In this document: piece by piece, positions 1-64,000 of the stretch
Layout of the letters: the number at the start of each line of letters is the position of its first letter
Numbering within the stretch: position 1 is the stretch's first letter
DNA from: a virus
DNA length: 64,000 nucleotides
Strand: one strand, 5' to 3'
Virus record (IMG/VR): IMGVR_UViG_3300021197_001898
Made by a program: the position numbers and the translations under genes
The notes under the pieces: model-generated
What the model was told of the DNA's origin: nothing
Seen by the model: only the letters and a program-made list of their open reading frames with translations
Databases searched by the model: none

Positions 1-1204
1 AGACATATAAGTGTACTATTCCAATCTTCTCAAGCTCTGTTATTACAGACCTCTGCAGTCTTTGTATGGTTCTCGCGAATCTAATATCTTTTTGTGCAAG
101 AGTCGTCTTGTCCTCTGACGCGCCTTCTATCTGTGAAAGGTAAGATGGTGGGACCTTAAGGGCAGAGAATAACTTGTCTCTTAAGTACTTAACATCATCG
201 ATATCACCAGTGTATGTGCCGCCAGGAAGACTTTCAACCTTTGAGGAAGCTTGGCCCCTCATAGGAATAAAATAGTCCTCATCTACAGACATTGGGTTAT
301 ACCTTAAATCGACGCGGCCAGTTGAAGGGTCCACAACTTGGTTTCTCTTCATCTGCGTCATAACTTTTTGCATATACTGCTCAACATCCTGTGGAGGTAT
401 TGCGCCGACGTCGATATAAAATACTCGCCGCTCTGGAGAACGGACAATACGATAAGCCATCATCGCGTCTTCGAGAAGGGTAAGTTGTCGCCAGATTCTT
501 CGAGCTGGCTCCAAAGCGGAAGTTCCGTATGGAGCGTGCTTGTCGTTCCCTAAGATTCTAAAGTGTGCCATTTGCCAGTTTTCAAAAGTCATTCCGGCAG
601 AGTTCCACTGATACTGTACGTAATTCGGATTTGTCTTATCTTCGCCCTCTAGCCTTTCGACCTCTTGCGTGGGAAGGCCGATGACGCTCTGGATACCTAT
701 AGTCTCGTCAATATCCAAGTAGAGAAAAAAGTCTCCATACTTACACATGGTCCTAGACCATCCGAATAAGTTAAACTCTAGATTCATTATGTTGTGATAA
801 AGAGAATCTAAAATATGTTTAATCTCATCGTTGGGGCAATCAATAGTAAGAAGGGGTTGCAAGTTTGATGACGTTGTCATCTCATCTGCGTATATATCCA
901 GCGCAGAAGCGATCTCTGGTGTGTACTCCATTTGATCAAAGTCAACATACCTCTCCAGTCTGTTTTGGTTTTGCATGACGCTAGCCATAAGATTGTCGAA
1001 AGGATTGTATTCTGTCTTCTTGAACTGCTGACCACTAGCAGAGCGAAAGCGGCGGGCATATTTATCTAGCTGGCGGCGTCGGAGCCTTCTTGCTGTTTGG
1101 GTCCTGTGAGTAACGAGAGGCCCAGAAAGAAGTTTTGTTAACTTCTGAAAGAGTGCGTTCTCAGGATTTCTTGGGTTCTGCGTATTTTTATTCTTGTTTG
1201 CCAT
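1..1204 (-). CDS. Portal protein, T4 gp20-like (partial; runs off the left edge, absent from ORF track)
   Basis: Hand translation from ATG at 1204: MANKNKNTQNPRNPENALFQKLTKLLSG...YVDFDQMEYTPEIASALDIYADE...RTMCKYGDFFLYL...YGTSALEPARRIWRQLTLLEDAMMAYRIVRSPERRVFYIDVGAIPPQDVEQYM...EDYFIPMRG...LPGG...DDVKYLRDKLFSALKVP...KDIRFARTIQRLQ. The frame is open to position 2. These are classic gp20 family motifs. Confidence 0.95.
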   Translation of the reverse strand, partial: MANKNKNTQNPRNPENALFQKLTKLLSGPLVTHRTQTARRLRRRQLDKYARRFRSASGQQFKKTEYNPFDNLMASVMQNQNRLERYVDFDQMEYTPEIASALDIYADEMTTSSNLQPLLTIDCPNDEIKHILDSLYHNIMNLEFNLFGWSRTMCKYGDFFLYLDIDETIGIQSVIGLPTQEVERLEGEDKTNPNYVQYQWNSAGMTFENWQMAHFRILGNDKHAPYGTSALEPARRIWRQLTLLEDAMMAYRIVRSPERRVFYIDVGAIPPQDVEQYMQKVMTQMKRNQVVDPSTGRVDLRYNPMSVDEDYFIPMRGQASSKVESLPGGTYTGDIDDVKYLRDKLFSALKVPPSYLSQIEGASEDKTTLAQKDIRFARTIQRLQRSVITELEKIGIVHLYV

Positions 1205-1210
1205 TGTTTT

Positions 1211-2797
1211 TTATCCCTTAAAGAGCCACGGAAATTGCTCGTAATCAGACTGCGTCTTTTGCATTTTATCAAATATGCTGTTATTTTTATAGGTATTTTG
1301 ACCAGGCATTGTAGTATCTAGTCTCGAATTGGTTATTATCATCGAATCTAGGCAAGCTCGCTTGTACTCTACGTTTCTCTGATTCTCTACCAAAGCTGTG
1401 TCCCTTATCCAGCAGCCTATTGAGCAAGCCATAACTAAATCGTCGTTGTAGCTTCTCATTGCCTCTGGTTTTCCATTATTCCATATAAAAGTCTTCATTT
1501 CATTTAGAAGACGAGAAGAATATACCTTAATTAGTTTGTTTCTTACGAATTCCTCCATCTTCGCTATAACTAATGGCCTCGTCTTGGAAGACGTGGTAAA
1601 ACCAGCGATGGCGTTAGATTGAGATTCTGCTTGAATTTGGTCTACGTATTCATGAGTTGACTTTATAGAGTGGTAAATATTGGGATAGTTTCTCTCTCGA
1701 AGCTTTTCCAAAACTGAATATCCTACAGAGTTGTTCTCCACCACCAACATACAGTTTCCATACTCTCTACCAGCGTTGGACAATATATCAGAAAATACAT
1801 CAGGAGTAACCTTCCCCTGGTATTCTGCCACAATCTCCATTGTTGCTAGATTAAAGACGTGGAATACAGAGTAGTCCTTGCCGTCTCCGCGTGCGACGTC
1901 TGCAGATATCATATAATCAGAACCAGAGGTGTACTCTTGCCATATCCAATAGTTCCTGTCAAATCCAGTCCTGTACTTCGGTTCCACTATCTCATTTTCT
2001 ATCCAGGCGATATGTTCTCCGTGAAATACGGTTTCGCCTGACATATTAAAATTACATTCTAGCTCTTGTGCGATTTCGCGGCGGGACATATTTCTTGTCT
2101 CTTTCGCGAACCAGTCCTTGTCTCTATCTGGGTGTCGGTCCCAAGGGAGCTTTGTTGAGTAGAAATCATTAGTGCGTTGTTCCGCTTCTGTGTAGATCTT
2201 ATGAAACCAGTTACCAACGCCGTTGGGTGTAGACAGTGCGATGCAGCGACCACCTGTAGAGAGAGTAGGATACAGGCCCATCCACAAATCATCCAAACCT
2301 TCGACGTGCGCGGCCTCGTCAATAACCAAAAGAGACAGTGCCTCAGAGCGGCCTGCGTCGCCAGAAGTAGAAGACGCCTTAATCTGAGAACCGTTAGAAA
2401 GTTCGAAAGATGTTCTGTTGTCGATTGTAACGTGTGCTATCTGCAGCCACTCAGGAATGTTCTTTAGTATATTCTTTACTTTCTTTACTAAGTTCGAAGC
2501 TGTTCCAAACTTGGTTGCGATAACCAACACGTTCTTTTCTCTGTGAAAAAGCATCAGCCACACAACATAAGCTGCGGATATAGTAGATATACCAAGCTGA
2601 CGGGCCTTCAGAATTACATTGAAGCGGTGATCGGTGAAGTCCGTAACCAGATCCTTCTGAAAGTCATAAAGATGAAAAGGGATTAGTCCTCTTTGTGGGT
2701 GGGTTATCCTAGCATAGTTATTAATAAAATAAACGGGCTCCTTGCCACACTTGAGGATCTCTTTCATTATCTCTTTTTTGGATAATTTAAAAGACAT
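1211..2797 (-). CDS. terL: Terminase large subunit, T4 gp17-like
   Basis: LYDFQ Q-motif, ILKARQLGIST Walker A, LLVIDEAAH Walker B, ALSTPNG coupling motif, and a nuclease domain with SADVARGDGKDYS and YNDDLVMA. Confidence 0.96.
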   Translation of the reverse strand: MSFKLSKKEIMKEILKCGKEPVYFINNYARITHPQRGLIPFHLYDFQKDLVTDFTDHRFNVILKARQLGISTISAAYVVWLMLFHREKNVLVIATKFGTASNLVKKVKNILKNIPEWLQIAHVTIDNRTSFELSNGSQIKASSTSGDAGRSEALSLLVIDEAAHVEGLDDLWMGLYPTLSTGGRCIALSTPNGVGNWFHKIYTEAEQRTNDFYSTKLPWDRHPDRDKDWFAKETRNMSRREIAQELECNFNMSGETVFHGEHIAWIENEIVEPKYRTGFDRNYWIWQEYTSGSDYMISADVARGDGKDYSVFHVFNLATMEIVAEYQGKVTPDVFSDILSNAGREYGNCMLVVENNSVGYSVLEKLRERNYPNIYHSIKSTHEYVDQIQAESQSNAIAGFTTSSKTRPLVIAKMEEFVRNKLIKVYSSRLLNEMKTFIWNNGKPEAMRSYNDDLVMACSIGCWIRDTALVENQRNVEYKRACLDSMIITNSRLDTTMPGQNTYKNNSIFDKMQKTQSDYEQFPWLFKG

Positions 2798-2799
2798 TC

Positions 2800-3390
2800 T
2801 TATTTCAAATCTGTGTTTCTTTGTCCCGATACCAAGTTGAATGGGTCGAAGGGCTTATAGTTGTCACTTTTAGCTTTCGAGTTCTGTGGGTCTTTGGTGT
2901 CGGCGCCAAGCTCAAGGAACTTCTTGAAAGTATCTTCCAAGCGGTCCTTTGACTCTTCTGCGTTTTCGTCTGCGTCAGCGCCGCCGATCTTGAACGTCTT
3001 CTTCGCCGTTACAGTGCTTCTAATGCCGGATATTCTAGTAGCGAACACCTCGACCTCATCGACTGCAGACAAGGAGAGCGAACTTCCTGTAAGCTTTTTA
3101 TATTCCTTTTTCAAGAACTTGACAATATCACCGAGCATGGAATCCATATCAGACTCAAAACCGCTGTTGTGCAACTCCTTGAGCTTCACGTCCGTCTGAT
3201 AGGAAACTATAAGATTGTCTCCTCCAAACCTCACAGAGAAGCCGTCCATCACTCTAGAGTCAACTAGAGGGTTTCCTTCTTCTCTTTTAAGACCTGCTTT
3301 TACAGGGTTTCCTTCCTCATCGAGGGCGCCGTCGTACGTGTTCGAGAGCACCTGAGAGATACCGTTAATAATTTCTAGTGTAGTAGCCAT
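2800..3390 (-). CDS. Hypothetical protein (probably late-expressed), directly upstream of terL
   Basis: 196-aa ORF with GAGGA RBS and an upstream CTATTTA motif; no recognisable domain. Confidence 0.75.
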   Translation of the reverse strand: MATTLEIINGISQVLSNTYDGALDEEGNPVKAGLKREEGNPLVDSRVMDGFSVRFGGDNLIVSYQTDVKLKELHNSGFESDMDSMLGDIVKFLKKEYKKLTGSSLSLSAVDEVEVFATRISGIRSTVTAKKTFKIGGADADENAEESKDRLEDTFKKFLELGADTKDPQNSKAKSDNYKPFDPFNLVSGQRNTDLK

Positions 3391-3413
3391 TTAAAATCCT
3401 CACTTTATAAATA

Positions 3414-3420
3414 TAAATAG
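3414..3420 (-). promoter_or_regulatory. Candidate phage late-promoter motif CTATTTA (in ACTATTTATA)
   Basis: Lies in the 35-nt gap about 24 nt upstream of the 3390 start; the same CTAHTTA core recurs at four other gene starts. Confidence 0.5.
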
Positions 3421-3425
3421 TCTTG

Positions 3426-3818
3426 CTATTTCATAATTGCCATAGTATTCTTGCCTGGGCGCCATCCCTCGGACCAGCGCTCCTCTCTACCTTCAACAAA
3501 CTGGATATAACAGTCGAAACAACAAGTAAACTTATTCATATATAGGTCGTCTTTGCCATCAAAAGAGTATTTCTCACAAACTGGGCAGTCCCTGTTTGAC
3601 TTTCTTTCCAGAAGGGCTCTAGAGATATAGATGTCTCCAACCTTATCCTTCGACCCTTTTTCTTTCTCTCTGCTGTAAAACTCTTTTAGGTCCTCAAGGT
3701 ATCTCTCTTCCTTCTCTTTGTTCCAGAGCTTTCTAGGGTTCTGGATAGCTTCTTCTCCGTACTTCTCTTGTATCGCTCTTTCAACTTTTACTATGTAATC
3801 GAAATCTTTATCGCTCAT
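3426..3818 (-). CDS. Hypothetical protein with Cys-rich putative Zn-binding C-terminus
   Basis: CPVC...CCFDC motif; ATGA-type overlap with the upstream gene. Confidence 0.7.
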   Translation of the reverse strand: MSDKDFDYIVKVERAIQEKYGEEAIQNPRKLWNKEKEERYLEDLKEFYSREKEKGSKDKVGDIYISRALLERKSNRDCPVCEKYSFDGKDDLYMNKFTCCFDCYIQFVEGREERWSEGWRPGKNTMAIMK

Positions 3819-4267
3819 TCAATAGACAAGAAGATGGCTGCTGCTGTCACCACTCCGGCGCTGAACCCTCCGAGAGCCCACCAATGCCAATACTCATTGG
3901 GTCTCTTTAGCGCTGCCTCTTCTAGCTCCTTTATTTCTGTGTTCTTAATCAAAAGAATTTCATCGTTCTGCTTCTTTAGTGTATCATATCTTATGTTCAA
4001 TTTTCCTATATCTAGATCAAATTTAGCTTTTTGTAGGCTTAGCTTTCTTTCAATCTCCAAGTCACAGCCAGCTTTAAAGTTCTCTAAAGTAGAAAAGATA
4101 GTAGCTGCAGCTATGTTGTCGAAACACCAGGCTTCAAAAGGTGATGGTTCGCCCGGACTTAGTTTCGCATATCTCCCCTTTGGCTGCTCTTGAGCAAGAA
4201 CCTGAGTAGAAAAACTAGTCAGTGTAAGTAAAACCAAAAGCGTCTTCAATCTTCTTTTTAATCTCAT
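3815..4267 (-). CDS. Exported coiled-coil protein with C-terminal hydrophobic helix; spanin-partner candidate
   Basis: Signal peptide MRLKRRLKTLLVLLTLTSFSTQVLA|Q, central coiled coil and C-terminal YWHWWALGGFSAGVVTAAAIFL. The start lies 53 nt inside the upstream gene, preceded by AAGGA. Confidence 0.55.
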   Translation of the reverse strand: MRLKRRLKTLLVLLTLTSFSTQVLAQEQPKGRYAKLSPGEPSPFEAWCFDNIAAATIFSTLENFKAGCDLEIERKLSLQKAKFDLDIGKLNIRYDTLKKQNDEILLIKNTEIKELEEAALKRPNEYWHWWALGGFSAGVVTAAAIFLSIE

Positions 4268-4622
4268 CTGGATTTCCTTTCGAATCTATGACAAATTTCT
4301 TTATGTCTTCTTGTTGTTTCTTTGTTATTTTAAGCTTTCCAAGCTTCCACTCCTCTTCTATCTTTTTTATGGTGTCGTTATATTGATCAAGAAGCTTATC
4401 TCTCCTGAGAAGCTCATCAGCGTGAGTCTCGTTGATAACTTTTATCTGCTTTTCATATGATTCCTTTTTTGCTTCTAGAACCTCGATGATAGCGTCAGAG
4501 TTTCTTCGCGTCAATACCCACACTACAATTGTCCATATTAATAAGAATGGTACTTGCCAGTGAGTTTTAAGCCAGGCCCAAGCAGTCTTGATCTTTACTA
4601 AACTAAGCATCGCCGGGTCCAT
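4215..4622 (-). CDS. N-terminal TM plus coiled-coil protein; i-spanin (Rz-like) candidate (start may be ATG at 4610)
   Basis: Single TM WQVPFLLIWTIVVWVL followed by about 90 aa of charged heptad-like sequence; lies between a holin-like gene and an overlapping exported protein. Confidence 0.55.
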   Translation of the reverse strand: MDPAMLSLVKIKTAWAWLKTHWQVPFLLIWTIVVWVLTRRNSDAIIEVLEAKKESYEKQIKVINETHADELLRRDKLLDQYNDTIKKIEEEWKLGKLKITKKQQEDIKKFVIDSKGNPDEIKKKIEDAFGFTYTD

Positions 4623-4809
4623 GCTTCCACTTCACAGCCATATCGACAAGTGCTTGTGTGCCAATATATGCCAAGGTGATCGCCGTCCAGTTATCGCTTG
4701 TGACAGTTCCATATGCGCAAAGTCCCGTAGCAGTTATCCATGCTAAAAACTTTCTCGATATGAACTTCTCTGTGTACTTGTCTGTAAATGCTTTTATCTC
4801 CGCCACCAT
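4603..4809 (-). CDS. Small two-TM membrane protein, holin-like
   Basis: 68 aa: SRKFLAWITATGLCAYG...WTAITLAYIGTQALVD followed by a basic tail KWKH; strong GGAGG RBS. Confidence 0.6.
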   Translation of the reverse strand: MVAEIKAFTDKYTEKFISRKFLAWITATGLCAYGTVTSDNWTAITLAYIGTQALVDMAVKWKHGPGDA

Positions 4810-4817
4810 ATGTCCTC

Positions 4818-7800
4818 CTATATGTTTACGTGGGCGTAGCCATTCTTTCTCTCAATACTTATCTGCATATCTACACAGTCCTTGAGAGTGTCTAGGTGAG
4901 AAATAAGCAATACAGTTTTAAAGTATCCCTTTACCATATCCAGGATTCTTGTAAACCCTTCCATGTTTTCCTCGTCTAGAGCAGTGCCTGGCTCGTCTAG
5001 TATAAATAGGTCCGACTTTGGTAAACTGGACACTGTTAAAAAGGCTAATCGAATTGCCATCGAAGCAATCGTCTTTTCCGCACCCGATCCCATCTCTAGA
5101 GGACGAGGATCATGCTTTGGGTGTTTAATAAAGATGTCTAGCTTCTTATCTTCGTTCTGAATAAAGATCTCAAACTCTACGATGTTAGTTAATACCTTTG
5201 CGATCTCTTGGTTGATGATCGGCAGACGCTCCTTAATAATGTCATAGGAGATGCCGTTCGGATGACTGCAAGTCATAAGCAAATCATATGCTGCAAAATC
5301 TGTTGCAAGAATCTCATACTCTTCTTTTTGCTCGCCGAGAGACTTTAGTTTCTCCTCGTAAGACCCGTGAGACTTGTGAAAGTTAAGCATATCATCGTGA
5401 CATCCTTTATATTCCTTGTCCTTTTCGCTGAAGAGCTTCTTCAGCTGTGTACGGTTCTCCATCAGTAGCTCCAAATTCTCAATTGCCTCTCTGTTCTTTT
5501 CGTACTCCTCTTCCTTTTCTAAAAGCTCCTTCAGCGCGAGATTAGTCTTAAGGACCGACGTCTTTGTTTTCGCTATGGAAACCTTTGCTTCCGACAGTGC
5601 ATTGGCAGTCGTATTCTTCTTTTCTAGAAGTTGGTCATATTTTGAAATATAGTCCTCTATCTTCTTATAGTCAATTGCCTGTATGTCCACGCCAACCTCT
5701 CGGATGTTGCGAGACAGGTCGGCGATATGACCCTCGGAAATATCAATAAGGCTGATTGAATCGTACGCATCCTTTATGAACTTACAGTGGGAATACTCAG
5801 ACCCGCAAGGCACTTCTTGTAAGAGCCTTTCCTTGTTGCGGAATTCGTCTAGCTTTTCCGACTCCTCTCTCAAGTCACGAATAAAGGCGGCTAACATATC
5901 ATCTTTTTCATCGAAAGTGCTCTTCTGATCTAAGCAGTCTTCGATGTCGAAGTCACTCATGAACACGTCTATCTTTGAATAAAGTTCTTGCTTTTCCCTT
6001 AGTGTTTCCTCAAGGTCATCTCTCCTCTTCTCTAGAGTAGCGATGCGGCTTCGTTCCTTGTCTATGTTCTCTTTCAAGCTTGTGATGTCGATTATTTCTG
6101 CGGGAACAGAGTCGATCTTATCTTGTACAGAGGTGATCTCTTTTGTAAGGTCCGACATATCATCCTGGAGTGTTTCGCAAATAGCTTTATTTCTTACTAT
6201 CGCTATTTCACTTTCCATAATCTTCTTTTTCGCTTCCTCAATAAGAGAGTCATAATCTATATTCTCTAGTTTTTTAAGGGCACCCTTTGTCAATGCGCTG
6301 TCTTCTTTCGCCATCTTAAACTTCTTATCAAAGATCACAAGATCCAAAAACTTTGCCAGAATCTCTTTCCTCTTTGTAGAGCCCTCGTTAACAAAGCTAA
6401 GAGAATCCATTTGACTAGCCATTGAGGTGAGAAGAAAATCCTCCATCGATCCAAAATACTTTCTGATACTTTTATCCGTATCTTGTCTTGACGTTCCGTT
6501 CAAGCTTGTGTTGTTTCCTATCAAGTCGATAGAACTAAATTCAAGATCAGTTTTCGCCTCTAATGTCTCTTCACCCTTGAGCTTCTTTACATATTTTTCA
6601 GAAGAGCGCTCGATGACATAAGTCGTATCATTGATATCAATAGTGGCTCTTGCAACACAATCATCTTTGTTTTGGTTGATTATGTTTAAGTTTTTCCTTA
6701 TCGACTTCGATGTAGAGTTATACATTGAAAAAAGAAGGGAATCAACGATTGATGACTTACCAGAAAAGTTCTTTCCAAAAATGCCAACAATCCCCTCAAG
6801 CTTTGAAAAGTCTATTCTGTTCCCCTCTCCATAATTAAAAAGGTGATCCCACTCAAGAGTCTTCAGGCTCCAGCTTACGTTACGATAAGTGTCTTCACCA
6901 CGTTCGATCGTTGTATTGTACTTCGCGTTCAAGTCAAAGATTCGGCGCATCACGCTATCGGATACCTGAAAGTCTTTCAAGTAGTCTCTGATGAGAGTCT
7001 CTTGAGTCTTTATGTCTCTAAGGTCTTTCTTTTTCAGGCCCTCTGCAGACTCGACAGTTATCTTTTGACTCGCGGCGCGATTAAGATACGTGACCGATTC
7101 AGGATCATACTTATACTTAATTGCTGCGACAGCCTTTCTCATCTTGTCTAGCGAAACATTGCTATCTGACACAATGCGGAGACGGGCGCCTTCGGGTGGG
7201 TTGATGTTCTTTGGAAGGTCGCCTTTCCTTGTCAGTGGAATAGTGATGAACGGCTTGGGATTATCAAAAGCTATATGATCAACAGTAAAATCGTCTTTGC
7301 TGTCAATCTCCCAAAGCAGATATCCCTTGTCCAGTGACTCACCAAAGTTCTGCTGGACTGTAGAGCCAGCGTACCAGATTCTCTTTTCGGTATCTAGATG
7401 TTGCGTTTTGTGGATATCTCCGAGAAAAGCAAAATCAAAATTATCAAAAATACTAACATCATGGTCGCCTCCTAGCGTCCAGTTTAGATCTGTCTTCGAC
7501 TTATCAATTGCCCCGTGATAAAGTGCGATGTTGATCACATCTGTATCTGTGGGCTGTATCCAGTTTTCCTCATCGAAGACGGACAACACATTTAGACAAA
7601 ACTTTTCGTCTATGTTGACCTCTCCTGCATTCTTGATTAGATGCAGGTTGGGAGAATTTATTGCCCTAGCAATTGGCGACAGGGCATCTTGGCGGTCGCT
7701 GTTTCGTAGATTGCCATCATGATTACCAAGAATCACGTATGTCGGTGCAATGCTACTAAGGTTCTCGAAGAAGTCCCGACACATATCCACAAACTCTGGT

Positions 7801-7958
7801 GAGATTTGTGTTTTCGTATGTGCGATGTCTCCGCAATGAACAATATAGTCCACTTTGTTTTCTTTCAGCGACTTGTACAGCTGTTGAAAGACTTCATTAT
7901 ATTCATAATGATATTTAAGATTTCGAATGTGGGTATCCGCAATATGCGCGAACTTCAT
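4818..7958 (-). CDS. Fused Mre11/SbcD nuclease and Rad50/SbcC ATPase (T4 gp47-gp46 fusion)
   Basis: N-terminal metallophosphoesterase motifs ADTH, CGD, GNHD, HG and GDIHK. Then Walker A GKNFSGKSS, long coiled coils, signature MGSGAEK, Walker B LFILDEPGTALD and H-loop ISH, all in one uninterrupted 1046-aa ORF. Confidence 0.93.
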   Translation of the reverse strand: MKFAHIADTHIRNLKYHYEYNEVFQQLYKSLKENKVDYIVHCGDIAHTKTQISPEFVDMCRDFFENLSSIAPTYVILGNHDGNLRNSDRQDALSPIARAINSPNLHLIKNAGEVNIDEKFCLNVLSVFDEENWIQPTDTDVINIALYHGAIDKSKTDLNWTLGGDHDVSIFDNFDFAFLGDIHKTQHLDTEKRIWYAGSTVQQNFGESLDKGYLLWEIDSKDDFTVDHIAFDNPKPFITIPLTRKGDLPKNINPPEGARLRIVSDSNVSLDKMRKAVAAIKYKYDPESVTYLNRAASQKITVESAEGLKKKDLRDIKTQETLIRDYLKDFQVSDSVMRRIFDLNAKYNTTIERGEDTYRNVSWSLKTLEWDHLFNYGEGNRIDFSKLEGIVGIFGKNFSGKSSIVDSLLFSMYNSTSKSIRKNLNIINQNKDDCVARATIDINDTTYVIERSSEKYVKKLKGEETLEAKTDLEFSSIDLIGNNTSLNGTSRQDTDKSIRKYFGSMEDFLLTSMASQMDSLSFVNEGSTKRKEILAKFLDLVIFDKKFKMAKEDSALTKGALKKLENIDYDSLIEEAKKKIMESEIAIVRNKAICETLQDDMSDLTKEITSVQDKIDSVPAEIIDITSLKENIDKERSRIATLEKRRDDLEETLREKQELYSKIDVFMSDFDIEDCLDQKSTFDEKDDMLAAFIRDLREESEKLDEFRNKERLLQEVPCGSEYSHCKFIKDAYDSISLIDISEGHIADLSRNIREVGVDIQAIDYKKIEDYISKYDQLLEKKNTTANALSEAKVSIAKTKTSVLKTNLALKELLEKEEEYEKNREAIENLELLMENRTQLKKLFSEKDKEYKGCHDDMLNFHKSHGSYEEKLKSLGEQKEEYEILATDFAAYDLLMTCSHPNGISYDIIKERLPIINQEIAKVLTNIVEFEIFIQNEDKKLDIFIKHPKHDPRPLEMGSGAEKTIASMAIRLAFLTVSSLPKSDLFILDEPGTALDEENMEGFTRILDMVKGYFKTVLLISHLDTLKDCVDMQISIERKNGYAHVNI

Positions 7959-7984
7959 ATAACCTCCAAATTTACCTACTATAC

Positions 7985-8013
7985 ATTATAGTGCAATTTG
8001 TGGTTAACGTCAA
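7985..8013 (-). promoter_or_regulatory. Host sigma70-type promoter driving the Mre11-Rad50 fusion gene
   Basis: The minus strand reads TTGACG-17 nt-TATAAT, followed by a GGAGG RBS and ATG at 7958. Confidence 0.85.
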
Positions 8014-8201
8014 GCGTTTTCTTTGTTTAAGAATTGGATAAATTTTGTCAAGAAAACTTGTCTATCATTAACAGACAAAGTCTTGAATTCAGAAATGAGC
8101 AGGTCTGCCATTTCTTTGCCTTTGATTGCGGCAGTGGGGGAAGACATTCTGTCTACCTCTTCTTTGATGATTTCTTTTAGTCTACCTTTGGTAATTTCCA
8201 T
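8010..8201 (-). CDS. Small hypothetical protein with N-terminal MEITKGRLKEIIKEE motif
   Basis: 63-aa ORF with GGGAG RBS and upstream CTACTTA motif; fills the gap between the primase and Mre11-Rad50 genes. Confidence 0.75.
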   Translation of the reverse strand: MEITKGRLKEIIKEEVDRMSSPTAAIKGKEMADLLISEFKTLSVNDRQVFLTKFIQFLNKENA

Positions 8202-8214
8202 TTCGTAAGTCTCC

Positions 8215-9144
8215 CTAAAATTCTAGACACTGATATAAGTAGTGTGTCGAATCAATAATGGTAGCATCTTTCTTCCTCTGTAGGAAGTCGTGCTTCGACA
8301 TGCTACCCACATCATCGAAAGGTTCTACGTTTATCTTATATACCTTTATATCATATTCTAGCAAAGAATTAATTATTTTTTGTTCTTTATATTTTGCATC
8401 TGGATCAAGAGCAATATAAACAGTTGACTTCTCTCTGATGATCTTCTGAAACAACTTTGATGTCTCCTTCAACACAGAGCCCAATATTGGAACGGCGTTG
8501 CCCGCGACGATCGCATCGAAAACACCCTCTACCAAAACAATTGGCTCGTCCCAGTCAATGTATAGATCGTTAAATATAATATCTCTGCTGGCTGGAGGGT
8601 TCTTGTATTTTGGATATTGTCTTCCGTATCCTCTTGCTATAAAATAATTTAAATTACCATTGCCATCAAAAGATGGAATACAGATCCGACCTTCATAGTC
8701 ACCATCGTCGCAGAAGCCTATTTTCCATCTAAGGATATCATCTCTTGTGATGTTTCGACTCTTTAGATAGTTGCCTGCGTGCCTTGCAGGGAACCCCTTA
8801 CTGTGGCCTGTGAGGGTCTTAAAGGAGTCAGGTAGGGAAACACGAATCTCGTGAACTTCTTCCTCTTTTGTTGCGAAGAGGTCGTCGAAAGACGCGATGT
8901 CGACGGACCCATCTATGTCCGTCCACCTTGTATACTCAGAATAAGGACCATACCTCTTTACAAGACTAGCTAACTTTAATCCTGAGTATCCACAAATCCA
9001 GCATTTAAAAACGCCTTTGTCTAAATTTACAGATAGTTTTCTCTTGTCGTGATCGCACTTTGGACAGCCAAAGAGATATTCAGATCCAGATCGGTAATAC
9101 CGACCGAGAACTTCTACTAAGATGTCGAGCTTTTCTGATTCCAT
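8215..9144 (-). CDS. DNA primase (Zn finger plus TOPRIM)
   Basis: CPKC..H...FKCWICG zinc finger, RICIPSFD and PKYKNP motifs, and TOPRIM motifs VLVEGVFDA and ALDPDA. Confidence 0.92.
   Translation of the reverse strand: MESEKLDILVEVLGRYYRSGSEYLFGCPKCDHDKRKLSVNLDKGVFKCWICGYSGLKLASLVKRYGPYSEYTRWTDIDGSVDIASFDDLFATKEEEVHEIRVSLPDSFKTLTGHSKGFPARHAGNYLKSRNITRDDILRWKIGFCDDGDYEGRICIPSFDGNGNLNYFIARGYGRQYPKYKNPPASRDIIFNDLYIDWDEPIVLVEGVFDAIVAGNAVPILGSVLKETSKLFQKIIREKSTVYIALDPDAKYKEQKIINSLLEYDIKVYKINVEPFDDVGSMSKHDFLQRKKDATIIDSTHYLYQCLEF
8236..8242 (-). promoter_or_regulatory. Candidate late-promoter motif CTACTTA (in ACTACTTATA)
   Basis: About 35 nt upstream of the 8201 start, inside the 3' end of the primase gene. 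Confidence 0.45.
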
Positions 9145-9656
9145 TCGCTAAGTCCTGCGCTTGCGATAACCCAACTATCAGCCCGATCACATTCTCCGGG
9201 CTTTGGATTACCGAATTTAGTATATTCTACACTAAAATCAGGTACCTTGTCAAGGACAAACTCCACAACCTTCTCTTTTGCCTTTGTACCTCTTGGTACT
9301 TTGATTCCGCAAAGCTTTCTGGCTTCAGATGCTGTTAAGTATTTTGGCTTAAGACCGAACTGCTGGAAGGCAAGCCAAGAAACCATTCCGTTGAAGTTCT
9401 GCAGGATTGACATAGTCTTTGCACTAGACCCGCCAGAGTTGAAGAACATAAATGGTTTCTCTATATAGATTTCTTCTATATTGTACTTGAGTGATGTGTC
9501 CAGGAGATGGCTCTTTATTGCGTCGGCTTTGTCGAGAACGTCTTTAAAGTGTTTCTTGTTTCGTAAATCCCACGCGTGGCAAAAGACAATGTTCCCTTCT
9601 TTGTCCAAAACTGTTGCGCCGGTTATACTTGTCGATACATCTAAACCTAAAATCAT
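9117..9656 (-). CDS. ruvC: RuvC-like Holliday junction resolvase
   Basis: MILGLDVSTSITG, IYIEKP and DRADSWVIA give the RNase H-like acidic residues. Confidence 0.85.
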   Translation of the reverse strand: MILGLDVSTSITGATVLDKEGNIVFCHAWDLRNKKHFKDVLDKADAIKSHLLDTSLKYNIEEIYIEKPFMFFNSGGSSAKTMSILQNFNGMVSWLAFQQFGLKPKYLTASEARKLCGIKVPRGTKAKEKVVEFVLDKVPDFSVEYTKFGNPKPGECDRADSWVIASAGLSEWNQKSSTS

Positions 9657-10324
9657 CTAAACTTCGTATAGACGTACTGCATATAACGGACCAATAGCGC
9701 CTCCTTTTGATCTGGGTCTTTCTCTTTTTGCCATTGCCAAGCTGTTGTCTCCTTTAGTTGTTCTATAGATTTACTTGTGCTGTCAATTGTTTTTTTTAAC
9801 ATTTCAATCTGACCTTCTTCTGGATCTGGAACTTCTATTCCCAACTCTCTCGCTATGTCGTACAAGCCTAAAAAGTCGTTTTTCTCGATCGCAGATTTCG
9901 CGTTCTTAAAGAGTGTCTCTTTTTCGGCTACCACATCTTCCGAAAGTCCGACCATCTTATCGGGGTGTGACTTAATCGCAATTGCTCTATATATCTTCTT
10001 TACGCTTTCTGGTTGCGCATCTTTTTGGGCGATCTTCAAGTCTGGAAGCTTTTCTTCTTGAGGTGGTGGTTCTTCTATTCCTTTTGCCTTCTTGGCTGCC
10101 TTGCTCATGTTTGACTTTTTCTTTTGTTTCTGGTCTGGGTCGCTCATTGCGCCCTCTAGGATTTCCCTTTCGTGGGCGGGACAGGTCTTGCAGACCTTGT
10201 GATAGGCCTTCGCGAATTCGTACTGTGCTTTGTCGAAGAACTTTTCGTCCATTTCAAGTTGGGCTTTGAGGTATCTTGCTTGCAGTATTTTCAGTTTGAA
10301 AATCTCTCTATCTTTCTCAGACAT
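9653..10324 (-). CDS. J-domain (DnaJ-like) co-chaperone protein
   Basis: VKKIYRAIAIKSHPDK with intact HPD motif, followed by helix III LFKNAKSAIE. Confidence 0.8.
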   Translation of the reverse strand: MSEKDREIFKLKILQARYLKAQLEMDEKFFDKAQYEFAKAYHKVCKTCPAHEREILEGAMSDPDQKQKKKSNMSKAAKKAKGIEEPPPQEEKLPDLKIAQKDAQPESVKKIYRAIAIKSHPDKMVGLSEDVVAEKETLFKNAKSAIEKNDFLGLYDIARELGIEVPDPEEGQIEMLKKTIDSTSKSIEQLKETTAWQWQKEKDPDQKEALLVRYMQYVYTKFR

Positions 10325-10325
10325 T

Positions 10326-11588
10326 TTAAAAATCTAGTTTCATCTTGAAAGTATATTCTCTCTCTTCCGTCTTGCGAACTGGAGTTGCCAGTTTCGCTAT
10401 AGCTATGAGATTCTTGTTCTCATCGTAGATTCCAATCTTAGAAATATAAGTCTGCTTCTTGAAAGACCCTGTAGGATCTACATAAGGACTGTGTTCAAGG
10501 ATCTTAATCTCTGTTTCATTGAATTCCTTGAACTGGAAACTTGAGGTTATTGGAACTAAATCTTGCCCCTTTCTCAAGAATGTTGGGTTTGTTGAGTTGT
10601 TGTTCATACCCTTTGGAGCATGAGCCATCATCGTAACTGTTGGGATGTAGTTCACTCCCTCAAAATCTATGACAAATGTAGATCCAGTAATGGCCCCTTG
10701 TGCGGTGTCGTCGAACGCGCCAGCGCCGAAGTGCGTCCACTTTGGAGTAGAATGGGCGCCGCCGACATACTTATCTGTAAAAGAATCGTTTATCGTCCAA
10801 GCGCCGGTCAGTGCCAAGAACCCTTCATTGTACAGAACAACGCCGCCGACCTTTCCATCATCTGTCGATGCGTTGTATGTACCGGAAACCTGAATAAGTT
10901 CTCCGTTTCTCTTTGTGTCTCTCAGTTCTGCGGCGAGAGTTCCCGTTATGTAATACTTGAGAGCCACTGAACCTTTCTTTATCGAAGATCCATAGAAGAT
11001 AGATGGGATCTCTATAAGGCTCATCTCATCCCTACCCTTATCCCAACTAACTGGCAAGTTGGTAGAGGAGGAATCAAAAGCATAATGTTTGCTTAAATGA
11101 GTATATTTGTCAAAAGTGTTTTTCAGGGCTAGTACAAATTTCTTATTTGATGTCGCCTTTTTAAACGAACCATTATCCTCAACAATGTCCACGATAGGAT
11201 CACCTGTTGTCGCGAAGCGGGTTCTCTTTATACTTGAGGTGAGAGGATAGCTCCCCTTAATAGTGTCCCCGTGTTCAAACTGATCGGAAGAGTCGAACTC
11301 TGTAGTGCTTATTGTTTTGAAGGCTGTGCGTGAGCCCTCTTTTGTCACGAATGGATAAATGGATCCGTCGCCGGGCGGATCACCTGCTTCATCTATTACT
11401 CTATCTACATTTAGCTCGTAAAGGCTAAGGAAGCCCTGAGTTGTAGCATTGATATTATTGAATTTTCCTTTAGAATTCTTGAAGCCATTGAGATATACTT
11501 TGCCATCAAAAATTACAAAGTTTTGTTGAGGGAACGTCTTTAGCCTATTGTAGAGCAGATCCTCTGGTTTGAATTTATAATATGGCAT
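10326..11588 (-). CDS. Tail/baseplate structural protein (C-terminal tail-collar-like motif)
   Basis: C-terminus TYISKIGIYDENKNLIAIAKLATPVRK...YTFKMKLDF; paralogous to the neighbouring gene. Confidence 0.65.
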   Translation of the reverse strand: MPYYKFKPEDLLYNRLKTFPQQNFVIFDGKVYLNGFKNSKGKFNNINATTQGFLSLYELNVDRVIDEAGDPPGDGSIYPFVTKEGSRTAFKTISTTEFDSSDQFEHGDTIKGSYPLTSSIKRTRFATTGDPIVDIVEDNGSFKKATSNKKFVLALKNTFDKYTHLSKHYAFDSSSTNLPVSWDKGRDEMSLIEIPSIFYGSSIKKGSVALKYYITGTLAAELRDTKRNGELIQVSGTYNASTDDGKVGGVVLYNEGFLALTGAWTINDSFTDKYVGGAHSTPKWTHFGAGAFDDTAQGAITGSTFVIDFEGVNYIPTVTMMAHAPKGMNNNSTNPTFLRKGQDLVPITSSFQFKEFNETEIKILEHSPYVDPTGSFKKQTYISKIGIYDENKNLIAIAKLATPVRKTEEREYTFKMKLDF

Positions 11589-11596
11589 AGCACTTC

Positions 11597-12898
11597 TTAG
11601 TAATCCAATCTAACTCTTAATGTCAGTTCGTTTGTTGGATCCTTGCGGAGTGGCTCAGAAAGCTTAGCCGCCGCAAGAAGCTCGTTATCTGGAGAATACA
11701 ACCCGATAGAGGTTATGTAGCTGACTGGCATATCACTTGGTACGTTCTTTACTCGGATCTGGCTTTCCGTCAAGTATGTCGGATTCGAGCTGTAGTTGAA
11801 CTCATTGTGATGTGCTCTACAGAAATAAACTGTTGAGTTAAGTTCTGTCGTGTTGTTGAACGATACGTTTAATAGCCTGTGTCGCAAAGAGTCGCAAGCC
11901 GTCTGGATAGAAGAGCCTGTGAAGAGACTATAGACGTCAGACTGGTTCAAAGCCGTGATGTCAACGCCGGCTGCATCTACGATCTGCTTGTGCATCATGC
12001 AACTTGCAGAGTTCAGCATGCCACCAGTCAAGTGATAGACCACAGCAGGTGATGTCGAGGCAGTGACAGCGCGGACAGCAGCAGGTCCGCCGCCGTCGTG
12101 TGAGGCGCGGGCAAAAGCTCTAGCGTCCAACACAACAATGCCAGCCTGATAAAAGATGAGGCCGATATTTCCTGGTGATGTTGGGTGGTTAGATCCTGTT
12201 GTTAGTCCGTGTGCGATTGGAGCAGTTATAGCGTTCGAGGTCCCTCCGGAAGAGGCTGACAGAATTCCATACTCGCCTGCTGGAGAGTTTATTCTATACT
12301 CATTCGCTGCGTTTGTATCACTAATTGTGATTGTTCTTCCTGTGTACTTTCTCAAGTCGCCGTGAGTTTCTGCAGGAGAATCTGGGCCACCGTAGTGAGG
12401 CGAAACACCCAACTTCATACTAAAGGATCCTTTCTTTATCTCATCCTTTGTTAAGAGTCTAGAGAAGTTAAGAAAGAAGGCTTCGTGAATTTTGCCCGTC
12501 GCTGGATTACCAGTGACGTCACCGTCTTGATCAAACGCGCGTATGGCGCCGTCTTTGTCGTGGCCCATAAGAACCTGAGCCATTTGGTTATAAATCTGTA
12601 TTTTCTTTTCTTGGTCTTTTCTTGCTACCTGCTTTATGTTTCCAGAAAGCACTGAACCAGTAGAATATCCAGCAGAGATATCAAAAATGTGGTTGGCCGA
12701 AGAACTCAAGTAGGGATAATCGAAAACAGATTGAAACATCTTGTGAGAATAGTTCTTGATATTTAGTTCTGTTGCGATGCTTCCATCTCTGTTGTATGTT
12801 CCCGAGACAATGGCACCAGTGATTGGTATCGCCTCGTGAAGTAATGTTTTCGTTGTTACGATGTCGCTATTGAGAAATGTCTTAAAAGTTGTGGCCAT
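11597..12898 (-). CDS. Tail/baseplate structural protein (C-terminal tail-collar-like motif)
   Basis: C-terminus SYITSIGLYSPDNELLAAAKLSEPLRK...LTLRVRLDY; shares the NxSxNPT motif with 10326..11588. Confidence 0.65.
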   Translation of the reverse strand: MATTFKTFLNSDIVTTKTLLHEAIPITGAIVSGTYNRDGSIATELNIKNYSHKMFQSVFDYPYLSSSANHIFDISAGYSTGSVLSGNIKQVARKDQEKKIQIYNQMAQVLMGHDKDGAIRAFDQDGDVTGNPATGKIHEAFFLNFSRLLTKDEIKKGSFSMKLGVSPHYGGPDSPAETHGDLRKYTGRTITISDTNAANEYRINSPAGEYGILSASSGGTSNAITAPIAHGLTTGSNHPTSPGNIGLIFYQAGIVVLDARAFARASHDGGGPAAVRAVTASTSPAVVYHLTGGMLNSASCMMHKQIVDAAGVDITALNQSDVYSLFTGSSIQTACDSLRHRLLNVSFNNTTELNSTVYFCRAHHNEFNYSSNPTYLTESQIRVKNVPSDMPVSYITSIGLYSPDNELLAAAKLSEPLRKDPTNELTLRVRLDY

Positions 12899-12913
12899 TT
12901 TGTAATCCTTTTA

Positions 12914-13930
12914 TTACTCTACTGTTGTTTTCTTTACATATCGAACGGGAATGTCTATTGAATATCCTGTTGTTGCAGCAGTGACCCTTACGAAGGTGTC
13001 AATATAGTAATATACTTTAGCGTTCTTAAAGCCGTTGACCGGCGTATTATCCGCTGTCTGAGTAAACGTGCTGCCAAGTTTCTCGAACAAATATGTTGAA
13101 GTAGCTAGATTTAGACTTGGACGAAGGCGGAACTGTAGCATCCTACCTCTTGGTCCTCGAATTCTGTGAGATGTTGTGCCTCCTGTGCCCTCGCGAGCGT
13201 TCTCTGCTCCGCGAAGAGCATCCCATCGATCTCTAATCAGGCCACCAGCATCCATACCAGAATTTGCACTGATATAATAACTAGCTATCTGATCGTCATC
13301 AATGAAGGATGCAGGCACCTGGCCGGGCGTGTCTCTTGGAGTAACCAAGCTGCCCAAGCGATCGTCCATTTCTATTATGAATTGAGTCTCCTGAAGATTT
13401 GAAGGGACATCCAATGATGGTGGAACCTTCAAAGTGTCTAGGCCAGTCTCAACCAAGATATAGTTTACACCACCATCTTGAGCGGCGCCGAGAATGATGC
13501 CCTTTCCAGACGTGTCAATTGCAGACAAAGAATTGGTCGTGTCTTCTGTGTTTGAGTCAGCTGTAATGATGTACGTGCCAATGTTTCCAAGCTTTGTATC
13601 TCTCGCGCTCGTAGATTCGCCCTTATATCCACCATCGGCGAGCTTAAGAACAGGTAAGTGAAGCAGGTTCGTGTTTGTAACCGTCATAAGCTTCGACTTC
13701 ATAAGAGATGTGTTGTTTGTAAAGGCCTCCAAAACTGGTGTCTTTAGAATCTCTAGGTCGTAATAAGCAGAACCACTCGGATGGCTTCTGTTGAAGAGAG
13801 AGTAATCTATCTCATCATCTCCAAGTGCGAATTTCGTTATTTTGAAATCTCCTCTTGCCATCCGGAACCTGCCAGTGTCTGTCAGAACCGCGTCTAATAT
13901 AATGTCTCCGGAATTATCAAGAAAAGCCAT
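12914..13930 (-). CDS. Tail/baseplate structural protein (N-terminal tail-collar-like motif)
   Basis: N-terminus MAFLDNSGDIILDAVLTDTGRFRMARGDFKITKFALGDDEIDY; AAGGAG RBS and CTAATTA motif upstream. Confidence 0.65.
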   Translation of the reverse strand: MAFLDNSGDIILDAVLTDTGRFRMARGDFKITKFALGDDEIDYSLFNRSHPSGSAYYDLEILKTPVLEAFTNNTSLMKSKLMTVTNTNLLHLPVLKLADGGYKGESTSARDTKLGNIGTYIITADSNTEDTTNSLSAIDTSGKGIILGAAQDGGVNYILVETGLDTLKVPPSLDVPSNLQETQFIIEMDDRLGSLVTPRDTPGQVPASFIDDDQIASYYISANSGMDAGGLIRDRWDALRGAENAREGTGGTTSHRIRGPRGRMLQFRLRPSLNLATSTYLFEKLGSTFTQTADNTPVNGFKNAKVYYYIDTFVRVTAATTGYSIDIPVRYVKKTTVE

Positions 13931-13957
13931 GTTTTCACTCCTTAGTATTTTACTAAC

Positions 13958-13964
13958 TAATTAG
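13958..13964 (-). promoter_or_regulatory. Candidate late-promoter motif CTAATTA
   Basis: In the 53-nt gap, about 28 nt upstream of the 13930 start. Confidence 0.5.
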
Positions 13965-13983
13965 GATATTATTCAAAGAAATC

Positions 13984-16900
13984 CTAACATTTATCACTAT
14001 TATGTACAGTATTTTGTACTTCTTCTGGTATTCTAGCATATTTCTTCACAAATTTAAAATTTAGATCAATCTGCTTGCCTGTCGACTTCGATGTTATTCT
14101 AAATTTAAATTTCTTACCCCACACAGGATTGCTAGAATTTCCCACTTGCATATCATCTTCCCAATCAGAAAACATACCCGACGATGGTAGTGGTAAAATC
14201 TTTTGAAGGAACGCTGGGCTTATCTGTATCGACTTTTTAAACGATGCCGTTGTGCTCTTAGCGGGCTCCTTGAACTTGTACAAGTCCATCTTCATATAAA
14301 CAGTCTCGGAGTTCTTCACCATCTCGACCTGATATATGTGTGTCGGATTAGATACATGTCCGTGGGTATCTTCCGATCTAAAAGTATAATAATATTTCTT
14401 GTTTGGCGTAACAACGTCTTCCAAAGAAGCGTTCGTCGCTGTAGAAGCTATTCTTGCAATCTTCTTATCGTAAAAGTCTTGCCAAGATTCAGGCTCGTGC
14501 TCTAATCTAAAAGCTTCAAATATCTTTGTTTGGTCATCGTTCTTAAAGTGTAGCACCTGATCTGGCGAGGCAATACCTCCGGGTGGAAGCCAAGATTCAG
14601 GATTAAATGTTGCTTCCTGATTTGTCGCCACTGCAGCAAACTGCTCGTTATCATCCTCTTCGAGGATGATTGGTGGAGCGTAAAGCTCACCTGTACCACT
14701 GTTTAGGTTGAACAAAATGCGATTAGCAACACCCTTGAACGGAATCACGTTAACATCTGGTGGCATTGGTGGGCGATCCAAGATAACGATTTCTCTCTCT
14801 TGCATCGGTACTTCCATAATCCTCACGCTTGGAGTGTGAATTACGCCAAAAAACATCTCAGTGTCCTGGCCCGGTGCAGAATTGTTAAAAAAGCTTCTAA
14901 CTGACGCATTCGACATACAGTCAGCGTATGCATACTCTGTACCTATGACTATTATTGTCTGATAGACTTTATATGTATATCTTGTTCCGTATTCTACCTG
15001 GCTGTCGATATACTTGACTATCTCAACGTCGTTGTCTGTTCCAAAATAAAAATTCTGTATCGGTTCTCCTTCGATCATCTTCTCTATTCTATACGCAAGT
15101 ATTTCAGAATAGGCAGGAACACCACTTAATATCTCGTTAAAGTTTCGTCTGTAATGGGATTCTATGAGTTTCTTTAGATTTGCTCTAATCACTATGGAAC
15201 TAAAAAGGTTTCTAAACCTCTCCGGAGAGTAGTCTGGATCTTCGGGATCTAGCATCTCTTCCACCCAAGCCAGCCACCTGTTAAGATCCATAAATTTAAC
15301 CGGCTCTTCTATTGTGTCTCCAACAGACGTGGTTCCGAGGTCCTCGGCATCGGGATCGTCATTGCCACTTCCGACAAACTGAGTAACAGTTTCTGCGTTA
15401 ACGGACTGCACGAGTTGACCCACGCCTTGCAATATGTCTTCTGTAGAAGGGTCATTCTTGCTAGCAAAGGGGAGAAGAATCTCTCTCATTGAAGACCTTC
15501 CAGGGCCTAGGCGCATTGCTGACGCATAAGAACTATCTGTTGTGGTCTTGAACTCTAATTCAGTGTACATAGGAAAGAGAGACCTCTCATCAAACACTCT
15601 CTTAAAATCTGGCAAGTTGGTGTTTTCATAAATGTCCCACGTCTTAATGAAAGGGTGACCAATATTATCAAACACCCCATACTGCTCTATTGCTTTGCGG
15701 CGAAGGATTTCCTGCTGTCTTGACCCCTCCTCCTCGGGCATACTTCTTGCAATTGCATCTCGCGCCCACTCCTCGTTTGCTCTATTGCTCAGGTCCCTTC
15801 TTTCTGGTCTCATTTTATAATAGTTAGGGAGACGCTTCTCTTCATAATTGGGAGATATCAAATCTTCATAGACGCAATCGTAATAGTTGTATACAGGGTC
15901 TATGTCTAGATAAGAAGATACCTTAATGTCTGTTTGATTGAGTTGTTCTCTTGTCAAAAACGCAGGAGTGTTCGTTACATGATCAAAGAAAGTCTGCTCT
16001 CCTTTTGCAGGAGGCCGTAAGGACTCGTTTGACCAGTCTGTTGGGGAATTGTTTGCAAAATATACCCCGTAAAAAGGTATTACTGGAAATAGGTTTTTCG
16101 ACCAATCCGCTGACTGCCAGTCGCGCCAAGTCAGCAAGGAGTTGGCACCTCTATTGCTATAATCAAACCTGGTTGGATCTTGCGCTGCGCTGCGGGCGGC
16201 GAACAGGTCGTCTCCGAAGCCTTCAGCGAGGCCGTACATATAGTTTCTCCAATTCCAATATCGACCAGGTCTCGCCCAGCCTTCTCTTGTTGCGATGGCA
16301 GGGCGTGGATCGGTGTTGGTCGAGACGGTTACCCCTCCGGGGGCAGTGTTGGTCGAGACGGTTACCCCTCCGGTGGTAGTGTTGGTCGAGACGGTTACCC
16401 CTCCGGTGGTAGTGTTGGTCGAGACGGTTACCCCTCCGGTGGTAGTGTTGGTGGTGGAGGTGGTGCTGGTGGCGTTGCCTTGCGGCAAGAGGGCTAGGTC
16501 GGCGGCGGTGGTGCTGGTGGCTGTGGAGGCGATGGTGGTGGCTGTGGAGGCGATGGCTCCATAGCCTCCACCTGTGGCGGCGACTGGGCCGCCTTGCGCC
16601 CAGCCGGTGGCAGTTGCTTCTTCTCGGCCTGATTGCAGCGTGTGAGCAGGAAATATTATTTTCATAGTGTCATGATACACTGGCAACTCCAGCATCTGGT
16701 TTGCTCCTCTGGTAAATCGGAGGCGAATTGCATCAGACTCTAACCAATCAAACTGCGATAATATCTTTCCTGTGAGTCTGTCGTTCATTGTGACTGGTGT
16801 TAAAAAGTGGGAAGCATACCCAAGCATATGGCCGGGGTTGTGAAATGAGAAAAGCCCGTAAGGTCCGTTCTTGCGGCGGTTTTCTAGAAAAGAATTTAAA

Positions 16901-17370
16901 CCGTTTAAAGGTCCAGCTCCGTGAGCAAGATTCATCCAAAATTTTCCAGTCGCGAAACGAAACGTGTCCAAGACAGGGGCATTAATATTTGGAGGCGGAA
17001 TATTCGGTGGAAAAGCATTTCTTGCGCGTGGATCTTGCGATATGGGGTAGATGTCAACAACCCGGTCGGATGACTTGCCGGCTAAAAGGCCTGGCTCTAA
17101 TATCCACTTGTTTTTTCCAACAGAAAAGTTGTTTTGAAATTGCTGTAGATCTTGAAATTCTGGCTCTTGTTCTGCATCATAATCTGCGACTACTTCAACT
17201 TCAACAGGACCCGCCTCAAACTCTTCTGCTGCTTCAACAACTGCGTCTGCATGATCAGCCACGTTCGGACGGGCAGGGGGCGTCATATTTCCGCCACCCG
17301 GCCGGAAGGCGCCAAAGCGGCCGTCGCCTGGTGGTGGTGCGCAAGAACTATTATCGCTTCCGTTTGCCAT
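13984..17370 (-). CDS. Large putative virion structural protein with Thr-rich repeat insertion
   Basis: 1128-aa ORF in the tail block with a low-complexity N-terminus, (TTGGVTVSTNT)x4 and a beta-rich C-terminal third (KYYYTFRSEDTHGHVSNPT, Fn3-like by eye). Confidence 0.65.
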   Translation of the reverse strand: MANGSDNSSCAPPPGDGRFGAFRPGGGNMTPPARPNVADHADAVVEAAEEFEAGPVEVEVVADYDAEQEPEFQDLQQFQNNFSVGKNKWILEPGLLAGKSSDRVVDIYPISQDPRARNAFPPNIPPPNINAPVLDTFRFATGKFWMNLAHGAGPLNGLNSFLENRRKNGPYGLFSFHNPGHMLGYASHFLTPVTMNDRLTGKILSQFDWLESDAIRLRFTRGANQMLELPVYHDTMKIIFPAHTLQSGREEATATGWAQGGPVAATGGGYGAIASTATTIASTATSTTAADLALLPQGNATSTTSTTNTTTGGVTVSTNTTTGGVTVSTNTTTGGVTVSTNTAPGGVTVSTNTDPRPAIATREGWARPGRYWNWRNYMYGLAEGFGDDLFAARSAAQDPTRFDYSNRGANSLLTWRDWQSADWSKNLFPVIPFYGVYFANNSPTDWSNESLRPPAKGEQTFFDHVTNTPAFLTREQLNQTDIKVSSYLDIDPVYNYYDCVYEDLISPNYEEKRLPNYYKMRPERRDLSNRANEEWARDAIARSMPEEEGSRQQEILRRKAIEQYGVFDNIGHPFIKTWDIYENTNLPDFKRVFDERSLFPMYTELEFKTTTDSSYASAMRLGPGRSSMREILLPFASKNDPSTEDILQGVGQLVQSVNAETVTQFVGSGNDDPDAEDLGTTSVGDTIEEPVKFMDLNRWLAWVEEMLDPEDPDYSPERFRNLFSSIVIRANLKKLIESHYRRNFNEILSGVPAYSEILAYRIEKMIEGEPIQNFYFGTDNDVEIVKYIDSQVEYGTRYTYKVYQTIIVIGTEYAYADCMSNASVRSFFNNSAPGQDTEMFFGVIHTPSVRIMEVPMQEREIVILDRPPMPPDVNVIPFKGVANRILFNLNSGTGELYAPPIILEEDDNEQFAAVATNQEATFNPESWLPPGGIASPDQVLHFKNDDQTKIFEAFRLEHEPESWQDFYDKKIARIASTATNASLEDVVTPNKKYYYTFRSEDTHGHVSNPTHIYQVEMVKNSETVYMKMDLYKFKEPAKSTTASFKKSIQISPAFLQKILPLPSSGMFSDWEDDMQVGNSSNPVWGKKFKFRITSKSTGKQIDLNFKFVKKYARIPEEVQNTVHNSDKC
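16313..16452. repeat. 33-bp tandem repeat, about 4.2 copies, in-frame (TTGGVTVSTNT)
   Basis: Units start at 16313, 16346, 16379 and 16412 with a partial copy at 16445; GTGTTGGTCGAGACGGTTACCCCTCCG is identical in all four. Confidence 0.97.
16515..16556. repeat. Exact 21-bp tandem duplication (encodes IASTATx twice)
   Basis: TGGTGGCTGTGGAGGCGATGG occurs at 16515 and 16536. Confidence 0.95.
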
Positions 17371-17372
17371 TA

Positions 17373-20300
17373 CTAATACTTTCCTTTATTCGCTGAATCT
17401 TTAGCTGATTCTTTGGAGTATTTTCCAGACACAGCTTCTTTGTACCTCTGTTTCGCTAGATCCTCAGCTGATTCTTTGGAGTATTTTCCAGACACAGCTT
17501 CTTTGTATCTTTGTTTCGCTAAATCTTCAGCTGATTTTGATGAGGGCTTTTCTCTTTTCTCCATTTTTGCTTCTGCCTTTTTTGCCTGTTTGCGATCTTC
17601 TTTCACAATGTCTCCCAAGACAGAAACAGGCTTAGGGGCCTTAGCTGGTGCAGCAGGCTTTACCTTAGAGATCTTAAATCGTACCGGCTTCTTGGCCGCT
17701 TCTGGCGATTTGATATCCATTTCTGAATTTTCATAACTCTCCAACTTATACTTACCTTCTGGAAGACCTTCCTTTACCTCTGCTACCGATACTTCCTTGT
17801 ATTCTGGGGAACCCAACATCGGCTTTCCTTTGGCATCCTTCTTAAATCCCTCTAGTTTCATAATCTTTTTCACTGAGCCATACAATACTGCTGGCGCTTT
17901 CGCAGGAGTGGCGCCAACGGGCGTCTCTTCTTCTGCTAACTTTAAGATCTGCATCGGAGGATTGTAGTTCTTCTTCTTTACCTCTGAAGGTTGGATATCT
18001 GGTAGTAGCTCCTTCTTATTGGAAACTGCCTTTTTCACTCCGGCATGCCAACCGGCGGCGGTGGCCGGCGGGTTTACCTTTTCCTTTGTGGCGGCGGTGA
18101 CTTTGATTATCTTTCGGGCCGGTAATTTTTTAAACTTTTCTGGTGGGTTTTCTTCTAGTACTCTTTTTATCTTTGAGACACTTATCTCACGTAGGAGATT
18201 ATCTTTAGCAATTCTTTGTTCGACTGTTTTGCGAACGATCTCTGCGACGGCGGCTGCCTTATCTGTTATCTCGAATTCAGGACCAACCTCAGCAGACAAG
18301 TCTTCCAAAAACTCTATCACCGGAGAAGGCTCTGTAGAAACCTCTCTGCAGAGACTTCTAGCAGAGTCCACAGTTGCAACGCTTTTTTTATCCATCTCTC
18401 TTATGAAAATGGCGTTACCTTTTTCGGACGCTAATTCCGATTCTAGTGCTCTTTTCATCCCGTCTATAAAGTCAAGCTTTTTTGAGCCACGGCGGCGGCG
18501 TCGAGTCGGCCTTCCCAGAACAAGCGGTCGGGCTGAGCCTAGGGAGTCCTTTTTTCTCTCTTCTTCCCTGCGAATAACGTAATCCATAACCTTGTATTGT
18601 GATGATTGCTGTCCTTGGCGGCGGCGGCGTGATCCTCGTGATCCTCGTCGCGACCTTCCACTTCTACGTTCGTACCTCAGTACGAGAGCTTCGTCTTCGT
18701 CGGAATCTTCTCCTTCCGCCTTAAAGGAAAACGATAATGGATCAGGACCGGGGATATTAAATTTATCAAATGTCAAAGAGGCTGGCGTGTTGTCGTACTT
18801 CCCATCTTCAACTCCTGTATCAAACTTATCCATCTCTTTCATTAAGCGATTTTTGATATCTTCTGCAGAGTAGTCTCTCTGTCCTTCTTGCGAATACTTT
18901 CCAGCCATAGCGTCTTTATATCTTTGTTTCGCTAGATCTTCAGCTGATTCTTGGGAGTATTTTCCATCCATAGCGTCTTTATATCTTTGTTTCGCCAAAT
19001 CCTCAGCTGATTCTTGGGAGTATTTTCCAGACATAGCGTCTTGATATCTTTGTTTCGCTAGATCCTCAGCGAGGGATGATTCGCGTGATGGTCGTCGTGC
19101 CAACGACATTGACGACATTGACGTTCGCGGCGGGCTTGATACCATATCCAAGAAGTCCATAGATGGTGCAGATCGGTCGCTAGCGTCGACAAAATCGTCA
19201 ACGTCTGAGTACCATCTTTGCACAGTTATCAGGCTTGGTGCCCTACCGGACGATCCTGCTTGGCCTGGAGTTAGCTGCACGTTTGATGCGTCCTTTATAA
19301 GGTCGACATCGACAATGTCTTCTAGAAGGCTCTGCATTTCCTGAAAGGATCCCAATATTTCTAATATTTGTGATGGTCGGGAATTGTCTGGCAACATTAA
19401 AGACAGTATGTTATCGACATCAAATCTTGCTTTACCACCAAATGCGTCTGCTCGGGAGACGTTACCTATTCTGAAACTGGCGTCCGCATAGACAACATTC
19501 ACCACTTCAAAGTACGCCTCGGCCATTCTGGCAAAGTTGTACTTTCCGTTCGCGTAATTTACAAAGTCTGGGGCAAAAGCCTTTCTTATATGGTTATAAT
19601 TACCTCTGCTCTCAGTTCTCTGTACTCTTCTTGCTCTGTAGTCCGGATTGATCTCTTCTGCTGAAGGGCTAGAGACGCCTGCCCTCGACAAGTATCCTGC
19701 AGAAGTTACAGGGATTGCACACTCGTTATAATACTCTTCGAGGATCTTTGTCTGGACTTGTAGGCTTTTTAAGATTTCTGTCAAGTACCTCTCAATCCCG
19801 TCTTCGTATGTAAGTTCTATTCCGTACTGATAGACTCCCTTGTCGATGGATCTGAGTGTCCTGTCTGCACCAATAATGTTCCTATAGAAAGGGAATGGTA
19901 GAGTTCTATACGAAGCCAATGGTACCGGATCGTCGGGAGATGAGTTAATCCAGCTTGTAAAACCTTCAGATCCTATAGACGACGCTAGTTCTGCGAAGGA
20001 TTCATCAGAAATGGATCCCTGGTTTGTTCGGCTTTCCAACATAACGTCGTCTTCCCCAAAGCGTCTACTGCTTTCGTTGGCTGCTCTGTGCGGTTCACCG
20101 GTTTCAGCAACTATAAAATCAGGCTCATTGCGATCGAAAACATCCTTTGCGCCGAAGCCAAGAGAGTTAATTCCTAGATCGTTATCTGTAACTCTCCTTC
20201 TTCGCACCTTTGCACTCACTAATCTAAAATAATCTCTGGGTCTTAGAACATTGTACTTTGTTACATTTGGTAATTTCTGGTATATTGATCCAAACTTTGA

Positions 20301-21392
20301 GTTCTCTCTCAGTATCTGCTCTTGATCTATTAAGAATTCAAAGGTTACGTTTCCGTTTGTTGGTTCATATTCAACCTCAAGCCTAGAGTTGAATTGGTTT
20401 GAACGCTTACTCTTCAGAAGCTTCTCTTCTAGATCGTTTTGCAGAAAACTAGGCATACCTTTCGGTACGTACAAGTCGGCCTCGGACCTCTTGAACGTCC
20501 TAAAGTCTTGAACCTTTAAGTTTGGTACCATTATCGATGTCAAATATTCTGTATCGCCTTCGTTGTGAGAGCGACCTGGCATATATCTACCGTTGAGCAT
20601 CACATGATAGGGGCCGGTCCAGGGTGTTCCCTTGGAATCGAGCAGCACCATAGAGAATGGATTGGTCTGGCCCCCACTAATAGTTTTGTTATAGACCATT
20701 TTACCATACAAGTTATTTAAAAACTTCATTTCTTCTGCTGGAATGTCCATATCAAATATGCTAAAATCTATAAACGTGAAAGCATAGAAGCTAAAATGGT
20801 CGACGTTTGCAGGAATGCCCGTTACGCTAAAAGATCGCGGAAGCCTATAGACTGGTCTATTGTTGCTGTCGTATGTCTTTAGAAGCTCCACAGTGGAGGC
20901 AACGTACTGTTCCCCATTTACGGGTCTTGCAACCTCAGAAAAGAACTGTATATCGTTTGGTGCGTTGTTGCCGAGAGTTCTTGAGGCCGCTAGGTTCTCC
21001 ATTGCTTGCTTGATTGTTGGTGACTGGAGATATTCCAGACCTGCTCCTCTTATTTGTCTGAGCTTTTCTTCAAAAGTTGGTGCTTGACCTCCCCTTCTGA
21101 CGAGTAGGTTTCTTATTGTTCGGTCAGCAAAGGGCGTTGTTGCAACAACAACACACACCTTGAGAGCTTCATCAAACTTACGCTCTAGATCTGTCAAGGA
21201 ATCGTCTGGCTGTTTGTCCATTTTTCGGATTGCTGATCTTCGAATGTCGTCTGCTAAGACGTCCTCAACTTCTAAATCTATCGTGGTTACCAACTGATCA
21301 TCAGGAGCTGACTCTAGCGTGACTCTGCGAATAACGACGTCCGGAAGAAAGTCTCCGATAATATCGCTTCTTGAATAGTTAAGGGTAGACAT
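17373..21392 (-). CDS. Large putative virion protein with 21-aa repeats and Arg/Lys-rich C-terminal half
   Basis: 1339-aa ORF: globular N-terminal ~750 aa, then 3 and 2 copies of (S/L)AEDLAKQRY...GKYSxE flanking Arg-rich and Lys/Pro/Ala-rich segments. Confidence 0.65.
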   Translation of the reverse strand: MSTLNYSRSDIIGDFLPDVVIRRVTLESAPDDQLVTTIDLEVEDVLADDIRRSAIRKMDKQPDDSLTDLERKFDEALKVCVVVATTPFADRTIRNLLVRRGGQAPTFEEKLRQIRGAGLEYLQSPTIKQAMENLAASRTLGNNAPNDIQFFSEVARPVNGEQYVASTVELLKTYDSNNRPVYRLPRSFSVTGIPANVDHFSFYAFTFIDFSIFDMDIPAEEMKFLNNLYGKMVYNKTISGGQTNPFSMVLLDSKGTPWTGPYHVMLNGRYMPGRSHNEGDTEYLTSIMVPNLKVQDFRTFKRSEADLYVPKGMPSFLQNDLEEKLLKSKRSNQFNSRLEVEYEPTNGNVTFEFLIDQEQILRENSKFGSIYQKLPNVTKYNVLRPRDYFRLVSAKVRRRRVTDNDLGINSLGFGAKDVFDRNEPDFIVAETGEPHRAANESSRRFGEDDVMLESRTNQGSISDESFAELASSIGSEGFTSWINSSPDDPVPLASYRTLPFPFYRNIIGADRTLRSIDKGVYQYGIELTYEDGIERYLTEILKSLQVQTKILEEYYNECAIPVTSAGYLSRAGVSSPSAEEINPDYRARRVQRTESRGNYNHIRKAFAPDFVNYANGKYNFARMAEAYFEVVNVVYADASFRIGNVSRADAFGGKARFDVDNILSLMLPDNSRPSQILEILGSFQEMQSLLEDIVDVDLIKDASNVQLTPGQAGSSGRAPSLITVQRWYSDVDDFVDASDRSAPSMDFLDMVSSPPRTSMSSMSLARRPSRESSLAEDLAKQRYQDAMSGKYSQESAEDLAKQRYKDAMDGKYSQESAEDLAKQRYKDAMAGKYSQEGQRDYSAEDIKNRLMKEMDKFDTGVEDGKYDNTPASLTFDKFNIPGPDPLSFSFKAEGEDSDEDEALVLRYERRSGRSRRGSRGSRRRRQGQQSSQYKVMDYVIRREEERKKDSLGSARPLVLGRPTRRRRRGSKKLDFIDGMKRALESELASEKGNAIFIREMDKKSVATVDSARSLCREVSTEPSPVIEFLEDLSAEVGPEFEITDKAAAVAEIVRKTVEQRIAKDNLLREISVSKIKRVLEENPPEKFKKLPARKIIKVTAATKEKVNPPATAAGWHAGVKKAVSNKKELLPDIQPSEVKKKNYNPPMQILKLAEEETPVGATPAKAPAVLYGSVKKIMKLEGFKKDAKGKPMLGSPEYKEVSVAEVKEGLPEGKYKLESYENSEMDIKSPEAAKKPVRFKISKVKPAAPAKAPKPVSVLGDIVKEDRKQAKKAEAKMEKREKPSSKSAEDLAKQRYKEAVSGKYSKESAEDLAKQRYKEAVSGKYSKESAKDSANKGKY
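17403..17536. repeat. 63-bp tandem repeat, 2+ copies (SAEDLAKQRYKEAVSGKYSKE)
   Basis: AGCTGATT starts at 17403, 17466 and 17529 (period 63). Confidence 0.95.
18885..19070. repeat. 63-bp tandem repeat, about 3 copies (SAEDLAKQRYKDAMxGKYSQE)
   Basis: TTCTTG starts at 18885, 18948 and 19011 (period 63); homologous to the 17403 array. Confidence 0.95.
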
Positions 21393-22342
21393 TAGTCGCA
21401 GAACTCCTCATCATCTGGCTCTTCTATGATAAAAGTTTCGAAGTCATAATCTCTAGCCATTGATACTTGATTATCATATAAGACTTCAAAATAAGTCTTT
21501 AGACTCCTGGCTCTGTCGACTCCAGGTCGACTAAGATACAGGGATGTTAGCTTTTCGTCTTTTACTGTTACGCCATTTCTAACAATCTCTTCTTCATCGT
21601 CAACCGTAAAAAACTCTATTTCAAAATTTTCATTATCATATGATACGTTGTCTTCTGCTATTTCTAGAACTATTTGATTTCTAGCTACGTGCAATTTTAC
21701 TCTGTCAACAAACGTAATTTGACCCTCTGTACCGTCCTGCTCTACGTATTGCTCCATATTAAAATCTTGATCTTCCGGAAGATACTCTGATTCTAAATCA
21801 TAGTCAACAATCATGTTTATTTGTGGTCTTCTCATGCCTATGTTTGGCCCTGAAGAACTTACTTCGATTGGTGTCTCAAAGCGTTGAGCGTTAAGACTCA
21901 CAACAGACCAAGATGGTGCTTCCTTGTTCCCAAGCTCAGAATTTCCTAAAAGATTTCTAACTAACTTTCTGTCGTCAGGAACCATCAGAATATCGTCCAC
22001 ATTGTCACTTCCGTATAAAGCATCCGGAGGCATCTTGCTTAATATCCCACTTCTCGTATTCTCTGCAGTTGTTTCTGCTATCTGTTCGTCTAATCTGGCT
22101 ACTCTCGTTTCTGCACTCTCGTTATCATAAATTGGTCTAATTCTTATTGTGTCTTCCTGGATTCTCTCTGAAGATTCTTTCTTTATTTCTACTTTGTTTT
22201 CGCCATAAGAGTTATCGTATAGGACTTCATCATCGGAGAACGCATAAAACGCCGGCTTGAACTTGCCCTTAGAGAGAAGATACTTACCATATGCGGTAAG
22301 TTGTATCTCCATCACCTCTTCTTTCTTGTTAAAAAACGACAT
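21392..22342 (-). CDS. Tail/baseplate structural protein, paralog of 12914..13930
   Basis: MSFFNKKEEVMEIQLTAYGKYLLSKGKFKPAFYAFSDDEVLY aligns by eye with the N-terminus of 12914..13930. Confidence 0.65.
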   Translation of the reverse strand: MSFFNKKEEVMEIQLTAYGKYLLSKGKFKPAFYAFSDDEVLYDNSYGENKVEIKKESSERIQEDTIRIRPIYDNESAETRVARLDEQIAETTAENTRSGILSKMPPDALYGSDNVDDILMVPDDRKLVRNLLGNSELGNKEAPSWSVVSLNAQRFETPIEVSSSGPNIGMRRPQINMIVDYDLESEYLPEDQDFNMEQYVEQDGTEGQITFVDRVKLHVARNQIVLEIAEDNVSYDNENFEIEFFTVDDEEEIVRNGVTVKDEKLTSLYLSRPGVDRARSLKTYFEVLYDNQVSMARDYDFETFIIEEPDDEEFCD

Positions 22343-25300
22343 TACTCATCCTCTTTTGGTACAATCATAGCAAATGGTACTACAGCTTCTTTGTCAGAAC
22401 CTTCGTCTGACTGTAGATTCGCTCTACGAATCACGTCTAGCACGTCTTCCGGTTCTGGTGGGTTTGCGGAATCTTCGTTCTTAATGAATCCAAGCTCTGC
22501 ATCCAATTTAACTAGTTCGACCAGAGAGAAATAATCGTATGGCCAGTTAAATCCATACTCATAAATATCGTTCTCAACAGACAATGAGCGTCCGGGGTGA
22601 CCAAGAGGCAACTTGTCTCTTGCCATCTTCTTGAAGTAATTTGTTTCTGCTCGTTGCTTGACCTTGAACACAAGCCACTTAACATCCTTATTGAGGTTTC
22701 CAGACAACAGGTCTAGATCGCCGCCCAACTCATGAGAGACTACTGACTCCTCTTTTATAGCGTCTACGTCGCTATTGTGGAAGTCGTCTCTTGCTATGTC
22801 TGGTGGAAGGTTTTGCCACAAGGCCGCGAGGTCCTTCTTTTGCAGTGTGTGTTCGAACTCAAAAAGGTACATAACGAAGGGGTCAACATATTTTCCGGAA
22901 GTGCGATCGTTGTACTTCAAGAAATTCATCTTTGGAGGTATGACATAACCAAGCATCTTGCCAACCATCGATTGAATCGATGGACGCACGGTGATTGGCG
23001 TTGGACCTTGCTCGTTTGCGCGGGCGCGGCTTCTGCCTCCGCGTGCCCCCTTTCTAACATTGCTGTTTTCTGCGCGGTCTAAGTGATCTTTCTTGTAGTC
23101 TGCATAGCCTGCGTTCTGAACTGCCTTGTAGACTTCGTTTCTTCGTAAGCCGAAAAAATCTCTTTGGCCGTCGGCTCCCTCTATGAACGGAACGGCGACG
23201 ACCGCTTCCTTGATTGTCTTCGTTTCTGCAAGAGTTCCGACCTTCTTTGCCTTTCTATTTGGCTTTCTAACTCCAGCTTCCACAAAAGAGAGGCCTAGGA
23301 GTGTACTCAGGTCTGATGCGCCGGAATCTAAGCCTGGCGGAAGGATCTGTATCTGAATTGGTGATTCGTTTACATTGTTTGGACTCTGATGCCACATACC
23401 TATCGTCTTTGTTAGGCCAGGTGGGACAGGGGAAGACGCCGATACGTTACGGAAATCGAATGTTGGGCACTCAAATTTAGTTTGTATTGCCCAGAAATCT
23501 CTCATTATTGTTTGATTATCGCGGGTGTTCTCAAAAACCGGTACTATGCTCTTATCTTCAAGGCCCATTCCATAAAAACTAGCAGAGAGTTGCATAGAAG
23601 TTGATTTATTGAGACTAGAAGTCGTGATCAACAAGGAATCATCAACCATATCAGAGTTGGTCTGGCCACCAAAATGATCAAGGACAGGCCAAGAACCTGT
23701 AATATTCGTCATCCTGTTTGACTTGATGTGGTTATCTGTTAGCTTTGTTGAGATTCTTTCTAGAACATCGCTTATCTTTGTGTAAGAACCTGATAGGCTT
23801 GGTCTAAATGAGTACTCCACTTCTGCAAATCCATCATAATGAGGAGGAGTAAACGGCGCGTAACCCCAAGCGTTCATAAATACGCCTCGATCTCCACCAC
23901 CAGCAGGCATTAGACTTCCGTGAACAAACTTCTCACTAGTAAAGCCTTCGTCCCCAGCATCAACAGGAGGGCCGAATGCCGAAGCCCTGTTGTACATCGG
24001 GAAGTCGCCGGATGGGTCTCTAAGAAGTTTTATTCTCATCTTGTATGTCTTCTGTAAATCTACCTGCTCTTCCAGTCTATCGTTCGTTGCAATAACCGTC
24101 CCATGTCCGTCTTTAAGGAAGAAGGTCATAGACTCTGCAAAGAAGTTGTTCGCTGCTAAACTATATTGATCAAAACCTGATCTACTAGCATTGATTGAAT
24201 CCAAGTTAAAGCTTGAAGTTATCTGGCTAGAGTTTAGTGGCGTGCCCCAACTTGAAGTCTGGTGCGTATGATCTGTAGAATTCACGTTTCTTGTCCAGTT
24301 TGCTGCGTGCAAGCTAGCACTCGGGTGTGGCTCGTTGTCATAAATAACAAAGTTCGAACCGTTGACCGTCTTTAAGTTAACCGGGGCATACAGCTTTGGA
24401 TCAACAATTGCCTCGAAAGGAACTCTCGTTACCTTGTCAATGCCGTGAGCTGCCTTTTGTCCACGTCCCCACCAGTTATTCTGAAAAAGGCGAGTCAAGT
24501 CTGATGTTCTGCTTGGGTTATCCAGAGCATCGGATCCAAAATAGCCAGCTCTAGACACACCCCAGCTAGCTGAACCAATCCTTGCAATACCCGAATCTTG
24601 TGTTTCGTTCCACCTTGATCCCGTGATGAAGGATGGGTACATTAGCGCGCCGGTAAGCGCGACCTTCCTATGAGAGTCGGGACTCGTGTACGAGGCCGGA
24701 GAACCCTCTAGCTCTCTAACATCCTTGATACCACAGCCTCTCTGGTAACTGCCACCGTTGGTAAACAAGCCGACGCCAGAAGAAGCGACCTTGGCAACCG
24801 TTGTCCAAGCGTCTGTAAACCCTGCAAAAACACCTGACATGTTTGTCAAGATGTGACTTCTCGGTGCAGAGCGCGCACGGTTCAGCATAAACATCTGATT
24901 TGTCATTCCCGTAGATGGTGAACCGCCGTCGTGAACATAACCTGTGTCGTCACCCATTCTGAACCAACCAATCAAGGAAGGCTGATAGGACTTCGGTACA
25001 CACCAGTCTGGTATCCACGGACCACGAGAGCCCGAGATTCCACCACCGTACAGCCCTGTTGCCGCTGCAGCCGGAAGTGGTGTGTTCCATATCGATACTT
25101 CGTCCATGTGGACAGGCAAAGACTTGTACAACTTCGACATTTCATCGTTTTTGTCGTGCTCATATCTGTGGAGTCCAATAGTGCAATTTGATCTGTTGCG
25201 ATAAGCTCCATTCGCAGTATCGTTTGACCTGTCTGTGCGTCCGCCAGAACTGCTGAGTATGCTTGTTCCCATTCTGCTTGAGTCATCTTCTGCTCCGCCG

Positions 25301-28300
25301 AACTCAAAAGTCCCGTTAGAAGCGCTAGATTCCACACCCATTGCGTTACCATTCAGGTATATCGCCGGATTAGTTGAGTTGCCCCACTCATATGACAACA
25401 TAATGTGGTACCATTTAGAGTTCTGAGATAGGCAAGACCCTGTAGTTCTCCACACCTTGTAAGAAGAGGTGTGGTGGATACCGAAAACAAGCAATCCACC
25501 CTCTTTTCTAAACTCTATTCCTGTCGCGTTAGCATTGTGGAATGCATGTGTATCTCCGAACATTACTAGGCTTCCGGATGTTGTTTCCTGTGATGCCTGA
25601 TTCGGACTAGTCGGCACATTACTGTCAGGATCCTTATAAAAATTACACCACATTGACAAGGATACGCCTCGGCCTGCGATGGAACCAGAATCCAGGTGCA
25701 TACCCGAAGAGCCTGTGCCAAAGTTGTTGCGCGATGGAGTACCTGGTGAGTTAGAACCCGTAAACAGCGTGGCCCACTTCTCTGCGCCGCCAATATCGAC
25801 ATAGTTCCTGGTATTTGCTTTAAATCTTGTACAGAATCTGTTGAATTCCCTGTCCTTTGTTGGCTCGTATATCGGATAGTCAACTGCTATGCCAGATTTT
25901 ATTGAGTTATATGCAATTCCTGGCGCGTAGAATGGCTTTAGTGCAGTCTGCCAAGAGCCCATAGGGTTAGGATTCATAAACTGGCCATAGGACTGGCTAA
26001 ACAATGTTGCCATTTGTAGAGTTCTTTGTGCAGGATATAAACCATCATAAGGAAGGAACTTCTTCAGCGCCTTGCACCTAAGAGTCAAAGAATCCTCTGA
26101 CATTCCAATTTCTTCGTGATCCTCTTTTACAACATCAAAGTACTTTATAAAATCACTATGACCCAAGACCTTAAAGAATTCTCCCTTACTGCTGTCCGAA
26201 TAATCATCTGCTGCGCCAGTTAGTGAGAACTGACTGCTTATTGGGCACTCATAAAACGGGTCGCTGGATTGCTTGCCTTCATAATGTGGCATGTGCTCGC
26301 TGATTCTAAATTCTGGAATTACAGAGTAATCTTTACCCATCAATCTTATTTGTTCTGCCCACGACTGATAGTTGTCATACGGGAATGGATTACCGGCTTC
26401 CCACTTTGCAGCGCCGCCCAAGTAGGTTGTGTTGTGCATCTTGAATTTAACAAACTTACTTCTCTCGATATAGTTAACTGCGTCGTACATCGTTGGGTCT
26501 GTCTGCTTTTGGCTGTGGTACCAAGATACGAATCCTTGTCTAGTGGATTGATGACCCCTAGAGTCGTCTCCATCGACAGGAGGTACACCGAATTCTTCGT
26601 TTTCAAAGCTTCCAAGATACCTAAAGAACCATCTTCGAGAATTGTTCGGATCCAAAGAAGCAGTAAACATTCCTTTAAAGCTATCAAAGGTGTTGTTCTT
26701 TGTTGGGTCGAATACCTGGTTTAAGAGTCCGACAGAGGCCGATGCCATCTGCTCTGGGGTTCTGTCTGTTTTCTTTATATAAGTGTAGTTTGTCCTGTTA
26801 TCTTGCGTGTACAACACCGTGTCTGAAGTGGAATACCTTACTAGGATTTGTTGTGACTTTCCGGGCAAGTTTACATAAAACCCCAGGCTTCTACTAGGGA
26901 ACTGGTTGCCCTCTTCCATTATCTCTATAGAATAGCATATGGGAGTCTCTGGGAACCTTCTAGAATAAAAGGCCGAAGCACTTGGAGCATATCTAGACGA
27001 TCCAGTCCTGAAGAGGCCGTGAGTTGTCATCAGCTCTCCTTCTCCGAATCCGCCAAGAGTGTTATCTCCACCTAAGCTAAACTCCTTGTCCTTGCCAAAG
27101 TTGACCTGTGCGTCAAGAGGCCAGATGCTAGTATCCGCGCTACTGCTGTTTTGAGAATTTAAAACACTGGTTTTTATTCTGTCACTTCTTTCTGGGCTCC
27201 ACCAATCAATTATAAAGTTCTCTCTACCTCTTGCTTTGGAGGTGTACGAGTTCACATCTCTTGGAAAGATCGTCTCAGAGTATAAAGTCTGCAGTGCTGA
27301 AGGGCTAATCTTGGATCCTAAGAATTTCGCTTTTTCTCTTTCGTTTATCTGTAGAAGGTTGACTAATTCTGGGTTAGAGAACGAGACCATATCGTTTCCG
27401 TATGTCACCTTATTTGCCGCTATGAAACTATTCCCTCGACCACTATCCTCAACTGCTGCCCTGAAGGATCCATACGCTGATGCTGCGCCGGCAGCGACAG
27501 AGAGCATATCTGCGGATCTTAATGGTTTGAACTTGGAAGTGACTGCCGACTCTGTAAATCTATATCTTTGCGTGCTGACGTTACGAGCGTTTCTAGCCGA
27601 GATATGATCGATGACTTCGGGCCAAGAATAATTATTGACAGCAAAAGGAGCTGGCGTGAAAGAGTTTGAAGTGAGAGCGTCTCTGCGCACTGCAATCGAA
27701 ACGATGTTTTCCCTTCTCAGCTTTCTCGCTACCGGGTGGTCGCCTGCTCTCATTTGCTTCCAAGAAGAGTGTCCGTACAGAGCGCCTCGATTCAAAAGAA
27801 TGTGGTTAAGGGTAGAAACATTTTTGTTACCCTCGATCGAACCAGTCAACAGCCCGCCCAAAGAGTCGATTGGAGCTAAGCCGCCGAGTGTATTGTTGCT
27901 TTCAGAGATATGCTCATATATAACAGAGTTCAACCCCAGAAAGTCAGTTGGAATGCCTGGATCCGGCTGATCTGTTAATGCGTGATCTTCCCTATAAGAC
28001 AAGAGTTTATTCGCCTCTGCTGAATGGAGGCCTCTTGTGCTTGCGCTTAAGAATCTGGGAGAGTCAAAATCAACGGAATTTGCAAGGTTTGTTTGATAGA
28101 CCGTCTCATCAGACTGCGCTTTTGGATACGTAAAGTCGGATTCAAGCCTGCTATAGCTGCAAGTCGTCTCGATTGTAGATGCTTTAATCCATGAGTAACC
28201 AAGATCCGTTCTCGGTATCTGGTGTTGTACGAACTGATTGTCGTACTTTGGTCGACACTCTTGACCAGTTTCGTCACTGCCAGTTGCAACGTATATGGGA

Positions 28301-31300
28301 TTGCGGTTTACCTTGTGGTAAGAAGCTGTCGGACTCGAAGAGGTTACAGAACTGTTATGAGTAACCCCAAATTGCCCTGTTCTGTCCGTAGACCACTCAT
28401 CCAAAGCGAAACGTGGCATCAAGTTTCTATAGTTTAGCGTATTATAGACTGAGTATTGGTTTGTCGCCACATCCAAACCAGGACCACCAAGCGAATCGCC
28501 TGCAGTTTCAGGTCCGCCGGGAGCAGAGAATCTGTTTACAAATACATTCTTTCTCTTTGGTCTCTCGAACTTTCTTCTTTCGTTTATCTCGACAAAGAAA
28601 GGAGAGTTGCTGGTTTTTTCTACTGGCTCTACAGATCCGGTCCTTATCAAGAAAGCAGGGGACATCTCCACCGACGTTCCTTGTACTATTTCATAGTTGT
28701 GCTTGTAGTTACCGATATTTAGAACAACTTCTTTTGCCTGAGTGCTTGCTGTTGTCTTTATGTTTCTTATGTTGACAGGGCGCTTAGCAACAGGATCCCT
28801 CAGTATTCTAGCTCTATTGTGAGCACTAGAGGTAAGTGATACGTTAAAAGTGCCGGGTGGTTCGTGATTTAAGGCAAACAAGTCAGGGGATGTAACATAT
28901 AGTTGACCCTGAGACATTGTAATGTGGAAAGCTTCAGATCTTCTGCCGGCGGTATCCAGACTCATTGTCGGGAAACTCTCTGCGGTGTCAAGCTTCTTTG
29001 GCCTCATAATGTTTAAGTGCTGGTGACGGTGCTCGTGACCACCGACCCAATGCTGTGTGAACGGAGATTGAATTGGTATCTCTCTATCATCGCCGTATGC
29101 GTCAGAGTGAAGGTTGGTTATGTCAACACTCTTTTTGAAATGCCTGTATATCTCAGACTTGTAGTCCACCGGAGTGTCTATTGAGGAGCTGTACAAACTG
29201 AAAGGAGCGACGATATCTGCATCAAAGTCATTTCCTGTTCCGCTTATATCTGCAGACGCTCTTGCCTTCTTCTTTTCAAACACCTCTGACCCTAATCCAT
29301 TGCCGTACCGAGGATGGACAATGTCTGTGCCTTCCTTTCCAAAGTCAACATCTGAACCACTGATTCTTATATAATCCAGTGCGCCTGGATTTGTGGTGCT
29401 GAGGTAGAAGTCTTTCTTTTTATTTAAGTGAAAATTGTCGCCACCATGAATCACTGGCTGCAGCTTCATAGACAATCGATATGGTCGCGTCAGCGCTCTA
29501 AGCGCGTAAGTAGATCCTGAAACTTGGGCGTGTATTATTCTGTTTAAAGTGTCTCTCTGCTTGTCGGCTGCGGCGTTAATCGACGATATCTCAGAATTAC
29601 TTCTTTCCGCCCTCTCTTTCCAATAAAGAGCGTTGGTGTTCTGCGGGCGAGGAGACTGAGGAATTGTCGAATGCCCGTAGCGCCAAGGGTAAACCAGCTC
29701 CCCGATGCCCACTATGCCGGCGATCTCTGGCTCTGTAGACTTGCTGTCTAGAATTGGTATCTTTGACCAATATTTGTTTCTTTCAAGAACGTGACTCTCG
29801 ATCATCGTTCTTACATCTTCTGAGAAGTTTGCAGAGGCCGGCTTCAACTGGTCCAGGACGATTGACAGAGAGGAGTCTATCCATTTGTAGAACTCTAAGT
29901 ACTTTTCGATGCTTGGAGTGTTTTCCACCCTCTCATAAAACAGCTGCCTTAACTTTTCCATCGACTTATAATTTGGACGGTATCTGTTTACTGGGTCTCC
30001 TGCAATATTGCTAAAATCTTTTATTGTTGCAAACATATCGAGCATCTCTTCAGAGATGGTTCGATACATGCTCTTTTCAATGGAAAAGAAGTGATTTACC
30101 GGTCTAGACTCTCTCGTATACGTTCTATCGTCGTTAGTTAGAATGCTAACCATATTGGTGCTTTGCACGCTCTCTGGTAGCTGCTGACGGGCCGTTTGAA
30201 GGTAAGCTATAGCAACACTAGCGGTAGTTTCGGACGGGAAATTAATTCCTCTTCCGGGGTGATTTGAACCAACAACATCACCGATCCATCCGTAGTCTCT
30301 TTTGTGAGTCACGGAGCCAGAAGATATGTCCTCTATCACTAGATTGCCACCGACTGTTGATCCTGTTACAGATCCAAAATCCCAGCTAAGTGCGAGGGTT
30401 TCGATCTCCGGGACAGGATTGTCAAGGCTCGGTTGGAATGCATATGCGTTGCGCAGTGGATGCTCAACACCATAAGACTTTGGATCGATAGCGTGTGCCC
30501 TGATCGTTTCGTTATTAAGATATGTTGCCCAGTGTCGCAAATGTGAAACCTGAACATCAGAGAGGCACAACGCAGAACCCGTAAAGTTTTGCCTATGCGC
30601 ACCGATGAACAATCTCTTAGAATATTGATGGAACCTTTGTCCCTGTGCCGTTGTCAATGACTTAGACAACAAGAACTCACCATCTGTTTCGCCAGCGTCT
30701 GTTTTGACACCAAAGAACTCTAAGTTATAAGAGTTTGTAGAACCTGATATCGTGCTTCCGTAAGTTCCGTTCGGGGCGACGCGGACGGCGAAGTTCCACT
30801 TTTGTCCAGAATACACGTTATGGAATATCTCTGTTTCTAGTGGAGTTATTATTCCAGAAGTAGACTTGACTACAAACTTAGCATTCTTGGAGTCTTCTCT
30901 TTGTTTGACTGCATATACCTCAAAGTTCGCAAAGTCTTTTGCTGAGGCCTTCCAAGTTAAATCGGAGGCTGCTCCGTGACTGTCTAGAACGGTGTGGGCT
31001 CCGAACAAAGAAGAAGATATCGGAGAGTCAAAGTGAAGCTTTGATCTTGGCTTGTGACGGAAGGGAAATACTATTTCTGCTTCTGTCGTGAAAGACAAGC
31101 CAACTGTAGGATCATTGGCGTGGGCACCAGTTATATATCCAGATGTTGGAAAGTCTGTTGGGTCTGGTGAGTGGTCCAAACTAGAGCTATATTGGAAGAC
31201 TGTTGCGGCAAAGCTTCCGGGTCGGTTAAAGTTAATGCATTTTGTCTTGTAGCTGCCGACACGATAGTTTTGTTCAACCGGATAATCAACTCCGTCTGCA

Positions 31301-33096
31301 TAAGTGTTTAACTTGATCAACTCATCATCAATACCGTAACAGCGAATAAGGTTTCTAAATGCTCTTTCTGTTCCCTTTGACTTATAAATGTGTGCTATGT
31401 TATTATAGATGTTTCTGTATATGACATTCTTAACATCTTCTAGCTTTTGCTCGAACTCTTTTTCTTCGTCTCTATTTGCCAAAGAAGCCAAGACGTCTGC
31501 ATCTATGAATACCTCAGGCGTCTCGAAGCCGACTGAAGCCAGTACCCTATCCATAAATGGGTTGGGCTTCTTTTCATAATCTTCGTTCTTTATGTGCTTT
31601 AGCTTCGAAAGAGACTCAATCTGGAAAAAGAGAGTGTCAAAGTAGCTTCCCATTATCTGAGATAGCTTTTTAAGCTCTCCTCCTGTTTGGCCCTCGTCTT
31701 CTACTATCCAACCTGGGAAAGAGTGATAGATGCAAGAATTGCTATTTACATCGTGGTTGCGACCAAATTCTAAAGTATCATCGATATATTTGTTAACTTT
31801 TGGATTCTCTGTGTGTATGATCGGGTCTGCGAACTCTGTCAAAGAAGCAGAGGATTGTATCATTGCAGACTTTATACTTCTAGAGTCTGTTGAATAGCCA
31901 GTCCACGCGCCGTTGGTCACTCGACCCGAATAATCTAAAACAACATTATCGATACTGCTTGTTAGGGTTATGCCTTCGTTAAACTTGTAGTAGACTCCCA
32001 AGTCTGTATTTGGGTCATCCGTGTTTGTTCCGCCATGTACCTGAGTGAACCAGTGACGACCAATATCTTTTGCTGACCTTCTTGTCTTCCAGAACCTGAA
32101 CTCGTCGATCGAACCTGAAAGCTTTCCATAGCCCAAGCCAGGATTTACTGTCTCGCCAGACTCTCTTCCCTTTTGCCCGATATCTTTACCGGCGGCGAGG
32201 GATCCGATTGTCCCAACAATTGCCGTATTCAGGCTACCCACTGAGGAACCGGTCAAAATAGTATGGTTCATCTCTCCGTCAACATACATTCTATAATTGA
32301 CTTGACTTCCTGTATTCTGGAAGGTGAAGGCGTAATGGTGCCAGTCTCCGTCCGAAGCGCTAGTGTGGAGTCCAGCAGTACCTGAAACAAAAAGATTCTT
32401 TATCCCTGCAGAGCCAGAACGATATGTGACAACCCAAGGGGAATTGCCATCAGAATTCGAGCTATCAAGCTCTATAGTTAAGCGTCCATATTTGTGATCG
32501 CCGACATATGATCCCGTAGTCCACGCGTCGAACAGCACCTCTCTTTTTGTCAGTGATTGATAGGCTGATTTCTTGAGCCAAAACTCAACTGTGTTTCCTT
32601 TGTTACCGTCAATCTCCAAGTTCGATGATCTGTTGCTGGAGGTGTTCCAAATGTTGTCGACGTTCGGACCACCCTTTATATAAATGTATTCCTTTGTTGT
32701 CGGGTTTCCATAACTTCCGGATGTGGAAGTTCTACTGCCCCAACCTGTCGGCGAGAATACTGCGTGACCGTGTGATCTTGGATATCCGTTATCAAAAACG
32801 TGAAGGTCTAGGCCATTCGACTCGTTAACCCACTTTATCTTTTCGTAAGAAGACCCGTCATAGGGGTAAGATTGGTATATTCTTTTTATTGCAGCGTCGT
32901 AATACTCTTCCGCGAGGCCGAACTTAGAAAAATTAGACGCAGTGGTATAATCGACATGCGGTTCGAAGCGCATTTTTCTTTTGATGTATTCGTCAACATA
33001 TCTTCCGGACTCAACGTCTTGGGTAAGACCGTTGACGTTTAGCTCCGGAAGGATGTGCTTCGAACCCGCTTTGCTAAAAAGATTCTTTAAACTCAT
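22342..33096 (-). CDS. Giant baseplate/tail protein with LamG (concanavalin A-like) domains
   Basis: 3584 aa. LamG motifs TVEFWLK...DWHHYAFTF...MYVDG...IDEFRFW (about 31970-32620), a degenerate copy (about 30380-31110), and SLSMW...WYHIMLSY...IYLNG...MDEVSIWN (about 24940-25690). Confidence 0.75.
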   Translation of the reverse strand: MSLKNLFSKAGSKHILPELNVNGLTQDVESGRYVDEYIKRKMRFEPHVDYTTASNFSKFGLAEEYYDAAIKRIYQSYPYDGSSYEKIKWVNESNGLDLHVFDNGYPRSHGHAVFSPTGWGSRTSTSGSYGNPTTKEYIYIKGGPNVDNIWNTSSNRSSNLEIDGNKGNTVEFWLKKSAYQSLTKREVLFDAWTTGSYVGDHKYGRLTIELDSSNSDGNSPWVVTYRSGSAGIKNLFVSGTAGLHTSASDGDWHHYAFTFQNTGSQVNYRMYVDGEMNHTILTGSSVGSLNTAIVGTIGSLAAGKDIGQKGRESGETVNPGLGYGKLSGSIDEFRFWKTRRSAKDIGRHWFTQVHGGTNTDDPNTDLGVYYKFNEGITLTSSIDNVVLDYSGRVTNGAWTGYSTDSRSIKSAMIQSSASLTEFADPIIHTENPKVNKYIDDTLEFGRNHDVNSNSCIYHSFPGWIVEDEGQTGGELKKLSQIMGSYFDTLFFQIESLSKLKHIKNEDYEKKPNPFMDRVLASVGFETPEVFIDADVLASLANRDEEKEFEQKLEDVKNVIYRNIYNNIAHIYKSKGTERAFRNLIRCYGIDDELIKLNTYADGVDYPVEQNYRVGSYKTKCINFNRPGSFAATVFQYSSSLDHSPDPTDFPTSGYITGAHANDPTVGLSFTTEAEIVFPFRHKPRSKLHFDSPISSSLFGAHTVLDSHGAASDLTWKASAKDFANFEVYAVKQREDSKNAKFVVKSTSGIITPLETEIFHNVYSGQKWNFAVRVAPNGTYGSTISGSTNSYNLEFFGVKTDAGETDGEFLLSKSLTTAQGQRFHQYSKRLFIGAHRQNFTGSALCLSDVQVSHLRHWATYLNNETIRAHAIDPKSYGVEHPLRNAYAFQPSLDNPVPEIETLALSWDFGSVTGSTVGGNLVIEDISSGSVTHKRDYGWIGDVVGSNHPGRGINFPSETTASVAIAYLQTARQQLPESVQSTNMVSILTNDDRTYTRESRPVNHFFSIEKSMYRTISEEMLDMFATIKDFSNIAGDPVNRYRPNYKSMEKLRQLFYERVENTPSIEKYLEFYKWIDSSLSIVLDQLKPASANFSEDVRTMIESHVLERNKYWSKIPILDSKSTEPEIAGIVGIGELVYPWRYGHSTIPQSPRPQNTNALYWKERAERSNSEISSINAAADKQRDTLNRIIHAQVSGSTYALRALTRPYRLSMKLQPVIHGGDNFHLNKKKDFYLSTTNPGALDYIRISGSDVDFGKEGTDIVHPRYGNGLGSEVFEKKKARASADISGTGNDFDADIVAPFSLYSSSIDTPVDYKSEIYRHFKKSVDITNLHSDAYGDDREIPIQSPFTQHWVGGHEHRHQHLNIMRPKKLDTAESFPTMSLDTAGRRSEAFHITMSQGQLYVTSPDLFALNHEPPGTFNVSLTSSAHNRARILRDPVAKRPVNIRNIKTTASTQAKEVVLNIGNYKHNYEIVQGTSVEMSPAFLIRTGSVEPVEKTSNSPFFVEINERRKFERPKRKNVFVNRFSAPGGPETAGDSLGGPGLDVATNQYSVYNTLNYRNLMPRFALDEWSTDRTGQFGVTHNSSVTSSSPTASYHKVNRNPIYVATGSDETGQECRPKYDNQFVQHQIPRTDLGYSWIKASTIETTCSYSRLESDFTYPKAQSDETVYQTNLANSVDFDSPRFLSASTRGLHSAEANKLLSYREDHALTDQPDPGIPTDFLGLNSVIYEHISESNNTLGGLAPIDSLGGLLTGSIEGNKNVSTLNHILLNRGALYGHSSWKQMRAGDHPVARKLRRENIVSIAVRRDALTSNSFTPAPFAVNNYSWPEVIDHISARNARNVSTQRYRFTESAVTSKFKPLRSADMLSVAAGAASAYGSFRAAVEDSGRGNSFIAANKVTYGNDMVSFSNPELVNLLQINEREKAKFLGSKISPSALQTLYSETIFPRDVNSYTSKARGRENFIIDWWSPERSDRIKTSVLNSQNSSSADTSIWPLDAQVNFGKDKEFSLGGDNTLGGFGEGELMTTHGLFRTGSSRYAPSASAFYSRRFPETPICYSIEIMEEGNQFPSRSLGFYVNLPGKSQQILVRYSTSDTVLYTQDNRTNYTYIKKTDRTPEQMASASVGLLNQVFDPTKNNTFDSFKGMFTASLDPNNSRRWFFRYLGSFENEEFGVPPVDGDDSRGHQSTRQGFVSWYHSQKQTDPTMYDAVNYIERSKFVKFKMHNTTYLGGAAKWEAGNPFPYDNYQSWAEQIRLMGKDYSVIPEFRISEHMPHYEGKQSSDPFYECPISSQFSLTGAADDYSDSSKGEFFKVLGHSDFIKYFDVVKEDHEEIGMSEDSLTLRCKALKKFLPYDGLYPAQRTLQMATLFSQSYGQFMNPNPMGSWQTALKPFYAPGIAYNSIKSGIAVDYPIYEPTKDREFNRFCTRFKANTRNYVDIGGAEKWATLFTGSNSPGTPSRNNFGTGSSGMHLDSGSIAGRGVSLSMWCNFYKDPDSNVPTSPNQASQETTSGSLVMFGDTHAFHNANATGIEFRKEGGLLVFGIHHTSSYKVWRTTGSCLSQNSKWYHIMLSYEWGNSTNPAIYLNGNAMGVESSASNGTFEFGGAEDDSSRMGTSILSSSGGRTDRSNDTANGAYRNRSNCTIGLHRYEHDKNDEMSKLYKSLPVHMDEVSIWNTPLPAAAATGLYGGGISGSRGPWIPDWCVPKSYQPSLIGWFRMGDDTGYVHDGGSPSTGMTNQMFMLNRARSAPRSHILTNMSGVFAGFTDAWTTVAKVASSGVGLFTNGGSYQRGCGIKDVRELEGSPASYTSPDSHRKVALTGALMYPSFITGSRWNETQDSGIARIGSASWGVSRAGYFGSDALDNPSRTSDLTRLFQNNWWGRGQKAAHGIDKVTRVPFEAIVDPKLYAPVNLKTVNGSNFVIYDNEPHPSASLHAANWTRNVNSTDHTHQTSSWGTPLNSSQITSSFNLDSINASRSGFDQYSLAANNFFAESMTFFLKDGHGTVIATNDRLEEQVDLQKTYKMRIKLLRDPSGDFPMYNRASAFGPPVDAGDEGFTSEKFVHGSLMPAGGGDRGVFMNAWGYAPFTPPHYDGFAEVEYSFRPSLSGSYTKISDVLERISTKLTDNHIKSNRMTNITGSWPVLDHFGGQTNSDMVDDSLLITTSSLNKSTSMQLSASFYGMGLEDKSIVPVFENTRDNQTIMRDFWAIQTKFECPTFDFRNVSASSPVPPGLTKTIGMWHQSPNNVNESPIQIQILPPGLDSGASDLSTLLGLSFVEAGVRKPNRKAKKVGTLAETKTIKEAVVAVPFIEGADGQRDFFGLRRNEVYKAVQNAGYADYKKDHLDRAENSNVRKGARGGRSRARANEQGPTPITVRPSIQSMVGKMLGYVIPPKMNFLKYNDRTSGKYVDPFVMYLFEFEHTLQKKDLAALWQNLPPDIARDDFHNSDVDAIKEESVVSHELGGDLDLLSGNLNKDVKWLVFKVKQRAETNYFKKMARDKLPLGHPGRSLSVENDIYEYGFNWPYDYFSLVELVKLDAELGFIKNEDSANPPEPEDVLDVIRRANLQSDEGSDKEAVVPFAMIVPKEDE

Positions 33097-35034
33097 TTAT
33101 CTATCAACTCTAAATTTGAAAACCTTGTCCTGAACGACATACCTACCATCGATATCGTATGCGAACTGAATCCCGTAAGAATATCCAGATTCGAATATCG
33201 ACATCTCTAAATCAAAATAGTTCCCATCCTTATCATATGACAGGCGCGTATACTTATTCTGCGTGCCGCTGCCAGTGCCGAAAGGAAGGACCTCGAACTC
33301 ATCTATTATTCTAAAGACGCGATAGTATGCGTTGTCTATCGTCGTCGGTTCTGCCGTGTTAGAAGCAACAGTATAAATGTTTGGCTGCCAATCTTTAGGG
33401 CGAACGAATAATCTAAATCTAGCCTTATCACTTTGAGAATAAGAGGATTTAAGATTCTTTATTGTAGTCACATAAGAGGTGCTCGGGTTATAGACCAGAG
33501 AATCCATCTTCTTTACATTAAATACGGAACCGGTAACAAGTTGTATGCCTTGAGAAACTCCCGATGGCTTGCTCCAAACTTCGAAGATCTCACCTTCAGA
33601 TCCAGTAAAGGCAACAGAAGCGGAATATATGCCGGTACTGACCCATCCGCCGGTCACAACTGTTGCACCTTCGACTGTAACGCCACCACCAATTGGTAAT
33701 GTTTTCGCCTTTATGACCTGATTTTTTATGTTTCCAGACGGAAATAGCTGAAGATTTATCTGAGTATGGGCATCATTGCTTCCGGAAGCACCACCGAGGA
33801 CTGGAATATTTCTAAGTTGTCCTCTGACATAGTTGTATAAGTATATTGTATTCAAGTTGTCAGCGCCGTTGGCCAAAGAACTGCTTCTGAAGAAGTTGTT
33901 TCTATCGTCTCGCTTGGAATCATCCCAACGAGCTTCAATCTGTGGGCGCTTATAAAAGAATTCCGACCCTCTTGCGAAGAACTTCTTTGTGTAGTAAGAC
34001 CTGTTTAACGACCCATCCTCATAAGATCCAGACATTTTAAGCATAACACCGTAATTCTCTCTATCTGAATCTACGGTTGACTCTGCTGCAATCCACTCTT
34101 CAACGAGGGCAGTTATGTTCAGCTCTAGGTTTTCGGTACCGTGCTGGAAGTTCTTCATATAGTGAGGAAGGTTTCTTCCTGCAGTGTATCCGACTTCGTG
34201 GAAATCCCCGCCCTCTGAGGACCATCTAGTTTTTCCGCCGTACTGAGCGATATTTACAGTTAAGTGATCTGTAGATACCGTTCCCTGGTAAGATCCTGAC
34301 ACGCCTTTTGATCCTGTTGTCGTTATTCTTACTGTTGCCCCTGTTGCGTCGCCTGTGTCTTCGAAAGACACAGAAGCCGACAAGCCTGTTTCATACGTCT
34401 TTATCGATCCGCTCAACACGTTTGCCATCGCTTTGACTGTGCTCATGTTGCCAGTTAAAGGAACTATAACTTCTATGCCTGGCACAGAACCAGAGAAGGA
34501 CTCACCAACCTGAGTCGTAAAGACAAAATTAAATCTTTGATTCTCTGCATTGTAGAGTGAAATGTACTCTTGCTTTAGGTTCTGCTCGTTTGTCGTTATA
34601 AATTTGACGTCTGTCTTTTGAGGCTGCTTTGTTGTTGAAGCCATGATCCAGTTTGAAACACCTTCGTCTGAATATTCTTCCATATCCAGGCCCTGGCCTT
34701 CCGTCCAAGACCGAGAAAGTGGCAAGATATGCATATCAAATTTCTTTGGAAGGGTTTGTCCGTGAGGACAATTAAACATTCTTAAGAAGAATTTAACATT
34801 TCCAGAAAGCGGAATATCACCACTTGTTCTGTCTGACGATATATCACTAACTGGAAACTGGACAAGTGCTCTCGACTTCTCAACGGAGCTAGTCGAGGCA
34901 TGCCCTAGAATCGAAAAGACCTCCAAAACGTCTGACTCGCCCATATTTGAGCCAGTGCCGCGTGTAGATAAATTTGCCTTGTAGGCATTTGTTATTGTAG
35001 TGTCGGCGTTGGCCAGGTATTTTTTAATTGCCAT
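33097..35034 (-). CDS. Putative baseplate structural protein
   Basis: 645 aa immediately downstream of the gp6-like gene. Beta-rich SRALVQF...LRMFN...WTEGQG...GGDF...NYGVMLK motifs resemble DNRLRE-type jelly-roll domains (by eye). Confidence 0.6.
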   Translation of the reverse strand: MAIKKYLANADTTITNAYKANLSTRGTGSNMGESDVLEVFSILGHASTSSVEKSRALVQFPVSDISSDRTSGDIPLSGNVKFFLRMFNCPHGQTLPKKFDMHILPLSRSWTEGQGLDMEEYSDEGVSNWIMASTTKQPQKTDVKFITTNEQNLKQEYISLYNAENQRFNFVFTTQVGESFSGSVPGIEVIVPLTGNMSTVKAMANVLSGSIKTYETGLSASVSFEDTGDATGATVRITTTGSKGVSGSYQGTVSTDHLTVNIAQYGGKTRWSSEGGDFHEVGYTAGRNLPHYMKNFQHGTENLELNITALVEEWIAAESTVDSDRENYGVMLKMSGSYEDGSLNRSYYTKKFFARGSEFFYKRPQIEARWDDSKRDDRNNFFRSSSLANGADNLNTIYLYNYVRGQLRNIPVLGGASGSNDAHTQINLQLFPSGNIKNQVIKAKTLPIGGGVTVEGATVVTGGWVSTGIYSASVAFTGSEGEIFEVWSKPSGVSQGIQLVTGSVFNVKKMDSLVYNPSTSYVTTIKNLKSSYSQSDKARFRLFVRPKDWQPNIYTVASNTAEPTTIDNAYYRVFRIIDEFEVLPFGTGSGTQNKYTRLSYDKDGNYFDLEMSIFESGYSYGIQFAYDIDGRYVVQDKVFKFRVDR

Positions 35035-36827
35035 TATACAATCGTGCCCCTAATGTCCACATCCGGATACTTCAGCTCAAACACCTGTATCTTACCGGGT
35101 GTTACGACTCTTCCATCAGCGGAAGAGTTGCGCGATACATCAAAGTCCAAGCCCGAGTAAGGACCGTTGACCTTGTTGACTATCTCAACACTGACCACGT
35201 CTACTATTTCTTCTATATCTTTTAATACTTTGAAGTAGTCAGATATAACTAGTGGCTCACCTATATCTTTGTGGATCAAAAATGTGTCTTCTATCGCCTT
35301 TGAAGACTTTCTCAAGACTTCGTACTTGTTAGCGTTGTCATCAACCACTATGCTGAAATTTATACCTATGTTAACAATGTGCGCATCTAAGATGTCTATT
35401 GTATCGTTCATCATTCTAACATTATCAAGCCAAGTTTTTAGGTTTAATTTTAGAGTTTTTCCTGATTTTACTAACTCTCCGTCTAAATTCTCGGACAAAA
35501 TGTATAGATTTAGGTTTCTCTTGAACGAATCTTCATCTTTAAAGATCGTGCACCTCTTTATAGCACCAAACTTTCCTGGCATCGCATAAGTCGCTGAGAC
35601 GTAATCTTGTTTTGTCACTGCTCTGTTTTGAGTGGCAAAGTTGCCCATTGCACGAGTCTTGAGTTCCTCGACGGAAGGAAGGCTTACATCTCCGACTATT
35701 GGCTCGTCATTACTCACCTCTATTGAGTTTACGATATAATCTCTCACTCCCGAGTCCAGTGCCGTGACATTGTTAAATTCCACGTCAGCATCGAGGACGC
35801 GGATTATCTGATTCGCTGCAGCATTGACATTTTCGCTAGTGTTCGAGCGATATACCACAGATAGCGTAGTATTTGCCGGGGCAATGCCGAATTTGTCTGT
35901 GGATGTTAATTTTGAAGGGTCGAAGGATGTATCTGATATATAATCCTTTGCATGTCGCTTTAATAGGACACTTGAAGGATCTGCGATAGATCCGCTGACC
36001 ATCTCTGTTTCTGATCCGTATCCAAATTGTATGTTTGTCTGGTCGTCTAAATGCTCCACCGTGTACCTTCTTGGTACAGATACTGCCTTTAGCAAGTTTG
36101 CAACTGTGTCGTTTGCGGCGTTGCTGTTCGCTACCGGCTTAAAAACTGTGTTTTGCGATAAGTGTTCTACCTCGAAGTACTCATGGCCCTCTGCATCGGT
36201 TACCGAAACAATGTCTGAGACGTTTGTACCCGGAACTGAAACCGTAAGGAACCTCTTGAAATCCCCTATTGCTTGCGTATGTTCTAGAAGCTCACCAGAA
36301 ACAACTCGCCCTTCTGACTTGATTGCATAATAAAGCGGGGCGCCAGTGTCCTCATCAACCTTTGCTACGACGATGTCGCTATCTGTGTTTTCGAATGAGA
36401 CGTCTTCTATCAAAGTGAAAGACACATCTGATACTGTTGCTACTCTAGATCCTGCCTTGAGGAGTGGGGCATATCTCATATCCGGTGCACCTGTCGAAGG
36501 AACGACTGGAACCAGTGCGAAGAATTGGCACACTCCGTATGAAGAAGGCGACTTATTAAACTTAAATCCAAGAGTTCTGGATAGCTTTAGAACATTTTGA
36601 TATTCTGCAGCTGTCTGAAGAAAAGACTCGTTTGCCTGGTAGTCAAGATAGAAAGATAGGACATCACCGATATAAGAAACTGTATCGATCATAAGCGACC
36701 CAAAGGACGCTTCGTTAAAATCTTTGAAAGTGTTTGGGTAATATCTTCTTGCGTGCTCTAATAGAGATTCTCGAATTGAAGAAAAATCCCTGTTTGTGTA
36801 CCTTATTGGAACTAGTTTTTTTGGCAT
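35034..36827 (-). CDS. Baseplate wedge protein, T4 gp6 / baseplate J-like
   Basis: YTNRDFSSIRESL...KDFNEASFGSLMIDTVSYIGDVLSFYLDYQANESFLQTA N-terminus and QNRAVTKQDY motif. Confidence 0.9.
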   Translation of the reverse strand: MPKKLVPIRYTNRDFSSIRESLLEHARRYYPNTFKDFNEASFGSLMIDTVSYIGDVLSFYLDYQANESFLQTAAEYQNVLKLSRTLGFKFNKSPSSYGVCQFFALVPVVPSTGAPDMRYAPLLKAGSRVATVSDVSFTLIEDVSFENTDSDIVVAKVDEDTGAPLYYAIKSEGRVVSGELLEHTQAIGDFKRFLTVSVPGTNVSDIVSVTDAEGHEYFEVEHLSQNTVFKPVANSNAANDTVANLLKAVSVPRRYTVEHLDDQTNIQFGYGSETEMVSGSIADPSSVLLKRHAKDYISDTSFDPSKLTSTDKFGIAPANTTLSVVYRSNTSENVNAAANQIIRVLDADVEFNNVTALDSGVRDYIVNSIEVSNDEPIVGDVSLPSVEELKTRAMGNFATQNRAVTKQDYVSATYAMPGKFGAIKRCTIFKDEDSFKRNLNLYILSENLDGELVKSGKTLKLNLKTWLDNVRMMNDTIDILDAHIVNIGINFSIVVDDNANKYEVLRKSSKAIEDTFLIHKDIGEPLVISDYFKVLKDIEEIVDVVSVEIVNKVNGPYSGLDFDVSRNSSADGRVVTPGKIQVFELKYPDVDIRGTIV

Positions 36828-36845
36828 TTTATATTTTCCTCTTTA

Positions 36846-37238
36846 TTAAGTAGTTTCTGTGACACTTATTGCGAGAATATTGACATCACTTAATGACGAA
36901 ACTGTATAGCGTATTTGTATTGTGACAGCGTTTCCAGAGGAAAGTCCCGTATCGTTGTCCTCTTGAAAGTCAATGTCGATGATATTCACGAAAGAAAGGT
37001 ATCTAGAAATTTGTGATCGTATTCTAGTTTCCGCTTCTCCGTACACCCTGTCATTGGCCTGCTCGAACAACAAGCGTCGGATCCCACATCCAAAGTTGGG
37101 ATCCATTACTCTCTCTCCGGGCGATGTTAGTACTAGCATTCTCATATTCTGCCTTACAGCTTCTAAAACTGTTTTGTTCAGCATGAAACCATCTTGCTCG
37201 TCTCTTTGTAAAGGTAATTTTGGTGATATACCTGCCAT
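36846..37238 (-). CDS. Baseplate wedge protein, T4 gp25-like (start corrected to ATG 37238)
   Basis: MAGISPKLPL...VLTSPGERVMDPNFGCGIRRLLFE is the GPW/gp25 signature. The 43-aa longer start in the track overlaps the preceding gene. Confidence 0.9.
   Translation of the reverse strand: MAGISPKLPLQRDEQDGFMLNKTVLEAVRQNMRMLVLTSPGERVMDPNFGCGIRRLLFEQANDRVYGEAETRIRSQISRYLSFVNIIDIDFQEDNDTGLSSGNAVTIQIRYTVSSLSDVNILAISVTETT
36847..36853 (-). promoter_or_regulatory. Candidate late-promoter motif CTACTTA
   Basis: Overlaps the stop of the gp25-like gene, about 20 nt upstream of the gp6-like start. Confidence 0.45.
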
Positions 37239-37239
37239 C

Positions 37240-40200
37240 CTATTGTTCCTCCTCTTCTTGTTCGTCTTCGCAAATCTTAAATTCTGGTGCTGTTCTTTCT
37301 CCGTCTCGGCACTTAGCTTCTCTCTTCTTTGTCCTGTACTGCTCCCCCTGAAGCTCTGGCATGCCAAGCGCTAATATTCCTACTGGTGTAAGTAGTTTGC
37401 CGTATCTTCTCTCTCCGCCTGTCACTGAATTACTTAGGTGCTCTACAATTCTTAATAGCTCTCCTATGTTGTGTGGAAGAGCTACGACGGCGGCTGGATT
37501 ACCCAGAGCTGCGGCAGCAATAGATCCTAGCGCAATGCTCAAATCAACAGGCCCCTGTAAGTTGAGTGGCGAGTACGCACCTGAGTCGTCAAAACCCCCA
37601 TCTAAGATAACCTCTCCGTCTCTCCAAGGAGGCGTGTATGTTGGGCCACCTCTCAATACTGGAACTGTCATTCCTGCTCTCATCTTGCAGACATCATCAT
37701 CGAACTGCTTCTTTAATTCTTTATATGCGGGATCTAAATAAGCTGCCTGGCCCCTTATTAGCGTCGGGATAGTCATCGCTGCCATCTTGGCAATCATTGG
37801 TGCCATGTCGCCTAATGCGAAACTCGCCTTTTTGCCTGCGCCGTCAGATGCTTGATCTGATATTAACACACTGCGTAACTTTGATCCGCTAGTCTTATTT
37901 TGTGAGTCCATTCCAAAAGTGTCGACATTTCTTAGAGTGAGGGCCAACTTCTTTATAGTTGCTCGTGATGGATCCATAAGAGTCGAAAGCTTTTCAGACT
38001 TGTCCATCAGTATCTGGTTCTGCATCAAATACAGAGCCTGATACCTGTCTAAGGGAAATATGAAATCAAATAGATACTTTATCTCTGTAGATGGGTCGCC
38101 TTCCATCTTCCAAGACGGCGAGATCATCGGGGTGGTGTTCCTTACTCCAAACATCTCAAACCCTAGTGTGTATGTGTGATCCCGCGCTGCTAGCGCTGCA
38201 GCATACCAGTTGTTGGCAATCTCATTTAACATATCGCCGCCGCAAATATCCATCTCTTTGGTTACAATTGGAGTTGGGAACATTATATTCTTTGGCGTTC
38301 CTGAAGAATATGGCGTGTACTCTTCGACGTTTTCATCTTGTCCCTCAACATCAATGTTTAGAGTACGAACAAGAATGTGCGAGGATCCATATGGATAGCT
38401 AGGATTATTCCATCTATTTCTCCACGGGGTCATTCCACCTAAAGCGTTTCTTCGCATAGGAACATCGGTGTCAATGCGAGGGTGAGTATCAGCAATATAA
38501 GATCTTGTCTTCGCGGTTAGTAGCAGCTCATCTATATATTGATTCTCTAAATTTGGTATTGTAGCCATAGCCTGCTGGAAGCGCTCCAGGGCTTCACGGT
38601 CTTCGCGGGTGGCATTGCCGAGTGCAATACGCATTCCGATCGCCATCGCCTCTGCTTGAGTAGGGATATCATCAGGTAATATAAACCCAGATAGTTGAGC
38701 AGGATTGCCGCCGAGGGCCAGAGAGTTTGTAAAAAGATCGCCTTCATTAATAGCGTTTCGAGAATTAACTATACCATCTACATTCGGCGCTCCCCAGCCA
38801 GAGTCTTCTTGATTTCTAGTAATGAACTCGCCGCTCATCTTTCCTGGTAAGAACACCAGCCTCATTCCGGCTTTCATCCCTCCGAGAGCAGAGATTGATC
38901 TTAAGAAATCGTTAAACTCAAAACGGGTTATGCCGAAATCGGGCATATTTGTCATTGGATCTGAATCGATCTCGGATACTGCTCGAAGTAGTGATATTAG
39001 CTCTACGTCGCTAAACACCCCTGCAAACTGCATCGGACTGTATAGGTCTTCTATCATATTGGATCCTGTGAACCTCTTCATGAAAGAGTCGCCGGGGGCG
39101 ATCCATTGATTTACGACCTCTTCCGAAAATCTATAATATGTCTCAACATAGAACTTTCCTTGTTCCAGATCCTTTAAAGCGTCCGTGTCTGTGCCGCCCA
39201 ACGGTGCTGCGTGCAGACCACCAAAAGAATTGTGCAATGGAACGAAGCCTCTACGGGTGCCACTCAAGCGGTTGCGGGTGCGAGGGGCAATGTTCTTTAG
39301 TGGTTGAACGCTTCTTGCGCCGGCCATCAGCTCTACAAGATACTCCTCTTTAAACGAATTGCTTCTCGGGGCAAAGACTCTATTTATTGTTTCGATAAAG
39401 GTTTGATCTTCCATAACTTGCGATATGATCGTCTTGATGGCGATCTTAAGATCTGTATCGTTACCTGCTTTTCTTATTTCTTCTAGAAATTGTTCCCTTG
39501 ATGCCATATCGAGAGACATATCAGTGTTTACAGAATCGAGCAAAAAGTCTGAAAAGTATTCCTTTATAAAATCATTGTTAAAGAACCCCTCTGGTCCATA
39601 CTCTGAGAATACAAACAACCCTCTTAACAGGAACTCTATAACATATGTCTTAGCGTACAAGAGGCACATATGCGATCCCATAGAGTTTTCTAGTGGGCCT
39701 GGCTTAGAGAAGTCCCTGTTTTCTGGCAGGTTTTCCGAACTGGATAACGACTGTGTGTACTTTTCTACTAATTCTTTTCTTATCTTTTCGAAGTCAACGA
39801 ATGGCTCGTTTTCGACAAAACATATATTTCCTTCAGAATCCGTGCTCTCGATGAACTCTGCAGTGATGAGATTACCCAATTCCATTAACTGCTCTGTGTT
39901 AAAGAATCTAGATTCGCTTATCTTGTTTGTTATTTTTTCTTGAAACTTGTCAACCATGTGCTCATATGCACTAGTGGCAACTTCGTCGCTCGGATCGACG
40001 AATCCCTGTAATTTGTTCCACACAGGATTATTAAATCCTTCGACATTGGGTGAAATGTCCGCCTCGTTCGGGTCAATTGAATTTCTGATTTCTGTCCAGG
40101 AATCCAAGAACATATCAGCGAAGGCGCCAGGCCTGGCTAGCTTGAATCTTGCCTGTGCTATATCTCTTGCTGCGAGTCTTATTTGCCTTATATCTTCCGG

Positions 40201-43200
40201 AATAGAACTTGTAAATGTTCTGCCCTTCCACAAAGAAACCGAGCTTCCCTCAGTTAAAAGACGTGAGGGCCGATGGATATTATAGCAGTCCTTTATGTCC
40301 TCATTTTCAAATGGAATCTCTTGATATGTTATAAAGCTGGAGCCTTCTGAATCTACCGGTATTTTTATCTCTAAGTTTCTGTCTTCAACTCGGCGGCGGG
40401 ACTCCGGAGATGGCACATATTGCATATTTGGATTAATAAAATCAAATGCAGACTCTGCTCTCTTTCTTATAAAGTCGACTTGAACACCGTTGCGCACGGT
40501 CATTAGATCAGGGTTTTCAAGAATATCCTGCAGCCAAGGAAGCACCTTTGCATCTGGACTAATGTTTCTCAATGGAAACGTCATAATATCTGTTATTGTC
40601 TTTATGTCTTGAGGATCTTGAAGATCAAAGTACACATAGTTACCCTCTGCATCTAATCTTGCTTCGCAGTACTTTTCACCGTTTTGCCTCAAGCGAAGAT
40701 TGCTTGGTTGCTGTATTTTGTTTGCTCCCTCTTGACGACGAGCAATATCTGCCCTAATCACCGACAAGACCCGTTCTTTGTGTATGCCGCCAGTTCCTAC
40801 GCCACCATTGGGTACTGCAGTCCCGGTTTCGACGTTTCCGAGTCTAACATAATATCGAGTATGCATATCTCTGCCCCTTTGGACGCTGTAGTCGGCGATA
40901 GTGAAGACTGCTCCCAAAAAGAGTTCACTAAACACCCGTATTTCATCGTTTGCTTCATCAAAGTCATCGATGATTTGGGCCATGTCGCCGATCTCTTCTG
41001 ACTGGCCCTCCATCGATTGCACTTGTTGCTTGACAAACTCATATTCGGCAGAAGCAATAGGATCAAAGCCTGGGTCGCCTTCCCCCATTTGAGAATAAAC
41101 AGTGTCCGTCAAACTAGGGACGTAAGACACTAGATCATTCTTTACCATCAATTCAACATTTTCCAAGACTGTCTTTATTGCTAATTCAGCCATCTGTTTT
41201 GACAAGTCATTGTCGTATGGGCTTGGCATGCCGGCTTCTCCGGGAGAAGGTATCATACCATCTAGAGGATCTTTATCAAACAAGCTCTTAAGAGCTTCTC
41301 TTCTTTCTGCTGCGTCAGCAAGAGCGCTAGAGATCTCTTCCGAAGTAGCCCTTTCTGATTCCAGTCTAGACCTCAGCGATGTGTTGCTATTCGGATCTGG
41401 ACAAAGTACGTCTCCCAAGATTATGTTGGAGGTATTAGAAACCCTATTGCACAAGTCTGGGTCGACAAATTTTCCTAATAGCATAAAAAATGTAGTTATG
41501 TCAGCCTCGTTTCTGAAGTAGTTTGCTAAACTTTGGTGCTTAGTTCTTATAAGCTCCATCACTATCGCCAAAACTTCTGCGTCAGCGGTTCCGTCTAGCA
41601 GTGAGCAAAGCTCTGCTGGAGCCAGTGCGATGGCTAGGTCATCGAACAGGTCTGCCAACCCTGGATAGGCATCTTGTGGGATGTCCATTTCCTGTAAAAC
41701 AGTAGCTGCGTCCTGCATAACTTTCAACTTTTGTCCGTTCTTCTCTCCTGGCCAGAGGTCTTCCCACGCTGCTTTACCAAATTCTAACAGATCCTGACAG
41801 TCTGGAAATCTTATTAGATCTAATATTCCTCTCACTAATCCACAAAGAAATGATAAAATTAAATCTGCAAGAGCCAATTCAATTCTTGGGATGATTATTG
41901 CCATCGGATCAAAGCTCGGAATCCTTGGAAGTTCTGGAATCTTGAAATTAAAATCCCAATTGAAATGCGGAGGCCAAGGAAGATCCGGTATACAGGAAGC
42001 GTAATCACAGAACAACGCGGGGAAATCGAACTTATCTAGAAACTCTTCAAATAAAGCATCCAATGTACACAACTCTATAGTCGGAACGGGGTCGACTATT
42101 GCATATGTTTTGTTTCTTTCTACTCTTATTATGCCCTCTCTCCATCTGCGTGCTAATGGACCGTTACCTTCAAGGTTTAAGTCTTCTTTTAGCCTCTCGT
42201 CTGCCCTCTTTATTGGCCCTGCAATGTCTATCTTTGGCTCTTTAATGTCAAATATCGGCTTTGGCTCTCGCGGAAGTATAATCAAAGATGGTCGCGTAAA
42301 CTTTTGCATCACGTCTAGTGCGTTTATTGCTGGATCTAAACTCTGTGGTCCATCCCCCATCAAACACGAAGCAGCAAAATTATTCGCCTTTTCGTACAAC
42401 GAGTGAAGATTCATAAAATAATGCATTGTTCTCGGGACATTGAATGGATACTTTTGACCTAAGGCGATAGTACCCTGCAGCATTGGGATTTTATCTTTAC
42501 CTTCTGGCTCGTAATCTGCAAATAGGCAGATTCCACCAGCAGTATCAGAGACCTTTATTGGCTCTTGTGGTTTCCCTGCGTTCGGACCAGCAGCAAAAGG
42601 AGGCATTGGGATGCTCCTGATCATAGGGACCTCTTCAAAATTCATCCACAATCCGTTATCTCCGCGCATATAATCTCTCTTAACGTATCCGTTCCCAGAC
42701 AATAGAGAAGTCAACGCCGGTTTAAGCGCCCTCAGGTGTTTTGCTTCTTCGCTCATATCTACGTATGGGCGCATTCGGCCTCCATTTTTTCTCCAACCTT
42801 GCACCTCTACTTGAAATGTGTCAAACATCTCTGCAACCTTTTCTATCATCTCGTTCACTTTGTTGAGAGGATAGAATACGTTAGTCGGATAACTCTCTAC
42901 ATCTGATTGCATAGCTTCTATTTGCGCGATAAATGCAGATTGTTGTGCTTTGGAAAGTGCGAGTGGGCCAACACCAGATCCGAATTGTTTTGCCATCTCT
43001 GCATTTCTGGAGTATTTCTTTGCGGCACCCCAGGCGGAGGCTGCGCCTTGTTCTATTGCTTCCTTTTTATTTTTCTTTGCCCACTGCATACCCTTGGCGA
43101 CTCCGGAAGCGCGGTCATTAATCTCGTTTACTATTGCTTCTTTTCGTTCATTCGCAGCTTGGCCGGCGTCGGCGGCGCGGTCAGGAAATGACGCAACTGC

Positions 43201-45537
43201 TTCCCCAATAGCATTCGCAGCATCTCTAGCTGCTGCGATCGTCTGCCCGATTGTAAAGGTACGGGATTCGATGGTTGGGATCTTATCGAACAAATCTCTT
43301 CTGACTCTTATCTCCAGCTTCCAAGTCGAGTTAGGTCGTCGGGTAGGTCCATGGAATCTCTCCACATTCGCGAAGTTTGGATGTGCTCCAGCGGTGAGAC
43401 TTTGACCAAACAAAACATCAACCTTCGGAGTGTTTTCGTCTTCTCTGTATCCTAAGTTCTCCGCCAAACTTTGACCGACCACTGTCATTGTGAAAACTTG
43501 ATCGTCTGCCATCTTTTGTTGAATTTTATTCTGATACATCAATATAGAATCATATACCCGGTGCTCTTCCCGATTACCATACACCTTCCAAGTCTTGGAT
43601 CGAGCGTGATAGTCACACAAAGCCAAAACAGACGTTCTTAGTGCCTCCTCTGCGTGTTCCGAGTACCATCTCTGCAAGGTTTCCGGCTTGTCGCTGTTTA
43701 TATCCTCTCTTGTCGCCCTCGTGTTGTAAATATAGTAGTGATATTTGCCGTCACTCCAAGGGGGGTTTTCCCCGTCTCCAATTATTCTCTTCTCCAAAGC
43801 ATTCTTGGGGATGTCTGGAGGAGTCAACGGATCGACTATGGCTCCAGCATTATTAATGTTGTGATCGTAGACTTCGCCGAGAGCGATGGCTATAGCGCCT
43901 TCCCTTTGCATGATCAAGAAACTTAGAGGACCAACTTGTCCATAATCTGCAGCAAGCTCTTCATTCATTGCTGGCTGAACTGGCGTCGGTAGTTGGTCAG
44001 CCTGAAGATCTTTTAATGCTAGATCATATAAGTCGTTAACTTTGCTGTCTTGCCAACTTAAAAGCGACTTCTTTGTCTTTTCATCGAAGACGTCACCATC
44101 AGAAGGATCAAAGCCAAGAAACCTCTTTATAACCTGGACTTGTATACTCTTGTCTCCCTTTCTAATGGGAAGCTTAAACTCTATACTTCTCCCTTTGCCA
44201 TCAACAACTATAAAGTATTTTGAATTAAGAAGCTGTCCACGTACATCCGGATCCGGAGCGCTAGCTAATCTTCTTACTTCCTCGTCTCTTAGGCGGGCGT
44301 CGTCTGCGACGAGTTGATCAATACGGTTCAACTCCACTCTTATCGACTGTATAAAAGCACGAAAACCCTCAACTCTTCCGGACCAGTCTGGATCTATTAA
44401 CGAAGGCTCCTGAACAAGGGATATGTAAACTTGAACGCTGAAAGCCTCGGGACCGAGCTTTTTATTCATAATGCCGAGTTGCAATTTTAATTCATCATAC
44501 TCTTCATTAACAAAATCCGGAGAGGGGAACGGAGCAACCGGGTAAGCTGCTTCGTGCTGACGTATAATGTCCTGCCTTATCGTCTCTATCTCTCCCAAAA
44601 GTTGATCAATTATCTCAACATATATTAAGCTTTCATCCAATCGTACTGCGGCGCCAACTTCAGATTGAAGAGCTGCCAGGCGCTCCTGCGGTGTTGGCCC
44701 AGCCTCTGGAAGGTCACCTGTCTCGGATATTAGGTTTATCTCTGACCATCTTTGTTGTATTGCGTTACTTACGTTTTGCCCGATCAAACTTCTTGGGCCT
44801 TCTTGCGCTCCAGATTCTGGGTCTAGATTATAAAAGATGTGTGTTCGAGTGTCGCCAGAAACATTTGCATCGAAGACAATTCTGCTTATTGTCACTCCAA
44901 GCTCTTCACTTAAGAGTTCATTGTACGTTGAGCTTCTGCCTGCTAATGCTGCATCCATCGCGCCTTGCTGGCCCCCTACTTCGGAGATGGGATATAGTCT
45001 TATAGCGCGTGACTTCATATCTATCAGCTTTTCAACAAGCTCAGATGGCGAACCCATCCTTCTACGAGCTTGTGAATCAGTACGCGAGTTTTCCTCGTCG
45101 GAGGGGGTAACTGAGGCCGCGTCTGACTGGCGGCGGGCTAAATCTTCTTGCGCTTGTTGTACATAGTTGGAAGGTGGATCTTCAGATATTTGCCTTTCAA
45201 TATCCATCACTGCACGCTCAAACGCTGCAGCTTGCCCGATCTCTATTCGGATTCCCAAGAACTGTACTGTTGAAGAGTATCTCTTTTCGTATTCTGGATT
45301 GTCACGAAACTTCCAAATTGACTCGACCAAGACTGCAACAGCACCGGGGTCGCCGAGCGGAATGTTTTCTTTGCTTCTGTTTTCATAGAAATACTCTTCT
45401 GAGTCTTCGATCGCTTCGGACCAGTCATCGTCACTTACTCCAATCTCATTAAACCTACGGCCAGTCCATTCTATCGTACTTACTGCTGTTCTTGATTCCC
45501 ATGAGGAGTACTCTTCTCTAGTTGCCCTAGTTGACAT
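37240..45537 (-). CDS. Giant tail-associated protein (tape-measure/ejection-like) with a peptidoglycan-binding-like domain
   Basis: 2765 aa, mostly helical. LPIRKGDKSIQVQVIKRFLGFDPSDGDVFDEKTKKSLLSWQ (about 44051-44174) fits the PG_binding_1 pattern; there are Ala-rich helices and hydrophobic segments near the C-terminus. Confidence 0.55.
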   Translation of the reverse strand: MSTRATREEYSSWESRTAVSTIEWTGRRFNEIGVSDDDWSEAIEDSEEYFYENRSKENIPLGDPGAVAVLVESIWKFRDNPEYEKRYSSTVQFLGIRIEIGQAAAFERAVMDIERQISEDPPSNYVQQAQEDLARRQSDAASVTPSDEENSRTDSQARRRMGSPSELVEKLIDMKSRAIRLYPISEVGGQQGAMDAALAGRSSTYNELLSEELGVTISRIVFDANVSGDTRTHIFYNLDPESGAQEGPRSLIGQNVSNAIQQRWSEINLISETGDLPEAGPTPQERLAALQSEVGAAVRLDESLIYVEIIDQLLGEIETIRQDIIRQHEAAYPVAPFPSPDFVNEEYDELKLQLGIMNKKLGPEAFSVQVYISLVQEPSLIDPDWSGRVEGFRAFIQSIRVELNRIDQLVADDARLRDEEVRRLASAPDPDVRGQLLNSKYFIVVDGKGRSIEFKLPIRKGDKSIQVQVIKRFLGFDPSDGDVFDEKTKKSLLSWQDSKVNDLYDLALKDLQADQLPTPVQPAMNEELAADYGQVGPLSFLIMQREGAIAIALGEVYDHNINNAGAIVDPLTPPDIPKNALEKRIIGDGENPPWSDGKYHYYIYNTRATREDINSDKPETLQRWYSEHAEEALRTSVLALCDYHARSKTWKVYGNREEHRVYDSILMYQNKIQQKMADDQVFTMTVVGQSLAENLGYREDENTPKVDVLFGQSLTAGAHPNFANVERFHGPTRRPNSTWKLEIRVRRDLFDKIPTIESRTFTIGQTIAAARDAANAIGEAVASFPDRAADAGQAANERKEAIVNEINDRASGVAKGMQWAKKNKKEAIEQGAASAWGAAKKYSRNAEMAKQFGSGVGPLALSKAQQSAFIAQIEAMQSDVESYPTNVFYPLNKVNEMIEKVAEMFDTFQVEVQGWRKNGGRMRPYVDMSEEAKHLRALKPALTSLLSGNGYVKRDYMRGDNGLWMNFEEVPMIRSIPMPPFAAGPNAGKPQEPIKVSDTAGGICLFADYEPEGKDKIPMLQGTIALGQKYPFNVPRTMHYFMNLHSLYEKANNFAASCLMGDGPQSLDPAINALDVMQKFTRPSLIILPREPKPIFDIKEPKIDIAGPIKRADERLKEDLNLEGNGPLARRWREGIIRVERNKTYAIVDPVPTIELCTLDALFEEFLDKFDFPALFCDYASCIPDLPWPPHFNWDFNFKIPELPRIPSFDPMAIIIPRIELALADLILSFLCGLVRGILDLIRFPDCQDLLEFGKAAWEDLWPGEKNGQKLKVMQDAATVLQEMDIPQDAYPGLADLFDDLAIALAPAELCSLLDGTADAEVLAIVMELIRTKHQSLANYFRNEADITTFFMLLGKFVDPDLCNRVSNTSNIILGDVLCPDPNSNTSLRSRLESERATSEEISSALADAAERREALKSLFDKDPLDGMIPSPGEAGMPSPYDNDLSKQMAELAIKTVLENVELMVKNDLVSYVPSLTDTVYSQMGEGDPGFDPIASAEYEFVKQQVQSMEGQSEEIGDMAQIIDDFDEANDEIRVFSELFLGAVFTIADYSVQRGRDMHTRYYVRLGNVETGTAVPNGGVGTGGIHKERVLSVIRADIARRQEGANKIQQPSNLRLRQNGEKYCEARLDAEGNYVYFDLQDPQDIKTITDIMTFPLRNISPDAKVLPWLQDILENPDLMTVRNGVQVDFIRKRAESAFDFINPNMQYVPSPESRRRVEDRNLEIKIPVDSEGSSFITYQEIPFENEDIKDCYNIHRPSRLLTEGSSVSLWKGRTFTSSIPEDIRQIRLAARDIAQARFKLARPGAFADMFLDSWTEIRNSIDPNEADISPNVEGFNNPVWNKLQGFVDPSDEVATSAYEHMVDKFQEKITNKISESRFFNTEQLMELGNLITAEFIESTDSEGNICFVENEPFVDFEKIRKELVEKYTQSLSSSENLPENRDFSKPGPLENSMGSHMCLLYAKTYVIEFLLRGLFVFSEYGPEGFFNNDFIKEYFSDFLLDSVNTDMSLDMASREQFLEEIRKAGNDTDLKIAIKTIISQVMEDQTFIETINRVFAPRSNSFKEEYLVELMAGARSVQPLKNIAPRTRNRLSGTRRGFVPLHNSFGGLHAAPLGGTDTDALKDLEQGKFYVETYYRFSEEVVNQWIAPGDSFMKRFTGSNMIEDLYSPMQFAGVFSDVELISLLRAVSEIDSDPMTNMPDFGITRFEFNDFLRSISALGGMKAGMRLVFLPGKMSGEFITRNQEDSGWGAPNVDGIVNSRNAINEGDLFTNSLALGGNPAQLSGFILPDDIPTQAEAMAIGMRIALGNATREDREALERFQQAMATIPNLENQYIDELLLTAKTRSYIADTHPRIDTDVPMRRNALGGMTPWRNRWNNPSYPYGSSHILVRTLNIDVEGQDENVEEYTPYSSGTPKNIMFPTPIVTKEMDICGGDMLNEIANNWYAAALAARDHTYTLGFEMFGVRNTTPMISPSWKMEGDPSTEIKYLFDFIFPLDRYQALYLMQNQILMDKSEKLSTLMDPSRATIKKLALTLRNVDTFGMDSQNKTSGSKLRSVLISDQASDGAGKKASFALGDMAPMIAKMAAMTIPTLIRGQAAYLDPAYKELKKQFDDDVCKMRAGMTVPVLRGGPTYTPPWRDGEVILDGGFDDSGAYSPLNLQGPVDLSIALGSIAAAALGNPAAVVALPHNIGELLRIVEHLSNSVTGGERRYGKLLTPVGILALGMPELQGEQYRTKKREAKCRDGERTAPEFKICEDEQEEEEQ

Positions 45538-47305
45538 TGTTGTACTTACTCCTTATTGGTTTCTTGGCGCCCGGTCCAGTATAAAGCTGTTTGACTCTCG
45601 CTATATTGAATTTCTGTGCTGCGGCGGAGAAGGTGTCTATACTTGCCAACTTTACAAGAGACGCAATGGCGACTGGTGTCAAGGTTGGTGATGGGAGGGT
45701 TGGTGCTCCAAAAAATGGCGATGGGTGAAAATGTGTAGACAATGCCGCATCTAACTGTGCCACGTTTGAAACAACGTGAGACAGTGTTCCCACAACTTCA
45801 CTAAGAACTGACGCCATATCTTCTATACACTCTCTCATATTGCCTCCCAGGACCATCGGTTGTAGTGACTTTTCATCATTTCCGGCTATTATGTCTATAC
45901 CACGTATCTTCGTTATTGGCCCACCTTGAGAGTTCATTTTGTCGGCGCGGGTTACAAGCTTTATACCCTCTCTAGCCATTATTCTTATCCCATCAGCCTT
46001 CATCGCTATTGCTGATCTAGCCTCAGCCAGTCCAACCTTGCCTGCTTTAAGATTAAAGTTTTTGTCTACGTCTGTTTTCTGGCTTATATAGATCCTGGCA
46101 GCATCGCACTGAACTTGGTCACCCTTTTGTGTTAGGTTGAACATTGGGTCAACTTCTGTTCTCTTTCCATCTTCACCTACGGATGTCGGATTGGGAGACA
46201 TCCTACCAACAACTATATCAATAGCTCCGCATTGAGTGTTGCCGCGACCGCCGTACCCGCTAGCGCGGGAGGCCTTTTCTGGATCTGCCCTGTCACGACC
46301 CATAACAATCCAAGTATTATACTTATGAGAGATGACTTTTTCGTTTCTTGCTTGGACAAAGCCTGGACAAGGATCGAGAGCGTGAGGATCGCCTGCGATG
46401 CCCCTGTTTCGATCTGCCTCCTTCTTGCTCATCGTTGAAATCTTGGCTTCTGCCTCTTTCGAGATGCCTTTCGACTGGACTGCCCTCTTTCTTTTCGGAG
46501 TTGCTGGTGGGCGCTTAGCCTCTTTATCTCTCTCCTCGTCTACGTCAGTGTCGGGATTTCCTTCTGAGTCTGCGTCCTCTGTGGAGGCAGCCTCTGATGC
46601 TGTTATTCTTTCTGGCTCTCCCCTGTCATCAAAGAAAGAGTTAGGTATTGAAAAATCATTCCCTGCAACAAGACCGGTTTCTCCCAAAAGACTGCCGTAG
46701 TCTTCCACCTCTTCTGCCAGAGCCTGCGGATCTAAGTCAGCAGGAGTTGCGGTATTTCTGTCCATCCCTGCAATAAACTGTGGTAATTGGCCTATTGGAG
46801 GTGGGGCTTTCTTTATTTTTACCTCTGGAGGCTCGGCTGGGCCGATAGTTGCCTGAATCTCTGGTGGTCCGTCGTGTAGTGTAAAGCCTTCTTCAGTTTT
46901 AAGGCTTCGGTCTTCGACCACAACGGTCATTGCTTCAAACGAAGGCCTCCCGTCTTCTGAAGTTTTGATTTTTGGTTCAGACCCTGTCGCTGTTTTCAAC
47001 TCTTCTTCGGTGTATGCCTCTACCAGGCCTCCTGCTGTTTCGGGGGTGGAGCCAGGCATTGCTGACATCTCTGCAAAGTTCTCAATGGTGTACGAGACCA
47101 TCCCACCGTCAGGGTTGCTTCGGTGATATTGGTCCAAGAACGCTTCGACATGTTGAATTCCAGACATTTGCCCTTCTGGAGCTGTCCGTGTGGGTGCTGC
47201 ATCTATATCATTTTGGCTGAGGACACGGCCAGAGGCCGTATCGTATAAGACAACTTTTATAGTTTTTCCATCTATGCTTTTTGCGTGAGCTTTTACTTTT
47301 ATCAT
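45527..47305 (-). CDS. Central spike / baseplate hub protein (gp5/gpV-like) with acidic N-terminal extension
   Basis: Beta-repeat-like C-terminal half (ARIYISQKTD...ADGIRIMAREGIKLVT) and an HxH motif (THFHP, 45725-45733) near the C-terminus. Confidence 0.6.
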   Translation of the reverse strand: MIKVKAHAKSIDGKTIKVVLYDTASGRVLSQNDIDAAPTRTAPEGQMSGIQHVEAFLDQYHRSNPDGGMVSYTIENFAEMSAMPGSTPETAGGLVEAYTEEELKTATGSEPKIKTSEDGRPSFEAMTVVVEDRSLKTEEGFTLHDGPPEIQATIGPAEPPEVKIKKAPPPIGQLPQFIAGMDRNTATPADLDPQALAEEVEDYGSLLGETGLVAGNDFSIPNSFFDDRGEPERITASEAASTEDADSEGNPDTDVDEERDKEAKRPPATPKRKRAVQSKGISKEAEAKISTMSKKEADRNRGIAGDPHALDPCPGFVQARNEKVISHKYNTWIVMGRDRADPEKASRASGYGGRGNTQCGAIDIVVGRMSPNPTSVGEDGKRTEVDPMFNLTQKGDQVQCDAARIYISQKTDVDKNFNLKAGKVGLAEARSAIAMKADGIRIMAREGIKLVTRADKMNSQGGPITKIRGIDIIAGNDEKSLQPMVLGGNMRECIEDMASVLSEVVGTLSHVVSNVAQLDAALSTHFHPSPFFGAPTLPSPTLTPVAIASLVKLASIDTFSAAAQKFNIARVKQLYTGPGAKKPIRSKYNNVN

Positions 47306-47317
47306 ATCTCTACTCTT

Positions 47318-48604
47318 TTATGCTTTTTTAGCGGCCTCATGGAGGTCGATTAGGCTGCCCAGTCGCATTTCACGATTGTCTGGATTAAACTCCCAGTGCC
47401 ACGGTTCTGCTTCATAATTATAGAAGCCAAAAAATTCAGCATTCTCTTTAAGCCAAAGAAACGCAGGAGTGGACTTCATTTTGCTGATATTGGCCTTCTT
47501 TATCGGATACCCCAAATAAAAGTCGACAGCTCTTCCACTGTGGTGTCTAGAACTTCCGGGCTTTGCAACGAACTTTCGACACTCTCGATCTGATGAATAT
47601 TTTGGTCGATTTTTATCCCATATCTTTTGTTGGTGGGGTACCGATCGATGACCAGAAGCACAACGAAGAAGAGGGTCTGTAATACCATCTTGAGATGCTG
47701 CAATGAGCAAACCCTGATATGCATTGAAAGTGTTGGTTTCCAATTTGTGCCTTCTTTTCTTTCCGTCGCGGCCTCTGACTCCTTCAAACGTCTTTAAGTC
47801 TCTGGCCTTTGGTTCTTTGTTCCTCTTTATCCTTCCGCCTCCGCGCTCTCCAAAATCCACCATCGGAACTGAAGTATGGTAACCCAAACCAGCAACGGTC
47901 GCGGCGGCGCGGGTTGGGCCTTCTTCGGTGAACTGAGCCATGTTTGCTGCCGTGTCAATAGCGACACCAATCGTATCAAAAATTTGTGAAAGGCCTTTGC
48001 CGTCGCAGTCGCCTGAAGAAACTACTGATGCGAATCCTGCTCTATAGAGGAACTCCTCTTTGGCGGACATTGATTCTAATTCAGTTTCGGCCATACCGTG
48101 AAACACGCCAAAAGCGTGAGTTATTTTATCTGTTATCTCGACGTTACAAGGCTTGCCCAACCAAGCGGCGCGGTTGGCGCTGGCATCGTTGTTTGTGCTG
48201 AATTTGTAAAACCTTGGGAAGCGGATCTTACTTGCTGTGTCGTCTTTGCATTTTGGCTTTGGAAACATAGAGCTTGATCCGCCGGCTGGAGCGGCGTATA
48301 CGACCAATACTTTGCTTGTTAGTTTTGCCCCATCCAAAAGGTCTATCATATCCTTCAAAACAGGGTCTGGGACTTCTCCTAGTTCCATCTCTTCTGAGTG
48401 GATTACTATTGCAGGTCGGACACCAGTGACACCGTCGTCAGGGCGACGCGGAGTGTAGTAGTCCTCCAGCATTGCCTTGGTCATTCCCATCATGTCTGCG
48501 CCCGTGGCTAGACCATATTTTGTATTAGATACAGTCTTAGATGTGGTGTTTGACAACTCCCCATCAGTACCCCACTCAGGATCTAGCCAATCGCCCTTAG
48601 CCAT
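47318..48604 (-). CDS. Tail-associated Zn peptidase, M15 (VanY-like D-Ala-D-Ala peptidase) C-terminal domain
   Basis: SGHRS...AKPGSSRHHSGRAVD...EPWHWEF gives the SxHxxGxAxD and ExxH Zn-binding motifs. Confidence 0.85.
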   Translation of the reverse strand: MAKGDWLDPEWGTDGELSNTTSKTVSNTKYGLATGADMMGMTKAMLEDYYTPRRPDDGVTGVRPAIVIHSEEMELGEVPDPVLKDMIDLLDGAKLTSKVLVVYAAPAGGSSSMFPKPKCKDDTASKIRFPRFYKFSTNNDASANRAAWLGKPCNVEITDKITHAFGVFHGMAETELESMSAKEEFLYRAGFASVVSSGDCDGKGLSQIFDTIGVAIDTAANMAQFTEEGPTRAAATVAGLGYHTSVPMVDFGERGGGRIKRNKEPKARDLKTFEGVRGRDGKKRRHKLETNTFNAYQGLLIAASQDGITDPLLRCASGHRSVPHQQKIWDKNRPKYSSDRECRKFVAKPGSSRHHSGRAVDFYLGYPIKKANISKMKSTPAFLWLKENAEFFGFYNYEAEPWHWEFNPDNREMRLGSLIDLHEAAKKA

Positions 48605-48896
48605 CTTTATCTTCTCCGTTTTCTTGAATCAGATCAAATAAATCATTCTTCTCATCCTCTGTCATCTCTTCGTTTCCAGAGGTTTGCTTTTGCATCAACG
48701 CAGTCAGCTTAACTAACTGCTCATTAGATCTTTGTAATGTTTCTACGTATTTTGCGGCGATCATGCCGACTTCTTTATGGCGATCTTCAGATACAACCAT
48801 ATACTTCATCAGGCTGGTTAAGAGCGTTTTTGTGACAGCTCTGTCTTCTTTGATGTTGTCAATTGATTTTTCTATAAATTCTTGTAGTTTATCCAT
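48597..48896 (-). CDS. Small helical protein; possible T4 gp16-like small terminase
   Basis: 99 aa; RHKEV...SNEQLVKLTALMQ resembles the recalled gp16 core RHMEV...TNREILKLHKDMK; CTAATTA motif upstream. Confidence 0.4.
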   Translation of the reverse strand: MDKLQEFIEKSIDNIKEDRAVTKTLLTSLMKYMVVSEDRHKEVGMIAAKYVETLQRSNEQLVKLTALMQKQTSGNEEMTEDEKNDLFDLIQENGEDKDG

Positions 48897-48904
48897 AACA
48901 TTAT

Positions 48905-48911
48905 TAATTAG
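48905..48911 (-). promoter_or_regulatory. Candidate late-promoter motif CTAATTA
   Basis: In the 21-nt gap downstream of the sigma gene, about 9 nt upstream of the 48896 start. Confidence 0.45.
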
Positions 48912-48917
48912 CCTAGA

Positions 48918-49634
48918 TCATCTTTTTTCATAGGCACCGCGATCCCATTTCGTTTTAAAAATCCGATATTTAGATCTAAGCTTGTTTAGGTTATTTACAA
49001 CTTGTTTCGTATTGAGGCCAGTCAGCTCGCGGAGATAAAGATAAACAGCCTTCTTATTAAAGATTTCTATTTGATCTGCACTGTTTAAAAGAACCTTTAC
49101 AGCTTCAACCACTCTCTTCTCATTTTCTTTCAAGTCCATCGAATCCCAACGATCAATCTCAAACAAAAGAGATTGCCAGAACTCTTGCTGTTCCCTCAGG
49201 TCAATGTAAGTGTCGTCATCCGTAACCAAGTCTCTGTGTGCGGATTCATATATCAGCTCTTCATAGCTGATTTCTTTTTTTGTTCTTGCTGAATTCTTCT
49301 TTAATTTGTGAATAAACCAGTGCTTTGTTACCACACTGAAATAAGAGAAAGCCTTTGATCCCTTGTTCGGATCATACTTATCAAGAATCGTTGTTAGCCA
49401 TATCTTACACTCCTCTTTTAAAGGGTCGATATTTGGCAAAGTTGTAAACTTATAGGTATAAGTTATCTTTTCAACCATCTCGTGGAAGGCTGGCTGTATA
49501 AAATCGACGTACAGCCTTGTTCTGATTTTGTTATCATCAGTCTTCGTATACTCTACTATTGCATTTTCATGAACCTTAGTAAAGTAATAATTCTTAGTTC
49601 GCTTCTTCCTCTTCTTCTTCAGTATCTTGGTCAA
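48918..49634 (-). CDS. Phage RNA polymerase sigma factor (gp55-like late sigma), TTG start
   Basis: ILDKYDPNKGSKAFSYFSVVTKHWFI matches sigma region 2 (FDPxKG-F/Y-xY); C-terminal LYLRELTGLNTKQVVNNLNKL is HTH-like. Confidence 0.75.
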   Translation of the reverse strand: MTKILKKKRKKRTKNYYFTKVHENAIVEYTKTDDNKIRTRLYVDFIQPAFHEMVEKITYTYKFTTLPNIDPLKEECKIWLTTILDKYDPNKGSKAFSYFSVVTKHWFIHKLKKNSARTKKEISYEELIYESAHRDLVTDDDTYIDLREQQEFWQSLLFEIDRWDSMDLKENEKRVVEAVKVLLNSADQIEIFNKKAVYLYLRELTGLNTKQVVNNLNKLRSKYRIFKTKWDRGAYEKR

Positions 49635-49935
49635 GATTTAAGTCCTCGTTTATTTCTTCATCTTCGACGACAAGCATAAAAATGTCTTCATACTTGTCTA
49701 ATTCACCTATAATGCTCTTCGTATGGTCAATCAACGCTTTTAGCGATTCATCACCATAATACATCTCAGTTTCATAAAGCGCTTCGACGTGCGCTTGAAA
49801 TGCGGTAAACTCATCCTGTAGGGAGTATAAGTTACTTGAAACAACCAGCAACTTACGTGCACATAAGACAGCGTACCAGATCGCGACTCCGTTAATCAAA
49901 ACAGATAAAATCAATGCTATAACTAAATATGTCAT
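49594..49935 (-). CDS. Membrane-anchored coiled-coil hypothetical protein with acidic tail
   Basis: N-terminal TM LVIALILSVLINGVAIWYAVL; C-terminal DTEEEEEEAN. Confidence 0.7.
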   Translation of the reverse strand: MTYLVIALILSVLINGVAIWYAVLCARKLLVVSSNLYSLQDEFTAFQAHVEALYETEMYYGDESLKALIDHTKSIIGELDKYEDIFMLVVEDEEINEDLNLDQDTEEEEEEAN

Positions 49936-50189
49936 TTCTTTTCCATCTCCTGCCTCGAAGACTTCTTGTCTTCGCGTAAGTCTTCTTTCGCTTGTTTGAT
50001 GTGATCTTTTACGACATCACCAACTTTAGCGTCTCTCTCTGGCGGCTTCAGGGCGCCGATAAGTGCTGGTATCTTTTCTAATTTACCCTTGAAGGAGCAC
50101 AAGATACATTCTTCCTGTTCCTCTTTCATCGAGTGCATTATTTCAAATGCTTTATCACATTCACTACAGTGATAAGTATACCTAGGCAT
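49932..50189 (-). CDS. FmdB-family zinc-ribbon protein
   Basis: MPRYTYHCSEC...FE...CILC pattern. Confidence 0.8.
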   Translation of the reverse strand: MPRYTYHCSECDKAFEIMHSMKEEQEECILCSFKGKLEKIPALIGALKPPERDAKVGDVVKDHIKQAKEDLREDKKSSRQEMEKK

Positions 50190-50410
50190 TAATCACTACC
50201 AACTGTTTTAAAGTTCTCGTCTACCTTGCTAGCCGCTTCGATAGGCTCTTGATCAAACTTAAAAACAGGAGGGTTCATAACAGTAAGCTCTTCATTTTCA
50301 TTTACTTGAAAATTAAACTCTCTCAAAACTGGTACGATATCTGTCTGCTCTATTAATGACTTTTGCAAAGCCATCATGATGGCACCTAATGCCTGATCTG
50401 AAATTCTCAT
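50189..50410 (-). CDS. Small hypothetical protein
   Basis: 73 aa; GGAG RBS and TAATG coupling to the next gene. Confidence 0.7.
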   Translation of the reverse strand: MRISDQALGAIMMALQKSLIEQTDIVPVLREFNFQVNENEELTVMNPPVFKFDQEPIEAASKVDENFKTVGSD

Positions 50411-50411
50411 A

Positions 50412-51269
50412 TTATTTCTCCTTTTCTTCTACTACTGCTCGTCCTTTTAGATTTTCCCAATCTTTCTCTGGTCGAACTTCTAGATTTGTTTGCCAAGCTG
50501 CTTTAATCACATTGGCGTTTACTCCGCACTTGTCTGCAAAGTCGATGAAAGCGTTTATGTCTTTTGGAAAGCAACTCCCTCCAAATCCCCATTTGCCGTC
50601 AGGGCCTGGGACGTTAAGGTGAGAATCACCGACGCGACCGTCAGCTGCAAAGCCTGCGAGGGCTAAATCCCAGTCGACTCCAGCCTTTTGACACACAAGC
50701 TTCATTTCATTGGCGAAGGCCACCTTAACAGAGAAGAAAACATTATTAAAATATTTTACGAATTCTGCTGTATTGTGGTCCATCTCCATAATGTTGCAGT
50801 GCTTAAACCTCAATCTATATAATTGAGCTACTCGTTCCGTGTGTGCAGGCTCTCCACCCAATACAATTCTTGCCTGATTTAGAAAGTCGTATTTTGCATG
50901 TCGTTCTGTGAGGAACTCTGGGTTAAATACAATGTTCAGGTTTGGATGCTCTTCGCACAAGGACTTTGTCGTCCCCGGAGTGACTGTTGATTTAATGATC
51001 ACTACGTTGTCATCTCTTGTATTGACACGACCAATGTCACTCAGCACAGCGCGGACAATGGCCAAGCTTATTGATCCGTCTTTATTCATTGGAGTCGGGA
51101 CCGAAACAAAGATAATGTCTGACCCGTTTACCGTCTCCTCTAAAGAATTCATACTTCGAAGAGGGTCCTTGTCGTGGACGTGTACGGGTAACACCGGTAC
51201 AAAACCGAAGCCTATCGCCTGTCCTACGAAGCCATTCCCAATGACTCCTACTGCCTTAATATCACTCAT
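50412..51269 (-). CDS. ugd: UDP-glucose/GDP-mannose dehydrogenase family protein (lacks C-terminal domain)
   Basis: GNGFVG, FVSVPTP, IKSTVTPGT, FNPEFLTE, AEFVKYFNN and GFGGSCFPKD with the catalytic Cys; only 285 aa. Confidence 0.9.
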   Translation of the reverse strand: MSDIKAVGVIGNGFVGQAIGFGFVPVLPVHVHDKDPLRSMNSLEETVNGSDIIFVSVPTPMNKDGSISLAIVRAVLSDIGRVNTRDDNVVIIKSTVTPGTTKSLCEEHPNLNIVFNPEFLTERHAKYDFLNQARIVLGGEPAHTERVAQLYRLRFKHCNIMEMDHNTAEFVKYFNNVFFSVKVAFANEMKLVCQKAGVDWDLALAGFAADGRVGDSHLNVPGPDGKWGFGGSCFPKDINAFIDFADKCGVNANVIKAAWQTNLEVRPEKDWENLKGRAVVEEKEK

Positions 51270-52110
51270 CTACAAACTCCGAAAAACATTTCTTTATCCC
51301 TTCTGATATGTTCACTTTTGGTGTCCAACCTAGATCTAAAAGAGGTTGAATATTTGCCCTTGTCAATTTGACATCTCCAGGTCGGTCGGGAACATACTCG
51401 AAATCTAGATCCGGCAAAGACTCTAACACTGCTGACTTCATCTGGTTCAAAGAAATATTATTTCCTGTTCCAACATCCAGCGCTTTTCCTAGTAGATCTT
51501 TATTGGATCTGTTGTTCATACAAAAAATATTAGCAGAAACGACATCACTAACGTGAGCCATGTCTCTTCTCTGTTCTCCATCACCTGTTATATATGGCGT
51601 CTTACCATCCTGAATAAACCTTCTCCAGTTCGCCACGCAAGTAGCGTATGGACCTTCGGCAACCTGGTCAACAGAATACACGTTAAAGTATCTAAGAGCA
51701 ACAGTGTCCAGCCCGTAAAGACGATTGTACAAAAGAGTCTCAATTTCTCCGACGTACTTCGACAAAGCGTATGGACTCTCTGGTCCGCTACCATTGCCTT
51801 CCACTGAAGAAGAACTGGAGTAGACTACCATTGCTCCTACTTCTTTTGCAAACTCTAATACCAAAGAAGTCGAATGGACATTGTTGTGCATAACTTCCAC
51901 CGGGAATTCAATACTATATACGACTCTAGGAATTGCTGCTAAATGGAAAACCACTTCTGGTTTGAAGTCATAGTGCTTTTGCTTGAAGCCGTTCAAGATA
52001 TCTTCATCTTCTTTTAAATCAATCCCCATGACATTGTGGCCCAGGGCTTCTAACTCTCTAAAAAGATTGCCGCCAATATAGCCCTTATGTCCGGTAACTA
52101 GTAGATTCAT
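51262..52110 (-). CDS. NAD-dependent epimerase/dehydratase (extended SDR)
   Basis: LVTGHKGYIG, FHLAA, SSSS, YALSK (YxxxK), LRYFNVY and RDMAHVSD. Confidence 0.92.
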   Translation of the reverse strand: MNLLVTGHKGYIGGNLFRELEALGHNVMGIDLKEDEDILNGFKQKHYDFKPEVVFHLAAIPRVVYSIEFPVEVMHNNVHSTSLVLEFAKEVGAMVVYSSSSSVEGNGSGPESPYALSKYVGEIETLLYNRLYGLDTVALRYFNVYSVDQVAEGPYATCVANWRRFIQDGKTPYITGDGEQRRDMAHVSDVVSANIFCMNNRSNKDLLGKALDVGTGNNISLNQMKSAVLESLPDLDFEYVPDRPGDVKLTRANIQPLLDLGWTPKVNISEGIKKCFSEFVDE

Positions 52111-52790
52111 TAGGTGTAGCCTGCCTTTTTCAACTCTTCCTCAAAAGAGACCAGCTCTTCTGGTGTACAAATATCCTTGTATGCGTCCCTGTTTCTACCA
52201 ATCCCCTTCGCACTTAGCTTTCTCTTCCCGTAATCCGTTTTATCGCCCTTCCCAGCCCTAGCAAGAACCGAGACATTCCAGTCGAAAACCCAATCATCAA
52301 CATATTCTGGATAATTAGAAAAGTGGTCTTTTCTTTGAATACCGAAGATATTGCTAATGTTCTCTTGAATTCTATTTGGAGACTTAACAAGATCCTCATA
52401 CCGGACTTCGTAATCAATGATGTCTGAATATTTCTCTCTTTGCTTCATTGCCGAGAGATACCTTTCAGGCTTAACATAGTTGCCGTCTGACAGGACAACG
52501 TCGCGTCCGTCTCTTATAACATTGATGATTCCAATATCATTTTTTCTTATCCACTCAATCTGGTCTTCGAACTCTGGCTCTTCCAGATTACTCAAAACAC
52601 ACGGAGGAAGCCTTTTCCCAATAAGGAATCTCTTGTCGGAATCTAAATTGACAAATTCACTTAAAGGTAGCTCGTGACCGTTGAACCCAGTCCTATAGGC
52701 TACTTCAGTGTCTTTGAATCCAAAGCACATTCTCAAGAGTAATGTTGTGCCTGTCTTTGCGCACCCTGTTATGAAAATTTTTCTTGCCAT
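52110..52790 (-). CDS. Sulfotransferase family protein
   Basis: 5'-PSB loop ITGCAKTGTTLL, 3'-PB motif IRDGRDVVLS, and VRYEDLV. Confidence 0.8.
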   Translation of the reverse strand: MARKIFITGCAKTGTTLLLRMCFGFKDTEVAYRTGFNGHELPLSEFVNLDSDKRFLIGKRLPPCVLSNLEEPEFEDQIEWIRKNDIGIINVIRDGRDVVLSDGNYVKPERYLSAMKQREKYSDIIDYEVRYEDLVKSPNRIQENISNIFGIQRKDHFSNYPEYVDDWVFDWNVSVLARAGKGDKTDYGKRKLSAKGIGRNRDAYKDICTPEELVSFEEELKKAGYT

Positions 52791-52791
52791 T

Positions 52792-53409
52792 TTATACTTC
52801 CCAAGTCTTATATTCTGGTTGCTTTGTTTTGTTGGTATTGTGCATCCTATAACGATAGAATGGAATCTTCAGGTGATGAATACTATATTTATCTCCGAGC
52901 CTCTTTCTAAGCTCTACCTCTTCTTTGTGTCTCATCTTAGGGTTATAACCTCCAAGATCCAAAAACAAATCTCTACGATACATTATACCACAAGATATGT
53001 TTTCATTTTCAGCATATTTTCTCTCAATCGTGTTCTCGTAATCATCAACCATCACATAGTCTGAAGAAACACAAAAGGCATCATGATTTGATTCAAGATA
53101 CTTCTTCATCATATACGCCATATCTTTATTAATGTAATCGTCAGCATCAACCCTAAAAAAGAACTGACCTCTAGCGTTTTGGATTCCTAAATTAGCTGCG
53201 ACAGCTACGCCAGAATTCTTTTCAGTTTTTAAAAACCTAATCTGCTCTGAGAATGGCCGAATCATTTCGGACGAATTATCTGTGCTACAGTCATCGACAA
53301 CTATGACCTCAAACAGTAATCTTTCCTGGTTCAAACAACTCCGCAAGCAACGAGATATATATTTTCCATAATTATAATTCGTTACGATTATTGATACTTC
53401 TGGTATCAT
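52792..53409 (-). CDS. Glycosyltransferase family 2
   Basis: SIIVTNYNY, VVDDCSTD, DxD motif RVDADD. Confidence 0.9.
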   Translation of the reverse strand: MIPEVSIIVTNYNYGKYISRCLRSCLNQERLLFEVIVVDDCSTDNSSEMIRPFSEQIRFLKTEKNSGVAVAANLGIQNARGQFFFRVDADDYINKDMAYMMKKYLESNHDAFCVSSDYVMVDDYENTIERKYAENENISCGIMYRRDLFLDLGGYNPKMRHKEEVELRKRLGDKYSIHHLKIPFYRYRMHNTNKTKQPEYKTWEV

Positions 53410-54116
53410 TATTTACTCCTGATAATTTCTAATTCTCTCGTTAGGTCTTTGAACTTCTTTAGAGATTCTTGATCGAACGACCCTAAGTGACCTCCCTCAA
53501 ATCTTGATTGCGCTAACGTATTATTACTGTAGTGTTTCTCTAATATCTTTGCTCCGCTAAAGTGAGCTTGTAGTGGTGCTGCGATGCCTATTGTGTGATC
53601 ACTGTATCCAAAGTACGACCCCTTTTCAAACTTCTCTGGCATTTCTTTTAGGGCTTCGTCATGTAAAAAGGTTGGATACTTTGACACACAAAAAAGATAT
53701 CTTATTTTTTCACCGTGGCCAAATGGAAATTCCCCCTTAGCGCAAGCTCCTGTTGAAATGATGGTTGGTTTGTTTTCTTTAAGGATTGCCTCACAAAGTT
53801 TGGGGTCTTCCTTTACTGTTCTGCTTGCGATCTTGTGTCTCTTGATTCCTAGAGTCTTTGTCCAGCTAAGGCGATCCATATCAAAAGGTGTGGCCATCAA
53901 AGGAATGCTCAAGCTATCGCAGAACTCTTTAAGCTGAGCGAAGGTCTCAAAATTAATGTCACGATACTTCTTATCTGTGTTTCCAAAGAACTTTTCAGAA
54001 TCCATTAGCTGGATCTTTACAACATCTGCGCCTGCTGACCAAGCGTTGAGTGCCATTCTTTTCAACTCGGATGTGGATCCGAAGTGTTGGTTACATAAGT
54101 CAACTATTATTTCCAT
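53409..54116 (-). CDS. neuB: N-acetylneuraminate (nonulosonate) synthase family, short form
   Basis: GADVVKIQ, ATPFD, KIASR, IISTG, CVSKYPT, GYSDHTIG and LEKHY motifs; 235 aa with no C-terminal SAF/AFP domain. Confidence 0.88.
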   Translation of the reverse strand: MEIIVDLCNQHFGSTSELKRMALNAWSAGADVVKIQLMDSEKFFGNTDKKYRDINFETFAQLKEFCDSLSIPLMATPFDMDRLSWTKTLGIKRHKIASRTVKEDPKLCEAILKENKPTIISTGACAKGEFPFGHGEKIRYLFCVSKYPTFLHDEALKEMPEKFEKGSYFGYSDHTIGIAAPLQAHFSGAKILEKHYSNNTLAQSRFEGGHLGSFDQESLKKFKDLTRELEIIRSK

Positions 54117-54807
54117 TTAAATACTCCTTTAAGAGAGGAGGGGTTTTGCACCTTATCTCCAGCATCTTTTCAAAACTCATATCTTTTGTTTGGTACAGCT
54201 TCCCTCTTTGTTCCAGTGGGCACGCTGTAACCGAATCATATAATATATTATATATGCTTTCTTCCAAAATGTCAAACCCTGTGTTGCAAGTTCTCATAAA
54301 AATATCTTCTGGATTGTCTTCTATTGTTAAGCCTGTTGTATTTCTTTGTGCAACGACCTGACCACCGTCTATAGAATTGTCAATAAAGTGTAAAGTTGCC
54401 CCTACAGTATCTAACCTGCCTTCGTCGATAGCCCAAAAAGGACTGTCAACCCCTCGATGATGTTGTACTAAGCCCGTATGGATGTTCACGCATCCCCTTC
54501 TAGGGATATTATATAGGTCTTCTTTCAAAAGAGGTGCGCCAAAAACAAAACAAATTTCAGGATTAATTTCTGACAACAATCTCTTCATTCTTTTTGACCT
54601 TAACTGCTCTTTCGTGCACTGAACAATCTTTGCACTAACTGGTTCAAAGTCCTTATCTCCGAAGAATTTATTCTCCGATGCCCTAAACTGTTTATTGCCT
54701 TCCGGTTTTGACACAACAACGATGTGAGACAATTGAATGTGCTTGCCTATTCTCTCTATAAACTCTCTATGTCGAAGATTATCTGAAGTTATTGCGATAT
54801 AGTTCAT
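54100..54807 (-). CDS. Formyltransferase (N10-formyl-THF dependent), sugar N-formyltransferase-like
   Basis: CVNIHTGLVQHHRGVDSPFWAI (HxSLLPxxRG-like) and TLHFIDNSIDGGQVVAQ. Confidence 0.82.
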   Translation of the reverse strand: MNYIAITSDNLRHREFIERIGKHIQLSHIVVVSKPEGNKQFRASENKFFGDKDFEPVSAKIVQCTKEQLRSKRMKRLLSEINPEICFVFGAPLLKEDLYNIPRRGCVNIHTGLVQHHRGVDSPFWAIDEGRLDTVGATLHFIDNSIDGGQVVAQRNTTGLTIEDNPEDIFMRTCNTGFDILEESIYNILYDSVTACPLEQRGKLYQTKDMSFEKMLEIRCKTPPLLKEYLNGNNS

Positions 54808-55487
54808 AGTTTTACTGGCACTCTTCCCATTCTGGTGAAGCCTTCGCCGCGTTCTACCCCTATGGAGTATCCACGAACCCTCGTTAAACCGTCGATAAAG
54901 GACATTATTTTATTTAAAATCCCCAATTGTGAGCAATATTCTGCCATTGCTGCCTCTTTCCACTCATATGTGTCCGTTATATCTACAACGATATCCGGAT
55001 TAGGGTGAGGATCTAATATCTCGAACGACCAAAGATCTTTTACATTGTGCGTCTCTCCGAGTTCTTCTAAGATGTTCTCTGACGCTTTCCAACATGCTTC
55101 TTCGACCAATGCTGAAGTTCTCTTGTGATCGCGATGTTTACAGACTGGGTTGTGAGTTATGACAAGGTCTGGCTTGACTTCTCTAATCTTTGCTATGACC
55201 TTGTGGAAGTTTGCCTGCTTGTTTGATATTCTCTGACAGGGTAGGCGTAAATTATGAACCTTGCTGATTCCCAGTATCATTGCAACGCGCAATGCTTCAG
55301 CATCTCTAGTCGCTTCCAGATTGCCGTCATCAGTTCCCTGCTCCAGCCCTGTTGCTCCGTCAGTCATAAAGCAAACATCGATCTCTGATCCTGCAAAAGA
55401 CCACTTCCTGATTGTGCCTGCACAGCCGATTGTTTCATCGTCTTGATGTGCGGCAAATATCAATACTTTTTTAGGGACTTCGAACAC
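54804..55487 (-). CDS. PIG-L/LmbE family N-deacetylase
   Basis: AAHQDDETIGC (HxDDE) and THNP..KHRDH (HxDH) motifs. Confidence 0.88.
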   Translation of the reverse strand: MFEVPKKVLIFAAHQDDETIGCAGTIRKWSFAGSEIDVCFMTDGATGLEQGTDDGNLEATRDAEALRVAMILGISKVHNLRLPCQRISNKQANFHKVIAKIREVKPDLVITHNPVCKHRDHKRTSALVEEACWKASENILEELGETHNVKDLWSFEILDPHPNPDIVVDITDTYEWKEAAMAEYCSQLGILNKIMSFIDGLTRVRGYSIGVERGEGFTRMGRVPVKL

Positions 55488-56088
55488 TGTTTTTCTCTAT
55501 TCGATTAACATCGTCAATGGTGTGTACGTCTTCTACATCACAAATAAAGGCGCCCGTTTTAGTGCTAAGCTCTCTCTGATATACATACCAGTTTTTCATT
55601 ATCCGAAAGGCTGCGTTCATCATCAGACCACGGTCGACACTGATAAGTTCGTTTCTTTCGTTGATGATGAACGATTCTATTGCGTTATCTAAAATCTTTC
55701 CCGTCATCTCAGGTGAGTTAGCCTGTAGAGAGACGACCACTTCTGGCTTGTAATAGTTTCTCTCTATAAAACTGGTAGCTTCTCTAATTGCTGCCATCTT
55801 ATATACATGGTCTTCTGACAACTTTGGGTCCCGCTTGTGGACTCTTGCGCCGGCTTCGAGAGCTACTCTCTCTATCTCTTCGTCTTCTGTTGTGACCCAC
55901 ACGTCAGTGATGTGCGAGCTTTCTTTTGCTGCCTTAACTGCCCAATAGAGCATTGGTTTTCCCCAGATAGGATATATGTTTTTTCTTTTTAATCTTTTCG
56001 ACCCGCCGCGTGCGGGGATGATAGCTACTATTTTTGGCGTCTTGGCGTCGATTAAGTCGGCTAAGCCTGTCATAAGTCCTTCAATCAT
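55471..56088 (-). CDS. neuA: Acylneuraminate (CMP-nonulosonate) cytidylyltransferase
   Basis: AIIPARGGSKRLKRKNI P-loop, VTTEDEEI, LQANSP and DVHTIDD. Confidence 0.9.
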   Translation of the reverse strand: MIEGLMTGLADLIDAKTPKIVAIIPARGGSKRLKRKNIYPIWGKPMLYWAVKAAKESSHITDVWVTTEDEEIERVALEAGARVHKRDPKLSEDHVYKMAAIREATSFIERNYYKPEVVVSLQANSPEMTGKILDNAIESFIINERNELISVDRGLMMNAAFRIMKNWYVYQRELSTKTGAFICDVEDVHTIDDVNRIEKNSVRSP

Positions 56089-57104
56089 GGTTGGTATAAT
56101 AACATATCAAGTATTGTTTTGCAAGAACCTTTGTAATCAAAAAGGTGTTTTTGTCTTGCCTCTTTGAACTCTGAAGACAAGTCTGCTGTTGTCAAGTGTC
56201 CTATTGCTGCTATCATCTGTGGAACAGTGAAACTCTTTGGCATATCTACACAGTAATTATAATTATATAAGTAATCGTGAGTCACCCTGAATTGCTTCTT
56301 GTTTCCGTTTCTAAACTCGGGCTTGATATCGAAATTTATCAGTGGAACATCTTGCATAACACACTCTTCTATTGTTGTCGATCCAAAGTTAATAACTAAA
56401 TCACTCACCTCCAAAAGCTCCTGCGTCGTGTGTGGGTGCCAAGACGTGTCTTCAAAGTAGAAATTACCAGTATCTTTCAACTTCTGCTGTGCCTCGTTTG
56501 TTAGTGGATCTTTCCCTCTCGTCTTTATGATTATGGTGTACCCTTGACTCTCTAATGCTAGAAAAATCTTTTCCATATCGACTTGACCCTCGTCTCTACG
56601 CTTGGGCCAAACGATTAATGCGTTCTTACTATCTCTGGGGATTGAGTACTTCTCTAATATTCTTTCTTTGTCAAGATCAATGTCATATTTAGAGATCCCT
56701 AAAAACAGGTTCTTCTCAGTTGTTAGTCCATAATATTCTGCACAAAACTTACTAGGCATCAGAACGTGGTCTACGTGATCAACATACAGGTGGTAACTTT
56801 CAATAAAGTCTGTTTGGTACGTTGCAACAATTTTCTTTGTGTTTTTTGCCTCTTTTACGATGTTTATTCCAGTCTTTTCACTGGAGAACAAAAGACCACA
56901 AGAGCTTTTTACTGCAGAGAGCGGCAAGATATTGATATTGTGACTTTGCGCCAAGTCTCTAAGGACAGCCTCATGACGCATAGGGCAGTTGTACTTGTGA
57001 GATGGGCCAATATAGAATGTAGATTGTATCTTGCGTCTGTTTCCTTCAATCACCAGTGGCATCCAATATCTTAGGTGCGTCATTTCCATCAACAAAAAAT
57101 TCAT
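56085..57104 (-). CDS. GT-B-fold surface carbohydrate biosynthesis protein (candidate ulosonyl/phosphotransferase)
   Basis: C-terminal IIIKTRG...LLEVSDLVINFGSTTIEECVMQDVPLINF resembles the GT-B nucleotide-binding tail; coupled to neuA by an ATGA-type overlap. Confidence 0.55.
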   Translation of the reverse strand: MNFLLMEMTHLRYWMPLVIEGNRRKIQSTFYIGPSHKYNCPMRHEAVLRDLAQSHNINILPLSAVKSSCGLLFSSEKTGINIVKEAKNTKKIVATYQTDFIESYHLYVDHVDHVLMPSKFCAEYYGLTTEKNLFLGISKYDIDLDKERILEKYSIPRDSKNALIVWPKRRDEGQVDMEKIFLALESQGYTIIIKTRGKDPLTNEAQQKLKDTGNFYFEDTSWHPHTTQELLEVSDLVINFGSTTIEECVMQDVPLINFDIKPEFRNGNKKQFRVTHDYLYNYNYCVDMPKSFTVPQMIAAIGHLTTADLSSEFKEARQKHLFDYKGSCKTILDMLLYQP

Positions 57105-57727
57105 ACTTTAGTTATCTCCGTTAACATATAGTATCTTCCCTTGACCGGATCTTTCGTCACTTTTAGATCTTTCAGCTTTAGCCCTGCCTCTGCTAGCATA
57201 TCCGTTGTCAATAAATGGTCAATGTCCGGGACCTCGTAATCAACAACTTCTTCGGGTAGAATATCTGCAAGATGTGGTATCAAGTTTTTACTACCAATCT
57301 TCCAAGCCTGGCGCTTCTCTCCTCCGCCCAGATCAAATAGGTTGCCTGAGCTGAAGTCGAATACAACTTTTTTATTTTTCTCTACTGCGTACTTTAGATT
57401 AGCAACAAGGCCTGAAGAGGACTGAATAAGGTATGTGATCCTAAGTCCCAACACGAGATCGTAACCCTCCACTTGGCCTTCCCAGCTTTTGTGAGCGTCC
57501 CATTGGTTTTTCTCCGGAGGGTGATTGTCATTCTCTATATCGTAAAAGTGATGCTCTAGATCTTTTATTTTTATGTGTTTTTCAATCGCCAGGAGCATAT
57601 CAGAATACTTACCTCTCTGTTGTTGGCCAAGCCAAGCTATTTTACCTCCTGGTTTTAGATTATTGTTTACATACTCTCCAACCCATTGTCCATATCTTGG
57701 GATTATGAAGTGGTCGGTCATACCCAT
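57101..57727 (-). CDS. Hypothetical protein, methyltransferase-like fold (start corrected to ATG 57727)
   Basis: A TAATG overlap gives MGMTDHF.... KIAWLGQ, HFYDI and YDLVLGLR loosely match class I SAM-MTase strands. Confidence 0.45.
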   Translation of the reverse strand: MGMTDHFIIPRYGQWVGEYVNNNLKPGGKIAWLGQQQRGKYSDMLLAIEKHIKIKDLEHHFYDIENDNHPPEKNQWDAHKSWEGQVEGYDLVLGLRITYLIQSSSGLVANLKYAVEKNKKVVFDFSSGNLFDLGGGEKRQAWKIGSKNLIPHLADILPEEVVDYEVPDIDHLLTTDMLAEAGLKLKDLKVTKDPVKGRYYMLTEITKV

Positions 57728-58434
57728 TATAGATCCTCCATAAAAACGAACTCTATATTGTCCTTGTCGTTGTCCAGCATCTCTATCAATTCTTGAGTGT
57801 GTGTCCAGCTCATATAGTTTCTGTCCCACTCACAGGCGTGGTACACGATGCCGCAGCTCTCCTTGAGTTCAAGAGGCCGGAATGGTGGAAAGATAGTCGA
57901 ATAATTCGATTTATATTCCTTGTCTTTACCCTGATAGGACTTTATTGCATAATCAATGTCGGTTACTGCAAACAACTCAAAGCCCTCGTCGTTAAGCGCC
58001 TCCCAAGCTTGTGGACCCATCCGCCAAGCTGGTGGTCTAAATATTGGTTTGAACACGTCTTGCAGGCCTGCCTTTGCCACTTGACTTTTCATAGACTTGA
58101 TTCTTTTAATTGCCTCATCGTACTCTATATCCAAAAATTCATTATTGTCATTTTCTCCCGGTATACCATGATAATATCCGTGATAACAAACCTCGAAGTT
58201 GTCTGGAGACAAGTTCTTCAGGACATCACAGAAGCCAGGGTACTTCCAGATGACAAGTGGCTCTGGTGTTGCCACTCCTAGCCTCTGAGTTCTCCAATAT
58301 GCGATAGGTACAAAAAGGCTTATTTTAATGTCCGGGAAGGCCTCTATAAGCTCCGTACAGCGGTCTAAAACCTTTACAGATGCCTTAGGGTGGGGTGAAA
58401 CGTCATCAATACTTATGTTTACTCTGTACTTCAA
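57727..58434 (-). CDS. Polysaccharide deacetylase-like protein (CE4/DUF2334-type)
   Basis: ISIDDV, SLFVP, EVCYHGYYH and FRPPAW motifs. Confidence 0.75.
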   Translation of the reverse strand: MKYRVNISIDDVSPHPKASVKVLDRCTELIEAFPDIKISLFVPIAYWRTQRLGVATPEPLVIWKYPGFCDVLKNLSPDNFEVCYHGYYHGIPGENDNNEFLDIEYDEAIKRIKSMKSQVAKAGLQDVFKPIFRPPAWRMGPQAWEALNDEGFELFAVTDIDYAIKSYQGKDKEYKSNYSTIFPPFRPLELKESCGIVYHACEWDRNYMSWTHTQELIEMLDNDKDNIEFVFMEDL

Positions 58435-59354
58435 ACCTTAAGTCCCCACAAAAAGTTTTTCATCAGTAGATCATATTCTGATCTATCTTTGTCTTGCAAG
58501 TATGCCTCTTCGGAAAAATAGCTAATCAACTCTTGTCCAAAGATATCCTCAAATCTTTTTGATATTGTCTTTGCGTCAGAGTTTTCTTTCCACTTGTTTA
58601 AGAAAGATGGATCTTCCTTTCTTATATAGTTATATTCTCCAGGCCCTAAGATAAAGCCATGTCGCTGGCAATACAGGACATCCTCTTTCCTCCCTTCCCT
58701 GATCGACGAAGACTTTCTCTCTATTTTTTCAGAGCCACAAACATTACATTCATCTAGCACAGCCAGATCACTCGAACTCACAACAGGAACGTCCAAGCAC
58801 TTAAACACTCTTGCCAGCTCTCCGTCGACATCGTTGAAGAAGTGTTCAAAGCTTATTATATTATCCCTCTTGGGGTCAAAGTTTTGAGCAAGCTCGTAAA
58901 GAGAAGACATAAAAGTTGCCTTAAACCACTCAAATACTTCTTCGTCTGTTACATTTCTGCCGTATCTTCTATCTCCATACTCTTTCCATTTCTTGATCCA
59001 AGTATAGTAAAATGAAACAGGGTTTCTAAAAATATAAAGTACCGGGATATCCGGATGAAACGTACGATGATAGTTTATCATTTTGAGTGGAGGCTTGTTC
59101 ATTATAAGCCACTCAACACTGGAGTCTAAATCCTTCTTTGGTAATAGTTGCTCTGTGTATAGCTGTCCAGATGGAAAGCTACTCTGCACTGCTAAATAGT
59201 GCTTAAAGTCACCCTTTGTGGTGCCCCCTTGACTTCGAAAAGAACTCTCTTTGAGGGTAACTAGCGCGGGGTGTCCTTGCAATTTGTGAAGGACAAAATG
59301 AGAACCGATGCCGCCGCTAGCTGTTATTAATGCTGCTATCTTTGGTTTTTTCAA
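58431..59354 (-). CDS. Divergent sulfotransferase-like protein with zinc-ribbon insertion
   Basis: ITASGGIGSHFV loop, IFRNPVSFY (RNP..S-like) and ISFEHF; internal CNVC...CQRH. Confidence 0.55.
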   Translation of the reverse strand: MKKPKIAALITASGGIGSHFVLHKLQGHPALVTLKESSFRSQGGTTKGDFKHYLAVQSSFPSGQLYTEQLLPKKDLDSSVEWLIMNKPPLKMINYHRTFHPDIPVLYIFRNPVSFYYTWIKKWKEYGDRRYGRNVTDEEVFEWFKATFMSSLYELAQNFDPKRDNIISFEHFFNDVDGELARVFKCLDVPVVSSSDLAVLDECNVCGSEKIERKSSSIREGRKEDVLYCQRHGFILGPGEYNYIRKEDPSFLNKWKENSDAKTISKRFEDIFGQELISYFSEEAYLQDKDRSEYDLLMKNFLWGLKV

Positions 59355-60264
59355 GACAAACCTCCTCTATAATCTCAATATATTCTTTAACAATGTCATC
59401 ATTGTCGATTATGTACTTAAACAATTTTTCTTTGTAACTTCTGTAATGATAAATGACTCTGCGAATGTTTTTAAGCATATCTTCAAACGAAGAGTACTCT
59501 TCTCCATATTTGTGACAATAGTTGTTAATACTGCCACCATCCTTGTGATACACGACCGGAAGACCAGCAGCCAAAGCCTCCAGTACGTGATTGGCGCCGG
59601 CTTCTTCAATCGATGCCGTGATATAAATATCGTTTTTTTGCAATTCTTTGGCGACCAATTGAGAACCCATTGGAGGCTTGTAATTGGTTAGCTTAATATC
59701 TTCAGGAAGTCTTCCGACATATGTAAACTCAAATTCTCCAGTTTCTTGGATATGCTCGTCTAGCTGTTTATACAGGTGAAATCCCTTTTTCGGATTTGTC
59801 GACCAGTGGTGAGTTATCAGTTTTGGCTTGCCTGTTATTATTGATTCCACATTTTTGTGTAGATGAAACACGTCCATTGGAGCATTGTGGATAACTCGAC
59901 AGTTTTCTCCAGCAAACCCTATCCACTCTTTTGCCCACTCACTCGGAAAGATAAAATAATCTGAAAGGTTTAATGTTTGCTTTACCAACCTTGTAAGCTC
60001 TGGCTTGCTGTGGGTTCCTAAATCTCCGACTCTCTGTATTATCTTGCACTCTGGGAAGCTCGACTTGTAATTCAAAAAGTTCTGATACCACTCTCCGATG
60101 TCATTCGGCCTAGGGTCAATGCAGAAAATTATATCGATTCCAGGCTGGAGGTCGAAAACCACTTCATGATCCTCATCTTCAAGCTTATCTACTAGCTTGT
60201 TGACGGTTTTTATTCCTCCACCCCAAGGACCAGTCTTTGGTTTGCGGTTCAGGTATATTTTCAT
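59317..60264 (-). CDS. Glycosyltransferase family 4 (GT-B)
   Basis: GPWGGG N-terminal loop, IFPSEW, IYITASIEEAGANHVLEALAAGLPVV (Ex7E motif). Confidence 0.88.
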   Translation of the reverse strand: MKIYLNRKPKTGPWGGGIKTVNKLVDKLEDEDHEVVFDLQPGIDIIFCIDPRPNDIGEWYQNFLNYKSSFPECKIIQRVGDLGTHSKPELTRLVKQTLNLSDYFIFPSEWAKEWIGFAGENCRVIHNAPMDVFHLHKNVESIITGKPKLITHHWSTNPKKGFHLYKQLDEHIQETGEFEFTYVGRLPEDIKLTNYKPPMGSQLVAKELQKNDIYITASIEEAGANHVLEALAAGLPVVYHKDGGSINNYCHKYGEEYSSFEDMLKNIRRVIYHYRSYKEKLFKYIIDNDDIVKEYIEIIEEVCLEKTKDSSINNS

Positions 60265-61202
60265 ATTTCGATGCCGACTATATCCGGAGAGTCTTTTAGC
60301 TTGATCCAGTGCCCCTTTTCATCAATCGGCAAAGTCCACTCAATCGCTTCAGTGATGTCCTCAATCGGCATTGGATAAGGCTGATCCATATGCTCTTCGA
60401 CCAAAGGCTCAAAGTCATGAATCTTGTAATAGCACACCCCTGTATCGTCTCCCGGTGGAGCCCAGTAGTCTCCAAACCTCTGTCTTCCACGCACTCTTGC
60501 GTTTCCACCTTTGTCGTTAAAGATGCCGACAGACACAGGGATAACAGGCGAAGCATAGAATATAGTCATATTCTTCGACTTGACTAGTTCTGCAACTCTC
60601 TTTAGCATTTTAGTTTCAGAGTCTCCTCCACCTTCGTGAGAATCATTAACGATTTCCCAAGGATAAATTGTATCAAGCATCTCTTTTGTAACCATACAAT
60701 TCATAGCTCCCATAACAGGGTTCCGGTTAAAGTGATATAAGAACTTAAAATCACCATCTCCCAAGAGGTTGGAGTACCTTCCCATAGAGTTTCTTATTCT
60801 CCTTTGTGCATCAAATGAAATACAACCGGTAGTGTCTTCGTACTTCTGAAAGAACTCGACGTACTCCTGAAGCCACCCACCTTTTACAACGAACTGAACA
60901 TCTGCTGGAATTGGTGCCACATATTCACCTGTGGAGTTCTCTGCAATAAGGTTTAGTGCTTTCGCATATTCGTTTGCTGGATCTCTCTCCTTTTGGACGA
61001 ATACCTTGAATCCTCTGTCTTTCAGGCTTTCTAAATATTCATCTGTACCATCCTCTGTTGATGCATTATCAACAACGATGATCTCTTTATTATCATAATC
61101 TTCAGTGCATTGCAAAAAAGACTCGACGCAACTCTTGAGGTAGTGTAGCCTATTGCAATTGACAAACGCAAATGTCACCTTTGGTAATTCACTCACTATC
61201 AT
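60261..61202 (-). CDS. Glycosyltransferase family 2
   Basis: VTFAFVNCNR..YLKSCVES, IIVVDNASTED and N..GEYVAPIPADVQF. Confidence 0.82.
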   Translation of the reverse strand: MIVSELPKVTFAFVNCNRLHYLKSCVESFLQCTEDYDNKEIIVVDNASTEDGTDEYLESLKDRGFKVFVQKERDPANEYAKALNLIAENSTGEYVAPIPADVQFVVKGGWLQEYVEFFQKYEDTTGCISFDAQRRIRNSMGRYSNLLGDGDFKFLYHFNRNPVMGAMNCMVTKEMLDTIYPWEIVNDSHEGGGDSETKMLKRVAELVKSKNMTIFYASPVIPVSVGIFNDKGGNARVRGRQRFGDYWAPPGDDTGVCYYKIHDFEPLVEEHMDQPYPMPIEDITEAIEWTLPIDEKGHWIKLKDSPDIVGIEI

Positions 61203-61241
61203 ACTCCTTTTCTATTTTTTGGTCTATGTGGGTATACGCCA

Positions 61242-62330
61242 TTATACTTCTCCATGTTTGATAAGTCTTTTTACGACATTCGCAATTCTTGGTCCTGATT
61301 TGCCGTCCCAAAGAGTCGGTTTCTTGTGTGTTTTGTTTTTACTCTTTTTGATTGCTTTTATACTTTTCACAATATCCTCTTTTGTATCAACTAACTTGTT
61401 TGTTCCTTCGTGAATAGTTGCCGGCCTTTCTGTGTTCTTCCTCAATGTCAAGCAAGGGATACCCAAAGCAGTTGTTTCCTCCTGGATACCACCAGAGTCA
61501 GTCAAAACAACTAAACTGTTCTTCATCAAAGAAACAAACTCAAAGTACCCGACCGGGTCTACGACTTCCATATTTGGATTGCTTAATACTTCCTCCAACA
61601 ACCCTAAGCGACTTAGACTGTTCCTAGTTCTTGGGTGCATAGGGAATACAATCTTTGTATCGATTGAATCACATATGTCTATTACCTTTTTGAGGCCTTC
61701 CTCTGTGTCAACATTCGAAGGTCGATGTAGGGTCACTAGGACGTATTCATAGTCGTATTTTGCCTCTGGTATTGAGTCTAGCACTCTGTAGAGAGAATCT
61801 ATCATTGTGTTTCCGACCAAAGTCATATTATGAGGGTCATGACCCTCTTCTACCAAATTCTGTATGCCAGAGTGCTCAGTTACAAAATGGAAATCAGAGA
61901 CCCTGTCTACGATCATTCTGTTAATCTCTTCAGGCATTTTGCGATCAAAGCTTCTCAGACCAGATTCGACATGTGCTACTTTTATCCCCATCTTAACTGC
62001 AGCTAGTGTTGCTCCCAATGTAGAGTTTACGTCTCCATACACTATCAGTAAATTAATATTTTTTGTACTAAGATATTTTTCTATCCCAACAACGACATCT
62101 GCAACTTGCTGTCCTTGCATTTTTGAAGACCCAATCTTAAGGTTAATGTCTGGCTTTGGCATCTCCAAAGCAGAAAAGAAAACTCCCGACAAGCTCTTAT
62201 CATAGTGCTGGCCTGTGTGTATTAAAATCTGTTCAGCATCGGGCATCAGTTCCTTAATGCTCCTGATAACTGGAGCGGCCTTTACAAAGTTTGGCCTTGC
62301 TCCAACGACGTGTACAATTTTAGCTTTCAA
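61242..62330 (-). CDS. wecB: UDP-N-acetylglucosamine 2-epimerase (non-hydrolysing type)
   Basis: VVGARPNFVK, HTGQHYD, YGDVNST, HVESGLRS, MPEEINR, TLHRPSN and TDSGGIQEE...RKNTERP. Confidence 0.93.
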   Translation of the reverse strand: MKAKIVHVVGARPNFVKAAPVIRSIKELMPDAEQILIHTGQHYDKSLSGVFFSALEMPKPDINLKIGSSKMQGQQVADVVVGIEKYLSTKNINLLIVYGDVNSTLGATLAAVKMGIKVAHVESGLRSFDRKMPEEINRMIVDRVSDFHFVTEHSGIQNLVEEGHDPHNMTLVGNTMIDSLYRVLDSIPEAKYDYEYVLVTLHRPSNVDTEEGLKKVIDICDSIDTKIVFPMHPRTRNSLSRLGLLEEVLSNPNMEVVDPVGYFEFVSLMKNSLVVLTDSGGIQEETTALGIPCLTLRKNTERPATIHEGTNKLVDTKEDIVKSIKAIKKSKNKTHKKPTLWDGKSGPRIANVVKRLIKHGEV

Positions 62331-63276
62331 TTAGATTTTCTCCTTCTCTCAGTCCAGCTGACAATGCCCATTCATCAGCCCACTGCTCGACGCCGGCAAA
62401 CGAAACCCTCTCCAACCAGGCGCACATAAATCCATCAACCTTTACCAGCATTCCCTTGCCTTTTCTAATTTGGTATATCAAACCGGGTTGGCCATGAATC
62501 TTACACGAATCTATCGAAACTTTCCAAACAAATAACTTACCTAGCTTTGTTTCGAGCCAAGCGCCCGGATACGGATGAGTCAAAGCCCTCACATAGTCGC
62601 TGATCTTTATCGGAGGCCAAGATAAATCTATCTTACCATCTTCTGGCGTTCTTTTATAGTATCTAGTTGCTTTAGCCTTATCTTGTACTTTTAGTTTTTC
62701 TTTATTTTCTGATATCTTTTTTACTGTTCTCTCCAGCATAATTAGTGCTGTTTTATCAACCTTTTGGTATGCTGTCCGGATGTCGTCTCTGGTCTCTATC
62801 GTGAAAGGTTCGAAGTCTATCACTGCTCCAGTGTCTGTCTTTGGCTCCATAACAAAAAGACTGTTACCCCATTCAACTGGTATCCCGTTGCTCTCTATTA
62901 TCTTCCAATTGATTATTGCTGCGCCTCTTCCCTCTGGGAGTGGCGACGGATGTATTCCAATACAATACTTCGATGGAATGTCAAGAATGTGTGGTTTGAA
63001 TATTTGAGACCATCCGCACTGGACGATGACTTCTGGATTCTTTGATTTTATCCATTTTGTCGTTTGTGCATTATTGATGTCTTTTGTTAAGAATGGGTCA
63101 CATATATCTGCCAAAGAATCATAATTTGATTTTGTTAAACCCTTGTCCGGATGCAAGCTCACAACCCCAACAAGATTTGAGGTTTTCTTTAAAAGGTTTA
63201 CAACTTTTCTTGCTAAGGGAGTGCACCCAACAACGAGTGTCTTTAGGTTTGTGACGTGAGGATCTTGTTCGCCCAT
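62320..63276 (-). CDS. Formyltransferase, FMT/ArnA N-terminal-like (two-domain)
   Basis: VQCGWSQI, IGIHPSPLPEGRGAAIINW, DTGAVI, and the FMT C-terminal domain (DGKIDLSW...VRALTHPYPGAW). Confidence 0.88.
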   Translation of the reverse strand: MGEQDPHVTNLKTLVVGCTPLARKVVNLLKKTSNLVGVVSLHPDKGLTKSNYDSLADICDPFLTKDINNAQTTKWIKSKNPEVIVQCGWSQIFKPHILDIPSKYCIGIHPSPLPEGRGAAIINWKIIESNGIPVEWGNSLFVMEPKTDTGAVIDFEPFTIETRDDIRTAYQKVDKTALIMLERTVKKISENKEKLKVQDKAKATRYYKRTPEDGKIDLSWPPIKISDYVRALTHPYPGAWLETKLGKLFVWKVSIDSCKIHGQPGLIYQIRKGKGMLVKVDGFMCAWLERVSFAGVEQWADEWALSAGLREGENLIES

Positions 63277-63800
63277 CTATTTGCTATCTCCTTATGGCCG
63301 GCGTTCGTAAAGTGAACACCGTCAACATAATGCTTTTCGACACCAGACATATCACACACGTCTAGGCCGAGTTCATTAGATAGCTTCATTATAACAGAGT
63401 TATATGAATTAATCAAGTAAGAATTCTTGTAATAAAGGGGAGTCATGCCAAGCTTCGGGAGGGTGGATATGATAATGTGCATTCCATTAATCTTACATAT
63501 GTCAATTATTTGACGTAAGTTATCTTCATATACCTCCGGAGGTATTGCTTTTTGGGTATCGTTTGTGCCGATCATAATGAATGCAATGTTTGCGACCTTG
63601 TGAGCAGAGGCCGCTCTCCAAGTTCTCTTAAGGAGGTCTACGCTTGTTTCACCACTTATGCCGTGATTGTGACAAATGTAAACCTCTCCAGTCTTTTCCT
63701 TCATTATCTTCGACAACTCAATAGTGGGAGACCTAGCGTATTCGTCTCTGGCTCCATAAGTAATGGAGTCTCCCAAACAAAGTATTTCATTCCAAATCAT
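63243..63800 (-). CDS. SGNH/GDSL hydrolase (O-acetylesterase/acetyltransferase-like)
   Basis: LGDSIT (block I), HGISGETS (II), IGTND (III) and DGVHF (V). Confidence 0.88.
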   Translation of the reverse strand: MIWNEILCLGDSITYGARDEYARSPTIELSKIMKEKTGEVYICHNHGISGETSVDLLKRTWRAASAHKVANIAFIMIGTNDTQKAIPPEVYEDNLRQIIDICKINGMHIIISTLPKLGMTPLYYKNSYLINSYNSVIMKLSNELGLDVCDMSGVEKHYVDGVHFTNAGHKEIANRWANKILTSQT

Positions 63801-64000
63801 AGTCTATAATGCTCTTTCATCCATTGTACGGTTTCCCACACACCCTCTTCGAGAGAGACAGTGTTTTTGTGATCTAGATCTCTTACCGACTTCGAAGCAT
63901 CAACGTGCTTATGCTTTGTTGTCAAGACTTCTCCATGCTCTCTGTAGTCCACCAAAGACGCATCTGCCTTTGTATATTTTACCAGAAGCTCAGCAAGATT
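63797..64000 (-). CDS. C-terminal fragment of a probable NAD-dependent epimerase/dehydratase (partial; absent from ORF track)
   Basis: Hand translation: NLAELLVKYTKADASLVDYREHGEVLTTKHKHVDASKSVRDLDHKNTVSLEEGVWETVQWMKEHYRL*. This matches the extended-SDR C-terminal pattern; ATGA overlap with the SGNH gene. Confidence 0.7.
   Translation of the reverse strand, partial: NLAELLVKYTKADASLVDYREHGEVLTTKHKHVDASKSVRDLDHKNTVSLEEGVWETVQWMKEHYRL

Follow-up and report, generated by a model that had tools for sequence, protein, structure and literature searches.

A hypervariable glycan-biosynthesis island with a NeuB/NeuA cassette in a lineage of marine myoviruses

Which glycan is made by a long run of sugar genes next to the tail genes of a phage, and to which acceptor is it attached? 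These questions are raised by one end of the 64-kb stretch of viral DNA analysed here (the window), which the initial annotation read as an integrated, phage-borne glycan-synthesis system.

Extent and phage context of the island

All of the 18 co-oriented, mostly coupled genes described earlier at 50412-64000 were found (18/18), each on the minus strand. Neighbours overlap by 1-38 nt at 15 of their 17 junctions, the remaining two being gaps of 1 nt and 39 nt. However, the boundary first drawn was wrong at one end. The 18 genes make up the last 13.6 kb (3' half) of a ~25-kb glycan-biosynthesis island of ~31 genes, about twice the size first given and about one eighth of the phage genome, and ~11.7 kb with 13 more genes lie past base 64000. 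Based on Pfam and NCBIfam profile searches, the window genes were assigned as follows.

48918..50410, minus strand: conserved 3' border (73-aa protein, FmdB-type zinc-ribbon protein, 113-aa protein, late-sigma-like protein)
50412..51269, minus strand: truncated NDP-sugar 6-dehydrogenase, 285 aa, the island's last gene
51262..52110, minus strand: SDR NDP-sugar epimerase or reductase, 282 aa (Pfam Epimerase, 1.2e-37)
52110..52790, minus strand: sulfotransferase, 226 aa (Pfam Sulfotransfer_3, 30.3 bits, cut-off 27)
52792..53409, minus strand: short GT2 glycosyltransferase, 205 aa (Pfam Glycos_transf_2, 3e-33)
53409..54116, minus strand: NeuB-family PEP-condensing synthase, 235 aa (Pfam NeuB, 1.8e-33)
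54100..54807, minus strand: short N-formyltransferase, 235 aa (Pfam Formyl_trans_N, 4e-13)
54804..55487, minus strand: PIG-L/LmbE-type de-N-acetylase, 227 aa (Pfam PIG-L, 1.8e-27)
55471..56088, minus strand: CMP-ulosonic acid synthetase (NeuA/PseF/KdsB family), 205 aa (Pfam CTP_transf_3, 1.7e-23)
56085..57104, minus strand: TagF-like GT-B enzyme, 339 aa (predicted structure and homologue profiles)
57101..57727, minus strand: 208-aa protein, weakly class I SAM-methyltransferase-like (ESM-Atlas features)
57727..58434, minus strand: DUF2334 protein, polysaccharide-deacetylase-like, 235 aa (Pfam DUF2334, 1.3e-09)
58431..59354, minus strand: sulfotransferase-like protein, 307 aa (Sulfotransfer_3, 25.2 bits, under cut-off 27)
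59317..60264, minus strand: GT4-like glycosyltransferase, 315 aa (Pfam Glyco_trans_1_4 / Glycos_transf_1, 2e-06)
60261..61202, minus strand: GT2 glycosyltransferase, 313 aa (Pfam Glycos_transf_2, 2.9e-17)
61203..61241, minus strand: gene-deletion scar (junction sequences compared with a variant)
61242..62330, minus strand: non-hydrolysing UDP-GlcNAc 2-epimerase (WecB type), 362 aa (Pfam Epimerase_2)
62320..63276, minus strand: formyltransferase-fold protein, ArnA-N/Fmt-like, 318 aa (Pfam Formyl_trans_N and Formyl_trans_C; N and C domains)
63243..63800, minus strand: SGNH/GDSL hydrolase, 185 aa (Pfam Lipase_GDSL_2, 1.5e-22)
63797..64000, minus strand: SDR (NDP-sugar epimerase/dehydratase), C-terminal 67 of 315 aa (Pfam Epimerase/GDP_Man_Dehyd)

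The island occupies a fixed slot in marine myoviruses of about 150-190 kb, with a PD-(D/E)XK nuclease gene on one side and late-sigma and tail genes on the other, and this placement is backed by independent assemblies and by a complete relative, G001 (192,597 bp, CheckV 100%), which is syntenic from portal to island. The 3' border includes an 85-aa zinc ribbon (TIGR02605), a 113-aa protein with one hydrophobic segment and a 238-aa late-sigma-like protein (PHROG late sigma, 2.1e-05); tail and baseplate genes follow, and the border gene order is identical in L007-L009, L015 and G001. Portal, terL, primase, baseplate wedge and late-sigma-like genes all lie in the same 64-kb window, confirming the phage context.

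Two separate contigs of a single NCBI assembly match the window at 100% identity, and each breaks within the island near 58.6-60.2 kb, as might be expected if the block were a mis-assembled or decaying host-derived insert, functionless for the phage. However, identical NeuB and SGNH genes with the same neighbours are found on more than 20 contigs (ENA, NCBI, JGI, Logan), assemblies made independently (85 kb, 108 kb and 180-198 kb) show the same junctions, 22 IMG/VR loci keep the slot, as do two cultured phages, and the GC content of the island equals that of the rest of the window, with no break. Codon differences to a 99.3% identical population variant (72 synonymous versus 14 non-synonymous) show that the island genes are under strong purifying selection, and the catalytic motifs of NeuB, PIG-L, SGNH hydrolase, SDRs, dehydrogenase and the 226-aa sulfotransferase are intact. 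Recurring junctions, conserved slot, selection and GC refute an artefact or passenger, to which we assign practically no probability; the phage-borne system, with its NeuB/NeuA core and its formyl, sulfo and other tailoring enzymes, stands. Island DNA was present in seawater runs from at least nine studies, and no RNA run containing it was among the matches listed.

Enzymes encoded in the window

NeuB and NeuA, which together constitute a CMP-ulosonic acid core, are both present as first annotated. The CMP-ulosonic-acid cassette comprises these two, the TagF-like GT-B, the short GT2 and a sulfotransferase. NeuB retains the KIQ, KIAS, CVSKYP, SDHT and EKH motifs in alignments to 6ncs and 8h2c, although it consists of the TIM barrel only, without the SAF domain, and scores far under the cut-off with the NCBIfam models NeuB_NnaB (101.8 bits) and PseI (87.8 bits). 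The NeuB genes of the phage lineage form a single, lineage-specific clade (support 100, 20 rows). NeuA reaches 91.6 bits with PseF, under the cut-off of 205.7, and scores lower still with the KdsB models.

The gene adjoining NeuA in every case in sister phages had been noted as a GT-B candidate, a reading refined here to TagF-like. Its AF2 model (pLDDT 93.9) matches NeuC 5zlr, TagF 3l7i and TarL with VIA Z of 20.9, 20.4 and 19.1, its homologues carry Pfam Glyphos_transf (13/42) or Epimerase_2 (3/42), and its Atlas features lead to Glyphos_transf and polysialyltransferase; it is a candidate transferase with a CMP-linked donor. The short GT2 gene directly follows NeuB in all NeuB-bearing sister phages (70-79% identity to the homologues of L007, L008 and L009), and after it the 226-aa sulfotransferase is conserved, with an N-terminal AKTGTT P-loop and 107 homologues, most with PF13469, with or without PF00685. 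Of the two sulfotransferases proposed earlier, this one has a credible PAPS loop, whereas the 307-aa protein has a degenerate 5'-phosphosulfate (PAPS) loop, SGGIGSH, in which Lys is missing, and gave no PDB sequence match; its sequence makes a sulfotransferase function doubtful.

The 2-epimerase belongs to the family first named, but is of WecB type (NCBIfam wecB 297.1 bits, cut-off 210), and a hydrolysing NeuC was rejected, as the NeuC model, with its cut-off at 235.9, gave just 82.6 bits. The product of WecB-type enzymes is UDP-ManNAc; this step is accompanied in the island by the truncated dehydrogenase and the SDRs. With no NeuC in the island, the canonical sialic acid route is therefore not encoded, and the pathway as read is incomplete, because the NeuB substrate is left without a recognisable hydrolysing epimerase. 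The UDP-sugar dehydrogenase assignment holds for its family (NCBIfam NDP-sugDHase 191.8 bits, cut-off 189.8; profile positions 60-295 of 413), its Rossmann and central domains, the catalytic Cys and the GNGFVG and GGSC motifs, but the C-terminal UDP-binding domain is absent; the L008 counterpart is 83% identical. The 282-aa SDR carries GxxGxxG and YxxxK motifs. The 315-aa SDR, whose start lies beyond the window end together with 12 further island genes, is complete in L010, L011 and L013 (contigs 99-100% identical to the window) and scores 107 bits, under the cut-off, with NCBIfam dTDP-glucose 4,6-dehydratase. An ADP-heptose-type module of kinase, nucleotidyltransferase, HAD phosphatase and GT9 transferase is also located outside the window.

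The PIG-L protein has AHQDD and HRDH motifs (BshB1 126 bits, under cut-off) and the short formyltransferase retains the NIH...D catalytic residues. Their genes co-vary across phages and are both missing in L007 and L015, suggesting a putative acetyl-to-formyl swap module. The short enzyme showed no similarity to DpdN, the preQ1 formyltransferase of phage immuto. Both formyltransferase folds of the initial annotation were found, but the 318-aa protein (ArnA 118 bits, PRK06988 118.7 bits, both under cut-off) has its catalytic Asn replaced, the motif being GIHPSPLPEGRG. The SGNH hydrolase (GDS at residue 10, DGVH at residue 160) may act on the glycan as an O-acyl esterase or transferase, and the DUF2334 protein weakly matches GlcNAc-phosphatidylglycerol deacetylase. 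The 208-aa protein is methyltransferase-like only weakly, with an ESM-Atlas feature score of 0.93 to Methyltransf_11 clusters from only 152-166 shared features; it has no Pfam or NCBIfam match and no GxGxG motif. The 313-aa GT2 has no transmembrane segment, and homologues of the 315-aa GT4 are present in many sister islands. The whole island encodes at least nine glycosyltransferase domains and a NodU-like carbamoyltransferase (136 bits, cut-off 1000 bits).

Conserved start and variable interior

All 22 IMG/VR loci with a fully read 694-aa gene open with PDDEXK-GT4-694aa and then diverge (a 23rd, L048, has a partial 694-aa match only). The GT4 and the 694-aa double glycosyltransferase are always kept as the first two genes of the island, and most of the interior is swapped among sister phages, resembling bacterial O-antigen loci. 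L037-L040 reach SDR-UGDH without NeuB, NeuA or the TagF-like gene in 10 kb read downstream. Hence the nonulosonate-capped glycan proposed earlier keeps its cassette, but as several sister islands lack NeuB/NeuA it is not the defining feature, and the cassette is one exchangeable module of a hypervariable island. Variation extends into a single population: the scar is a clean in-frame loss of a 230-aa Methyltransf_24/CmcI-like methyltransferase gene, which is kept in the 99.3% identical variant, occurs in L001, L005, L010 and L012 and is missing from the window and L011.

The top structural match of the 694-aa N-domain is the chlorovirus NY-2A glycosyltransferase 3oy2 (Z 28.4; next 24.9), a likeness of fold, not function, at 16% identity. 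The C-domain belongs to a phage-restricted family whose member clusters are 97-100% viral. Homologues of the anchor GT4 occupy the same slot in Flavobacterium phage immuto and Microcystis phage Mel-JY01, whose hosts belong to two phyla (Bacteroidota, Cyanobacteria).

Possible acceptors of the glycan

No transmembrane-like segment is predicted in any island protein, and all are predicted to be soluble. Neither the island nor G001 encodes membrane export, priming or ligation proteins; G001 has no Bac_transf match, and only one of its 204 ORFs, a 113-aa protein, has at least three transmembrane-like segments. The anchor enzymes, with their 3oy2-like N-domain, viral C-domain and two-phylum slot, point to a phage acceptor, and we tentatively favor a reading in which a phage-encoded acceptor, probably part of the virion, is glycosylated in the cytoplasm (probability about 0.45). 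The GT4 and the 694-aa enzyme would act first, priming in the cytoplasm an acceptor that is conserved and most likely a phage-encoded protein; the variable cassettes would afterwards lengthen and decorate the chain, which in the window's phage may bear a nonulosonic acid, or another ulosonic acid, activated with CMP. As no aminotransferase is encoded in the island, free amino groups would arise by de-N-acetylation and then receive formate. A glycan coat that differs between strains would result, with no membrane step needed. The Ser/Thr-rich tract of p1128 (aa 270-358) was rejected as acceptor, having no counterpart in any G001 structural protein.

Soluble GT9, GT4 and TagF-like transferases, including peripheral ones, normally use lipid-linked intermediates of LPS, teichoic acid or capsule, and a product modified by the phage could leave through host MsbA, Wzx or ABC systems; a lack of phage membrane proteins is therefore compatible with a host target. 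The phage enzymes might work at the cytoplasmic face on host lipid-linked intermediates of LPS core, O-unit or capsule, or on host glycoproteins (flagellin or S-layer, for example), and host transporters would export the altered glycan, changing the infected cell surface and thereby providing superinfection exclusion, sparing progeny re-adsorption to debris or avoiding grazers. The LPS/capsule/teichoic-type families (GT9 with HldE-like kinase/nucleotidyltransferase, WecB, UDP-sugar dehydrogenase, TagF-like, GT2, GT4) are in line with this, and O-antigen-like hypervariability would suit an arms race in which a surface receptor is at stake. Comparable gene sets in cyanomyoviruses P-SSM2, S-SCSM1 and S-SCSM2R (for S-SCSM2R, 22 genes, with 13 glycosyltransferases plus KdsA/KdsB) were read as host-surface remodelling (PMC12801897), a reading that is itself a proposal. 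However, the phage lacks a priming phosphoglycosyltransferase, flippase, polymerase, ligase and Gtr-type membrane protein, the anchors are common to phages of Bacteroidota and Cyanobacteria, whose envelope acceptors are unlike, and the 694-aa C-domain family is almost entirely viral. Envelope remodelling is the main rival reading, less probable than a phage acceptor.

A third product could be a glycoconjugate, soluble or released, or a small glycoside, bound to neither virion nor envelope; it might signal like a Nod factor, as a decorated oligosaccharide, or act as a metabolite against host defence or competitors. Every island enzyme is predicted to be soluble, and the carbamoyltransferase, sulfotransferase, methyltransferase, deacetylases and GT2 recall the tailoring of Nod factors; but the island has no NodC-type membrane synthase, acyltransferase or exporter, and its NodU score is far under the cut-off. 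With more than nine transferase domains and differences down to the level of strains, the island suits a surface-exposed polymer better than a metabolite, making a free product improbable.

Finally, sugars might be placed on modified phage bases, blocking restriction. G001 has no gene of the Thymidylat_synt family, to which dCMP and dUMP hydroxymethylases belong, and no TGT/DpdA match, and no known DNA modification needs anything near the island's 31 genes and its nine or more transferase domains. LC-MS of immuto DNA detected fdPreQ1 beside canonical dA, dC and dT, and no base carrying a sugar, though an island lies at the same slot (PMC10516641). Although phage glycosyltransferases are able to assemble varied glycans on DNA, as in the glycan-modified 5-hydroxymethylpyrimidine DNAs of Pyle et al. 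2024 (Cell Rep; cited in PMC12619734), DNA glycosylation is unlikely here, as first judged, and as the role of the whole island it is very improbable.

Glycosylation of a phage acceptor thus remains our preferred reading, and with two cultured relatives carrying islands at the same slot, the question of the glycan target is testable.

Extent and phage ownership of the glycan island

The block at 50412-64000 consists of 18 consecutive ORFs on the minus strand, as initially annotated, and 15 of the 17 ORF junctions within it overlap by 1-38 nt. Each gene family named for it was borne out by Pfam and NCBIfam, and the portal, terL, primase, baseplate wedge proteins and a late-sigma-like protein are encoded in the same window and on the same strand. 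The ORFs, the families, the phage genes on the same strand and the GC content of the block (0.39-0.43, the same as in the remaining window) together indicate that the observation is real. The extent first assigned to the block was too small, since the window cuts the island; read from identical or 99% identical copies on public contigs, the whole island spans ~25 kb and holds ~31 genes. Those lying upstream of base 64000 are the following.

Island genes upstream of base 64000, in listed order
Position 1: SDR, 315 aa
Position 2: NodU-like carbamoyltransferase
Position 3: 235-aa protein, no assignment
Position 4: cupin
Position 5: HAD phosphatase
Position 6: HldE-domain-I kinase
Position 7: HldE-domain-II nucleotidyltransferase
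Position 8: GT9
Position 9: 323-aa protein, no assignment
Position 10: GT2
Position 11: 694-aa protein
Position 12: 421-aa GT4
Beyond the 421-aa GT4: PD-(D/E)XK nuclease gene, PhoH and ClpP

An ADP-heptose-type module that is nearly complete is thus carried by a phage: outside the window, contig L013 has at 14689-16690 split HldE-like kinase and nucleotidyltransferase genes, an HAD phosphatase, a cupin that may be an isomerase, and a short GT9.

Independent ENA, NCBI, JGI and Logan assemblies, on contigs of up to 85-198 kb, repeat this gene order and have phage genes flanking it on either side. Contiguity of the island with terL is given by the window itself, an 85-kb ENA contig and the syntenic genome G001, a relative from IMG/VR (192,597 bp, rated 100% complete) that keeps the gene order of the window from the portal, across the tail block, as far as the island, with amino acid identities of 82% for the portal and 74% for terL. 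Across the 17 complete genes, comparison with a variant from the population, 99.3% identical, showed 72 synonymous and 14 non-synonymous codon differences, indicating strong purifying selection. Island DNA turned up in runs from seawater and marine metagenomes that span 2012 to 2025 and at least nine studies, and no RNA run is among the runs listed as holding the stretch. A megablast search with 24 kb against 50,697 phage records gave no match.

One tailoring gene differs within the population. A CmcI/Methyltransf_24 methyltransferase gene (230 aa; 2226-2918 of the variant contig L001), found in the 99.3% identical contigs, is removed by a clean in-frame deletion at 61203-61241 of the window, leaving an 18-codon remnant, which is a presence/absence polymorphism of a tailoring gene inside one phage population. 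Synonymous differences to the variant are most numerous, at 16, in the adjacent GT2 gene (60261-61202). Two contigs of GCA_900491965.1, each 100% identical to the window, end within the island (L002 begins at 58577, and L011 stops at 60245), and the region of about 58577-60245 may be a micro-diverse spot that breaks assemblies.

Island architecture in sister phages and cultured relatives

Through the 694-aa protein, 23 IMG/VR loci were collected, in 22 of which the gene is fully read (the match in locus L048 is partial). All 22 fully read loci start with the PDDEXK gene, the 421-aa GT4 and the 694-aa protein, and their downstream content varies widely. The heptose and carbamoyl module is present in about nine loci, and unrelated genes are found in others. 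Four loci (L037-L040) reach the SDR-dehydrogenase pair, and the 10 kb read downstream in them has neither NeuB nor NeuA nor the TagF-like gene. The NeuB cassette, wherever it occurs, keeps a constant order: TagF-like, NeuA, (PIG-L, formyltransferase), NeuB, short GT2 and sulfotransferase. The bracketed PIG-L and formyltransferase pair is present in the window, G001 and the sister locus L008 and absent from the sister loci L007 and L015, and this variable presence supports an optional acetyl-to-formyl swap.

A constant slot with conserved first enzymes and swappable cassettes is, by analogy, the pattern of bacterial O-antigen and capsule loci, which likewise combine conserved flanks and first steps with a hypervariable interior of genes for sugar synthesis, transfer and tailoring, and exchange cassettes among close relatives. 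Unlike those loci, the island is viral, its proteins are all predicted to be soluble, and neither Wzx, Wzy or an ABC transporter nor an initiating phosphoglycosyltransferase or a ligase is among them. Large glycan-gene sets are already known in marine myoviruses: the cyanomyoviruses P-SSM2, S-SCSM1 and S-SCSM2R are likewise large marine myoviruses with many soluble glycosyltransferases and NDP-sugar epimerases, and the function of their LPS and cell-wall genes has been inferred (PMC12801897). The present phages belong to another lineage, their terL being ~32% identical to cyanophage terL, and their island differs in being one contiguous, overlapping array of ~31 genes in a fixed slot, with conserved starters and exchangeable cassettes. 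In S-SCSM2R the CMP-ulosonic pair is KdsA/KdsB (PMC12801897), whereas the island has a NeuB-family synthase and a NeuA/PseF-like synthetase. What appears to be new is the locus-level picture of a fixed slot, universal starters and swappable cassettes, together with the presence or absence of a tailoring gene within a population, the complete absence of membrane machinery and the tie to two cultured phage-host systems.

The 694-aa protein is, with the 421-aa GT4, one of the two anchor enzymes that open the island. In its structural model (pLDDT 87), the N-domain (residues 3-407) is a GT4, whose best structure match is the chlorovirus (PBCV) NY-2A glycosyltransferase 3oy2 (Z 28.4, next match 24.9); the fold agrees at a sequence identity of 16%, and the chlorovirus infects eukaryotes. 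Structural proteins of chloroviruses and giant viruses are believed to be glycosylated in the cytoplasm by machinery that these viruses encode. The C-domain (residues 408-694) is a compact GT-B-like domain whose Atlas clusters are 97-100% viral; other phages have it joined to a GT2 or a GT1 domain, and no paralogues of it were found elsewhere in the islands. The only homologues found of the anchor GT4 domain (28% identity; E 6e-39 and 7e-30) are those of Flavobacterium phage immuto (vB_FspM_immuto, on Flavobacterium sp. LMO8) and Microcystis phage Mel-JY01, which terL places nearest among cultured relatives. In each of them a PD-(D/E)XK gene precedes a glycan island of smaller size in the same slot; that of Mel-JY01 is ~6 kb long.

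Predicted sugar-synthesis and tailoring enzymes

The gene neuB encodes a 235-aa protein (PF03102, 116.5 bits against a cut-off of 22.1) that consists of the TIM barrel alone, the SAF (antifreeze-like) domain being absent. Alignment to PDB 6ncs and 8h2c shows that the KIQ, KIAS, CxSxYP, SDHT and EKH motifs are kept. It scores 101.8 bits with the NeuB_NnaB equivalog against a cut-off of 399.65, and PseI is likewise far below its cut-off. In the phylogenetic tree, a check proposed in the initial annotation, the NeuB sequences of this lineage form a single clade (support 100), nested in a larger clade of short NeuBs and separate from the long, SAF-bearing ones; clustered at 90% identity, NeuB yields more than 120 clusters. 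A 243-aa short NeuB, 42% identical, was also seen on the contig of P0117, in a mixed-strand, cellular-looking glycan cluster with three CTP_transf_3 genes, a radical SAM/SPASM protein, an aminotransferase and several methyltransferases; clusters of this type may be a plausible source, or a cellular reservoir, of SAF-less NeuB genes.

NeuA is a CTP_transf_3 protein (PF02348, 84 bits against a cut-off of 22.6), for which PseF is the nearest equivalog (91.6 bits, below the cut-off of 205.7) and the KdsB models score lower. A Polysacc_synt_2-type SDR adjoins NeuA only in the sister phage L015. The UDP-GlcNAc 2-epimerase, an Epimerase_2 protein, fits the WecB type and not NeuC: it scores 297 bits with wecB (cut-off 210) and 82.6 bits with NeuC_NnaA (cut-off 235.9). 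Since the WecB type is non-hydrolysing, the island contains no recognisable source of free ManNAc, and with this sole Epimerase_2 protein fitting wecB, the hydrolysing epimerase of the canonical NeuC-NeuB-NeuA route was not found. The island resembles the NeuC/NeuB/NeuA, pseudaminic and legionaminic acid pathways in its NeuB barrel with metal and PEP motifs, the adjoining CMP-sugar synthetase and a GT-B candidate. It differs from them in that no aminotransferase, N-acetyltransferase or PseG occurs among its ~31 genes, all equivalog models score far below their cut-offs, and a de-N-acetylase and a formyltransferase lie between neuA and neuB. In the literature on phage-encoded synthesis of nonulosonic, sialic, legionaminic and pseudaminic acids, no phage NeuB/NeuA pathway was found, only prophage enzymes that tailor Acinetobacter capsules. 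Among the 50,697 deposited phage records, no genuine phage was found to have NeuB, NeuA or TagF-like homologues, save one weak NeuA-like match in an uncultured 462-kb phage; the strong matches were confined to a mis-filed bacterial contig of Moritella viscosa.

The 339-aa protein, initially a GT-B candidate, retains that fold in its model (pLDDT 93.9) and is placed more closely, as TagF-like, by family profiles. Its nearest structures are NeuC (Z 20.9), TagF (20.4), 2-epimerases (~20), TarL (19.1) and TagF-like capsule polymerases (18.3), and among 42 homologues, 13 match Pfam Glyphos_transf and three match Epimerase_2. We read it as a TagF-like candidate transferase that would use a CMP-linked donor. 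It shares the GT-B fold (Z 19-20) with the teichoic acid polymerases TagF and TarL and, like them, would release CMP from its donor; it differs from them in having NeuA as neighbour and no adjoining gene for CDP-glycerol or CDP-ribitol synthesis, and it is equally near to NeuC-type epimerases (Z 20.9). Less probably, it could supply the NeuC or PseG hydrolase that the pathway lacks; the structure permits this, and the sequence profiles favour the TagF-like assignment.

The NDP-sugar dehydrogenase (50412-51269, minus strand) is the best-conserved island protein (83% identity in L008). It keeps GxGxxG and the catalytic GGSC. Missing from it are the whole UDP-sugar-binding domain at the C-terminus and ~25 residues that would follow the first Rossmann strand.

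Several tailoring assignments of the initial annotation stood in part. Of the two sulfotransferase-like proteins, the one of 226 aa is credible (30.3 bits against 27, with an AKTGTT loop and homologues carrying PF13469 with or without PF00685), whereas that of 307 aa falls below the Pfam cut-off (25.2 bits against 27) and has a degenerate 5'-phosphosulfate loop without Lys; a PDB sequence search gave nothing useful for either. Of the two formyltransferases, the short one (235 aa) has the Asn-His-Asp set, as NIH plus a downstream D-G-G motif, whereas the long formyltransferase-fold protein (318 aa; 62320-63276, minus strand) reads GIHPSPLPEGRG / GIHPS where the family has NxHxSLLPxxRG. The catalytic Asn is replaced by Gly, so this protein is possibly inactive or uses another mechanism. 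The methyltransferase likeness of the 208-aa protein is weak.

Two other assignments were considered and rejected. The island formyltransferases are not preQ1 formyltransferases of the DpdN kind found in immuto, since no similarity was detected at a threshold of E <= 1e-3, and across phages the presence of the short one follows that of PIG-L. The island also offers partial look-alikes of the Arn (Ara4FN) pathway, namely a dehydrogenase, an SDR, an ArnA-N-like formyltransferase, a GT2 and a DUF2334 protein. The ArnA-N-like formyltransferase scores 118 bits against an ArnA cut-off of 777, neither the pathway's aminotransferase nor ArnT was found in the island, and the island GT2s have no transmembrane segment. 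Outside the island, G001 encodes at 96839-98314 (minus strand) a 491-aa protein whose formyltransferase-like part is 25% identical to the short formyltransferase.

Acceptor of the glycan and meaning for marine phages

A simple hydropathy scan, which is not a dedicated predictor, found no transmembrane-like segments in the island proteins, and only one of the 204 ORFs of G001, encoding a 113-aa protein, has at least three such segments. The initiating transferase Bac_transf (PF02397) is absent from G001. These results imply that the phage encodes no flippase, polymerase, ligase, Gtr-type protein or oligosaccharyltransferase. The island is a selected, phage-owned set of soluble enzymes that covers the making of several activated sugars, many transferases and many tailoring steps.

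According to the proposed mechanism, the two conserved transferases would prime a conserved acceptor, and the cassettes would then lengthen and decorate the chain. As the island has no aminotransferase, amino groups would arise by de-N-acetylation of GlcNAc-derived residues, followed by re-acylation with formate. Either the TagF-like enzyme or the short GT2 would attach a CMP-activated ulosonic acid, and this residue may be sulfated. The acceptor is suggested to be encoded by the phage, and probably to belong to the virion, a reading to which we assign a probability of about 0.45. It is favoured because the anchors are kept across phages of Bacteroidota and Cyanobacteria, the C-domain of the larger anchor is restricted to viruses and no membrane steps are encoded. 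Mycobacteriophages were reported to use their own soluble glycosyltransferases on capsid and tail-tube proteins in the cytoplasm (Freeman et al. 2023, as cited in PMC12619734 and PMC12801897); they have 2-4 transferases and use host nucleotide sugars, whereas the island encodes entire pathways for making sugars and has roughly tenfold more genes.

The chief alternative, that the island remodels the host envelope, is somewhat less probable but a serious rival. Transferases of the island families normally act on lipid-linked acceptors at the cytoplasmic face of the membrane, and host systems could carry out the export; envelope remodelling is also the usual reading, itself putative, of cyanophage "LPS genes" (PMC12801897). 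Glycans are also known as DNA hypermodifications (Pyle et al. 2024, as cited in PMC12619734). The initial annotation had held glycosylation of DNA bases to be less likely, and G001 indeed has no thymidylate-synthase-family (PF00303) or TGT-family (PF01702) gene. Moreover, the DNA of immuto contains canonical dA, dC and dT with fdPreQ1, which replaces all dG, and no glycosylated base (PMC10516641), making DNA a very improbable acceptor. The absence of a TGT/DpdA family match from G001 contrasts with the fdPreQ1 of its relative immuto.

Among virion proteins, a Ser/Thr-rich tract was considered as a lineage-wide acceptor and rejected. It lies at aa 270-358 of a 1128-aa tail-block protein (13984-17370, minus strand), is made of repeat units such as STNTTTGGVTV, and is absent from all structural proteins of G001, including the 1590-aa homologue. 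A giant structural ORF of 3584 aa in the window (22342-33096, minus strand) corresponds to one of 5534 aa in G001 (35225-51829), with several separate blocks of 29-48% identity, so that the length of a virion protein varies greatly. A 428-aa protein encoded downstream of the sigma-like gene (47318-48604, minus strand) combines a VanY (D-Ala-D-Ala carboxypeptidase) domain with a tape-measure-like stretch and, judged by these domains, is likely a tail-associated cell-wall hydrolase.

With a phage-encoded acceptor, a fuller picture can be put forward tentatively. An entire lineage of marine myoviruses, among them phages cultured on Flavobacterium and Microcystis, may own a viral equivalent of the O-antigen locus, in which a phage-only double glycosyltransferase would prime a virion protein in the cytoplasm and cassettes would build a strain-specific coat without a membrane step, here formylated, sulfated and carbamoylated, with heptose and nonulosonate.

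If the glycan is on the virion, abundant ocean phages would have variable sugar coats, which could change how they adsorb to particles or non-host cells, how fast they decay, how many are lost to grazing and how host defences detect them, effects that are absent from current views of marine virus ecology. Surface chemistry, besides tail-fibre sequence, would then be a fast-diversifying trait of ocean phages. If the glycan is on the host, a lytic marine phage would be rewriting envelope chemistry with ~30 genes. Either way, the island supplies putative enzymes, including SAF-less NeuB synthases, a de-N-acetylase/formyltransferase pair for acetyl-to-formyl exchange, a truncated UDP-sugar dehydrogenase and a phage-restricted GT-B family. 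With the homologous slot present in two phage-host pairs in culture, the role of phage "LPS genes", a question of long standing, becomes directly testable.
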